From contig CM075991.1 of assembly GCA_038087875.1 (NCBI GenBank), positions 5,642,001 through 5,706,000 on the forward strand: 64,000 nt of DNA. Reading direction: 5' to 3'. The translations under genes were made by a program, and so were the position numbers. Numbering within the stretch: the first letter of the stretch is position 1; every line of letters begins with the position of its first letter. The notes under the pieces were generated by a model that had not been told where the DNA came from, ran no database searches, and saw only the letters and a list, made by a program, of their open reading frames with translations. The stretch is from Malacoraja senta. Lineage: Eukaryota. Positions 1 through 64,000 of the stretch are shown here, one piece after another.

Positions 1-659
1 TGTATACAACATCTGCAGCTCAGCACTCGTCAACCTTTTTGGTTAAGTTCACCGGCCTGTAGTTCCCAGAATTTTCCATCTTTCCTTTCTTGAGAGCTAA
101 ACTCTCCACGTGATTTCGTTTAACAGCCGCTCCGTATTCCTCACAAGTGATTCCAATATCTGCTTGGATGTGTTGATATCATTGGAAGTCAGGAAATGCA
201 TCCATTGGTTAATTAGCATCGTCGGTGACTGTTAATCCTACGAATAATAACTTCCGAGTGGCAAGATGGTGGCGTGAATCATTCCTTTCAAGGAAGACGT
301 ATGTCTAACGTTACTTCCGAAACTAAGATCCTTATTGCTTGATTTGACTAAATCACATTGTGCACCTAATGTTATTAATGTTACATATTTGAAGTTCATT
401 GTTCAGGTTAGAAATAATATTGTTCGCTGGAATAATTACATTTAAGAAACTTTTAACCTTGAGTCACAGAAATAGAGTTTTCAACATTCCCTTTTATAAA
501 ATGTGACAAAAACATTAACATTAACAGTTCGTGTAATCCCTCGAGGACCGAAATTCCTTGCGCAATGAGAAAAAACAGTTACGGTTGATGTTTGTTCAGT
601 GGGCTGTGGCTGATGTGCCAGAGGTCACGCTAATTGTCTCCGAGGAATGTCCTCTTTTC

Positions 660-665
660 TATAAA
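660..665 (+). promoter_or_regulatory. Candidate TATA box of GPCR copy 1 (paralogous sites 24913-24918 and 44794-44799)
   Basis: TATAAA about 80 nt upstream of the ATG at 742, kept in all three copies. Position is plausible, but there is no TSS data. Confidence 0.4.
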
Positions 666-741
666 TGTATGCTAAATCAATCACCAGTACAGATGGACAG
701 TTGGAAAGTTATGTGTGATTGTTCGCTGCTTCACATGGAAG

Positions 742-2686
742 ATGGAATATCCAGCAATTTACTACATAGCCGGCACTTTCTACCCTGTACTTGTGGCGGT
801 TGGTATTCCTGGTAAGATACTGGGTCGAGTACAGAAAAACTGCGCGGAAATAGGCCCTTCGATCAACCGAGTCCGCGCCAACCAGCAATCCCCGCACACT
901 GACGGCACACGCTAGGGACAATTTACAATTGTACCAAGCCAATCAGCCTACAAACCTGTGCATCTTTGGAGTGTGGGCGGATACCGGAGATCCCGGAGAA
1001 AAACCCAAGAAGATCACGGGGAGAATGTACAAACTCCGTGCAGGATCAAACCCGGGTGGTTGGCGCTGTCAGGCAGCACATTTAACGCTGCGCACCGTGC
1101 CGCCCTGCGTGCAGTTCTCCTTCCATTCTGTATCTGCTGCTCTGAAGAATAGTCGCTTTGATACCCAGCCCAGATGCTGCCTCAGCTCACGAGTGTCTTC
1201 GGAAGGTTCAGGCTTCAGCGTCTGTTTTATTTCTGGCATTTTGTTCTTATTAATGTGTGGTTCTTTTGTCAATCAGGTCAGTTAATTTAGAGCTAATGTT
1301 TACATTTTGCAGCATGTAACCATATTCAGATTGTTTCTGGCGCATATTCTTCAAGCTCTGGGTCTTATTAATACAGACTTTTCCACCAAGACTCAGCGAA
1401 TGAGGAATGTATACATGTCTGTCAACATGCCTGTTGAATTATCACAACTAGCTGAAACACCTTCCGGGTTTTCGTTCTCTGATTCATTTGCCAGTTTTGA
1501 TTTTATGACTGCGTTTCCACTTGCTACGTCTGATATGTCGGAGGAAGCAGTTCTCCCTGAGTCTAATGCTCTCTGATACAAGTTAATTTCGATTGACGCA
1601 ACGACTCGAAATGACTGAGGTGATCAGTGCGTCGTAGACTTTAGGAGGCCGACTGTAAATTGCTGCAAATTACCGACACATCTGCTTCTTCGATCAGCAC
1701 CGCTCTAAGTATTTCTCCGAACGGAAATTTAGTAAACTGGATCAGGTTTTTGCTCATTGAAACTAACGTTTTTTTTGTTTCTTGCAGTTAATTTAACGGC
1801 GATTGTGATCCTCTCCCGGGGAAAATGTGGTCTCTCCAAATGCATCACCCGTTACCTAGTGGGAATGGCAACAGCGGATCTAATGGTAGTTGTCATTGTT
1901 GCTGCCATTGAACAAGTTAATTACATATACGTTTACGCTAGTTCCTTGCTCATTGCACCGGTTTGCGCTCTGACACTAATACTAAGGGTTGTAACAATCG
2001 ACTGTTCCGTTTGGTTCACCGTCAGTTTCACTTGCGATCGTTTTATGGCGATCTGTTGTCAAAAGCTACGTGAGCGCTACAGCAGCGAGAGAGCAGCGTG
2101 CGTGGTTATGGTGGCTGTGGCTGTCGTCAGCTGCGCCCGATCGTTTCCCTTTTACTTTGCCGTGGAGTCTTCTGCCATAATTGACAATGTGCCTTGGCGT
2201 TGCGCCTTCTCAGAGGAGTACGCCACTTTGTCGGTATGGAAAGGTTATGAGTTACTTGACAGCATCTTAGCACCGTTGTTACCTATCGGTTTAATCCTGT
2301 TGTTCAATGGGTTAACTTGCAGACATATCATAGCGGCCAATAGAGTTCGCAGACGACTTCGGAACAGCCATGAGAACCAGAAGGATACAGAGGTGGAGAA
2401 CCGGAGAAAATCGATGATTTTGCTCTTCGCTGTATCAGGCAATTTCATATTATTTTCGATACCCAATGTGGTTCATTCTCTGACATGGCAAACACGTAAT
2501 TTCTTTTACACGGATAGATATTTGAGCAGCTCGGTATATATCCTGCAGCAGTTTGGATTTATGTTGCAGATTGTCAGTATGTGCACAAACACGTGTATCT
2601 ATACACTGACACAGAGGAAATTCAGGGACCAGCTGAAGAGTGGAGTGAAATATCTACTCACATTGAATGGCCGATTATGTAGTTGA
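742..2686 (+). CDS. GPR139/GPR142-like class A GPCR, copy 1, intact; exon 1 742-811, exon 2 1788-2686; 322 aa
   Basis: Exon 1 encodes MEYPAIYYIAGTFYPVLVAVGIP and ends at donor G|GTAAGA. Branch point CTAAC (1763), a polypyrimidine tract and TTGCAG| precede exon 2. The phase-1 join gives GIPVNLTAIVIL (TM1). Seven hydrophobic segments; motifs ATADL (TM2), SVWFTVSFTCDRF (TM3), ECL2 Cys, NTCIY (TM7), QRKFR (helix 8). Confidence 0.9.
828..1105 (-). mobile_element. tRNA-derived V-SINE (HE1-like) in GPCR intron
   Basis: Minus strand starts GGGCGGCACGGTGCGCAGCG with a B-box-like GGGTTTGATCC, then V-domain-like GGAGTTTGTACATTCTCCCCGTG and a CR1-like tail GAAGGGCCT. Confidence 0.75.
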
Positions 2687-2721
2687 CTTGTAACTCTGAT
2701 AGCAACTTGGATGAAATTTCA

Positions 2722-2727
2722 AATAAA
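2722..2727 (+). promoter_or_regulatory. Candidate polyadenylation signal of GPCR copy 1
   Basis: AATAAA about 35 nt after the stop codon, present in all four copies. Confidence 0.45.
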
Positions 2728-4249
2728 TGTCTAACAATGCGTACCTTCGGTAAAATACCATAAAGTCAATGCAGGCCTGCGCTTGACAACCGAGAACTCG
2801 GTATACTCACGTCACGGTATTGGTCACGTTTGGAAAGTGTGGACACATTCCACCTGTTGCAGTTGTGATGTTGCATTGGTGGAATTATATTCCAAACCAC
2901 TGGACCTTTTTTTAAAAAATATTTTATTTTATTAGAAGTAAGTACAGTCATATGGCACCAAAGTGCCTAATATATATTTGCATAATACATTTTATGTCCA
3001 TCTTCTTATTTTTTTAAAATTATAATAAAAAGAATAAGAAAAATAAATTAGATAATAAAGAATAGAAAAACGTGAGATATATAGTGTCTGAAAAAGAAAA
3101 AAATGAGAATGAAAGAAGAAAGTTGAAGAAAAGAGAATAGGAAAAAGAGAGTAAAAAATACAAATAAAAAGAAATAAGATCAATATTTATAATCTTGACC
3201 ATCCCTCACCCAGTCCTGAAACATTTAGTTTCTACAATTATGTTGCACCATATGATACCAAAAAGGCGACAAATGGAGACCAAATCGTTAAGAATTGGTC
3301 TGATTTTTCTATTAGGAGGAATCGCATTTCTTCATGATGTGCGGTGTCCAACATGCTTGTGATCCACATTTTAAGCGTTGGTATTGGTGTATTTTTCCAA
3401 AATTTAAGTATTTTTGCTATTATTAAACCATAATTAAAAAATAGATGTTGAGATAAGTTCAATTTATTCCAATCTTCCATTACTCCAAATATAATCATTT
3501 CAGTTTTAGGTTCCATTCTTATCTTGAATAATTTTGTAAATATATCAAAAAATCACTCCAAAATCTATAACGTTTTATGCAGGAAACAAAAGAGTATGTT
3601 ATAGTTGCGTTTTGGGATAGACATTTATCACAAATGGGGGATATATTTGGATGGAATTTGTTCAATCTTGTTTTTGAATAATATAATCTATGTAAAATTT
3701 TAAATTGAATTAGATTATGTCTTGCATTAATCGAACATTTGTGTATATATATCAAATACTTTTCCCATGTAACCGTCGAAATTTTTATCATTAATTCCCG
3801 TTCCCACTCTTCTCTAAGTACCGTTGTCGATGGTAAATCTATATTTAAAATACTATTATATAAATATGATATTAATTTTTGTGAGTCAGCTTTAATATTC
3901 ATTGCTTCTTCCAATAAGTCAGAAGTTACTTTTTGATATCCTTGTATGTATTTCTTCATGAAATCGCAAATCTGAATATATTTAAAATATTGGTTATTTT
4001 TCAATTTACATTTTAATTGTAATTGTTGGAATGATAATAGATTTCCCATTTCATACATATCCCCGGTCCTTTTAATTCCTAAACTTTCCCATTGGTTATA
4101 TGTTTTATCAATAACAGATTGTTTAAATAAAGGGTTATTCGCTATAGGCGTTAACAATGATACATTTCTTAATTTTAAGGATAATTTTATTTGTTTCCAA
4201 ATTCTTATTGTATCGTGTATAATTGGGATCTTCTTATATATTGTGTTGT

Positions 4250-4465
4250 TGTGGCGGCTCCCAAGGGTCGTGCCATTATACCTGTCGAAGCCCTCGGCAC
4301 GGGAGTGGTTCAGTCCGGAGGCGGCCCTTAGCCAGAGGGTTTAAAGGCAGGGGTTTGGGTACCATCTTCCTCTCGTTTGGTCTTCCCTACAGCCGGGCGG
4401 ACGTAAATAAAGATGCTTCTCAAAACACTGGACTCGGTGCTTTCCTTTGAGACACACGCACCACA
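4250..4465 (+). mobile_element. Solo LTR (216 bp) inserted in L1 ORF2
   Basis: TGTGG...CCACA termini and a 4-bp TSD TTGT (4246-4249, 4466-4469). Contains TTTAAA and AATAAA. The paralogous site near 48400 is empty. Confidence 0.85.
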
Positions 4466-6546
4466 TTGTTCAGTTTTTTCGGAGAGAAGCGGATCGTTCC
4501 TATATTACAAGGAAAACAATCCTCTTTCTCCATTCTTATCCAGTCTGTCTGTTGGGTAGAACTGTCCAACCAATAAATTATATTCTTAATATGCACTGCA
4601 CAATAATAATACAAAATATTCGGGAGTGAGAATATTAGAGTCTAATTTTTTTAAGAAGTATTTTGGTATATATAATGGTATAGACTGAAATAGGTATCAT
4701 AATTGAGGTAGAAAGATCATTTTTATAGCATTTATTCTACCTATTAATGATAAAAAAAAGTGATTTCCAAAATTTAATCAACATATTGAGTTTATTTAAT
4801 AAAGGTATAAAATTAGCGTTGAATAATGCTTTATATTTTCTCGTAATTTGAATACCCAAATATTTAATTTTTTCTGTTGCAATTTTAAAGGGGAACTTCA
4901 GTAAAATTCCTCTATTAAATGTAATACATTTGGTATGCTCGTTTGTGACTTTGTAATATATAAAAGTATATCATCTGCATATAATGAAATTTTATTACTT
5001 AAGTCCCTAGTGTTGTAGCCGTGAATATTCGGATGCATTCTTATACTTTCAGCCAAAGGCTCTATCATAAGGGCAAATAGCAGGGGTGATAACGCACATC
5101 CCTGCCTATTGCCCCTTGATAATTGAAATTTTTGAGATAACATATTATTAGTTAATATTCTTGCCATCGGGTTATCATATAATAGTTTTAACCGTGTAAT
5201 AAAATTCTCTCCCATATTAATTTTTTGCAGTACTTTATATAAGTATTGCCACTCTACCTGATCAAATGCTTTCTCTGCGTCCAGAGAAATAATTGATATA
5301 TCTTCTTCCTCCCTTTTATGTGAGTACATTATGTTAAACAGGTGTCTCAAATTATTAAATGAGTATATTTTATGTATAAACCCCGTTTGATCAGGATTTA
5401 TCAGTTTACTAATATATTTGCTTAATCTTCTTGCTAAAGTCCTTGCTAAAATTTACTGGTCTGTATTTAAAAGTGATATAGCTCTATATGAGCCCGGATC
5501 GTCTAAATCTTTATCTTTTTTGGAATAAGCGTAATAGTTGATTCTACTAATGTTTCAGGTAGTTTATTTTCTTTAAAAGCATGAGTATCTAAATTAAATA
5601 AATAAGGAGTCGTTATCTCATAATTTTTTTTAATAAAATTCATTACTTAAACCATCTGGTCCTTTTACCATTTTTCAGCGATTTTATTGTTTCACCTATT
5701 TCTTCAATTGTAATTTGAGCTCCAAGTTCCTCTTGTTCCAAAAGGACAAGTTTTGGAAGATTACAGTTATTTACAAAAAAATTAATTTTACTATCTTTTA
5801 TTTTAGTTTTAGATGCATATAAATGTTGATAAAATTGAGCAAATCTATTGTTAATATTTTAGGTAGTATTAATAATTCACCTTCCTCTGATTTAATTTTA
5901 GTTATAGTATTTTCCTTTTCTTGTTTTTTCAATTGACGAGTTAAAAGCTTATGTGGTTTGTTACCAAATGCAAAATGTTCCTGTTGTGTAATTTGGAATA
6001 GTCTTATTACTCTTGCCGATAAAATTCGATTAAGTTTAAATTTCAGTAACATTATCTTATTATGTTTATCTGTAGTGGAATCTTTGGCATTATCTAACTC
6101 TAACTGTCTAATTTCTTGTTCTAACAGCATGTGTTCTGTCTTATTCTTTTTATTTTGAAAAATTTGATATGAAATTATAATTCCTCTAATAAATGCCTTT
6201 AAAGTTTCCCATAATAAAGAAGGCGAAGTACCTGGTGTATCATTTGTCTCAAAAAAAAAATTAATTTGTTGTTTTAAGTATTGATAACCTTGTAAGTCAT
6301 TTAAAATATGTGTATTAAACCTCCAAAAACAGTTTTTACCCGGCATTCCCTCAAATTTTACTGAAAATGTCAATGGAGAGTGATCAGAAATACTACTAAT
6401 GTGGTATTTTGGATTAATTGTATATGGCATTCATTTCATATCCACTAAAAAATAATCAATTCTTGAATAAGTTTATGTACCGAAGAGTAAAACGACAATT
6501 CCCTTCCTACTGGATTAGCAGATCTCCATACATCTGTTATATTAGT

Positions 6547-6550
<4 letters not shown>

Positions 6551-6630
<80 letters not shown>
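6551..6630. repeat. (TA)40 microsatellite inside L1 ORF2
   Basis: Perfect TA run; the paralog near 50565 has only TTTTTTATATATGTATT. Confidence 0.95.
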
Positions 6631-6633
<3 letters not shown>

Positions 6634-8460
6634 GTTCACTAGTCTTAGATTTTAAATTACTCCTCCTTTGTTTTACTGATTTGTCTAAGTATGGATCTAA
6701 AACACAGTTGAAGTCCCCCACTATTATCACATTTTGGTAATTAAACTTTAATATTATATCTATAATTTTATCAAAAAATTGGGGGTTGTCAAAATTCGGA
6801 GCGTAAGTATTTATCATAGTTAGTGGGGTTGCATAAATTTCTCCCGAATCTATAATATACCTTCCCCCTTTATCTGATATAGTATTCTTTAATTTGAAAG
6901 GTATACCTTTTCGAATATGAATAGCCGTACCTCTAGATTTTGAAGTAAATGACGAATAGCATGTTTGACCTATCCACTTCGCCTTTAATCTCATTTATGT
7001 TTGTTGTTTCATGTGGGTTTCCTGTAAAAACATTATGTCGCTTTTCAAAGATTTTAGTTGAGCAAAAATTTTACCCCTCTTTATTGGTTCATTGGCACCC
7101 CTTATATTCCAACTACAGAATGTGATTCCTCCATTCTTTATTTGTCTATCGTCTTGCATTATATATCAAAATAGTATTCCTGAATCATATGGTGCAAGCA
7201 AATACCTCAGAGTTATGGGTGTTGGGTGGTCATCCCAAGTTTTTTAGATTTATATTACATCTCCTTCTTGAAAAGTACCTTAATAAAAGAGAGAAAAAAT
7301 GTGATATAAAGTTGAATACAAAAAAAATAAGCAAATACAAGTCTTTATAGTGATTTTAAAAAAAGTGATGTTAAGGTATCTAACAAAAGATACCTTAAAG
7401 GCAAGTAGCCACCTAAGGTGGCGAAACATTTATGGACTTCCGTTGATGTTGTTTTACATTGAGCTCCAATCCCTTATAAAAAGCGACAGACCGTTTCATA
7501 TCTTGTTTATTCTTATTTAAATTTATCAAACTGGCACCAGTGAAAACCGAAAAAATTCAGAAAGAGATATAAAAAATAAAAAACCAAATATAAATATAAA
7601 TATAAGTATATATGCCTTTCCAATTTATCTAACCTTAATCTAGTCTAAACTTTACCATAAATGTCCACCCAAGATTCTTACGTAATAACCCATCCTTTAA
7701 CTACCAAACAAGCAGGTACCAATGGGTTAAACCAAACCTCATTCCTGGATCTTTTCCAGGTTTATGCTGCGCCTAACTCCTTCCCACACAAGAAAAGTAG
7801 GTTAGTAATGTTATAAACATTTTGGTTAGTTACTATTTATAAGCATATATCGTTTATAAGTATATATCATTAATATTAATTCATTTCCTTTTTAAATATA
7901 TAAAATCATAATTATATACACTCCCATTATCTCCTTCCCCGTCTCATGGTTTATTCATGATTTGTTCATTTTTACTACATACATTCACGAGTAATTAGTA
8001 TTATTAAATTTGTTAAAATAATTGGTTAATTATAATTAGAATATAATGGTTAGATATTTTCTTAAATCAACAGTTTTTATATTACAATTAGTATTATCTC
8101 GTTCCATGTCCATTATACATTCCCTCATTACTTCTGTATCTTCAACGTCAATTCAACGTCAACGTCAATCTTCAACACACCACAAATGTTTTTTTTGTAG
8201 CCTCTTCCTGAACCTCCAATTGAACTTGAACTAACGTATCAATGGACTTATCAAAACTTATCAAAAGACTTGGAATCTGATGAAGAATATTCAGATGAAG
8301 ATCAGATGTAATGTAAACAAATAAATTGGGGAAATAAATGATTATATAAAGTTTTATTTTAATGTCGATCGTTTCACTGTTTATTTGGTCAAATTATTTA
8401 AACAATTAGTGAATTACTTGTGATAATGACGTGCTGGTGAATGACAGTGCGACAGTCCAA

Positions 8461-8631
8461 CCACCCATCCACACATATATACATACATGCATACATACAC
8501 ACATACACACACACATCCATCCGTACGCACACTTCCGTGCATGCACACACACACACACATACATTCACACATACATCCGCACACACACACATCCACACAT
8601 TCATCCGCACGCAGACATACATGTACACATC
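8461..8631. repeat. Degenerate CA/CATA/CATC simple repeat (continues 11290-11410; paralog about 52400-52690)
   Basis: Low-complexity tract split by the Gypsy insertion. Confidence 0.9.
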
Positions 8632-8904
8632 TGTAAAGCATCTATAACGAGGCATCGTTACTTTACTATTTTTATTCATACTGGAGCATTACATATTGCA
8701 CTAGCTGTACGTGGTCTGTCACAGGAACTAGAGAGCGATCTGTGGGTGGGGAGGTTGTAGTTATACTTGTGATATGGGGAGTGGTTAGTAGGTATGAGGT
8801 CACTATGTTAAAGGCACATGCAAATATCATCTACATCCTTCCCCTCCGAATCGACAGGCAAATACAATGGTGACAGGGCGACCACGGCTCATGCGCTAGG
8901 ATGG

Positions 8905-10176
8905 TTAAACAAAATCGCCATAGCGGACAGGCGGTTTCACAAGACGTCCCGACCGGGTTCGCGTCTCGCCATCCTCCCTTCCGGCAGGAGGAAGAGGCAC
9001 CGATGGGGACAGACGAACCTGAAAGGGGGAAACGGGAGGAGACGGAGGAGACCGCGGCACCAAACCCGGAGGTGATGCGGGATCCGGAGCGGGCAGTGCG
9101 CGGGCAGGCGAGCGAGGACTAGTCGGAGCAGGGTGGGATGGAAGGAGTTGAGGAGGTGCAGAACGTTGCATGTTAGGAAGGACGGGCAGAGCAACGCCCG
9201 GACGCGAAGCCGGCAGTGGGGGAGCAAAGGGATCCGCGGCAGGAGGACGCGGCTCGTTGACGAGCCGAAGGTGCTGGCGGGACCGTCGGTAAATGGCTCC
9301 CGCATGGTCGACGAGATAAGACCTGGGCGACCCCGCAGAGCCGACGACGGTGGCGAGCTTGGAGTGACCGGAAGTGGTCTGCATACGGACAACTTGACCG
9401 GGGAAGAGGCGCGGCAGCGGGTGGCAGGACCTGTCATGGGAACGCTTTTGGACATTGTGCCTGAAGGCAATGCGTTTCTGAACCGCCGCAGGTGGGAGGA
9501 CGGAGGGTATGAGGGAGCGCTGGGCCACCGGGAGCGGGAGCCTGGTAGCGCGAGACATGAGCCGCTGAGCAGGGGAACCCATGGCAGAGTCGCGGGAAAT
9601 GTTGCTGAGGTTGAGGAGGACCAGATGGAAGTCGGAGTTAATGCCACCACACTGTTCCAGCAGGTGCTTCGCGCTGCGGACGGCACGCTCGGCCAGACCG
9701 TTGCTTTGCGGGTACTCCGGGCTGCTGGTGAAATGGCGGAAGTTCCATCTGGAAGCGAACGCTTTAAACTCGGAGCTCGTGAACTGGCTGCCATTGTCCG
9801 ATTGCAGGCTGGCCGGGGGGCCAAAAGTGCCAAAATGAGGGTACAACCTGTCGATGATGGCCGAAGAGGTTAGGGAGCGCAGCCGGTCGACCACAAACCA
9901 GCTGGAGTAGGAGTCAACGAGAACCAGGAAGTGTTTGCCTCGCCACTCGAAAATGTCGGCGGCAAGCGCCATCCAGGGCAGTTCGGGCGCGGGCTGCTGC
10001 AGAAGCGGCTGACGCTGCTGGTGGGGGGCGAGGCTGTTGCAGGTGGAACACGAGGAGACCCTCTCCCGGATGTATTTGGCCATGTCCGACCAATAGAACT
10101 GGCTCCTGGCGAGAGACACGGTGGCTTCGGCCCCAGGATGACCGCGGTGAGCGACTTGAAAATAGTGGTCGTGCAT
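8905..10176 (-). CDS. Gypsy integrase (open, 423 aa)
   Basis: HHCC domain (HRGHPG...CSTC), DDE core (ADIF, SDNGSQF, NGLAERAV) and Mag-type tail TRSGRLVKPP. Confidence 0.85.
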   Translation of the reverse strand: MHDHYFQVAHRGHPGAEATVSLARSQFYWSDMAKYIRERVSSCSTCNSLAPHQQRQPLLQQPAPELPWMALAADIFEWRGKHFLVLVDSYSSWFVVDRLRSLTSSAIIDRLYPHFGTFGPPASLQSDNGSQFTSSEFKAFASRWNFRHFTSSPEYPQSNGLAERAVRSAKHLLEQCGGINSDFHLVLLNLSNISRDSAMGSPAQRLMSRATRLPLPVAQRSLIPSVLPPAAVQKRIAFRHNVQKRSHDRSCHPLPRLFPGQVVRMQTTSGHSKLATVVGSAGSPRSYLVDHAGAIYRRSRQHLRLVNEPRPPAADPFAPPLPASRPGVALPVLPNMQRSAPPQLLPSHPAPTSPRSPARALPAPDPASPPGLVPRSPPSPPVSPFQVRLSPSVPLPPAGREDGETRTRSGRLVKPPVRYGDFV

Positions 10177-10988
10177 CGCCGCGGAGCAGCGACAGGCTTA
10201 CCACGGGAGCGACAGGCCGCAGCAAAATGGTTCAATTTCTTGCAGATATTACACGTTTTACCCAAGGCTGGGCACACATTGTATTGATGAGTGGTGAAGT
10301 TGCAATTAGGGCACCTTTCCCGGGTACCTCCCCCGGGAGCAGTACCGAACCCCGGGGCATGTCCCCCTCGAGCAGCGAGCGACACCGGGGGCCGCGACCG
10401 GGGCGTGTTCATCAGATGACTGGGAGTGCTGGCAAAGTTAATCGCCTGTTCAGCCGGTGACACCGCTGAGGTGACAGCTTCAGCTAAGCGAGTGGCGTGC
10501 ATCGCATCGTTAAAAGTCAGATCCGGCTTGCGCAGAAGTTCGGCCCTGAGCTTATCATCGCGGAGACCGTAAACTAGAAGGTCCCTGATAATCTCCTCGG
10601 GGGTCAACGTGTGGAGGCGGCAGCGCCTGGCCAGGTGGCGCAGCGCAGAGACATAGTTCTCAGCATTTTCCCCAGGGAGCTGACGCCACGCGAACAGTTT
10701 AAAACGTTCTAAGATGCAGTTTGTTGGGATATCACAAATAGCATCAAACTTAGCCACCAGACATACCGGGTCCCGAGCTGATTGTCCAGCAGCGTAGACG
10801 AAGAAGTCAGAGCGAGTCAGGGCCTCGGGACCAGCCAAGTTGAGAAGCAGAGAGGCTTTGAGATCAGCGGTGGCGGCAGGATGAGCGATCGTGACATAGT
10901 GTTCAAAGTCACGTTTGAATACGTCCCATCGAAGGGCGATGTCTAAATCGAAAACGAGCACATCAGGCTTACGGGCAGAAGAGGCCAT
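9870..10988 (-). CDS. gag: Gypsy Gag with two CCHC knuckles; reads out of frame past the deletion junction
   Basis: MASSARKPD start; CPNCNFTTHQYNVC and CNICKKLNHFAAAC zinc knuckles. Confidence 0.8.
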   Translation of the reverse strand: MASSARKPDVLVFDLDIALRWDVFKRDFEHYVTIAHPAATADLKASLLLNLAGPEALTRSDFFVYAAGQSARDPVCLVAKFDAICDIPTNCILERFKLFAWRQLPGENAENYVSALRHLARRCRLHTLTPEEIIRDLLVYGLRDDKLRAELLRKPDLTFNDAMHATRLAEAVTSAVSPAEQAINFASTPSHLMNTPRSRPPVSLAARGGHAPGFGTAPGGGTRERCPNCNFTTHQYNVCPALGKTCNICKKLNHFAAACRSRGKPVAAPRRCTTTIFKSLTAVILGPKPPCLSPGASSIGRTWPNTSGRGSPRVPPATASPPTSSVSRFCSSPRPNCPGWRLPPTFSSGEANTSWFSLTPTPAGLWSTGCAP

Positions 10989-11417
10989 AACAAAGAAATG
11001 GGAGGGCGGGGGAAACAAAAAAACTGGGACAAAATTAAATGATAAACCGATAGACAGGAGGCGCAAGGTAAGTGGTTTGACACCATGTAAAGAATCTATA
11101 ACGAGGCATCGTTACTTTACTATCTTTATTCATACTGGAGCATTACATATTGCACTAGCTGTACGTGGTCTGTCACAGGAACTAGAGAGCGATCTGTGGG
11201 TGGGGAGGTTGTAGTTATACTTGTGATATGGGGAGTGGTTAGTAGGTATGAGGTCACTATGTTAAAGGCACATGCATATATCATCTACAACATCCATGCA
11301 CACATACATCCACACACATACATCCACACATACATCCACACATACATCCACACATCCATCCATCCACACATTCATACACACTTAAATCCAAACATCCACA
11401 GATACACTTTTGATACG

Positions 11418-12600
11418 TAATAATAATAATACATTTTATTTGTACAGCGCTTTTCAAGGACTCAAAGTCGCTTTACATGGAGAGTCAAGAACAAAATAAA
11501 ATAGAACAAAATAGGGCAGTAAGACAGAGATGAAAAGGGGAGGGGGACATGGGACTAAGGGTACGCAGAGGTGAAGAGATGGGACTTGAGGCGGGACTGG
11601 AGGATGGTGAGGGACTCAGAATTTCGGATCAATTGTGGGAGGGAGTTCCAGAGCCTGGGAGCTGACCTGGAGAAAGCTCTGTCTCCAAAAGCGCAGAGGT
11701 TGGATTTCGGAATGGAGAGGAGACCGGCTGATATGGATTTGAGGGACCGTGAGGGTTGGTAGGGGGAGAGGAGGTCAGTGAGATAAGGGGGGGGGGCAAG
11801 TGCTTGAGGGCTTTGTAAGTGAGGACCAGGATTTTGTAGATGATCCGGTGGGAAATGGGAAGCCAGTGAAGTTTTTTGAGAACTGGGGTGATGTGCTGCC
11901 CGGATTTGGTGTGGGTGATGAGTCGGGCGGCTGCATTCTGGACCAGTTGGACTCGGTTGATGTTGCTGGAATTAATGCGAAAGAGAAGAGAGTTACATTA
12001 GTCCAGTCAGGAGGAGATGAAGGCATGGATGAGTCTTTCAGCAGCGGGGGGTGTGAGAGAGGGTCTGATTTTGGCAATGTTGCGGAGGTGAAAAAATGAT
12101 GTTTTGACAACATGGCGGATGTGAGACTCAAGGGAGAGGGTTGAGTCAAAGATCACGCCAAGGTTGCGGGCCTGTGGAGATGGCGAGACAGTGGTGCCGT
12201 CAACAGTGAGAGTGGGGTTGCTAATTTTAGTAAGTCTTGATTTGGCGCCAATTAGGAGAAATTCTGTTTTGTTACTGTTTAATTTAAGGAAGTTGAGTTG
12301 CATCGAAGATTTGATGGCTGACAGGCAGGAGTTGATATGGGAGAGAGAGGGTGGTCGGGGGACTTGGTGCTGAGACAGATCTGGGTGTCATCAGCATAGC
12401 AATGGAAGTCCACATTGAAGTGACGTCGTATATGACCAAGGGGGAGGATGTAGATGATGAAGAGGAGGGGACCGAGAACGGAGCCTTGGGGAACGCCTTG
12501 AGTGACAGTGGCTGTGGCAGAGGTGTGGTTATGGAGAGAGATGAAGTGGGATCGGTTGGAAAGGTAGGAACGGAGCCAGCTGAGAGCAGAACCTTCGTGC
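11418..12600 (-). mobile_element. 5'-truncated L2 LINE
   Basis: RT fragments (LKLNSNKTE, RNLGVIFD, LIHAFISS) and an L2-type 3' end TGTAAAGCGACTTTGAG...AATAAAATGTATTATTATTA on the minus strand. Confidence 0.85.
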
Positions 12601-12644
12601 CAAGGTCTTTAAGTCTGGTAAGCACAGACACACACACACACACA

Positions 12645-13449
12645 AACTAGATACTCAAACAAAGCAACACTTTTAGGGTTATTTTAGGTTAAAGGTAATA
12701 GCCCTCATTTGCAAAGGCACCATCGGTGTGTCTCTAGCATAAATATGGGCTCATTGTAGCTTAAAATGAATACTCATCGAGTAAACATCAGAGCATTCGA
12801 TTCTTGGTCAGGATTGACATTCACATCAGAAATAAGACAGGTCTCTTACAGGTCTGTCACCCAGCCTTGCACTGCCCCAGTCACACTATGGCAGTTACCC
12901 CCACTCTCCCCACTATGGCAGTCAATGGGGTTCAGTAAACGGGGGAACCCAGAGGATCTGTCCTGACCCTTAAATTAGGCAGGTTCGTGCGCCCTTAAAA
13001 CCTGGGACCTCTGCTGCAGTCTCATTAAAATTTCCTATTAAAGCGACAGGAAGATGCCTTGCAGGACTGCCCCCCGGCCTAGAACTGCCCCAGCCCCACT
13101 GTGGCCGTGACCCCAACTCTGCACACTGGCAGTCAGTGAGGTTCTGTAAAGAGAGGAAACCCCAAGAACTGCCCTCACCCATTAATTAGGCTGGTTCAGG
13201 AGCAGGACCGTTGCGACAGTGTCATTAAAAAAATACTCACAATTATATTCATCATATTATTTTTATATTATAATATTATACTTAGTTATATATGATTACA
13301 GTCATATTTGTCATATATATATATATAGGTATAATAATATATAGTTATATTTCATCTATATCTGTGGAAAATCTCATGTAGTCCCGTGAGGTGGGTCACG
13401 AAAATCGATTTCTAGACACATTTTTGATGCTCGGCCCACAGCCGAGCAT
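12645..13449. repeat. Unclassified element with a diverged ~210-bp tandem duplication and a terminal hairpin (partial paralog 60309-60834)
   Basis: 12861-13030 resembles 13071-13230. Hairpin ATGCTCGGC-ccaca-GCCGAGCAT abuts the env fragment. Confidence 0.4.
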
Positions 13450-14430
13450 GTTTTTATTCCTTTCCACTTCAACTGTTCTCTTAAAAAGATATGGAATAAT
13501 TCCCACGTGGGTGTTGAGCACCATTCCGCAATTTCCAACCCCGGAAGGTTCAACATAACCTGAATGTGACGGGAATGGGGAACAGAAGTTACCTTTTCTT
13601 CCTTCGGGGGCATCACGTACCCGTGACCATCTACCACCATAACATCCTCATCACAGAGGGTTGGGCTCACAGCAGTTGTGGCTCTGGATAAGGGAGTTGA
13701 CCATCTATTTAACCACACCATGCCACCTTGATCTCCACATACTACAGTAATGGGGTCTTCGGAATTACTTTGATTTATAATAAACCGCATTTGTCTCTCT
13801 CTCCTTTGATCCCCAGGGAGCCTCAAACACTACAATTCCAGCAATTCCACGCAACATTTTTGCCCTTCACATTGCACCGCTTCCTCTTTCAATAATGTAG
13901 CTCAATTTGTGCAAGTGACTGTATTTACATCATTAACAACTGTATTCATTCCATCAATTTTCAGTTAGGGTTTCTGATGATTCAATGTTGTGCCGTTGAA
14001 GCACTCTTGACTCCAGCCTGATGCATGCATTATGTGAAACCCTGTGAAAATAAAAACAAATCCAGACCCTTGCCAGTTGTGGTAGTTCAATTCTTCCTTT
14101 ATGGTTTATACTGTTTCTACTGAGTTCAATGTTTCCATTTAGCAGTCCTATTCATGTCCACGAGAAAAGATATTTCAACTTACAATTTAACACCATGTTG
14201 CCCACCCACCAGGGCTGGAGAGCAGCCCATTCCGGGAGAATTCTAACCATTACCTGATTTCCGTTCTTCGACCTTTTAGCTTAAATGCTTACTTTTCCTT
14301 TTCCTAATATTTGATCCTCTACTGAACAAATAACTCATAATGAAGTTGAAGACATTTATTTACTAACTCTTGTATGTACCCAATATTTTTCCATTTCCAT
14401 TGCAGGCATGTGCTCCTATCGTTTTTACAT
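13450..14430 (-). mobile_element. Endogenous retrovirus remnant: integrase C-terminus and env 5' part
   Basis: Manual translation gives NQVMVRILPEWAALQPWWVG.../VDMNRTAKWKH*TQ*KQYKP (GPY/F-type integrase tail). A splice-acceptor-like TTTGTTTTTATTTTCACAG lies near 14042, followed by Cys/Trp-containing ORF 13374-13826. Confidence 0.6.
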
Positions 14431-14433
14431 CTT

Positions 14434-16072
14434 CAGTAGGTGGATAACTCACTGATATACAGAGAATTGTGAGGTGTTGCATTTTGGGACGTCGAACAAG
14501 GGCAGGACATACACAGTAAATGGTAGGACTCCGGATAGTGTTGTAGAACAGAGGGATCTAGGAGTACGTGCATCGTTCCTTGAAGGTCGAGTCGCGGGCA
14601 GATAATTTGGTCAAAAAGGCTTTTGGCACTTTCGCCTTCATCAGTCAGAGTATTGAATATAGAAGTTGGGAGTTCATGTTGCAGTTGTACAAGACGTTGG
14701 TGCGACCGCATCTAGAATATTATGTTCACTTCTGGGCACTATGTTATAGGGAAGATATTGTCAAGCTTGAAAGTGTTCAGAAAAGATTTACGAGGATGTT
14801 GCTAGGACTGGAGGGTGAGAGTTATAGGGAGAGGTTGAGTAGTCTATTCCATGCAGAGGAGGAGGATGAGGGGTGGTCTTTTAGAGGTGTACAAAATCAT
14901 GAGACAAATAGATCGGGTAGATGCACAGAGTCTCTGGCCCAGAATAAAGCTATCGATTGCCAGAAGACTTAGGTTCAAGGAAATGATTTAATAGTAATCC
15001 GAGGGGCAACTTTTTCACAGAAAAGGTGGTGAGTGTGTGGAGCAAGCTGGCAGAAGAGGTAGTTGTGTGGTTGGGACTATCCCATATTTTAAGAAACAGT
15101 TAGACAGGTTAGTACAGATTTGGAGGGATAGGGACCAAGCGCAGGTTAGTCAAGTCGGCAGAGCAGTGGCAGGTGAAGGAGTGAGTGAGTTTATTGGCTG
15201 AGGAATGTAATTACCAAAAAATGGTAAGTTTGCGAATTGGTCAATTTATCAGCTAATATAAGCAAGGCTTGCTCTAGGGGAGCGGCCTGTCGGGGAGCGG
15301 CCTTGTCGAGCGAAGTACCTTGTGAGAAAAGTGCGAGACTTTTGGATCGTGAGCCTTGTGAGAAAAGTACGAGTTTTGGCTCGAGAGTCTTCATCGAGGA
15401 GGCTGAGTCGCAGAGAAGAAATGACAGGTACGCTGATTCAGTGCGATGCTTGCACGATGTAGGAGGATAGGGACACTGCTGGTACTTCTGGTTGTTACAA
15501 GTGTGGAAGTGTTCTGGTTCAGCTCCTGAAGGACCGTGTTGGGGTACTGGAGAGGCAACTGGATGAACTCAGGATCATCCGGGAAAACGAGAGTTTGCTG
15601 GACAGGATATACAGCGAGATCGTTACACCGAAGGTACCGGAAGAGAGAAGGTGGGTGACGATGAGGAAGGGAAGGAAGCTGGAGAGTATAGGAAACCCCG
15701 GGGGATGTACCTCTTGAAAAAAGGTTCACCCTCTTGGAAGCTGTCGGGACAAAAGACACTGTCATTCTGAGTGTGGAACAGGTCTGGGAGTCAAAACGTA
15801 GCGCTGAAGCAAAGCCGAAGTGACAGACGTCAGGCAGAGTAGTCGGGGACGATCGCGAGAGGTGCCAAGAGAGCCAAATTGGAAATATAAGAATGGAATT
15901 AAGGAGAAAGAGAGTATAGGAAAAGTTAAGAAAGTCACCAGAATTAACGGGGCAGTGAGCACACAAAGGGATAGGAGAGTATGACCAAGTGAAATAGGAA
16001 TCGATGTGACATGTGAGGTGAGTAATGGATTAAAAGTAGTATATATGAATGCGCGAAGTAAAATAAGTATAA
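14434..16072 (+). mobile_element. CR1 LINE fragments (RT 3' part 14434-15150; 5'/ORF1 and endonuclease start 15150-16072)
   Basis: LYKTLVRPHLEY and VQKRFTRM motifs; KVVYMNARS endonuclease start. Confidence 0.8.
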
Positions 16073-17011
16073 TAGATGGCGCGGCCGGTTCCAGTCGCCG
16101 GAACCTCCTGAAGAACCGCCCTCTCAAGATGGCGCGGCCTGGTCCGGTTGACGTCGTGGCAGCTCCGCGGAGATTGTGCGTTTTTTAAACTAGTACTTTT
16201 ATTTTTAATATCTTTCAGACTAATAACACATCAGCACTAACACTCTCCGATCGTAAAACACGTTTAAACTTATACTTTGGAATAACCCATTTTTTTGTAG
16301 ACACATTATTCACCGATCCAGCATGGCCGGCAGAGATCATTATGCTTGAAGCGCGGCGTCGCCGGTAGCGAGGACCGCGCGGCAACGGCGAGAGCGTCGA
16401 GCCTATCCACCGGAGCGCCGCACGGATGCTGCGCGGGGGCCGAGTTAGTTCAAACACGGCGGGTCCCACGTGCTTGCGGTAAGTAAAAAAAGGGCGGGCC
16501 GACTGCGATGACGTCGGCCCGCCGCACGTGACTCACCAGCGGCGGCTGTGGCGGCGGCCATCCTGATCGCGGCGCTGTAGCGGTGGCTGTGCCTGCGGCC
16601 GTGCAGCACACGTGCCTCACTGGCGGCGGCACGTGCGTCACTGGCGGAGGCTGTGGCAGTGGAGGTTTGACGCACGGCGCTCGAGCCATACTGGCGGCGG
16701 CCCGTGCGAGCGGCCGTGCGCACCCGTGCATCACTGGTGGAGGTTGTGCGGTGAGTATTTTGTTTTGGACATTGTCGTTTTTATTTTAGCACCGCGCGGT
16801 GTTGGGAACACCGCCGCACGGCCCGGGAATTGTACTTTCTCACGAGTGCGCGGTCTATGGCGGCAGATTCCTCCCGTTTCGCCGCCATAGACCGCAGACT
16901 CGTGAGACAGGCCTTTAAACCGCGGCAACAAAGATGGGAGCGCGGCTCCGGGAACAAGTCGGAAAAAAACATTGAGGTAAGCGGGAGGAGATTCGGAACA
17001 GGGAAAAAGCT
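16073..17011 (+). mobile_element. 5' fragment of a Rex1/L2-group LINE, interrupted by a GC-rich insert and cut by the Gypsy LTR
   Basis: AAGATGGCG motif. The uninterrupted paralog (63709-63820) reads WPAEIMRA...RKKH*GKREEIRNR, resembling the basic RGKRxG leader of these LINEs. Confidence 0.4.
16341..16919. mobile_element. GC-rich 579-bp insert private to unit A; right end resembles a PIF/Harbinger MITE terminus
   Basis: Absent at 63725 and 34712, where GAGAGCGAT is found instead. Ends GTGAGACAGGCCTTTAA. 27-bp hairpin at 16838-16907. Confidence 0.5.
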
Positions 17012-20000
17012 TGTTGAGTAAATCACACATACTCACAGATCTGGTTTAACAATATTTATTAAGACACGTATACAAAACACTTCAACATGTTACTCCTATC
17101 ATGCAGAAGTACAGACTGACAGCGCATGTCGGGTTGCCATAATATTAATGGCGTGGTAGTAGGTGTGGCTTTAAATAATAAAGCACTACATTAGTTAGTA
17201 GGTAAAGTAACAAAACTACATCTTGCAAGGATATCAAGTGAAACACATCTACAATAAAGTGATATATATGTAGAAGCACGTTACTGGCAGCTGACTGATT
17301 AATAATGTAACCGAAACGCTAATAGCGCATACGTACTATTGATACAAACAAAGTCCCCGTATCTAAAGGGCGGCCTACAAACCCATCCCGCGAGCATCGG
17401 TACAGATCCGCATCTCCTCCCTTCACCGTGCGGCGGGAGCACTGGGGACCCGGGGGACAAACACGGCGATTAAGATGAGCGGAGCACCGAGCGTGGTGGC
17501 GAGGGAGCTGGAGTCACAATCAATGGTTGGTCTGCAGCTGCACGTCGTGACAGAGGAGAAAGTCCGTCAGTAGATGTGTAGATCGGAAGCGTCGCATCAG
17601 GATACGAGACAGCAGGACGTGGTTCCTTCACAGGAAGGAGATGTTGACGCCTGTAGATCCCTCCGTCTGCACTCACCGGGCATGAGCGCGGCTCTTTTTC
17701 GGAATTGTGAATGAAGTTCAAACGGTCCTAGCCCTTGTTGGTTTGAAGGCGAGCGACTTGGCCACTGGAGAGAGGTTTATGTGGTCAAAAAAATCGTGTT
17801 TGGTTATCGCGATTCAGTTGATGTTGTCACTGGATGGCTAGTGGTAAACGAACCTGTGGCTGCAGTAGTTGTTTGGGCACAGGAAGTGCAGCACGGGTCT
17901 GTCGGGACATCAGGCGTTGGACAGGAGACCCCAGTTTTGGGTCACAGGCGATGTTTCTCAGGTTTAGCAGGTGAGACATCGGATTTAGCAAAGTGTGAGC
18001 GCTCCATCAATTGCTTGGCGCTCCGGACAGACCGTTCTGCAAGTCCAATTGATTGTGGAAATTCTGGACTGCTGGTGAGAGGGTGAAAATCCCATCGTTG
18101 AGCAATGTTTCTAAAACACTGGCAAGTGAAATGACTGCCGTTGTCTGACAAGTGGCGTGCGGGGGCACCGTGCACGGTGAAATGGTCGCCAGCTTTTGGA
18201 TTACTGCAGCGGATGTTGGACTTTGGAGCAGGTCGATTTCGAACCAGCCCGATTACGAGTCAACGAGAACCAGATACTGTTTGCCACGCCACTCGAATAT
18301 GTCAGTAGCAGGCGTGGACCAAGGCAGAGGAGAAACAGGGAGTGAGAGCAGGGCATGCTTCTGTTCGTGTGGCATCAGGCTGCTGCAGATAGCACAGGCT
18401 TAAACTTTCTCACGCATGAATTTGGTCATTCCGGGATAGTAAAAGACGCTCTGTGCTCGGAGTATGGTTGCTTCCAGGACGGGGTGACCCCCTGAGAACG
18501 GCATCAAAATATGTATCTCATAGGGCAGTTGGGATGACAGCTCAGTGACCCTTGATTATGACACCGCCCTGCAGCACCAGTTCATCGCGGACCAGATAGT
18601 ATGGGCAAATAGGAAGTGGAGCGTGATATTTTTTATCCTTTCAGCCACTCCGGATGACAGAAGACAATTGCTGTATAGTTGTATCCGCAGCCAGATGCTC
18701 TGCCAGGTCACTTAGACATTCTGTGTGTACGTACAACGCCATCATTACTGTGAACTGGTAATATGCAGACGGCTGTTGTTCGCAGGTTGTTCGTGGGGTT
18801 CTTGATGTGTCAGCCAGATACATATCCTTGTCCCTTTTGTAGACGAGGGTGAAATCGAAACACTGTAGCTGCATCATCATCCGTTGCAGGCGAGCAGGAG
18901 CTGCAAGAATGGGTTTGTTCAGAAAAGTGAATAACCACGGACTTCCGAAAAATAAAGTCCTTGAATTTTGTGCAGGTAAAAACCACGGCTAGTAATTCTT
19001 CTTCGATCTTCAGTCTCAAACAAGGTACGGGAAGTGTAAGCAATAGGTCTGCCGTCTCCTTCGATGGAATTCTGTAGGCAAGCAGCTCCAAGTTCATATT
19101 GGGATCCATCACACGGTATGCTTAAATTGAAATAAGCTAGGGTTGGGGCACTGGGCAATAATAATTTAGGCATTTCGAATGCCCTCTGGTGTTGTGGGTA
19201 CAAAGACCGTGTAGCGTCCTTGTGAGTTAGTTGCCGCAGAGGGGGAGATATTTTGCTGAGGTTGGGAATGAATTTCCCCAAGTAGTTAACCGTTCCCAGG
19301 AATCTCTGCAAACTTGTCACGTCAGTGGGAACTGGTGTCTCGTTGATGCCAATGGTCTTGGAGAGTTCAGGTCTGTGGCCGTTACTGGTGAATACGTGTC
19401 CGACATACAGGACCTCCTTGACCTGGAATCTGCACTTCAGAATGTTGAGCTTGCGGTGGCTGTCTTTTGCACGGTCCAGTACTTTTTTTAATTGGCATCA
19501 TGTTCAGCCATGTCAATGTCATCAACAATGATGTCACGAGGATACCCAGTAAATAATTGCTCCATTGTACGCTGGAATACTTCTCTAGCAGATTTGATGG
19601 CAAAGGGCATCCGCAAGAATTTGTACCGGCCAAACGGGGTGCCGAAAATGGCGAGTTTGGACGAGTCGGGGTCCAGCGCGATCTCCCCGAACGAGCTGTT
19701 GGCATCCAGAAACGAAAACACAGAGGCACTGCCCAGCTGAGCAGCAACTTCCTCCATCGTGCGCATCGGGTAGTGCGGGCGTTTGATCGCTGAGTTCAGA
19801 TCTCTACAAATTTGTATTTCTTCTTTAATTTTCTCCGTTGCGACCACGATGGTGGGAATCCAGTTGGATGGGTCAGTGACCATGGCAATTACACCCAGGG
19901 GCACCATCCGCTGGTGCTTATTGTGTACTCTGCCACGCATAGCAAGTGGCATGCGGTGTGGTGCTCGTACCACAGGTAAGACATTTGCATCATTGACGAT

Positions 20001-20240
20001 GTTGCATCGGAGTGGTAGCTTCCAAAACGTATCGTCAAAATGTTACTTGTACTGGGAAGTATCTGCTGGGTGGAGCCCTCGGCAGGAGAGATTTGATGGA
20101 CAGCAGGCCGAAAAGTTACCAGTCCAAGTTCCTGGCATGCGTTAATGCCATGCAGAGTTGAAACTTTCCCACGGACAATAAAAAAAGTTCAGCCTGTGAG
20201 GTTGTGACGCTAGGTGGTATTTCAGCTCAGCTTTTCCAAT
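17012..20240 (-). mobile_element. Decayed Mag-like Gypsy element: 3' LTR 17012-17220 and pol (RT, RNase H, integrase)
   Basis: RT motifs (FGTPFGRYKFLRMPF, IVDDI, LQRFLGTVNYLGKFIPNL), integrase SDNGSHF/GLAERSV, LTR TGTAG...CAACA on the minus strand; many stops and frameshifts. Confidence 0.85.
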
Positions 20241-20267
20241 TGGGTGCACCTCCCACCCCTCCCCCAT

Positions 20268-21635
20268 TGTAAATATTTGCTGTCCCAGCACCGAGTCGTG
20301 CGGTACCCCACAAGTCACTACCTGCCATTCTGAAATGGATCCGTTAATCCCTACTCTTTGTTTCCTGTCGGCCAACCAATTTTCTATCCATGTCAGTACC
20401 TTACACCAAATACCATGAGATCTAATTGTGCCCACTAATCTCCTATGTGGGACCTTATCAAAGGTTTTCTGAAAGTCCAGGTACACTACATTCACTGACT
20501 CTCCCTTGTCCATTTTCTAGTTACATCCTCAAAAATGTCCAGAAAATTAGTCAAGCATGATTTCCCCTTCATAAATCCATGATGACTCGGACCGATCCTG
20601 TTACTCCTACCCAAATGTGCCGCTTCTTCATCTTTTATAATTAACTCCAGCGTCTTCCCCACCACCAATGTTAGGTTAACTGGTCTTTATTTCCTTGTTT
20701 TCTCTCTCCCTACTTTCTTAAAAGGTGGGATGACATTAGATACCCTCCAATCCACAGGAACTAATCCTGAATCTATTGAACATTGGAAAATGTTCACCAA
20801 TGCATTCACAACATCTAGAGCATCTTCCTTAAGTGTTCTGTGGTGCAGACCATCAGGCCCACGGGATCTATCACCTTTCAGTCCCATATACGCAACACCA
20901 TTTCCTGCCTATGTGAATTTCCTTCACTTCCTCAGTCACCCGAGGCCCTCTGGCCGCTGGTACACAGTGGGTAATTGTTTGTCTCTTCCTTTAGTGAAGT
21001 CATATCCAAAGTACAAGTTCAACTCCTCTGCCATTTCCTTGTTCCCCATTATAAATTCACCTGTTTCTGTCTTCAAGGGACACACTTTTAATATCAAGTC
21101 CTATAAGCTCAACTGATTAACTATTTTTCCCTCTTCACATACCTAAAGAAGCTTTTACAACCCCCCTTCATATTCTTGGCTAGCTTACCTTCCTACCGCA
21201 ACTTTTATCCCCGTATTGCCTTTTTAATTATCTTGTGATTATCTTTAAAGTTATCTTTAAACGTTTCCCAATCCTCTGGCTACCCGCTCATCTTTACTAT
21301 GTTATACTTCTTCTCTTTTATTTTTATATTGTCCTTGAATTCACTTGTCAGCCACGGTCGCCTCTTACCCCCCTTTAGAATCTTTCTTCCTGTTTGGAAT
21401 GAACTGATATTGCACCTTCTGTATTATTCCCAGAAATACCCTCCATTGTTGTTCCACTGTCATCCCTGCTAGGGTCTCTTTCAAATCAAACTTGGCAAGC
21501 TCCTCCCTCGTGCCCCCATCGTCCTCTTTGCTCAACTGTAATAATGACTCTTCCGATGTTCCCTTCTCCATCACAAATTGCAGATGAAAACGTATCATAT
21601 TATGGTCACTACCTCCAAATGGCTCTTTTAGCTTG
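20268..21635 (-). mobile_element. CR1 LINE ORF2 fragment
   Basis: YLDFQKTFDKVPH, GPDGLH and GSDHNMI motifs. Confidence 0.85.
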
Positions 21636-21639
21636 AGCC

Positions 21640-22484
21640 AAGATGTACTTACAAGAGCAACCACAGTTCTGGAAAAAGGTCTTGTGAACATATTAGGCGA
21701 ACATTGGCGTATCAGAGTGAAAGCAAGATCAAAGTATGGAAGAGAGAAGGAACTGCCCAAGATCCAAAGCATACCACCTCATCTGTGAAACATGGTGGGG
21801 GGTGTGATGGCCTGGGCAAGTATGGCTACTGGCCATCTTCATTGATGATACAGCTGCCAATGGTAGTATTATAGTGAATTCTGAATGGTATAGACACATC
21901 CGATCTGTTCAAGTTCGAACAAATGCCTCAAAACTCATTGTTTAAGCATTGCAGATGCTGGAAAATCGAAGCTGGACAAAAATGCTGGAGAAACTCTGCG
22001 GGTGAGGCAACATCTATGTTTGGAGGGAGGAGGAGACCATTTTCAATTTGCTGCCCCACCCGCTGAGCTTCTCCAGCATTTATGTCTACCCTCAAAACTC
22101 ATTGGCCGGAGGTTCATTCTGCAGCAACACAATGATCCTGAACATGCCGCTGAAGCAACAAAGGAGTTTTACAAAGGAAAAAATGGTCAATTCTTGCGTA
22201 GTCGTCAATCACCCAATCTGAAACCAACTGAGCATGCCTTCACAGATTTCAAACAGTCATTACATGCAAAGGATATGCAACACAATACAAAATATTACTA
22301 CTTTCATTTACATGACATTGCTGTGTCCCAAATATTACGGTGCCCTGCAACAGGGGGACTATGTATAATCATTGCTGTAATCTCTACATGGTGAAACCAA
22401 ATTGTATAAAAATGTCCTTTATTAAAATTATGGAGTATAGAGGCAAATACATAAATGATGTCCCAAACATTATGGAGTACACTG
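21640..22484 (+). mobile_element. Tc1-like transposase remnant with right TIR
   Basis: SVKHGGG, FILQQHNDPEH and QSPNLKPTEH motifs; terminus reads CAGTGTACTCCATAATGTTTGGG on the minus strand. Confidence 0.75.
21941..22089. mobile_element. Short palindromic element with 15-bp TSD inside the Tc1 remnant
   Basis: CCTCAAAACTCATTG at 21926-21940 and 22090-22104; inverted arms AATGCTGGAGAAACTCTGCGGGTG / CACCCGCTGAGCTTCTCCAGCATT. Confidence 0.7.
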
Positions 22485-23026
22485 TTCCAGACCCGAACTT
22501 GAATCTGAATCAATATGAAGCCACAGCTCCTCTATTAAGAGTGCTCATATTGAAGGCTGGTGTGCCACGCGCAATCTTTACCACCGTGTCTGCTTGCATT
22601 GCAAATTTAAGGGAATAATGTACATATATTCATTGTTCTCGCTGCACTCACTTTTACAACATTCTGCGTGTCCCTATCATTCACAATGCAGGTCTTGCCA
22701 TTGGTTATCTTCTAAAATAGGGACGCGACTCATTTGCAGGAGTTAAATTCCATCTGCCTTTCCTTAGCATACTTCCCAGGTATTTAGGTTCATTTTCTAA
22801 CTTCATATAATTCGTCTTACGATATGAACCGATTGTTTCACACACGTGATCACAATTTTACAACAGTAAATGATCACAACTTTGTTCCTTGCCACATACT
22901 GTGTCGAAATTGGATACCTTAAACCACATAAGGTAAGCAGCCATGCTCTTTAAAATGATTTTGATCGTGTTCCTTAATCCTTCACCGTATTTTTTCCCTG
23001 ACACGCTGCCTCACATTCCGTATCAT

Positions 23027-23588
23027 TAGAAACATAGAAACATAGAAACATAGAAAATAGGTGCAGGAGTAGGCCATTCGGCCCTTCGAGCCTGCACGGC
23101 CATTCAATATAATCATGGCTGATCATCCAACTCAGTATCCTGTACCTGCCTTCTCCCCATACCCCCTGATCCCTCTAGCCACAAGGGCCACATCTTACTC
23201 CCTCTTAAATATAGCCAATGATCTGGCCTCAACTACCTTCTGTGGCCGGGAATTCCAGAGATTTACCACACTCTCTGTGAAAAATGTTTTTCTCATCTCG
23301 GTCCTAAAAGATTTCCCCTTTACCCTTAAACTGTGACCCCCTTGTTCTGGACTTCCCCATCATCGAGAACAATCTTCCTGCATCTAGTCTGTCCAACCCC
23401 TTAAGAACTTTGTAAGTTTCTATAAGATCCCCCCTCAATCTTCTAAATTCAAGCGAGTACACGCCGAGTCTATCCAGTCTTTCTTCATATGAAAGTCCTG
23501 ACATCCCAGGAATCAGTCTGGTGAACTTTCTCTGTACTCCCTCTATGGCAAGAATGTCTTTCCTCAGATTTGGAGACCAAAACTGTAC
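23027..23588 (-). mobile_element. CR1 (HER1-like) 3' end
   Basis: (TAGAAACA)n tail on the plus strand; VQFWSPNLRKDI and RRLRGDLIETYK motifs; near-identical to 42480-43030. Confidence 0.9.
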
Positions 23589-23879
23589 GCTGTTGTTTGG
23601 CCTGGTTGAGTGGCCGCAGGGATTTACTCTATAAAATGCCGGGGCCACGTTTTTTATTCTCCAGAAAAAAAAAGTTCGAGGCCCATTATCCAGCATTTGT
23701 TTCTCTGGACATGCCGTATTTCAATGTGTATGCAGCACAGTGATAGGGTGCGAATTTCGCATCAATGTGTTCAACTGTTCAATGTTCTGTCTCGCATCCT
23801 CAGTTAAATCTAAGATTGTTGTGAAAGGAAGATATTTACACTAAAATCATCGGTCTGAATTGCACATTGGTTACTTATA

Positions 23880-24633
23880 CTGGACAGGCACAATGTTCCA
23901 TACACCGATTGTGGGAAAAGGCTACGTCGCAGATTCCCATTATATCGTCTCCATTCACCTCAACCGTCCTTTGATTCTCGATTCCCCTGCTCAGGGATAT
24001 AAACTCTGTGCATCCACCGTATATGTTCCACTCACGACTTTATACACATCTATAAGATCAGATCTCATCTTCCTGCGTTTCAAGGAATATTGTCCCAGCC
24101 AGCTTAACCTCTTTCTTCAGTTCAGACCCTCGCACCGTGTGAACATCCTCATAAAGCTTCCCTGTACGCTTTCCAACGGCATCTTCCCCATAAAAAGGTG
24201 CCCAGAACTAAACACGGTCTACATGCGGTATTATCAATTTCCTGCATAACTGCAGCATGACCTCCCAACTTCTATGTACCTGCATTCGCGGATCCCTCTG
24301 CTCTATAACACTCTGCAGAGCCCCGAGTAGGTCATGGCCATGTAAGACTTTCCAAAATGTGCCAACTCACAATTCTGTGTATTAATTTCCAACCACCATT
24401 CCTAATCGATTATGATCCCGCTGCAATATTTGACATCCATCTTCGCTATCTGCAATCCAACCCGCTTTTGTATCTGCAAACTTTCTAATCTTGCCATGTG
24501 CATTCTCATACTGTAATTTATATACTTGTGAAACAGTAATGGGCCAAGCATCGAACTCTGAGGCACACCACAGGCCTCCAGTCCGAGAAACAACCTTCCA
24601 CCATTACCCTCAGCTTCCTTCCATGAAGCCAAT
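23880..24633 (-). mobile_element. Old CR1 fragments; right part is the start of duplication unit B
   Basis: GVPQSSMLGPLLF motif; 24450-24633 matches 43765-43945. Confidence 0.65.
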
Positions 24634-24994
24634 ATTCTATTTGAAATTCATTGTTCAGGTTAGAAATAATATTGTTCGCAGGAATAATTACATTTAAGAA
24701 ACTCTAACCTCGTGTCATAGAAATAGAGTTTGCAACATTCCCTTTTATAAAATGTGACAAAATACATTAAAATTAACAGTTCGTGTAATCCCTTGAGGAC
24801 AGAAATTCCTTGCGGAATGAGAAAAAAACATTTACGGTTGATGTTTGTTCAGTGGGCTGTGGCTGATGTGCCAGAGGTCACGCTAATTGTCTCAGAGGAA
24901 TGTCCTCTTTTGTATAAATGTATGCTAAATCAATCACCAGTACAGATGGACAGTTGGAAAGTTATGTGTGATTGTTCGCTGCTTCACATAGAAA

Positions 24995-26952
24995 ATGGAA
25001 TATCCAGCAATTTACTACATAGCCGCCACTTTCTACCCTGTACTTGTGGCGGTTGGTATTCCTGGTAAGATACTGGGACGAGTAGGTTTAGTTTTGTACA
25101 GAAAAACTGCGCGGAAAGAGGCCCTTCGATCAACCGAGTCCGCGCCAACCAGCAATCCCCGCACACTGACGGCACACGCTAGGGACAATTTACAATTGTA
25201 CCAAGCCAATCAGCCTACAAACCTGTGCATCTTTGGAGTGTGGGCGGATACCGGAGATCCCGGAGAAAAACCCAAGAAGATCACGGGGAGAATGTACAAA
25301 CTCCGTGCAGGATCAAACCCGGGTGGTTGGCGCTGCCAGGCAGCACATTTAACGCTGCGCACCGTGCCGCCCTGCGTGCAGTTCTCCTTCCTTTCTGTAT
25401 CTGCTGCTCTGAAGAATAGTCGCTTTGATACCCAGCCCAGATGCTGCCTCAGCTGACGAGTGTCTTCGGAAGGTTCAGGCTTCAGCGTCTGTTTTATTTC
25501 TGGCATTTTGTTCTTATTAATGTGTGGTTCTTTTGTCAATCAGGTCAGTTAATTTAGAGCTAATGTTTACATTTTTTCAGCATGTAACCGTATTCAAATT
25601 GGTTCTGGTGCATATTCTTCAAGCTCTGGGTCTCATTAATACAGACTTTTCCACCAAGAGTCAGCTAATGAGGAATGTATACATGTCTGTCAACATGCCT
25701 GTTGAATTATCACAACTAGCTGAAACACCTTCCGGGTTTTCGTTCTCTGATTCATTTGCCAGTTTTGATTTTATGACTGCGTTTCCACTTGCTACGTCTG
25801 ATATGTCGGAGGAAGCAGTTCTCCCTGAGTCTAATGCTCTCTGATACAAGTTAATTTCGATTGACGCAACGACTCGAAATGACTGTGATCAGTGCGTCGT
25901 AGACTTTAGGAGGCCGACTGTAAATTGCTGCAAATTACCGACACATCTGCCTCTTCGATCAGCACCGCTCTAAGTATTTCTCCGAACGGAAATTTGGTAA
26001 ACTGGATCAGGTATTTGCTCATTGAAACTAACGTTTTTTTTGGTTTCTTGCAGTTAATTTAACGGCGATTGTGATCCTCTCCCGGGGAAAATGTGGTCTC
26101 TCCAAATGCATCACCCGTTACCTAGTGGGAATGGCAACAGCGGATCTAATGGTAGTTGTCATTGTTGCTGCAATTGAACAAGTTAATTACATATACGTTT
26201 ACGCTAGTTCCTTGTTCATTGCACCGGTTTGCGCTCTGAACCTAGTACTAAGGGTTGTAACAATCGACTGTTCTGTTTGGTTCACCGTCAGTTTCACTTG
26301 CGATCGTTTTATGGCGATCTGTTGTCAAAAGCTACGTGAGCGCTACAGCACCGAGAGGGCAGCGTGTGTGATTATGGTGACTGTGGCTGTCGTCAGCTGC
26401 GCCCGGTCCATTCCCTTTTACTTTGCCGTGGAGCCTTCTGTCATAATTGACAACGTGCCTTGGCGTTGCGCCTTCTCAAAGGAGTACGCCACTTTGTCGG
26501 TTTGGAAAGGCTATGAGTTACTTGACAGCATCTTAGCACCGTTGTTACCGATCGGTTTAATCCTGTTGTTCAATGGGTTAACTTGCAGACATATCATAGC
26601 GGCCAATAGAGTTCGCAGACGACTTCGGAACAGCCATGAGAACAAGAAGGATACAGAGGTGGAGAACCGGAGAAAATCGATGATTTTGCTCTTCGCTGTA
26701 TCAGGCAATTTCATAATATTTTCGATACCCTATGTGGTTCATTCTCTGACATGGCAAGCATATAATTTCTTTTACACTGATAGATATTTGAGCAGCCCGG
26801 TATATATCCTGCAGCAGTTTGGATTTATGTTGCAGATTGTCAGTATGTGCACAAACACGTGTATCTATACACTGACACAGAGGAAATTCAGGGACCAGCT
26901 GAAGAGTGGAGTGAAATATCTACTCACATTGAATGGCCGATTATGTAGTTGA
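24995..26952 (+). CDS. GPR139/GPR142-like GPCR, copy 2, intact; exon 1 24995-25064, exon 2 26054-26952; 322 aa
   Basis: Same splice signals and exon lengths as copy 1 (70 and 899 nt); open frame; 17 amino-acid differences from copy 1 by manual comparison. Confidence 0.9.
25085..25372 (-). mobile_element. V-SINE in intron of copy 2
   Basis: Paralog of 828-1105. Confidence 0.75.
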
Positions 26953-27174
26953 CGTGTAACTCTGATAGCAACTTGGATGAAATTTCAAATAAATGTCTTT
27001 AACAATTCGTACGTTCGGTAAAATACCATAAAGTCAATGCAGGCCTGCGCTTGACAACCGAGAACTCGGTATACTCACGTCACGGTATTGGTCACGTTTG
27101 GAAAGTGTGGACACATGCTACCTGTTGCAGTTGTGATGTTGCATTGGTGGAATTATATTCCAAACCACTGGATC

Positions 27175-27925
27175 TTTTTCTTATTTTAATATTTAATTTT
27201 ATTAGAAGTAAGTACAGTCATATGGCACCAAAGTGCCTAATATATATTTGCATAATACATTTTATGTACATCTTTTTTTTATTATAATAAAGAAGAATAA
27301 GAAAAATAAATTAGATAATAAAGAATAGAAAAACGTGAGGTATAGTGTGTGAAAAAGAAAAAAAGAGAATGAAAGAGGAAAGTTGAAGAAAAGAGAATAG
27401 GAAAAAGAGTAAAAAATACAAATAAAAAGAAATAAGGAGATCATTATTTATAATCGACCATCCCCCACCCAGTCCTGAAACAGTTCGTTTCTACAATTAT
27501 GTTGTACTATATGATTCCAAAAAGACGACAAATGGAACTAACTCGTTAAGAATTGGTCTGATTTTTCTATTAGGAGGAATCACATTTCTTCAAGATGTGC
27601 GGTCCAACATGCTGGCGATCCACATTTTAAGCGTTGGTATTGGTGTATTTTTCCAAAATTTAAGTATTAGTTTTTTTTGCAATTATTAAACCATAATTAA
27701 AAAATAAATGTTGAGGTAAGTTCAATTTATTCCCATCTTCCATTACTCCAAATATAATAATTTCAGTATTAGGTTCCATTCCTATCTTGAATAATTTTGT
27801 AAATATATCAAAAATATCACTCGAAAATCTATAACGTTTTATGCACGAAACAAAAGAGTGTGTTATAGTTGCGTTTTGGGATATACATTTATCACAAATG
27901 GGGGATATATTTGGATAGAATTTGT
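27175..27925 (-). mobile_element. 3' fragment of the same L1 insertion, truncated by a rearrangement
   Basis: Matches about 2906-3660 (PNISPICDKC). Confidence 0.85.
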
Positions 27926-27937
27926 GATTTGGATAGA

Positions 27938-28163
27938 ACCCTATTTGGTTCATTCTCTGACATGGCAAACACGTAATTTCTTTTACATCGATAGATATTT
28001 GAGCAGCTCGGTATATATCCTGCAGAAGTTTGGATTTAAGTTGCAGATTGTCAGTATGTGCACAAACACGTGTATCTATACACTGACACAGAGGAAATTC
28101 AGGGATCAACTGAAGAGGGGAGTGAAATATCCACTCACATTGAATGGCCGATTATGTAGTTGA
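27938..28163 (+). pseudogene. GPCR fragment (TM6 end to C-terminus), fourth paralog; 3' flank extends to about 28385
   Basis: PYLVHSLTWQTRNFFY...TNTCIYTLTQRKFR...LCS*, fused directly to L1 sequence. Confidence 0.9.
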
Positions 28164-28618
28164 CGTGTTACTCTGATAGCAACTTGGATGAAATTTCAAA
28201 TAAATGTCTTTAACTATTCGTACGTTCGGTAAAATGCCACCAAGTCAATGAAGGTATGCACTTGATAACCGAGAACCCGGTATACTCACTTAAATTGGTC
28301 ACGTTTGGAAAGTGTAAACACATGCTGCCTGTTGCAGTTGTGATGTTGCCTTGGTGGAATTATATTCCAAACCACTGGATCTTTGATCGCTGCAACATAC
28401 TTTGAGATATCTGGAGAATATATTATAACTCAGAACTGGAACTCTGATGTCAGATGAATTGAACCGGAATATTTCGGTTTTCCATAGAATTACATCATTC
28501 CTGTGGACTAATGGTTCCTCAGTGAAACATTTCGCCGCTCATAACACAACTAAAATGTAGCAGCTGGTGAAAGAACACTCTAACGCGGAGATTGTAGTTT
28601 TTGCTTGTTTTAGTATAA

Positions 28619-28712
28619 ACTTGACTAAGTGGGACCCGCTGGGTCCCATGTTCACACGGGAGGGCTGGTCCCCCAACGCAATATTTCACCTCTATCCACC
28701 AATTCCAATATT
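28619..28712 (-). mobile_element. Possible Helitron 3' terminus
   Basis: Minus strand: hairpin GGGACCC-agc-GGGTCCC, 7-nt spacer, then CAAG|T, one change from the canonical CTAG|T. Confidence 0.4.
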
Positions 28713-28714
28713 AA

Positions 28715-30560
28715 TAAATGTCTCTGTAACCTTTTATCTTTGTCTTTCCCCAAAGCTAATTTTAAACTTACGTTTCTTGTTGTTTAGAAATCTCCCTCCC
28801 ATATATCTAACATGTATTTACCATAAATGTCCAGATTGAGTCCGCTCGTAAAATAAGTCGTAAGTTAAACTTTGGGAGACTTGCCTGCTAAACACAATGA
28901 CCAAAAGCACCTCTAATGCAAAATTGCAACGGATAAGAACGTAGACAGTACTAAAAAGGGCTATCATCCCCGACTGATAAGAATGCCCGCTCCTCAGCAG
29001 AATGTTTCATTTTTAGCTATTTTAACTACGTTCTATCTTGGCCATTTTCCCGTCATGCTCGCCAGTATGTGAGCTCCAGGGTTACTCAAACTATAACCTA
29101 CTCATCTTCCTTATAATTCTCACAACTCTCTACCTTTCCCCCTTTTGGCAATTGGTCACACCCAATTAATCCATATTTAACAGCACCCACTAATACACCT
29201 ACTGAAAATAATTGTTGTCTGTTAACCCCTCTTCCCACCTGCCTAACTAACATCAGGGTTTTCAACATCCTGTGAAACTAAAACAAGAACAAAGTAATCA
29301 CTATCAATAACTGTACAAAAACTAATCAAACGGTGCACGTTAGTATTCAGTCCCCAGTTCCAGGCTCTTCCCCACCAAGTCCATTTTCTCAATATGTCCT
29401 CTGCTTCTCTGCCATGCATCCCAATAGGCTTAGTGCTCTCAGGCCAGTCAAGTATAACCATTTCACCCTCCTTGGTCAGTGTCTTCCAATCGGAATGGAA
29501 GTGTGGTATTTGTTGAAGTTGGTTTGCGATAAATCTTCTTAATGTCTCGTCCGAGTCATTCCGCACGACAAAGAAGCTTACTGTTATAGATTTTCCCACA
29601 GACAGTACCATTAATTTCTTGTCTCGGATAGCGATCTGTCTCGTTAAACCCCGGTTTACAATATTATGCCAACGTAGAGTACATTTCCGAGCAATCGTTC
29701 AATGCCACTTAGCAGAGGCAGCGACCTAATATTTTCCCATTTATAGGCAACACTAGCAAAATAAGAATTAGGTTTTACCTCAATCGAAAGCTTACCATTA
29801 TATAGTGAATAAATCCACAACCATCATACTCATTATTTCTTATTTGATGACTCGGTCCAATATGATGCCCCTTGGTACTTTATCCATTATCACATTACTT
29901 TCAATAGCATTGTGCATTGTTATCGAAGCTCCTTGTTTATACTGCCCAATAATATGCAACTGGTGTAGGATAAATGTCTTATTCTTCAGCTGGCGTGGGA
30001 CATGGAGAACAACTGCAAAAATAAATGTTTCCTGAGCATCTTGGTATATCCGATCCACTTGCCTCGCTATAGACAACGATCATACGTGACAGTCATATTG
30101 CATATGTTGACTCCAATTTTCCAGTTGATGATTCGATATAAAATTGGGGACTTGGTGGGTAGATACCATTAGAATGCCACCATGCACCTGACACATTAGC
30201 CAGTTGGAATAAATACCACATACCTGTTCCCTACGCGCATTCTGAGAAATATTACTCAGTAGATTACTCAGTCTATCGTTCTGTTTATTGTGTCCTCATA
30301 GGGTTTAAGAATTTTATCTCCCGTAAGAAAGATTTGCAATGCTAAGTGTCTCGGCATCTTTAAATCCCAGTACGGCCACTTTACACATCTTCTTTCAAAC
30401 TGTTCTAATGTCACAATAAGTTCAGCTACATCCATCACATTAACCCGTGGATAACTCTGTTGCACATCCAGCGCCCATTATCTCTATAAATTCCCTTCAT
30501 GTTCTATGTGTTTTATTCATTTCAACTTCACGTTCCTTTCCACTTCCACTTCCACTTCTC
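28715..30560 (-). mobile_element. env: Endogenous retrovirus remnant: env from the cleavage site to the TM anchor, PPT and candidate 3' LTR start (29124)
   Basis: HRT*R/EFIEIMGAGCATELST at 30508-30446, heptad-like region, VVLHVP...LHQLHIIG, WWGRAWNWGLN and a hydrophobic tail. AAAAGGGGGAAAGGTAGAGAGT is followed by TGTGAG. Confidence 0.6.
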
Positions 30561-30564
30561 GAAT

Positions 30565-33270
30565 CAATGACAAGGAAAGATTGACAATGGACAACAGAGT
30601 AAGGTCAGGTCCAATTGCGAGCGGTGCGAGGGTGGAAGTGAATACGGAGGTCAAAGTACTGTGTATGAATGCGCGAAGTATATGGAATAAAGCGGACGAG
30701 TTTGAGGCTCAGTTAGAAACTGGCAAGTTTGATGTTGTGGGAATTACTGAGACATGGCTGCAAGGGGGCCAGGGCTGGGAACTGAATATTCAATGGTATA
30801 CCTCCTTACGAAAAGACAAACAGGTGGGCAGAGGGGGTGGGGTTGCCCTGTTGGTGAGGAATGGAATTCAGTCCCTTGCAAGGGTTGACATTGAAACACG
30901 AGATGTGGAGTCAGTATGGATAGAACTAAGGAATTGGAATGGTAAAAATACCCAAATGGGACTAATCTACAGGCCCCCAAACAGTAGCCTGGACATAGGG
31001 CGCAAGTTGAATCAGAAGTTAAAATTGGCATGCAGCAAAAGTAATGCTGTGGTTGTTATGGGAGATTTCAACGTGCAGGTAGACTGGGAAAATCAGGTTG
31101 GTACTGGACCCCAAGAAGGGGACTTTGTAGAGTGCCTTCGTGATGGATTCATCGAACAGCTTGTATTGGAGCCTACCAAGGAAAAGGCAATCTGGATTTA
31201 GTGTTATGTAATGAACCGGATTTGATAAAGGACCTCGAGGTTAATGAGCCATTTGGAGGCAGTGACCATAACATGGTCAGGTTTAATCCACAGTTGGAGA
31301 GGGCGAACAGTACATCGGAGGTGTCAGTGTTGCAGTTGTATAAAGGGGACTATGGGACCATGTGGGAGGAGCTGGCCAAAGTTGACTGGAAAGATACACT
31401 AGCAGGGATGACAGTGGAACAAAAATTGCAGGTGTTTCTAGGAATAATACAGAAGGTGCGGGATCAGTTCATTCCTAGGAGGAAGAATGATTCCAAGGGG
31501 AGAAAGGGACGACCATGGCTGATAACGGACGTCAGGGACAGTATAAAAATTAAAGCGAAGAAGTACAAGGTAGCAAAGATGAGCGGGAAGCAAGAGGATT
31601 GGGTAATGTTTAAAGAACAACAGAAGATAGCCAAAAAGGCAATACGGGGAGAAAAGATGAGGTACGAAGGGAAGCTAGCCAAGAATATAAAGCAGGATAG
31701 TAAAAGCTTCTTTAGGTATGTGAAGAGGAAAAAATTAGTTAAGACCAAAGTTGGACCCTTGAATACCGAAAAGGGTGAATTTATTATGGGGAACAAAGAA
31801 ATGGCAGATCAGTTGAACAAGTACTTGGGATCTGTCTTCACTAAGGAGGACACAAACAATCTTCCTGATTTAATAGTCGCCAGAGGGTCTGGGGTGACAG
31901 TGGAACTGAAGGAAATCCACATTAGGCAGAAAATGGTGTTGGATAGGCTGATGGGACTGAAGGCTGATAAATCCCCAGGGCCTGATAGTCAGCATCCCAG
32001 GGTACTTAAGGAAGTGGCTCTAGAAATCGTGGATGCATTGGTGATAATTGTCCAATGTTCTATAGACTCGGGATCAGTTCCTGTGGATTGGACGGTAGCT
32101 AATGTTATCCCACTTTTTAAGAAAGGCGGGAGAGAGAAAACGGGTAATTATAGACCACTTAGCCTGACATCGGTGGTGAGGAAGATGCTGGAGTCAATTA
32201 TAAAAAATGAGATAGCCGCACATTTGGATAGCAGTAACAGGATCGGTCCGAGTCAGCATGGATTTGCGAATGGGAAATCATGCTTTACTATTCTTCTGGA
32301 ATTTTTTGAAGATGTAACGAGGAAAATGGACAATGGAGAGCCAGTGGATGTAGTGTACCTGGACTTTCCGAAAGCATTTGATTAGGTCCCACATAGGAGA
32401 TTCAATTATGGCACATGGTATTGTGGGTAGAGTGTTGACATGGGTAGGGAAGTGATTAGCAGACAGGAAACAAAGAGTAGGGATTAACTGGTCCCTTTCA
32501 GAATGGCAGGCAGTGACAAGTGGGGTACCACAAAGCTCTGTACTGGGACCGAGGCTATTTACAATATACATCAATGATTTGGATGAAGGAATTCAAAGTA
32601 ACATTAGCAAATTTGCAGATGACACAAAGCTGGGTGGCAGTGTGAAGGGTGGGGAGGATTTTATGAGAATGCAGGGTGACCTGGGCAGGTTGGGAGAGTG
32701 GGCAGATGCATGGCAGATGAAGTTTAATGCGGATAAATGTGAGGTTATCCACTTTGGTAGCAAAAACAGGAAGACAGATTACTATCTAAATGGTGTCAAG
32801 TTGGGAAAAGGGGAAGTACAACGGGATCTGAGGGTCCTTTTATATCAGTCTATGAAAGTAAGCATGCAGTTACAGCAGGCAGTGAAGAAAGCAAATGGCA
32901 TGTTGGCCTTTATAACAGGAGGAATCGAATATAGGAGCAAAGAGGTCCGTCTGCAGTTGTACTGAGCCCTAGTGAGACCACATCTGGAGTATTGTGTGCA
33001 GTTTTGGTCCCCAATTTGAGGAAGTACATTCTTGCTATTGAGGGTGTGCAGCGTAGGATTACAAGATAAATTCCCGGGATGGCGGGACTGTCATATGCTG
33101 AGAGAATGGAGCAGCTGGGCTTGTGCACTATGGAGGATGTGCACACTGAGAAGGATGAGAGGGTATCTCATTGAAACATATAAGATTGTTAAGGGCTTGG
33201 ACAAACTAGAGGCAGAAACATGTTCCCGATGTTGAGGAAGTCCAGAACCAGGGGCCACAGTTTAAGAATA
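30565..33270 (+). mobile_element. CR1 LINE ORF2 (endonuclease and RT), disrupted, 3'-truncated
   Basis: CMNARS, GITETW, YRPP, GDFN, GSDHN, YLDFPKAFD and FADDTKL motifs; stops and frameshifts. Confidence 0.9.
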
Positions 33271-33288
33271 AGAATGTTTAAGAATTAT

Positions 33289-36200
33289 TTTCCTCTGCAT
33301 TGGTCCACGCTTGCTTCTGACATATTCGAGTAGCGTGGCAAACAGTATCTGGTTTTTGTTCACTCGTATTCGGGCTGGTTCGAAATCGACCTGCTCCAAA
33401 GCCCAACATCCGCTGCAGTAATCCAAAAGCTGGCGCGCCATTTCGCCATACACAGTGCCCCCGCACGCCACTTGTCAGATAACGGCAGTCAGTCAACTAG
33501 CCAGTGTTTTAGAAATTTTGCTCAACGACGGGATTTTCGCCATGTCACCAGCAGTCCAGAATTCCCACAATCAAGCGTACTTGCAGAACGGGCTGTCCGG
33601 AGCGCCAAGCAATTGATGGAGCGCTCACACGTTGCTAAATCCGATGTTTCACCTGCGAAACCTGCGAAACATCGCCTGTGACCCAATACTCGGGTCTCCT
33701 GCCCAACGCCTGATGTCCCGACATCCCGTGCTATACTTCCTGTGCCCCAACATCTACTGCAGCCACAGGTTCGTTCACCAATTGCCATCAGAAACAACTC
33801 GAACTGAAACGCGATACCCAAACACGATGTTTTGACCACTTAAACCTCTATCCAGTGGCCAAGTCACTCGCCTTCAAACCAACAAGGATTGGGCCGTTTG
33901 GGCTTCATCCACAATTCCGAAAAAGAGTCGCGCTCATGCCTGGTGAGTGCAGAGGGGGGATCTACAGGCGCAACCGTCAACATCTCCTTCCTGTCAAGGA
34001 ACCACGTCCTGCTGTCTCGTATCCGGATGCGACACGTTCGATCTACACATCTACTGACCGACTTTCTCCTCTCTCACGACGTGCAGCTGCAGACCAACCA
34101 TTGATTGTGACTCCAGCTCCCTCACCACCACGCTCGGTGCTCCGCCTGCCTGCCTCGCCGTGTTTGTCCCCCGGGTCCCCAGTGCTCCCGCCGCACGGTG
34201 AAGGGAGGAGATGCGGATCTGTACCGATGCGCGCGGGATGGGTTTGTAGGCCGCCCCTTAGATATGGGGACTTTGTTTGTATCAATAGTACGTATGCGCT
34301 ATTACCGTTTCGGTTACATTATTAATCAGTCAGCACCTAGTAACGTGCTTCTACATATATATCACTTTTTTGTAGATGTGTTTCACTTTATATTCTTACA
34401 AGAAAGATGTAGTTTTGTTACTTTACCTACTAACTAATGTAGTGCTTTATTATTTAAAGCCACACCTACTACCACGCCATTAATATTATGGCAACCCGAC
34501 ATGCGCTGTCAGTCAGTACTTCTGCATGATAGGAGTAACATGCTGAAGTGTTTTGTATACGTTTCTTAATAAACATTGTTAAACCAGATCTGTGAGTATG
34601 TGTGATTTACTCAACAAGCTTTTTGCCTGTTCCGCATCTCCTCCCGCTTACCTCAATGTTTTTCCGACTTGTTCCCGGAGCCGCGCTCCCATCGTTGTTG
34701 CCGCGGATCGCTCTCATGATCTCTGCCGGCCATGCTGGATCGGTGAATAAAGTGTCTACAAACAAATGGGTTATGCTAAAGTATAAGTTTAAAAGTGTTT
34801 TACGGTCGACGAGTGTTAGTGCTGATGTGCTAGTCTGAAAGATATTAAAAATATAACTGATAGTTTAAAAAACTCACAATCTCCACGGAGCTGCCATGAC
34901 TGCAACTGGAGCAGGCCGCGCCATCTTGAGAGGGCGTTCCTTCAGGAGCTGACTGTGACTGGACCCGTCGCGCCATCTCTTATACTTCTTTTACTTCGCG
35001 CATTCATATATAATACTTTTAATCCATTACTCGCCTCACCTTTCACATCGATTCTTATTTCACTTGGTCATACCTATCCCTTCGTGAGCTTTCTGCCCCG
35101 TTAATTCTGGTGTCTTTCTAAACTTTTCCTATCCTTTCTATCCCTTTAACTCGATCCTTATATTTCCAATATGGCTGCCCCCCCCCCCCCCACACACACA
35201 CACACACACACACCTCCCCCCACTATTTAGTTTACACCCACGTGTAGCAGTGGCAAACCGTCCTGGGATACTGAGTTGGATGAGGGATACTGAGTTGGAT
35301 GAGGGATACTGAGTTGGATGAGGGATACTGAGTTGGATGAGGGATACTGAGTTGGATGAGGGATACTGTTGGATGAGGGATACTGAGTTGGATGAGGGAT
35401 ACTGAGTTGGATGATCAGCCATGATCATATTGAATGGCGGTGCAGGCTCGAAGGGCCGAATGGCCTACTCCTGCACCTATTTTCTATGTATCTATGTATC
35501 TATGTCCTGCCAGTATGCTGGTCCACCGCCTGTTAAGGTACAACAAGTGCGTTCTGTACAACTCACCCTTACCTCAAAACAGATACCTGTGGTCTAAGAT
35601 TCTACATCCCTGCCTCCTGCATCAGCTCCTCAGCCACACATTCAGATCCCCTATCTCCCTGTTCCCGCCCTCACGAGCACAGGGAACTGGAAGCAAACCA
35701 GACATAACCACCCTGGAGGTCCTGTTTTCAGCCTTCTTCCGCGCTTTCTGAAGTCACGCTGCAGAATCTCTTTCCTCATTTCCCGCCGTCATTTGTGCCG
35801 ACATGCACTACCACTTCCGGCTGCTCACTTTCCGCCATGAGGATGCTCTGTAATCGGTCCATGGCGACCTGGATCTTGGCACCAAGGAGGCAACACACCT
35901 TCCTTGAATCCCGCCTGTTATCGCAGAAACCCCTGTCTGTACCTTTCGCGATCGTTCCCGATTACTGCGGCTCTGCCTGACGTCTGTCACTTCGGCTTTG
36001 CTTCAGCGCTACGATTTGACTCGCAGGCCTATCCCCCACTCAGAATGGCTGTCTCTTCTGTCCCGACAGCTTCCAAGAGGGTGAACCTGTTTTTCAAGAG
36101 GTACATCCCCCGGGGTCTCCTATACTCTCCACCTTCCTTCCCTTCGTCATCGTCACCCACCTTCTCTCTTCAGGTACCTTCGGTGTAACGATCTCGCTGT

Positions 36201-36780
36201 ATGCCCTGTCCAGCAAACCCTAGAGCAAGCCTTGCTTATATTGGCTGATAAATTGACCGATTAGCTAACTTACCATTTTTTGGTAATTACATTCCTCAGC
36301 CAATACCCTCACTCACTCTTTCACCTGCCGCTCCTCTGCCGACCTTGACTAACCTGCGCTTGGTCCCTATCCCTCCAAACCTGTATTAACCTTGCACCTG
36401 TCTAACTGTTTCATAAAGTATGGGATAGTCCCAGCCTCAACCACCTCTTCTGGCAGCTTGTACCACACACTCACTATCCTTTATGTGAAAAGGTTACCCC
36501 TCGGATTCCGATTCAATCATTTCCTTAAACCTAAGTCTTCTGGCAATCGATAGATCTATTCTGGGCCAGAGACTCTGTGCACCTACCCGATCTATTTCTC
36601 TCATGATTTTGTACACCTCTATAAGACCACCCGTCATCCTCCTGCTCTGCATGGAATAGACTACTCAACCTCTCCCTAAAGCTCACACCCTCCATTCCTA
36701 GCAACATCCTCATAAATCTTTTCTGAATATGACAATATCTTTCCTATAACATAGTGCCCAGAAATGGACACAATATTCTA
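33289..36780 (-). repeat. Inverted, more diverged duplicate of about 14715-18335 (Gypsy integrase, LTR 34408-34616, LINE fragments)
   Basis: Colinear reverse-complement match; retains a CR1 segment (35165-35955) that is deleted in units A and C. Confidence 0.9.
35266..35503 (+). mobile_element. Ultra-short CR1 3'-tail insertion with 8 tandem copies of a 19-nt unit at its 5' end
   Basis: GGGATACTGAGTTGGATGA x8 (one copy 17 nt), then CR1 3' UTR and (TATGTATC)n tail; TSD GTCCTG at 35260-35265 and 35504-35509. Confidence 0.85.
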
Positions 36781-36789
36781 GCTGCTCAG

Positions 36790-37823
36790 GTATAGGGTGG
36801 CATTCAAATGTTCGCTACCCACCAAGTCCCCAATTTGATATCGAATCAACAACTGGAAAAAATGAGTCAAGATATGCAATATGACTGTCACGTAAGATCG
36901 TTGTCTATAGCGAGCAAAATGGATCGGATATACCAAGATGCTCAGGGAACATATATTTTTGGGGTCGTTCTCCATGTCCCACGCCAGCTGAAGAATAAGA
37001 CGTTTATCCTATACCAGTTGCATATTATTGGGCAGTATAAACAAGGAGCTTCGATAACAATGCACTATGCTCTTGAAAATAATGTGATAATTGATAAAGT
37101 ATCAAGGGGCATCATAATGTACCGATGTCATCAAACAAGGAATAATGAGTAGGATGGAGTTTGGTTCATCATTTACTCATTATAATAACGGTAAGCTTTC
37201 GATTGATGTAAAACCTAATGCTTCTTTTGCTAGTGTTGCCCATAAATGGGAAAATATGAGGTCGCTGCCTCTGCTAAGTGGCATTGAACGAGTGGTCGGA
37301 AATGTACTCTACGTTGGCATAATATTGTAAACCGGAGTTTTACGAGACAGATCACTATACGAGACAAGAAATTAATGGTACCGTGGGTGGGAAAATCGAT
37401 AACAGTAAGCTTCATTGTCGTACGGAATGACTCGGACGAGACATTAAGAAGATTTATCGCAAACAAATTTCAACCAATACCACACCTCCATGCTGATTGG
37501 AAGTTACTGACTAAGGAGGGTGAAATGGTTATACATGACTGGGATGAGAGCACTAAGCCTATTCGGATGCATGGCAGAGAAGCAGAGGACATATTGGAGA
37601 AAATGGACTTGGTGGGAAAGAGCCTGGAACTGGGGACTGAATACTAACGTGCATCCTTTGATTAGTTGTTGTACATAATCATTCATAGTGATTACTTTGT
37701 TCTTATTTTTGGTTTCACAGGATAAGTTGAAAACCCTGATGTTAGTTAGGCAGGTGGGAAGAGGGGATAACAGACAACAATTAGTTTCAGTAGGTGTATT
37801 AGTGGGTGCTGTTTAATATGGAT
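36790..37823 (+). pseudogene. env: Second copy of the ERV env 3' half, inverted relative to 29160-30190
   Basis: ORFs 36808-37152, 37145-37330 and 37375-37647 match the minus-strand copy. Confidence 0.6.
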
Positions 37824-40800
37824 TATACTTCGCAGTCACGTGAGTGACTACGTGAAGAACCCGCCAGCCCGCAGGCGCGTATTACGTCTAACGCATGGCG
37901 CAGCGACTAAGTTTAAAGACCTCCAGGTAAGTTCTCGAACTTAGCTTGCGGTTGTTTATCTTCGTTCTTATTACAGGTTAAGAACGAACAACTATGGACA
38001 AGGCGGGGGTGAAGTCCAGACGGGCCGCGAGAAAAACTGCTACGGAAGACCGCGGCAGTGCGATTAGCGGGCGGCCGTCGGTTTCACCATCACGGTCACT
38101 GACAGCACAGCCAGCGATTTCGGACGCGGTGCCCGTAGAAAGCACCTTGGCTACCCAGAGAGTTGGCAAGTCAAAAAATAGTCCGACAGACCGGTTGACT
38201 CGCACGAGCCCAGTCGGGAGGGTTCGCCTCCTTCAGCAGGGAACGTCCTCGGACATCTTTCCCGTATGGAGCATCTAATGGAGGAGATGCTCCAATATGA
38301 TATACTCTTTGGACGGGATTCATGTCAGCGCGGGTCTCTAGCGCCCGCGGCTGCGCCTGGTGCAGGGCTGCATTGTATCTCCCTATCTAAGGAAGGGAGT
38401 GTAGGTCATCAGTCCTGGGTTGGCTCACACTACAGTGGTATGTCGAGGGAACGCTACAAGACACAAGATCTGCGTGAAGCAGAGATACCCACTATGGTGT
38501 CGACATTTGCATTGCCGGCGCAAATCGACGAGCCACTGGACGAATAACTAGCGGCCTGCATCAATTACCTGGCTTCTCACCAGCTACGGGAAGAGGTAAT
38601 GATGGAGACGGCCACGAAATACCACACACCCAGCAACCGCGCTTCGCTAAGAGTTCTGGCCGTAAATAGCTCCATTTGTAGTTACATGGGTGGAGGCATA
38701 AAGATTCAGGAGGTTAAACTCCAAAGGATCCTGAGCCTTCTGGCATCCGGGGTCAAGGCCTTCGCCAGGTCAATGGACGGGAGCTCCCTGTCTGAGGTTC
38801 AACCGGACGCATTGGCACTGATGTGCAATGCACATTTTCAGATAAATTGCTTTTGCAAGAATGCCATTCGTCCTGTCCTCAATCCCAAGTTTGCTGGTTT
38901 ATGCAGGTCGAGCAATGTGCAGCCGGCCAATTATTTATTTGGGGAAGACCTGTCCAAACAAGTCAAGGACCTGTAATCTACCAGCAACAGATGGTCTACA
39001 GGAGCCAGTACCAGCTCAAGGACCGAAAGAACCAGCCAAAGGTCTTTTATAGGACAAGGTTCAGGCCGGCCGACATCGATGATGCGCAGTTGGCGCACTC
39101 CAGTACCCTTACCCCTCAAACATCGAGGGCGGATATAAACATCGCAGATCCATCAATATCCATGGAGGTAGGTGGGTCTGGTTCTCTATGGAACATGCGG
39201 TGTGTGGGTCAATCACAAGTTGGTGGGAGATTACGTTTCTTTTTGAATGAATGGCGTTCGATAACATCGGATATGTTCATACTGCACAGTATAGATGATT
39301 TCCAAATTGAATTTTCTGATTCACTTCCACCCACACAGCATACTCCAAACCGTACTTTGGTCCTTCACAACAAGACGGTTTGGATGTACAAATTGAAATT
39401 CAATCATTATATCCAAAAGTGTAATTGAGAAGTCGAATCATGAATCTCACCAATTTGTGTCCAATATATTTACAAAACAAAAGAAAGATGGGGGATGCCG
39501 AGTCATCCTGGACTTGACCCGACTCAGCACCTTTGTGCAGTACAGACATTATAAAATGGAAAATGTTGTTACTGCCAAACAATTGATTTCCAAAGGACGT
39601 TATATGGCATGCATCGATCTTAAAGATGCATACTATTCGGTGCCTATTCATAAGGATCACCGGAAATACTTAAAATTCAACTGGATGGGGCAGCTTCGGC
39701 AGTTTAAAGCATTGCCTAATAGGTTAACTTCAGCTCCCAGATTATTCACGAAATTATTAAAACCAGTTCTTGCTTTTTTAAGAGCTCAAAAACACATAGT
39801 AATGGCGTACTTGGACGATATCCTTATTATAGGCAAGACTCTGGAATTGTTTTTTTCAGCGGTCTGAGCCACCAAGCTCTTATTTGAGCGATTGGGATTT
39901 CTCATCCATCCAGTTAAATCCAAGTTGACACCATCCAAAGTTATGGAATATTTGGGATTCACTATTAACTCTGTTCATATGTCTGCAACTCTGCCTTGAA
40001 GCAAGATATTGGAGTTAATAGAGTGCTGTAATTACCTCTTAACGAAGCAGCAGCCTTCCATCCGACAAGTGGCCAGTTTAATTGGAAAATTAAATAATTG
40101 TATAAGGGGTAAGAGTGTTGTAAAAACAAGCCTGAAGGCGTTGTGTCTCAATGCAAGGAGTATTTGTAATAAGGTGGATGATTTGAATGTGCTGATAGAT
40201 ATTAATGACTATGATATAGTTGGGATCACGGAGACATGGCTCCAGGGTAACCAAGGCTGGGAGCTGAACATCCAGGGATATTCAATATTCAGGAGGGATA
40301 GACAGATAGGAAAAGGAGGTGGGGTAGCATTGATGGTTAGAGAGCAGATTTACGCAATAGAAAGGAAGAACATTAGCTTGGAGGATGTGGAATCGATATG
40401 GGTAGAGCTGCGAAACACTAAGGGGCAGAAAATGCTAGTGGGAGTTGTGTACAGGCCACCTAACGGTAGTAGTGGAGTTGGGGATGGCATCAAACAGGAA
40501 ATTAGAAATGCGTGCAACAAAGGTAAAACAGTTATAACGGGTGACTTAAATCTACATATAGATTGGGTGAATCAAATTGGCAAGGGTGATGAGAAAGAGG
40601 ATTTCTTGGAATGTATGCGGGATAGTTTTCTAATCCAACATGTAGTGGAACCAACGAGAGAGCAGGCTATTCTAGATTGGGTATTGAGTAATGAGGAAGG
40701 GTTAGTTAGCAGTCTTGTTGTGCGTGGCCCCTTGGGCAAGAGTGACCACAATATGGTTGAGTTCTTCATTAGGATGGAGAGTGATATTGTTAATACAGAA

Positions 40801-43765
40801 ACAAGGGTCCTGAACTTAAAGAAAGGTAACTCTGAGTGTATGAGAAGTGAGTTGGCCAAGATAGACTGGCAATTGATTCTTAATGGGTTGACGGTAGATA
40901 TGCAATGAAAGGCATTTAAAGACCGTATGGATGACCTAAACAATTGTTCATCCCAGTTTGGCAAAAAAATAAATCTGGGAAGGTAGTGCATCCATGGATA
41001 ACAAGGGAAATCAGGGATAGTTTCAAAACAAAAGATGAAGCGTACAAATTAGCCAGAAAAAGCAGCCTTCCTGAGGACGGGGAGAAATTCAGAGTCCAGC
41101 AGAGGAGGAGAAATGGCTTAGTTAGGAAAGGGAAAATAGGTTATGAAAGAAAACTGGCAGGGAACATAAAAACTGACTGCAAAAGCGTTTATAGATATGT
41201 GAAGAGAAAAAGATTAGTTATAACAAATGTAGGTCCCTTGCAGTTAGAAACAGGTGAATTGATCATGGGGAACAAGGACATGGCAGACCAATTGAATAAC
41301 TACTTTGGTTCTGTCTTCACTAAGGAAGACATAAATAATCTGCCGGAAATAGCAGGTGACCGGTGGTCAAATGAGATGGAGGAACTGAGTGAAATCCAGG
41401 TTAGCCAAGAAGTGGTGTTAGGGAAATTGAATGGATTAAAGGCCGATAAATCCCCAGGGCCGGATAGGCTGCATCCCAGAGTAGTTAAGGAAGTAGCCCC
41501 AGAAATAGTGGATGCATTAGTGATAATTTTTCAAAACTCTTTAGATTCTGGAGTAGTTCCTGAGGATTGGAGGGTAGTTAATGTAACCCCACTTTTTTAA
41601 AAGGGAGAGAGAAAACGGGGAATTACAGACCAGTTAGTCTAACGTCGGTAGTGGGGAAACTGCTAGAATCAGTTATTAAAGATTGGGTAGCAGCACATTT
41701 GGAAAGTGGTGAAATCATTGGACAAAGTCAGCATGGATATATGAAAGGTAAATCATGTCTGACGAACCTTATAGAATTTTTCGAGGATGTAACTAGTAGA
41801 AAGGATAAGGGAGATCCAGTGGATGTGATATATCTGGACTTTCAGAAGGCTTTCCACAAGGTCCCACATAAGAGATTAGTATACAAAGTTAAAGCACACG
41901 GTATTGGGGGTTCAGTATTGATGTGGGTAGAGACTTGGCTGGCAGACAGGAAGCAAAGAGTAGGAGTAAACGGGTCCTTTTCACAATGGCAGGCAGTGAC
42001 TAGTAGGGTACCGCAAGGCTCCGTGCTGGGACGCCAGCTATTTACGATATATATTAATGATTTGGACGAGGGAATTGAATGCAACATCTCCAAGTTTGCG
42101 TATGACACGAAGCTGGGGGGCAGTGTTAGCTGTGAGAAGGATGCTCGGAGGCTGCAAGGTGACTTGGATAGGCTTGGTGAGTGGGCAAATGCATGGCAGA
42201 TGCAGTATAATGTGGATAAATGTGAGGTTATCCACTTTGGTGGCAAAAACTGGAAAGTAGACTATTATCTGAATGGTGGCCGATTAGGAAACGGGGAGAT
42301 GCAACGAGACCTAGGTGTCATGGTACACAAGTCATTAAAAGTAGGCATGCAGGTGCAGCAGGCAGTGAAGAAGGCGAATGGTATGTTAGCATTCATAGCA
42401 AAAGGATTTGAGTATAGGAGCAGGGAGGTTCTACTGCAGTTGCACAGGGTCTTGTTGAGACCACATCTGGAATATTGCGTACAGTTTTGGTCTCCTAATC
42501 TGAGGAAAGATATTCTTGACATAGAGAGAGTACAGAGAAGGTTCACCAGACTAATTCCTGGGATGTCAGGACTTTCATATGAAGAAAGACTGGATAGACT
42601 CGGTTTGTACTCGCTAGAATTTAGAAGATTAAGGGGCGATCTTATAGAAACGTACAACATTTTTAAGGGGTTGGACAGGCTAGATGCAGGAAGATTGTTC
42701 CCGATGTTGGGGAAGTCCAGAACAAGGGGTCACAGTTTAAGGATAAGGGGGAAATCTTTTAGAACCGAGATGAGGAAAACATTTTTCACACAGAGAGTGG
42801 TGAATCTCTGGAATTCTCTGCCACAGAAGATAGTTGAGGCCAGTTCATTCGCTATATTTAAGAGGGAGTACGGTGTGGCCCTTGTGGCTAAAGGGACCAG
42901 GGGGTATGGAGAGAAAGCAGGTACAGGATACTGAGTTGGATGATCAGCCATGATCATATCGAATGGCGGTGCAGGCTCGAAGGGCCGAATGGCCTACTCC
43001 TGCACATATTTTCTATGTTTCTATGTTTCTAAATTAGTGGCTGCTTTCCCAGCTGTACAATTTGGACCTTTGTATTATCAACAATTACAATGAGAAATGG
43101 TGCAGGCACTCAAACATCATTTAGGTCACTTTGACAGGCCCATGCAATTGACGGCTGAAGCCATTTCTGAATTACAGTGGTAGAAGTCCAATATTCAGCA
43201 TTGCTCTAGCAATATTTCGGTTGATAGTCGACCAGTTATTTTACAAACGGATGCCAGTGCTCTGGGATGGGGCGCTACTGACACCATCTCTAGCTGCGGT
43301 GGCAGATGGAACATGCATGAGCTATCATTATTTCAGTTACATGGTGTTAATTATTTGGAGTTACTGGCAGCTCTCTGTGGATTGAGGGCTTATTGCGGGT
43401 ATATGCACATCTGCATGTTCGATTACAGATTGATAACACCACAGCGGTGGCATACATAAATCACATGGGTGGAATCAAGTCAGTATCCTGTGATAAATTG
43501 GCTAACCGCATTTGGCACTGGTGCATTGCAAGATATATTTGGGTTTCAGCTACCCACCTGCCAGGTAGGTTTAATACGGTGGCGGACAGTAGGTCATGCA
43601 AATTCAATGACAACACCGAATGGATGTTGAATCATAGGGTGTTTAAGGATATTATTTCTAAATATGGAACACAGGATATAACTTTGTTTGCATCCAGGCT
43701 AAATCATCCGTTACTGAAGTATGTTGCATGGGAACCAGACCCAGGGGCTGTAGCGGTAGATGCAA
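37824..43765 (+). mobile_element. DIRS-type retrotransposon (gag-like, RT, RNase H, start of methyltransferase-like region), split by CR1 and 3'-truncated
   Basis: KKDGGCRVILDL, IDLKDAYYSVPI, YLDDILI, QTDAS.LGWGA, QIDNTTAVAYINHMGG, HLPGRFNTVAD and WEPDPGAVAVDA motifs. Terminal hairpin AGTCAC-gtga-GTGACT. Tyrosine recombinase not seen. Confidence 0.85.
40093..43030 (+). mobile_element. CR1 (HER1-like) LINE with nearly complete ORF2, inserted in the DIRS RT/RNase H
   Basis: TSD AAATTA (40087-40092, 43031-43036); removing the insert restores LIGKLVAAFP. Endonuclease and RT ORFs are broken by a stop and frameshifts; (TATGTTTC)n tail. Confidence 0.92.
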
Positions 43766-44095
43766 TCCAAACCACTTTTGTCTCATCTGCAAACTTTCTA
43801 ATCTTGCCATGTACATTCTCATACTGTAATGTATATACATGCGAAACAGAAATGGGCCAAGCATAGCACTCTGAGGCACACCACGGGCCTCCAGTCCGAG
43901 AAACAACCTTCCACTATTACCCTCTGTTTCCTTCCATGAAGCCAATTGTCTATACATCCGGTTATTTTTCCTTGAATCCCATGCGATCTAACCTTCCAAA
44001 GCAGCTTATCATGTGGAACTTTATCAAATGTTTTGCTGAAGTCCAAATACACTGTATACAACATCTGCAGCTCTGCCCTCGTCAACATTTTTGGT
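43765..44095 (-). mobile_element. Old CR1 RT fragment at the left edge of unit C
   Basis: YLDFSKTFDKVPH motif. Confidence 0.75.
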
Positions 44096-44875
44096 CGCAT
44101 CTTAAAATATGAATATTTCCTATCCTGTGTAACCTATCCCTCAGAATGCTCTCTAGTAACTTTGCAACTGCAGATGTTAAGTTCACTGGCATGTAGTTCC
44201 CAGAATTTTCCATCTTTCCTTTCTTGAGAGCTAAACTCCCCACGTGATTTCTTTTAACAGCCGCTCCGTATTCCTCACAAGTGATTCCAATATCTGCTTG
44301 GATGTGTTGATATCATTGGAAGTCAGGAAATGCATCCATTGGTTAATTAGCATCGTCAGTGACTGTTGATCCTACGAATAATAACTTCCGAGTGGCAAGA
44401 TGGTGGCGTGAATCATTCCTTTCAAGGAAGACGTATGTCGAACGTTACTTCCCAAACTAAGATCCTTATTGCTTGATTTGACTAAATCACACTGTGCAAC
44501 TAATGTTATTAATGTTACATATTTGAAGTTCATTGTTCAGGTTAGAAATAATATTGTTCGCAGGAATAATTACATTTAAGAAACCTTTAACCTTGTGTCA
44601 TAGAAATAGAGTTTTCAACATTCCCTTTTATAAAATGTGACAAAAACATTAAAATTAACAGTTCGTGTAATCCCTCGAAGACAGAAATTCCTTGCGCAAT
44701 GGAAAAAAACAGTTACGGTTGATGTTTGTTAAGTGGGCTGAGGGTGATGTGCCAGAGGTCACGCTAATTGTCTCAGAGTAATGTCCTCTTTTGTATAAAT
44801 CTGTGCTAAATCAATCACCACTACAGATGGACAGTTGGAAAGTTATGTGTGATTGTTCGCTGCTTCACATGGAAG

Positions 44876-46835
44876 ATGGAATATCCAGCAATTTACTGCA
44901 TAGCCGCCACTTTCTACCCTGTACTTGTGGCGGTCAGTATTCCTGGTAAGATACTGGGACCAGTACGTTTAGTTTTGTACAGAAAAACTGCGCGGAAAGA
45001 GGCCCTTCGATCAACCGAGTCCGCGCCAACCAGCAATCCCCGCACACTGACGGCACACGCTACGGACAATTTTCAATTGTACCAACCCAATCAGCCTACA
45101 AACCTGTGCATCTTTGGAGTGTGGGCGGATACCGGAGATCCCGGAGAAAACCCAATAAGATCGCGGGGAGAATGTACAAACTCCGTGCAGGATCAAACCC
45201 GGGTGGTTGGCGCTGTCAGGCAGCACATTTAATGCTGCGCACCGTGCCGTACTGCGTGCAGTTCTCCTTCCTTTCTGTATCTGCTGCTCTGAAGAATAGT
45301 CGCTTTGATACCCAGCCCACATGCTACCTCAGCTGACGAGTGTCTTCGGAAGGTTCAGGCTTCAGAGTCTGTTTTATTTCTGGCATTTTTTTCTTGTTAA
45401 TGTGTGGTTCTTTTGTCAATCAGGTCAGTTAATTTAGAGCTTATGTTTACATTTTTTCAGCATGTAACCGTATTCATATTGTTTCTGGCGCATATTCTTC
45501 AAGCTCTGGGTCTGATTAATACAGACTTTTCCACCAAGAGTCAGCGAATGAGACATGTATACATGTCTGTCAACATGCCTGTTGAATTATCACAACTAGC
45601 TGAAAAACCTTCCGGGTTTTCGTTCTCTGATTCATTTGCCAGTTTTGATTTTAGGGCTGTGTTTCCACTTGCTAGGTCTGATATGCCTGAGGAGGCAGTT
45701 CTCCCTGAGTTTAATGCTCTGTGATACGAGTTCATTTCGATTGACGCAACGACTCGAAATGACTGAGGTGATCAGTGCATCGTAGACATTAGGAGGCCGG
45801 CTGTAAATTGCTGCAAATTACCGACACATCTGCCCCTTCGATCAGCACCGCTCTAAGTATTTCTCCGAACGGAAATTTAGTAAACTGGATCAGGTTTTTG
45901 CTCATTGAAACTAACGTTTTATTTTGTTTCTTGCAGTTAATTTAACGGCGATTGTGATCCTCTCCCGGGGAAAATATGGTCTCTCCAAATGCATCACCCG
46001 TTACCAAGTGGGAATGGCAACAGCGGATCTAATGGTAGTTGTCATTGTTGCTGCCATTGAACAAGTTAATAACATATACGTTTACGCTAGTTCCTTGCTC
46101 ATTACACCGGTTTGCGCTCTGACACTAATACTAAGGGTTGTAACAATCGACTGTTCCATTTGGTTCACCGTCAGTTTCACTTGCGATCGTTTTATGGCGA
46201 TCTGTTGTCAAAAGCCACGTGAGCGCTACAGCACCGAGAGAGCAGCGTGTGTGATTATGGTGACTGTGGCTGTCGTCAGCTGCGCCCGATCGTTTCCCTT
46301 TTACTTTGCCGTGGAGCCTTCTGTCATAATTGACAATGTGCCTTGGCGTTGCGTCTTCTCAGAGGAGTACGCCACTTTGTCGGTATGGAAAGGTTATGAT
46401 TTACTTGACAGCATCTTAGCACCGTTGTTACTTATCGGTTTAATCCTGTTGTTCAATGGGTTAACTTCCAGACATATCATAGCGGCCAATAGAGTTCGCA
46501 GACGACTTCGGAACAGCCATGAGAACCAGAAGGATACAGAGGTGGAGAACCGGAGGAAATCGATGATTTTGTTCTTCGCTGTAGCAGGCAATTTCATATT
46601 ATTTTCGATACCCAATGTGGTTCATTCTCTGACATGGTAAACACGTAATTTCTTTTACACGGATAGATATTTGAGCAGCTCGGTATATATCCTGCAGCAG
46701 TTTGGATTTATGTTGCAGATTGTCAGTATGTGCACAAACACGTGTATCTATACACTAACACAGAGGAAATTCAGGGACCAGCTGAAGAGTGGAGTGAAAT
46801 ATCTACTCACATTGAATGGCCAATTATGCAGTTGA
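44876..46835 (+). pseudogene. GPR139/GPR142-like GPCR, copy 3; exon 1 44876-44945, exon 2 45937-46835; premature stop
   Basis: CAA>TAA at 46638-46640 removes ECL3, TM7 and helix 8. Also L>Q in TM2 and P>L in TM5. Splice sites are intact. Confidence 0.9.
44968..45250 (-). mobile_element. V-SINE in intron of copy 3
   Basis: Paralog of 828-1105. Confidence 0.75.
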
Positions 46836-47056
46836 CGTGTAACTCTGATAGCAACTTGGATGAAATTTCAAATAAATATATTTTACAATTCGTACCTTCG
46901 GTAAAATACCATAAAGTCAATGCAGGCGTGCGCTTGACAACCGAGAATCGGTATACTCACGTCACGATATTGGTCACGTTTGGAAAGTGTGGACACATTC
47001 TACGTGTTGCAGTTGTGATGTTGCATTGGTGGAATTATATTCCAAACCACTGGATC

Positions 47057-50000
47057 TTTCTTAAATATTTTATTTTATTAGAAGTAAGTACAGTCATATG
47101 GCACCAAAGTGCCTAATATATATTTGCATAATACATTTTATGTACATCTTCTTATTTTTTAAAATTATAATAAAGAAGAACAAGAAAAAGAAATTAGATA
47201 ATATAGAATAGAAAAACGTGAGATATATAGTGTCTGAAAAAGAATAAAATGAAAATGCAAGAAGAAAGTTGAAGAAAAGAGATTAGGAAAAAGAGAGTAA
47301 AAAATACAAATAAAAAAGAAATAAGGAGATCATTATTTATAATCTTGACCATCCCTCACCCAGTCCTGAAACAGTTCGTTTCTACAATTATGTTGCACCA
47401 TATGATTCCAAAAAGACGACAAATGGAGACCAACTCATTAAGAATTGGTCTGATTTTTCTATTAGGAGGAATCGCATTTCTTCAAGATGTGCGGTGTCCA
47501 ACATGCTTGCGATCCACATTTTAAGCATTGGTATTGGTGTATATTTCCAAAATTTAAGTATTCGTTATTTTGCTATTATTAAACCATAATTAAAAAAATA
47601 AATGTTGAGATAAGTTCAATTTATTCCCATCTTCCATTACTCCAAATATAATCATTTCAGTATTAGGTTCCATTCTTATTGTGAATAATTTTGCAAATAT
47701 ATCAAAAAATCACTCCAAAATCTATAAAGTTTTATGCAGGAAACAAAAGCGTATGTTATAGTTGCGTTTTGAGATAGACATTTATCACAAATGGGGGATA
47801 TATTTGGATGGAATTTGTTCAAACTTGTTTTTGAATAATATAATCTATGTAAAATTTTAAATTGAATTAGATTATGTCTTGCATTAATCGAACATTTGTG
47901 TATATATATCAAATACTTATCCCATGTAACCTTCGTAATTTTTATCATTAATTCCCGTTCCCACTCTTCTCTAAGTACCTTTGTCGATGGTAAATCTATA
48001 TTTAAAATACTATTATATAAATATGATATTAATTTTTGTGAGTCAGCTTTAATATTCATTGCTTCTTCCAATAAGTCAGAAGTTACTTTTTGATATCCTT
48101 GTATGTATTTCTTCATGAAATCGCAAATCTGAAGATATTTAAAATATTGGTTATTTTTCAATTAAAATTTTAATTGTAATTGTTGGAATGATAATAGATT
48201 TCCCATTTCATACATATCCCCGGTCCTTTTAATTCCTAAACTTTCCCATTGGTTATATATTTTATCAATAAGAGATGGTTTAAATAAAGTGTTTTTCGCT
48301 ATAGGCGTTAACAATTATAAATTTCTTAATTTTAAGGATAATTTTATGTGTTTCCAAATTCTTATTGTATCGTGTATAATTGGGTTCTTCTTATATATTG
48401 TGTTGTTCAGTTTTTTCGGAGAGAAGAGGATCGTTCCTATATTACAAGGAAAACAATCCTCTTTCGCTATTGTTATCCATTCTGTCTGTTGGGTAGAACT
48501 GTCCAACCAATAAATTATATTCTTAATATGCGCTGCCCAATAATAATACAAAAAATTCGGGAGTGAGTATCCCCCGACATCTTTTGGTTTACATAAATGT
48601 TTGTTTTAAATTCTATGTGATCTATAATCCCAAATAAAATTGGTAATATTAGAGTCAAATTTTTTAAAGAAGTATTTTGGTATATATAATGGTATAGACT
48701 GAAATAGGTATAATAATTGTGGTAGAAAGATCATTTTTATAGCATTTATTCTACCTATTAATGATAAAGAAAGTGTTTTCCAAAATTTAATCAACATATT
48801 GAGTTTATTAGTAAAGGTATAAAATTAGCGTTGAATATTGCTTTATATTTTCTCGTAATTTGAATACCCAAATATTTATTTTTTTCTGTTGCAATTTTAA
48901 AGGGGAACTTCAGTAAAATTCCTCTATTAAATTTAATAAATTTGGTATGCTCGTTTGTGACTTTGTAACATATAAAAGTATATCATCTGCATATAATGAA
49001 ATTTTATTATTTGAGTCCCTAGTGTTGTAGCCATGAATATTCGGATGAATTCTTATACTTTCAGCCAAAGGCTCTATCATAAGGGCAAATAGCAGGGGTG
49101 ATAACGCACATCCCTGCGTACTGCCCATTGATAATTGAAAATTTTAAGATAACATATTATTAGTTAATATTCTTGCCATCGGGTTATCATATAATAGTTT
49201 TAACCGTGTAATAAAATTCTCTCCCATATTAATTTTTTGCAGTACTTTATATGAGTACTTCCACTCTACCTGATCAAATGCTGTCTCTGCCACCAGAGAA
49301 ATAATTGATATATCTTCTTCCTCCCTTTTATGCGAGTACATTATGTTAAACAGGCGTCTCAAATTATTAAATAAGTATCTTTTCTGTATTAACCCCGTTT
49401 GATCAGGATTTATCAGTTTACTAATATATTTGCCTAATCTTCTTGCTAAAGTCTTCTCTAAAATTTTCTGGTCTGTATTTAAAAGTGATATAGCTCTTTA
49501 TGAGCCCGGATCGTCTAAATCTTTATCTTTTTTGGAATAAGCGTAATAGTTGATTCTACTAATGTTTCAGGTAGTTTATTTTCTTTAAAAGCATGAGTAT
49601 ATAAATGAAATAAATAAGGAGTCGTTATCTCATGAATTTTTTAAATAAAATTCATTACTAAAACCACCTGGTCCCAATCTTTTACCATTTTTCAGCGATT
49701 TTATTGTTTCACCTATTTATTCAATTGCAATTTGAGCTCCAAGTTCCTCTTGTTCCAAAAGGACAAGTTTTGGAAGATTACAGTTATGAAAAAAAAATTG
49801 TTTTACTATCTTCTATTTTAGATTTAGATGCATATACATTTTTGATAAAATTGAGCAAATCTATTGATAATATCTTTAGGTAGTATTAATAATTCACCTT
49901 TCTATGATTTAATTTTAGTTATAGTATTTTCCTTTTCTTGTTTTTTCAATTGACGAGCTAAAAGCTTATGTGGTTTGTCACCAAACTCAAAATGTTCCTG

Positions 50001-52010
50001 TTGTGTAATTTGGAATAGTCTTATTACTCTTGCTGATAAAATTCGATTAAGTTTAAATTTCAGTAACATTATCTTATTATGTTTATCTGTAGTGGAATCT
50101 TTGGCATTATCTAACTCTAACTGTCTAATTTCTTGTTCTAACAGCATTTGTTCTGTCTTATTCTTTATATTTTGAAAAATTTGATATGAAATTATAATTC
50201 CTCTAATAAATGCCTTTAAAGTTTCCCATAATTAAGAAGGCGAAGGACCTGGTGTATCATTTGTCGCCAAAAAAAAATAATTTGTTGTTTTAAGTATTGA
50301 TAACCTTGTAAGTCATTTAAAATATGTGTATTAAACCTCCAAAAAAAGATTTTACCCGACATTCCCTCAAATTTTACTGAAAATGTCAACGGAGAGTGAT
50401 CAGAAATACTACTATTGTGGTATATTGGATTAATTGTATATGGCATTCATTTCATATCCACTAAAAAGTAATCAATTCTTGAATAAGTTTATGTACCGAA
50501 GAGTAAAACGAGTATTCCCTTCCTACTGGATTAGCAGATCTCCATACATCTGTTATATTAGTATTTTTTATATATGTATTTAGAAGTTCACTAGTCTTAG
50601 ATTTTAAATTACTCCTCCTTTGTTTTACTGATTTGTCTAAGTATGGATCTAACACACAGTTGAAGTCACCCCTATTATCACATTTTGGTAATTAAACTCT
50701 AATATGATATCTATAATTTTACCAAAAAAATTGGGGGTTGTCAAAATTCGGAGCGTAAATATTTATCATAGTTAGTGGGGTTGCATAAATTTCTCCCGAA
50801 TCTATAATATACCTTCCCTCTTTATCTGATATAGTATTCTTTAATTTGAAAGGTATACCTTTTCGAATATGAATAGCCGTACCTCTAGATGTGGAAGTAA
50901 ATGACGAATAGTATGTTTGACCTATCCACTTCGCCTTTAATCTCATTTGTGTTTGTTGTTTCATGTGGGTTTCCTGTAAAAACATTATGTCGCTTTTCAA
51001 AGATTTTAGTTGAGCAAAAATGTTACCCCTCTTTATTGGTTCATTGGCACCCGTTAAATTCCAACTACAGAATGTGATTCCTCCATTCTTTATTTGTCTA
51101 TCGTCTTGCATTATATATCAAAATAGTATTCCTGAATCATATGGTGCAAGCAAATACCTCAGAGTTATGGGTGTTGGGTGGTCATCCCAAGTTTTTAGAT
51201 TTATATTACATCTCCTTCTTGAAAAGTACCTTAATAAAAGAGAGAAAAAATGTGATATAAAGTTGAATACAAACAAAATAAGCAAATACAAGTCTTTCTA
51301 GTGATTTAAAAAAAATAGTGATGTTAAGGTATCTAACAAAAGATACCTTAAAGGCAAGTAGCCACCTAAGGTGGCGAAACATTTATGGACTTCCGTTGAT
51401 GTTGTTTTACATTGAGCTCCAATCCCTTAATAAAACCTCATAAAAAGCTACAGACCGTTTCATATCTTATTTATTCTTATTTAATTTTATCAAACTGGCA
51501 CCAGTGAAAACCGAAAACATTCAGAAAAATATATTTTAAAGAATATATATATATATATAAATATAAGTATATATGCCTTTCCAATTTATCTAACCTTAAT
51601 CTAGTCTAAACTTTACCATAAATGTCCACCCAAGATTCTTACGTAATTCTTACCCATCCTTTAACTGCCATATAAGCAGGTACCAAGGGGTTAAACAAAA
51701 CCTAATTCCTGGATCTTTTCCAGGTTTATGCTGCGCCTAACTCCTTCCCACACCAGAAAAGTAGGTTAGTAATGTTATAAACATTTTGCTTGGTTACTAT
51801 TTATAAGCATATATAATTTATAAGTATATATCATTAATATTAATTCATTTCCCTTTTTGAATATATAAAATCATAATTATATACACTCCCATTATCTCCT
51901 TCCCCGTCTCATGGTTTATTCATGATTTGTTCATTTTACTACATACATTCACGAGTAATTAGTATTATTAAATTTGTTAAAATAATTGGTTAATTATAAT
52001 TAGAATATAA
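47057..52010 (-). mobile_element. Decayed L1, paralog of 2906-8050
   Basis: Same ORF2 fragments; lacks the solo LTR and the (TA)40 run. Confidence 0.9.
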
Positions 52011-53079
52011 TGGTTAGATATTTTCTTAAATCAACAGTTTTTATATTCCAATTAGTATTATCTCGTTCCATGTCCATTATACATTCCCTCATTACTTCTG
52101 TATCTTCAACGTCAATTCAACGTCAACGTCAATCTTCAATGAGATGTTTTTTGTAGCCTCTTCCTGACCCTCCAATTGAACTTGAACTAACTTATCAATG
52201 GACTTATCAAAACTTATCAAAAGACTTGGAATCTGATGAAGAATATTCAGATGAAGATCAGATGTAATGTAAACAAATAAATTGGGGAAATAAATGATTA
52301 TATAAAGTTTTATTTTAATGTCGATGGTTTCACTGTTTATTTGGTCAAATTATTTAAACACTTGTGATCATGACGTGCTGGTGAATGACAGTGCGACAGT
52401 CCACCCACCCATCCACACATATAAACATACATGCATACATACACACATCCACACACATATCCATCCGTACGCACACTTCCGTGCATGCACACACATACAC
52501 ATACATTCACACATATATCCACACACACACACATCCACACATCCATCCGCACGCAGACGTACATGTACACATCCATGCATGCGCATACATCCACACACAT
52601 ACATCCATACATACATCCACACATCCATCCACACATCCATCCATCCACGTATACATACACACTTAAATCCACACATCCACAGATACACCTTTGATAGTTA
52701 ATAATAATAATACATTTTATTTGTACAGCGCATTTCTTTTTTTAAATTTTTTTTATTTTATTAGAAGTTAATACAATATAAAACAATACAGTGGCACATA
52801 ATTTGGGTGCCAACTATGTCATAACGTAATGCATTCTATGTACAACCTCTAGTTTTATGTTTTTGAAAAGGAGGTAAAAAATAAAAAATAAAAAATAAAA
52901 ACATAGAGAAAAGAAAGTGGAAAAATAAATAGTAGAAAATAGAAAAACGTGAAGTGTGTATATAAGAAAAGAAAAAATAGAAAGTAGAAATAGTAGAAAA
53001 AGACCCTTAAAAAAGAAAATTTCAAATCTTTGTTTGGAGATGTAAATCTATCCACGACCTGACCTGAAATCAGTAATCT

Positions 53080-56000
53080 TTACGGTACTGCTGCATCACA
53101 TGATTCCAAAAAGTCGATGAAAGGGGACCAACTCCTTAAGAATTGGTCATATTTATCTATTAGGCCGAGTCTCATTTCTTCAAGGTGTGCTATGTCCGTC
53201 ATATTCCTAATCAACATTTTAATAGTTGGTATAGCTGTATTTTTCCAAAATTTATGTATCAATTTCTTTCCAATTATTAACCCATAATTAAAGAATACTT
53301 TTTGGTCTTTGTTTAAATTGATATCTTCTAATATTATTCCAAATATAATCCATTCCATATTAGGTTCTATTCTTGACTTGAAGAGCTTTGTAAATATATC
53401 AAATATATCGCTCCAATTCAACTTTGTACATCCTACAAATGAATGTGTTATATTGGCATTTTGAAACAAACATTTATCGCATCTGGGAGAGACATTTGGG
53501 TAAAATTCATTCAACCTCGTTTTTGAATAATATATTCTATGTAATAATTTAAATTGAATTAAATTATGTCTTGCATTAATGGAACAATTATGTGTATTCA
53601 TCAGATACTTTTCCCATCTATCTTTCGGGATCTTTAATATTAGTTCATGTTCCCAATCTTCTCTTAGTGCCTCTGTTGAGGGTAATTCTCTATTTAATAT
53701 ACTATTATAAAAATATGACATTAGTTTTTCTGAATCAGCCTTAATATTCATTGCTTCTTCTAAAGGGTCTAAAAATATAGTTTGAAATCTATGTATATAT
53801 TTCTTCATAAAGTCACATATCTGTATATATTTAAAATATTGATTATCATTCAGTTTAAATTTTAATTTTAATTGTTGAAATGATAACAATTTGCCCAGTT
53901 CATACATATCTCCTACTTTCCTAATCCCTAATCTATCCCATTGTTTATATGTATTGTCGATAAGAGATGGTTTGAATGCAGGATTATTCAGAATTGGGGT
54001 TAATACTGATAGATTATTTAATTTCAAGGATAATTTTATTTGTTTCCAAATTCTTATTGTATTGTGAATAATTGGGTTCTTCTTATATATTATACTATTC
54101 AATTTTATTGGTGAGAACAAGATCGTTCCTATATCGTACGGGAAACACTCGTCTTTTTCCATTCTTATCCACTCCGACGGGTGAGTTGAACTATCCAACC
54201 AGTACATTATGTTCTTAATATGCACTGCCCAGTAGTAATACGTAAAGTTAGGTAGTGATAAACCCCCAGCTTCTTTAGGTTTACACAAATGCTTTCGTTC
54301 AATTCTGTGTGCTCTATAATCCCATATAAAATTAGTGATATTAGAATCTAGTTTTTTGAAAAAATATTTCGGAATATATATTGGGATCGCTTGAAACAAA
54401 TATATTAATTGTGGTAAGAAAGTCATTTTTATAGCGTTAATTCTACCTATCAATGAGAGTGGGAGCGTTTTCCAAAATTTAATCATAACATTCAATTTAT
54501 TTAATAGTGGCATAAAATTGGCGCTAAATAATGATTTGTGTCTTCTCGTAATTTGAATACCTAAATACTTGAATTTTTCTGTTGCAATTTTGAAAGGGAA
54601 TTTTAATAAGTGTCTCGCATCCTATGGTTTTAAAGACATGATTTCGCTTTTATTCCAATTTATTCTATATCCTGAAAAAGAACCAAATTCCTCAATTAGT
54701 GTTAATAAGGTGGGAATACTCGTTTGTGTATTAGTAATATATAAAAGAATATGATCAGCATATAATGAAATTTTATTCTTTGAGTCCTTGGTGTTATATC
54801 CGTGAATATTCGGATGATTTCTAATCCTTTCAGCCAGCGGTTCTATCATAAGGGCAAATAGCAATGGTGATAAGGCACAACCCTGCCTATTACCCCTTGA
54901 TAAATAAAAATTTGAAGATAACATATTGTTAGTTAATATTCTTGCCGTAGGTTTATCATAAAGTAGTTTAACACATCTAATAAAATTTTCTCCCGTATTA
55001 AATTTTTCGAGTACCTTATATAAATACTGCCATTCTACCTGATCAAATGCCTTCTCTGCATCCAGCGTAACGACTGAAATATCTTCAATGTCCTCTTTGT
55101 GAGAGTTCATTATATTGAAAAGCCTTCTCAAGTTATTAAATGATTGTCTTTTGGGTATAAATCCCGTTTGATCCGGGTTTACCAATTTATTAATATAATT
55201 ATTCAGTCTTCTTGCTAGAATCTTTGCTAAAATTTTCTGATCCGTATTTAAAAGTGATATAGCTCTGTAAGAACCCGGTTCATCTAAATCTTTATCTTTT
55301 TTGGGTACAAGCGTTATTGTTGATTCTGCTAAAGTTTCTGGTAGTTTATTTTCGGTATACGCCTGCGTGTATAAATTGAGTAATCTTGGTACAAGTGACT
55401 CCTGAAAGCGTTTATAAAATTCATTACTAATACCATCTGGTCCTGGGGTCTTCCCAATTTTCAATTAGTTTATTATTTGTTTTATTTCTTCACTAGTAAT
55501 CCGTGCTCCTAATTCCTCTTGTTCTAAACGATCCAATTTAGGGAGGTTGCAAAGATCTAAACAATTTGTAATTTTACTATCATCTGTATTTATTTTAGTT
55601 GTGTATAAATTATGATAAAATTGGGCAAACCTTTTATTAATATCCTTTGGTAATGTTAGAAGCTCACCCTTATCAGATTTAATTTTAGTGATAGTATTTG
55701 CCTTTTCTTGTTGCTTCAGTTGCCTCGCTAATAATTTATGTGGCTTATCCCCAAATTCGAAGTGTGCCTGTTTTGTAATTTGGAATAGTCTTATTACTCT
55801 ACCCGATAATATTCTATTGAGTTTATATTTCAATAAGGTTATCTTATTATGTTTATCTATAGTTGGGTCACTTGCATTGTCCAGTTCTAGTAATTTTATT
55901 TCCTGTTCTACCCTCTGAAGTTCACTTTTATTTTCTTTATTTTGATAACTTTGATAAGAGATTATAACACTGCGAATGTATGCCTTAAAGGTTTCCCATA

Positions 56001-56883
56001 ATAGCGATACAGAAATACCCGGCGTATCATTTGTCTCGAAAGAAAATGGTGTTTCTTCTTTTATATACTCATAACCCTGCGGGTTATTTAATATTTGTGC
56101 GTTGAATTTCCAAAAAGATTTTATACCCGGCATTCCCTCGATTTTAAGTATAAAAGTCAGTGGTGAATGATCGGAAATAATACTATTATGATATGATGGT
56201 TTAATTGTATACGGGATTAATTTTGTATCCACTAAGAAATAGTCAATTCGTGAATAAGTTTTATGAGGCGACGAGTAAAACGAATATTCCCTTCCAATTG
56301 GGTTTGCTATTCTCCAAACGTCAGTTATGTTATTATTTTTTATATAAGTATTTAAAAATTCACAGGTCTTAGTTTTAACTAGACGCTTCCCTACCTTTAT
56401 TGATTTATCTAAGTATGGGTCTATAACACAATTAAAATCTCCCCCCATTATAATATTTTGATAATTATGCTCTGCAATTATATCTAGTATTTTCATAAAA
56501 AATTGGGGATTATCAAAATTAGGCGCATAAATATTTATCATAGTTAATGGTGTATTGTAAATTTCTCCCGTGACTATAACGTATCTTCCCTCTTTATCAG
56601 ATATGGACTTCTTTAATTTAAAAGGTATACCTTTCCGAATTATAATGACCGTGCCTCTTGCTTTAGAAGTGAATGAGGAGTAGTAGGTTTGACCTATCCA
56701 GTTTGCCCTTAATCTGATCTGCGTTTGTTGTTTCAAATGCGTTTCTTGTAGGAAAGCAATATCAATGTTTAATGATTTTAATTGTGCCAGAATTTTACCC
56801 CTCTTAATTGGCTCATTCGCACCTCTAATGTTCCAACTACAAAAAGTGAGACCTCCGGTGTTTATTCGACTATTATCTTGCAT
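53080..56883 (-). pseudogene. L1 ORF2p, single reading frame of 1268 codons with two in-frame stops
   Basis: TAA at 55465-55467 and TAG at 54622-54624, no frameshift; catalytic YADD is YADH. Confidence 0.9.
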
Positions 56884-57798
56884 TGGCTATTATTACCAGA
56901 ATGTATAATTCATGTGATGCAGCCAAGTACCTCGAAATCCCGAGTCCAGGGTTGTCCTTCATAATTTCTGCACTAGTTTTACATCTCCTGACACTATTAA
57001 ACATAATTAAGGGAAAAAGAAAAACATAAAATGAAGTGTTCATAAAGATTGTTAAATCATACAACGCATAATAGTGAATAAACAAAAAAAGTGAATGTAA
57101 GTTATCAAAAAGGCGATATCTTACAAAAAAGCCACCTACGGTGGCTAAGATTTGTTTTAAATTGACCTCCGTCGATGGAATTATGCACTGGGCTTTGTCC
57201 CCCTAGTAAAATATCATCCAACATTAGTTGGTTTCCTCCACATAACCAAAATTATCATGTCAGGTCGATTAATAGCCAAAAAATTTAAAATAAAATAGAA
57301 GAAAAGCTAGAAGATTTACAATAAAATAAAATATAATTATTATCGTCATTAATCAGACTTTTCATTAGCCTGTATGTTAGTTGATTCGTAATTAGTATTT
57401 AGAATATCTGTCTAACCTCCCCCATCCTTCCTACTATATAGTTAGTCATGTTAGTATAATACATTAAACCTTTAGGGTTAATTTAGTTGATTGCGTATAT
57501 ATAATTAATTAGTTAGTTAGTTATATGCTGTATATCTAAATAATAGATCATATAGTACTAAGACAAAGGCAGACCAACAAGACTGTTATAAATTCAAAAA
57601 AGAACAGTCAATAAAACTCAGGGCTGAAAAACTTGGCGCAGAGCCTGCGACCTTGAACTTTCCATCTGTTGAGCCTCAGTTTTTCAATTCAAGATAAAGT
57701 TGGGACTCTGTTATTAAAAAACACATTCTGGCCAAATAAGTATGTCTGAAAACCGTCTAAACAAAGTAAAAAACAAGTTCAGCCGGCGTAGTGTCTCG

Positions 57799-58914
57799 TT
57801 ATTCTTTTCCTTGAATTTTATTTAAAATCTCCTGGGCATATTTGCAAGCTGAATCCGGATCCGTGAATGAACGTTGCTTAGCATTGTACGTAATTAACAT
57901 TTTAGCAGGGTAGATAACTCCGTAACGAACTTCAGAATGTCCTTGTACGATACTGCTTGCACTTTTAAACTGGCGTATTTTTGCCAGTATTTCCCGAGGG
58001 TAGTCTCTGTAAAATCTAACAATATTATCAGCGAATGTAAGATTTTCTCCATAAGATATCTTGTTTAATAAATTTTCCAAAGTCGAAATGTCTAAGAACT
58101 TTACAATAATTTGACGTGGTGGAGCATTCGCTCCTCTTTGGAAGCGACCAACACGATGAGCCACATCTATCTTTGGTTTTTCTGGCAGTTTGAAAACATC
58201 TTTACGTAAATTAGTGATAAAATCACCCATTTCAGAGCCGTGCTCTGCCCCCTCTTTAACTCCTATTATTCTCAAATTCTGCCTCCTTGACCTGGCTTCC
58301 AAATCTTGACATTTCTCATTCAGTTTATTCGTCAGCTCCCAATTCGCGTCGTGTTCTTTTTTCAAACCTGTTATTTCCTGGCCCATCTGCTGCATTTCAC
58401 CCTCCATCTCTTCCATCAATTTTTCAGTCTTTGTTAATTGCTTCAGCAGGGAGTCATGTTTATTGTTATAATCTCTCTGCATTCTTTCCAATTCCTTAGC
58501 AGTCCTCGACTCCAAATCTTTGAACTGCTGGTTCAGGGATACGTAAAGTTCCTTTAATTCTCCACAGCTAGTGTCAATTTTCTCAGAGAGATTATCCTCC
58601 ATTGAAGAAAAATTGTTCTGCATTCTGGAATTCATTTTAGCAAATTGCTTCTGAAGATCTTTAGTAATGTCTTTAGTAATATTAACTCTTACCGATGCTT
58701 CCCAGCTTTTCATTTCTTTCTCCCTTTCTTTTAACTCTTTTGTTTCAGCACTTGCAGCCATTTCGACTGTTGGTTGTTGAGATTCTAGCTCCTCTTCCAA
58801 ACTTTCAAATGTAGATTCAGGAGTGGTTTCAAGCTCATCCAGAGCTTTTTGGAGCTGGAGCTGGAGACTGATTGTAGTCTTCTTGGGTCCTCTCTGACCT
58901 CTTCCCTTTTTCAT
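57799..58914 (-). CDS. L1 ORF1p (coiled coil, RRM, CTD), open, 371 aa
   Basis: DLEARSRRQNLRIIGVKEG, AHRVG, PRQIIVKF and YPAKM motifs. Confidence 0.9.
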   Translation of the reverse strand: MKKGRGQRGPKKTTISLQLQLQKALDELETTPESTFESLEEELESQQPTVEMAASAETKELKEREKEMKSWEASVRVNITKDITKDLQKQFAKMNSRMQNNFSSMEDNLSEKIDTSCGELKELYVSLNQQFKDLESRTAKELERMQRDYNNKHDSLLKQLTKTEKLMEEMEGEMQQMGQEITGLKKEHDANWELTNKLNEKCQDLEARSRRQNLRIIGVKEGAEHGSEMGDFITNLRKDVFKLPEKPKIDVAHRVGRFQRGANAPPRQIIVKFLDISTLENLLNKISYGENLTFADNIVRFYRDYPREILAKIRQFKSASSIVQGHSEVRYGVIYPAKMLITYNAKQRSFTDPDSACKYAQEILNKIQGKE

Positions 58915-59125
58915 CCGATTTTTACCGGTAAAATCGTTTTAAATCCCGATTCCACCGGCACCGTCTGATGACATCAGTACCCACGAGGTTCAGCAATCCC
59001 GGTAAGAGTTTTTAAATCGATCCTGGCGTAGGAACCGAGTTTATACACGATTTGTCGGGAGCAGAGCTCTGTGCAGCTGTCTTACTGCTTCATAGCAGCC
59101 ACCGGAAGTCCGTACAGCGCATTTC

Positions 59126-60290
59126 AAGGACTCAAAGTCGCTTTACATGGAGAGTCAAGAACAAAATATAATAGAACAAAATAGGGCAATAAGACAGAGA
59201 TGAAAAGGAGAGGGGGACATGGGACTAAGGGTATGCCGAGGTGAAGAGATGGGTCTTGAGGCGGGACTGGAGGATGGTGAGGGACTCAGAATTTCGGATC
59301 AATTGTGAGAGGGAGTTCCAGAGCCTGGGAACTGCCCTGGAGAAGGCTCTGTCTCCAAAAGTGCAGAGGGTGGATTTCGGAATGGAGAGGAGACCTACTG
59401 ATATGGATCTGAGGGACCGAGAGGGTTGGTAGGGGGAGAGGAAGTCAGTGAGATAAGGGGGGGGGGGCAAGTGGTTGAGGGCTTTGTAAATGAGGACCAG
59501 GATTTTGTAGATGATCCGGTGGGAAATGGGAAGGCAGTGAATTTCTTTGAGAACTGGGGTGATGTGGTGCCAGGATTTGGTGTGGGTGATGAGTTGCGCG
59601 GCTACATTCTAGAACAGTTGGAGTCTGTTGATGTTGCTGGAATTAATGCGAAAGAGAAGAGAGTTACAGTAGTCCAGTCGGGAGGAGATGAAGGCATGGA
59701 TGAGTCTTTCAGCAGCGGGGGGTGTGAGAGCGGGTCTGATTTTGGCAATGATGCGGAGGTGAAAAAATGATGTCTTGATAACATGGCCGATGTGAGGCTC
59801 AAGGGAGAGTGTTGAGTCAAAGATCACGCCAAGGTTGCGGGCCTGAGGAGATGGGGAGACATTGGTGCCGTCAAATGTGAGAGTGGTGTTGTGAATTTTG
59901 GTAAGTGTTGATTTGGAGCCAATGAGGAGAAATTCTGTTTTGTTACTGTTTAATTTAAGGAAGTTGAGTTGCATCCAAGATTTGATGGCTGACAGGCAGG
60001 AGTTGATATGGGAGAGAGGGGGTGGTGGGAGGACTTGGTGCTGAGATAGATCTGGGTGTCATCAGCATAGCAATGGAAGTCCACATTGAAGTGACGGAGT
60101 ATATGACCATGGGGGAGGATGTAATGATGAAGAGGAGGGGACCGAGAACGGAGCCTTGGGGAACGCCTTGAGTGACAGTGGCTGTGGCAGAGCTGTGGTT
60201 ATGGAGAGAGATGAAGTGGGATCGGTTGGAAAGGTGAGGAACGGAGCCAGCTGAGAGCAGAACCTTCGTGCCAAGGTCTTTAAGTCTGGT
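59126..60290 (-). mobile_element. L2 LINE, paralog of 11418-12600 (extreme 3' tail left at 52698-52736)
   Basis: GVPQGSVLGPLLF and LIHAFISSRLDYCNSLL motifs. Confidence 0.85.
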
Positions 60291-60834
60291 AAGCACAGAC
60301 ACACACACAAACTAGATACTCAAACAAAGCAACACTTTTAGGGTTATTTTAGGTTAAAGGTAATAGCCCTCATTTGCAAAGGCACCATCGGTGGGTCTCT
60401 AACATAAATATAGGCTCATTGTAGCTTAAAATGAATACTCATCGAGAAAACATCAGAGCATTCGATTCTTGGTCAGGATTGACATTTATATCAGAAATCA
60501 GACAGGTCTCTTACAGGTCTGTCACCCAGCCTGGCACTGCCCCAGTCCCACTATGGCAGTTAACCCTACACTCCACACTATGGCAGTCAATGGGGTTCAG
60601 TAAACGGGGTAACACAGAGGATCTGCCCTGACCCTTAAATTAGGCAGGTTCATGAGCCCTTAAAACCTGGGACCTCTGCTGCAGTCTCATTAAATTTCCT
60701 ATTAAAGCGACAGGAAGATGCCTTGCAGGACTGCCCCCCAGCCTGGAACTGCCCCAGTCCCACCATGGCCGCGACCCCACCTCTGCACAATGGCAGTCAG
60801 TGAGGTTCTGTAAAGAGAGGAAACCACAAGAACT

Positions 60835-61818
60835 GTGTTTTTATTCCTTTCCACTTCAACTGTTCTATTAAAAAGATATGGAATAATTCCCACGTGGGTG
60901 TTGAGCACCATTCCGCAATTTCCAACCCCGGAAGGTTCAACGTCACCAGAATGTGACGGGAATGGGGAACAGAAGTTACCTTTTCTTCCTTCGGGGGCAT
61001 CACGTACCCGTGACAATCTACCACCTTAACATCCTCATCACAGAGGGTTGGGCTCACGGCAGTTGTGGCTCTGGATAAGGGAGTTGACCATCTATTTAAC
61101 CACACCATGCCACCTTGATCTCCACATACTACAGTAATGGGGTCTTCGGAATTACTTTGATTTATAATAAACCGCATTTGTCTCTCTCTCCTTTGATCCC
61201 CAGGGAGCCCCAAACACTACAATTCCAGCAATTCCACGCAACATTTTTGCCCTTCACATTGCACCGCTTCCTCTTCCAATAATGTAGCTCAATTTGTGCA
61301 AGTGACTGTATTTACATCATTAACAACTGTATTCATTCCATCAATTTTCAGTTAGGGTTTCTGATGATTCAATGTTGTGCCGTTGGAGCACTCTTGACTC
61401 CAGCCTGATGCATGCATTATGTGAAACCCTGTGAAAATAAAAACAAATCCAGACCCTTGCCAGTTGTGGTAGTTCAATTCTTCCTTTATGGTTTATACTG
61501 TTTCTACTGAGTTCAATGTTTCCATTTAGCAGTCCTATTCATGTCAACGAGAAAAGATATTTCACCTTACAATTTAACACCATGTTGCCCACCCACCAGG
61601 GCTGGAGAGCAGCCCATTCCGGGAGAATTCTAACCATTACCTGATTTCCGTTCTTCGACCTTTTAGCTTAAATGCTTACTTTTCCTTTTCCTAATATTTG
61701 ATCCTCTACTGAACAAATAACTCATAATGAAGTTGAAGACATTTATTTACTAACTCTTGGATGTACCCAATATTATTCCATTTCCATTGCAGGCATGTGC
61801 TCCTATCGTTTTTATATC
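60835..61818 (-). mobile_element. ERV integrase-end and env 5' remnant, paralog of 13450-14430
   Basis: ORF 60797-61213 is nearly identical to 13374-13826. Confidence 0.6.
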
Positions 61819-61819
61819 T

Positions 61820-63455
61820 TCAGTAGGTGGATAACTCACTGATATACAGAGAATTGTGAGGTGTTGCATTTTGGGACGTCGAACAAGGGCAGGACATACA
61901 CAGTAAATGGTAGGACTCCGGATAGTGTTGTAGAACAGAGGGATCTAGGAGTACGTGCATCGTTCCTTGAAGGTCGAGTCGCGGGTAGATAATTTGGTCA
62001 AAAAGGCTTTTGGCACTTTCGCCTTCATCAGTCAGAGTATTGAATATAGAAGTTGGGAGTTCATGTTGCAGTTGTATAAGACGTTGGTGCGACCGCATCT
62101 AGAATATTATGTTCAGTTCTGGGCACTATGTTATAGGGAAGATATTGTCAAGCTTGAAAGTGTTCAGAAAAGATTTACGAGGATGTTGCTAGGACTGGAG
62201 GGTGTGAGTTATAGGGAGAGGTTGAGTAGTCTATTCCATGCAGAGGAGGAGGATGAGGGGTGGTCTTATAGAGGTGTACAAAATCATGAGACAAATAGAT
62301 CGGGTAGATGCACAGAGTCTCTGGCCCAGAATAAAGCTATCGATTGCCAGAAGACTTAGGTTCAATGAAATGATTTAATAGTAATCCGAGGGGCAACTTT
62401 TTCACACAAAAGGTGGTGAGTGTGTGGAGCAAGCTCGCAGAAGAGGTAGTTGTGGTTGGGACTATCCCATATTTTAAGAAACAGTTAGACAGGTTAGTAC
62501 AGATTTGGAGGGATAGGGACCAAGCGCAGGTTAGTCAAATCGGCAGAGCGGTGGCAGGTGAAGGAGTGAGTGAGTTTATTGGCTGAGGAATGTAATTACC
62601 AAAAAATGGTAAGTTTGCGAATTGGTCAATTTATCAGCTAATATAAGCAAGGCTTGCTCTAGGGGAGCGGCCTGTCGGGAAGCCGCCTTGTCGAGCGAAG
62701 TACCTTGTGAGAAAAGTGCGAGACTTTTGGATCGTGAGCCTTGTGAGAAAAGTACGAGTTTTGGCTCGAGAGTCTTCATCGAGGAGGCTGAGTCGCAGAG
62801 AAGAAATGACAGGTACGCTGATTCAGTGCGATGCTTGCACGATGTAGGAGGATAGGGACACTGTTGGTACTTCTGGTTGTTACAAGTGTGGAAGTGTTCT
62901 GGTTCAGCTCCTGAAGGACCGTGTTGGGGTACTGGAGAGGCAACTGGATGAACTCAGGATCATCCGGGAAAACGAGAGTTTGCTGGACAGGATATCCAGC
63001 GAGATCGTTACACCGAAGGTACCGGAAGAGAGAAGGTGGGTGACGATGAGGAAGGGAAGGAAGCTGGAGAGTATAGGAAACCCCGGGGGATGTACCTCTT
63101 GAAAAAAGGTTCACCCTCTTGGAAGCTGTCGGGACAAAAGACACTGTCATTCTGAGTGTGGAACAGGTCTGCGAGTCAAAACGTAGCGCTGAAGCAAAGC
63201 CGAAGTGACAGACGTCAGGCAGAGTAGTCGGGGACGATCGCGAGAGGTGCCAAGAGAGCCAAATTGGAAATATAAGAATGGAATTAAGGAGAAAGAGAGT
63301 ATAGGAAAAGTTAAGAAAGTCACCAGAATTAACGGGGCAGTGAGCACACAAAGGGATAGGAGAGTATGACCAAGTGAAATAGGAATCGATGTGACATGTG
63401 AGGTGAGTAATGGATTAAAAGTAGTATATATGAATGCGCGAAGTAAAATAAGTAT
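61820..63455 (+). mobile_element. CR1 fragments, paralog of 14434-16072
   Basis: Near-identical ORFs. Confidence 0.8.
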
Positions 63456-63826
63456 AATAGATGGCGCGGCCGGTTCCAGTCGCCGGAACCTCCTGAAGAA
63501 CCGCCCTCTCAAGATGGCGCGGCCTGGTCCTGTTGACGTCGTGGCAGCTCCGCGGAGATTGTGCGTTTTTTAAACTAGTACTTTTATTTTTAATATCTTT
63601 CAGACTAATAACACATCAGCACTAACACTCTCCGATCGTAAAACACGTTTAAACTTATACTTTAGAATAACCCATTTTTTTGTAGACACTTTATTGACCG
63701 ATCCAGCATGGCCGGCAGAGATCATGAGAGCGATCCGCGGCAACAACGATGGGAGCGCGGCTCCGGGAACAAGTCGGAAAAAAACATTGAGGTAAGCGGG
63801 AGGAGATTCGGAACAGGGAAAAAGCT

Positions 63827-64000
63827 TGTTGAGTAAATCACACATACTCACAGATCTGGTTTAACAATATTTATTAAGACACGTATACAAAACACTTCAA
63901 CATGTTACTCCTATCATGCAGAAGTACAGACTGACAGCGCATGTCGGGTTGCCATAATATTAATGGCGTGGTAGTAGGTGTGGCTTTAAATAATAAAGCA
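63827..64000 (-). mobile_element. Gypsy 3' LTR, paralog of 17012-17220, runs off the window
   Basis: Direct sequence match. Confidence 0.85.

Follow-up and report, generated by a model that had tools for sequence, protein, structure and literature searches.

The locus analysed here, positions 5,642,001-5,706,000 (forward strand) of contig CM075991.1 in the Malacoraja senta assembly GCA_038087875.1, raises the question of whether a local array of GPR139-like genes represents GPR139 itself or a separate repertoire of ligand detectors. All coordinates below are relative to this 64,000-nt stretch, referred to as the window, and all features are on its plus strand. The window contains two-exon class A GPCR genes arranged in nested duplications: two intact genes encoding 322 residues each, a pseudogene with a nonsense codon, and a fragment of a 3' end. 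Coordinates and reading frames thereby return the same four paralogues as the original prediction. Copy 1 is composed of a 70-nt coding exon 1 (742-811), which encodes the N-terminus and the first part of TM1 and matches the N-termini of database models, a 976-nt phase-1 GT..AG intron (812-1787), and an open coding exon 2 (1788-2686); its 322-residue product has no internal stop. The intron contains a high-copy repeat at ~860-1075. A TATA-like box with a putative promoter role is seen at 660-666, ~80 nt upstream of the copy 1 start, and a TATA-like motif likewise lies upstream of copies 2 and 4. An out-of-frame ATG is located 7 nt upstream of the start in copy 1 (735-737), where it opens a 26-codon uORF overlapping the main start, and in copy 4 (at 44869), and is absent in copy 2. 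A 26-bp upstream satellite is absent from the 0.7, 3.0, and 2.0 kb of upstream sequence tested. Copy 2 is intact and the best preserved, with coding exons at 24995-25064 and 26054-26952. It is followed at 27938-28384 by the 3' fragment of a further paralogue. The fragment covers approximately residues 249-322 (the last ~75 codons, 27938-28163, with the stop at 28161-28163) and then a 3' flank without the LINE piece that follows all three full copies. The coding exons of the pseudogene, copy 4, are at 44876-44945 and 45937-46835, the latter carrying Q258* (TAA at 46638). The proteins of the full copies are 92-95% identical pairwise.

The predicted 70-nt first coding exon is present in copies 1, 2, and 4, and the database models of relatives agree with it. 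N1.50 is residue 25 in the window proteins, and the exon 1 call is supported because N1.50 is also placed at residue 25 in relatives' models (37 of 117 Met-initiated ones). An N-terminus free of glycosylation sequons, also predicted, was borne out: the sole N-x-S/T, at residues 25-27, is inside TM1, and a sequon occurs in only one of 39 short-N-terminus models of relatives. The encoded proteins belong to class A, with a Pfam 7tm_1 score of 78 bits against a cut-off of 30.5 and with N1.50, D2.50, DRx, the C3.25-ECL2 cysteine, P5.50, P6.50, and NxxxY all found. 7tm_1 was the only Pfam family above cut-off; Srx was weak and below it, and the window protein had no Srw match at E<=0.01. The AlphaFold model of exon 2 has a pLDDT of 79.8 and a TM of ~0.7 to peptide GPCRs, and the fold search returned generic class A matches that do not discriminate between families.

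Segmental duplication of transposon-rich DNA has contributed heavily to the local array. By self-BLAST, copies 1 and 4 occupy equivalent positions in the two units of a larger segmental duplication, the first spanning 42-16340 and the second 44176-63725, with blocks 94-99% alike and transposon insertions that differ between the units. Copy 2 is carried by a 3.3-kb duplicated block (24638-27925) that is 95% alike to 386-3661, and the remaining window is LINE and LTR-type debris. How the three full copies are related to one another depends on whether the intron or exon 2 is compared (chi-square p=0.001), a sign of mosaicism. False duplication during assembly, which the original prediction had raised against itself, is unlikely because the copies differ by ~3-5% in sequence and in transposon content, and because the gene, with both exons and most of the intron, is present in four public data sets of DNA that come from three organisms. 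The contigs of these data sets diverge at the same places, and their loose ends have acceptor sites of other paralogues at the same place. No exon 1-exon 2 joint occurs among the joints listed for them (15 of 55). The sequencing runs listed as carrying the gene include none from RNA, which says nothing about expression.

Such an architecture could mean that the family grew mainly as a by-product of unequal crossing-over and segmental duplication where the DNA is rich in transposons, with a few copies working and most drifting under relaxed selection. The transposon debris and the 16-20 kb segmental duplication fit this account, and so does the condition of the local genes, as of three full copies one is dead and one drifting, with a fragment in addition. 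Copy 4 is the dead one: besides the nonsense codon, it has altered the near-invariant residues C37, L47, L117, P189, L236, and S240. Copy 1 is drifting, with six nonsynonymous and one synonymous private changes and the upstream ATG. Among the window copies, clear purifying selection is seen in copy 2 only (11 nonsynonymous versus nine synonymous private changes, ratio ~0.37). Between copies 1 and 2, dN is 0.025 versus ~0.05 in the upstream and LINE flanks (p=0.009), a test of constraint whose outcome hinges on the flank chosen as the neutral reference, because the intron (1.6% divergence) diverges less than dN (2.5%).

The family at large tells against long-term drift. A cluster search at E<=1e-20 assigned 1,497 of 3,470 candidate clusters (90% identity) to it. 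Among the best 120 of these clusters, 115 are named, all of them elasmobranch (sharks or rays) from 17 species, and a single species contributes up to 20. The 21 more distant representatives looked up comprise 19 elasmobranch members, one chimaera member, and one unnamed. Single-species clades of up to seven occur in the family tree. Copies 1 and 2 are sister to a skate protein (100/97) deep within the family, nested among elasmobranch paralogues with the same two-exon layout. Paralogues that are ~47-62% identical retain open frames, often of exactly 322 residues, across sharks and rays, with the chimaera member nested inside; conservation is 90% or higher at 93 of 298 positions; and intracellular loops evolve more slowly than in a single-copy control (mean log2 ratio -0.64). 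Because open frames, conserved positions, and slow intracellular loops persist, long-term drift does not fit, and we regard the by-product account as improbable, even though partial sequences are common among the 150 representatives listed at 50%. Proteins from short contigs were considered as spliced transcripts and rejected, since those inspected start internally or read through the intron.

The window genes are thus members of a very large, rapidly duplicating family in sharks, rays, and chimaeras, and its single-species clades, local pseudogene and fragment, and duplications are those of a birth-and-death multigene family. The proposal of a lineage-expanded family holds as to its size in cartilaginous fishes, but the lineage is not strictly confined to them: amphibians and sturgeon have a relative in single copy. 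We found no paper on the expansion of this family in literature searches that were incomplete for subscription journals and judged mostly from titles and abstracts. The supplement files searched, in part, for the skate genome, whale shark, nurse shark spleen, and catshark cartilage papers gave no match, and the main text of the zebra shark paper has no mention of GPCRs.

Is the family GPR139 under another guise? The RefSeq label 'probable G-protein coupled receptor 139' carried by family members derives from GPR139. Were the genes Trp/Phe or endogenous-peptide receptors of the GPR139/GPR142 type, amplified for dosage or tissue subfunction, the copies would share a ligand. Consistent with that, among PDB entries human GPR139 matches the family profile best (E 5e-16), and GPR139 and the family both lack Pro7.50 and Trp4.50. 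The GPR139/GPR142 gene likewise has two exons (PMC7318219). The match is nevertheless far more distant than that of any orthologue: on the family profile GPR139 reaches 62 bits, amphioxus-like and invertebrate receptors reach 82-105, and the amphibian lineage described below reaches 170-204. Copy 1 has no match to GPR139 at E<=1e-5. Copy 2 matches human GPR139 with 30 bits (E 3e-6), ranking below an angiotensin receptor, whereas human and zebrafish GPR139 are reported to be 70% identical (PMC7318219). The pocket described for Trp/Phe in GPR139 consists of F3x33, H5x43, W6x48, R6x51, and N7x38 (PMC5430874). None of these five residues is kept in the window copies, with F109, H187, W241, R244, and N271 of GPR139 replaced in copy 2 by V, D, S, Y, and F, respectively. 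The family majority keeps one of five: the 120-member set retains only W6.48 (97%), which is Ser in all three full copies. Family pockets also vary among members, including charge swaps at 2.57, 2.61, and 3.32, and the family is multi-copy rather than single-copy as GPR139 and GPR142 are. With low similarity, replaced pocket residues, and many copies, the earlier claim that the family is not the GPR139 orthologue stands as judged from sequence, and a shared GPR139-type ligand appears very unlikely.

The closest relatives bear on the origin of the family. In a tree taken without true GPR139 and GPR142 sequences, the family and a single-copy GPR139-like gene of amphibians and sturgeon form one clade (100/99). 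This gene, the P0232 lineage (Xenopus tropicalis P0399, Acipenser P0415), shows 29% full-length identity to copy 1 and has ICL2 and ICL3-TM6 motifs in common with the family. It differs from the family in having one 90% cluster per species among 21 non-shark matches and a near-invariant pocket (0.25x mean entropy). Like GPR139 it has F3.33, W6.48, K6.51, and N7.39, so that most Trp/Phe-binding residues are kept there and largely replaced in the family; this retention is a further point for a shared ligand. Another GPR139-like lineage, likewise single-copy (coelacanth P0233, catshark P0278), occurs in ray-finned fishes, amphibians, and reptiles. It falls in the same wider chordate clade (100/99 versus the invertebrate outgroup), is RefSeq-named 'GPR139', and is 27% identical to copy 1. 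Unlike the family, it is low-copy in sharks with a conserved pocket, and it was used as control. A tree joining the family with this second lineage was not rejected (AU p=0.063). From the aromatic 3.33, Trp6.48, basic 6.51, and Asn7.39 kept in the amphibian gene, we infer that the ancestor was a GPR139-like amino-acid-type sensor. After duplication, the basic 6.51 anchor would have been lost in the family and the pocket re-tuned copy by copy, with common G-protein coupling kept.

Predicted pocket variation was compared between 120 family sequences (mean identity 0.62) and 115 sequences of the single-copy control (0.61), using assumed pocket positions and an assumed TM4 anchor. Pocket entropy is 1.31x the mean in the family and 0.54x in the control, an orthologue set in which a conserved pocket is expected. 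Pocket site rates, computed from 60+60 sequences and normalised within each set, are 1.23 and 0.49, respectively. In relative terms, pocket positions change ~2.8-fold faster in the family. Pocket sites are faster in the family at 21 of 26 positions (p=0.001), and their shift exceeds that at outer non-pocket helix sites (p=0.027). Pocket differences are 1.25x the mean in same-species sister pairs (n=24) versus 0.91x in cross-species pairs (n=13; p=0.045), and 0.55x in control pairs (n=33). The pattern gives indirect backing to the view of the family as a ligand-detection repertoire. Within the family, pocket rates do not significantly exceed those of outer-helix sites nearby (p=0.19), a point in favour of the by-product account, and extracellular loops are as fast as the pocket, or faster; because of both, loss of constraint across the outer half is almost as good an account of the data as selection for new ligands.

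A birth-and-death repertoire for ligand detection is the best reading of these sequences, and a chemosensory role is the likely candidate. That this rapidly duplicating class A family, distinct from GPR139, serves to detect many different external chemicals we hold to be about evenly balanced with its contrary. The putative site of expression is most likely an epithelium of sensory or barrier type, in the nose, mouth, skin, or gut. The same features could belong to an immune or barrier-sentinel repertoire in leukocytes, mast-like cells, or nociceptors that senses microbial or damage products, comparable to MRGPRs or formyl-peptide receptors. Tandem expansion, a variable pocket, a short unglycosylated N-terminus, and pseudogenes fit it equally, and the data do not separate it from a chemosensory role. 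MAS1 and its relatives are described as absent in cartilaginous fishes, leaving that role open (PMC8455134). The nearest relatives of the family are, however, amino-acid and neuropeptide-type receptors, and we consider the immune alternative unlikely. As for the chemosensory repertoire, we propose more tentatively that it is an overlooked major vertebrate chemoreceptor family, larger than any other class A sensory repertoire in sharks, rays, and chimaeras, and derived from a GPR139-like sensor that is single-copy in amphibians and sturgeon. This would overturn the ~50-receptor view of smell and taste in cartilaginous fishes. Whatever the function, many divergent members per genome under one automatic name change the GPCR census of a group described as GPCR-poor (PMC8455134). 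A sensory function would bear on the noted mismatch between large shark olfactory organs and tiny receptor repertoires (PMC10116579) and would make this a vertebrate chemoreceptor family that arose independently. Work on ligands and expression could conveniently start from the single-copy Xenopus/sturgeon relative.

ORs combine a variable pocket with a conserved intracellular face, as the family does. OR, TAAR, V1R/ORA, V2R/OlfC, and T2R genes also resemble it in birth-and-death evolution, clustering, and a short N-terminus, but the family has no profile membership among OR, TAAR, V1R, V2R, and T2R, 7tm_1 alone being above the Pfam cut-off. The shark repertoires published cover four olfactory families only, with 34 V2R/OlfC and four to nine of each other family in catshark, where V2R-type microvillous cells already explain the olfactory neurons, a point against an olfactory role (PMC10116579). 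The Srw-like and FMRFamide/MIP-receptor-related expansions of protostomes belong to the same broad receptor group as the family: GPR139/142 are reported to have a common origin with the receptors for MIP, FMRFamide, and myosuppressin (PMC8514136), and the atlas neighbours of the family include Srw-bearing clusters. In Aplysia, clustered, lineage-expanded receptors of chemosensory organs include rhinophore candidates (PMC2700072), and 29 of 90 candidate chemoreceptors are Srw-type (PMC3963977). The protostome expansions differ in being independent; in the tree, receptors of invertebrates lie outside the clade of chordates, and the window protein has no Srw match at the threshold given above.

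Splicing and translation of the window bear out the original prediction of four GPR139-like paralogues, two intact, one with a nonsense codon, and one fragment. All lie on the plus strand. Copy 1 (742-811 joined to 1788-2686) gives an open frame of 322 residues with only one of the five acceptor offsets tried, and the frame of copy 2 (24995-25064 and 26054-26952) is unbroken too. Copy 4 (44876-44945 and 45937-46835) carries the stop Q258*, and a 3' fragment (27938-28163) codes for approximately the last 75 residues. The full copies are 95.5-97.2% identical in coding DNA, and the modelled window receptor shows a conventional seven-transmembrane fold. All three have Ser at position 6.48, where 97% of the related receptors of cartilaginous fishes (hereafter the family) have Trp. 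An out-of-frame ATG lies 7 nt 5' of the start in copies 1 (735-737) and 4 (44869-44871) and is absent from copy 2; it could dampen translation of copy 1.

Self-comparison of the window places copies 1 and 4 in equivalent slots of one segmental duplication (42-16340 vs 44176-63725), whose blocks are 94-99% alike and whose transposon insertions differ, and copy 2 within a 3.3-kb duplicate. A short LTR-retrotransposon-like element (8905-11111, minus strand), with a gag-like frame and a Pfam integrase, apparently without reverse transcriptase, occurs only in the first unit. Only the second has a near-full-length L1-like element (52737-58938, minus strand) with a Pfam endonuclease domain, an ORF2-like region broken by stops, and an ORF1-like frame of 379 residues without Pfam match. 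Two pieces similar to DIRS-type elements (about 38200-39870 and 43351-43866; reverse transcriptase match and RNase H-like text) are split by a CR1/L2-type LINE (about 40000-42934), and a 19-bp minisatellite (35265-35414) has eight copies with 96% matches. Apart from the receptor genes, the long frames of the window resemble retrotransposon remains, with Pfam matches in four of the eight scanned. Four public data sets of DNA, drawn from three organisms, contain exon 1, exon 2, and the greater part of the intron; their contigs differ from each other at the same places. Hence, neither the gene nor its presence in several copies is particular to one assembly.

Relationships among the full copies are discordant between intron and exon 2 (p=0.001): copies 1 and 2 are closest by intron (1.6% difference), copies 1 and 4 by exon 2, which suggests gene conversion or unequal crossing-over. 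Private nonsynonymous and synonymous changes number 11 and 9 in copy 2 (ratio 0.37, p=0.03), 6 and 1 in copy 1, and 15 and 4 in copy 4, where they include the stop and changes at residues 92-99% conserved across the family. Copies 1 and 2 have a dN of 0.025, lower than their dS and the divergence of their upstream and LINE flanks (each about 0.05; p=0.009), although their intron differs by only 1.6%. These data indicate that one copy is constrained, one uncertain, and one dead.

With exon 2 as query and clusters at 90% identity, 1,497 of 3,470 candidate clusters pass E<=1e-20. The closest match is a skate protein, 87% identical. Among the best 120 clusters, the 115 named ones are all from sharks or rays (17 species) and are called 'probable/putative GPR139'; among these 120, one electric ray contributes 20, one devil ray 18, and one horn shark 18. 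The 21 more distant representatives looked up comprise 19 elasmobranch, one chimaera, and one unnamed protein; the make-up of the 1,497 is known for these two sets and inferred for the rest, a minority of which may belong to single-copy GPR139-like lineages. As the chimaera member is placed inside the family in the tree, part of the radiation is likely older than the shark-chimaera split.

Copy 1 alone does not match human GPR139 at E<=1e-5, and copy 2 scores 30 bits. Against solved structures the family profile has GPR139 as top match, at 62 bits; it scores 170-204 with an amphibian lineage, 152-182 with a coelacanth protein and a teleost relative, and 82-105 with amphioxus-like and invertebrate receptors of good coverage. 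Human and zebrafish GPR139 orthologues are 70% identical (PMC7318219), and a part in Trp/Phe binding is assigned to F109, H187, W241, and N271 by mutagenesis and to R244 by modelling (PMC5430874). None of these residues is retained in the window copies, and only the Trp in the family majority. The top structural match notwithstanding, a GPR139-type ligand common to all paralogues is thus very improbable. The two further predictions, a lineage-expanded family and one not orthologous to GPR139, stand: the family is almost certainly large, expanded, and separate from GPR139.

RefSeq files its genes under a single automatic name. A literature search, with most subscription journals beyond its reach, returned no paper on a cartilaginous-fish GPR139-like expansion. 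In the parts available, a whale-shark genome paper stresses the scarcity of GPCRs in cartilaginous fishes (PMC8455134), a shark olfaction paper counts just four small receptor families (PMC10116579), and a catshark atlas reports no GPCR among the 50 brain-plus-olfactory genes that rank highest for abundance and specificity (PMC11979771), a list that says nothing on family expression because V2Rs are missing from it too. Expanded orphan GPCR repertoires are already known as a kind; the shark family itself appears undescribed.

Searches seeded with distant matches surfaced several low-copy GPR139-like lineages. One, including coelacanth P0233 and catshark P0278, spans sharks, ray-finned fishes, coelacanth, amphibians, and reptiles, and none of the 120 listed of its 145 matches carries the name of a mammal or bird. 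Another (P0232/P0399/P0415) comprises 20 amphibian clusters and one sturgeon; the other four of its 25 matches are all from the shark family, and no amniote or teleost is among the 25. The P0233/P0278 lineage and one represented by P0261/P0275 are both conserved in jawed vertebrates and named 'GPR139' throughout in RefSeq; two gene models of such lineages are labelled TMEM183A isoforms, hinting at linkage. In an IQ-TREE analysis (LG+G4, 52 rows other than GPR139 and GPR142, 321 columns), 28 family and five amphibian/sturgeon rows form one clade (100/99). The family alone is monophyletic in 50% of bootstrap trees, with the amphibian/sturgeon rows sister or nested, and a tree in which the family joins the coelacanth lineage instead is not rejected (AU p=0.063). 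F3.33, W6.48, K6.51, and N7.39 of the amphibian gene align directly with F109, W241, R244, and N271 of GPR139, and the single-copy amphibian/sturgeon receptor is a candidate third aromatic-amino-acid sensor. Since basic 6.51 and aromatic 3.33 also occur in other low-copy lineages and an amphioxus-like protein, we infer an ancestor with an amino-acid-type pocket, which the family would have lost. The expansion appears confined to cartilaginous fishes; the lineage as a whole extends beyond them.

Pocket variation was compared between 120 family proteins and 115 single-copy control proteins of the P0233/P0278 lineage. The pocket is represented by 26 class A cavity positions, with the TM4 anchor assumed and four TM1 positions left out because exon 1 is poorly modelled. 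Overall, the sets are alike (mean identity 0.62 vs 0.61; mean entropy 1.18 vs 1.19), whereas pocket entropy is 1.54 in the family vs 0.64 in the control. Tree-based rates from 60 random rows per set give a pocket rate relative to the mean of 1.23 vs 0.49, with 21 of the 26 positions faster in the family (p=0.001), and the shift exceeds that at 58 outer helix sites that lie outside the pocket (p=0.027). Intracellular loops evolve slower in the family than in the control. With unnamed records excluded and sites not independent, pocket difference is 1.25 times the average in 24 same-species sister pairs and 0.91 times in 13 two-species pairs (p=0.045), and 0.55 times in 33 control pairs. These comparisons show that the family has been freed from the constraint of the ancestral ligand and has maintained its signalling surfaces.

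We give about even chances that the family is a sensory repertoire, in which the conserved intracellular face would serve G-protein signalling, each paralogue would have a differing ligand, and the role would be detection of water-borne or surface chemicals. Against new ligands, the pocket has no significant rate excess over neighbouring outer sites inside the family (p=0.19; p=0.06 in 62 members that are more distant), and the extracellular loops match the pocket in rate, so the pocket data do not prove selection for them. Such rates would also suit a largely neutral amplification, which is unlikely, the slow intracellular loops speaking against it; an immune or barrier repertoire, which a variable pocket would fit as well, is similarly unlikely. 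For the sensory reading there is a parallel, by analogy only: in protostomes, related receptor groups are likewise expanded as candidate chemoreceptors, according to PMC2700072, PMC3963977, and PMC8514136, and the Atlas neighbours of the shark family are consistent with a relation to these groups.
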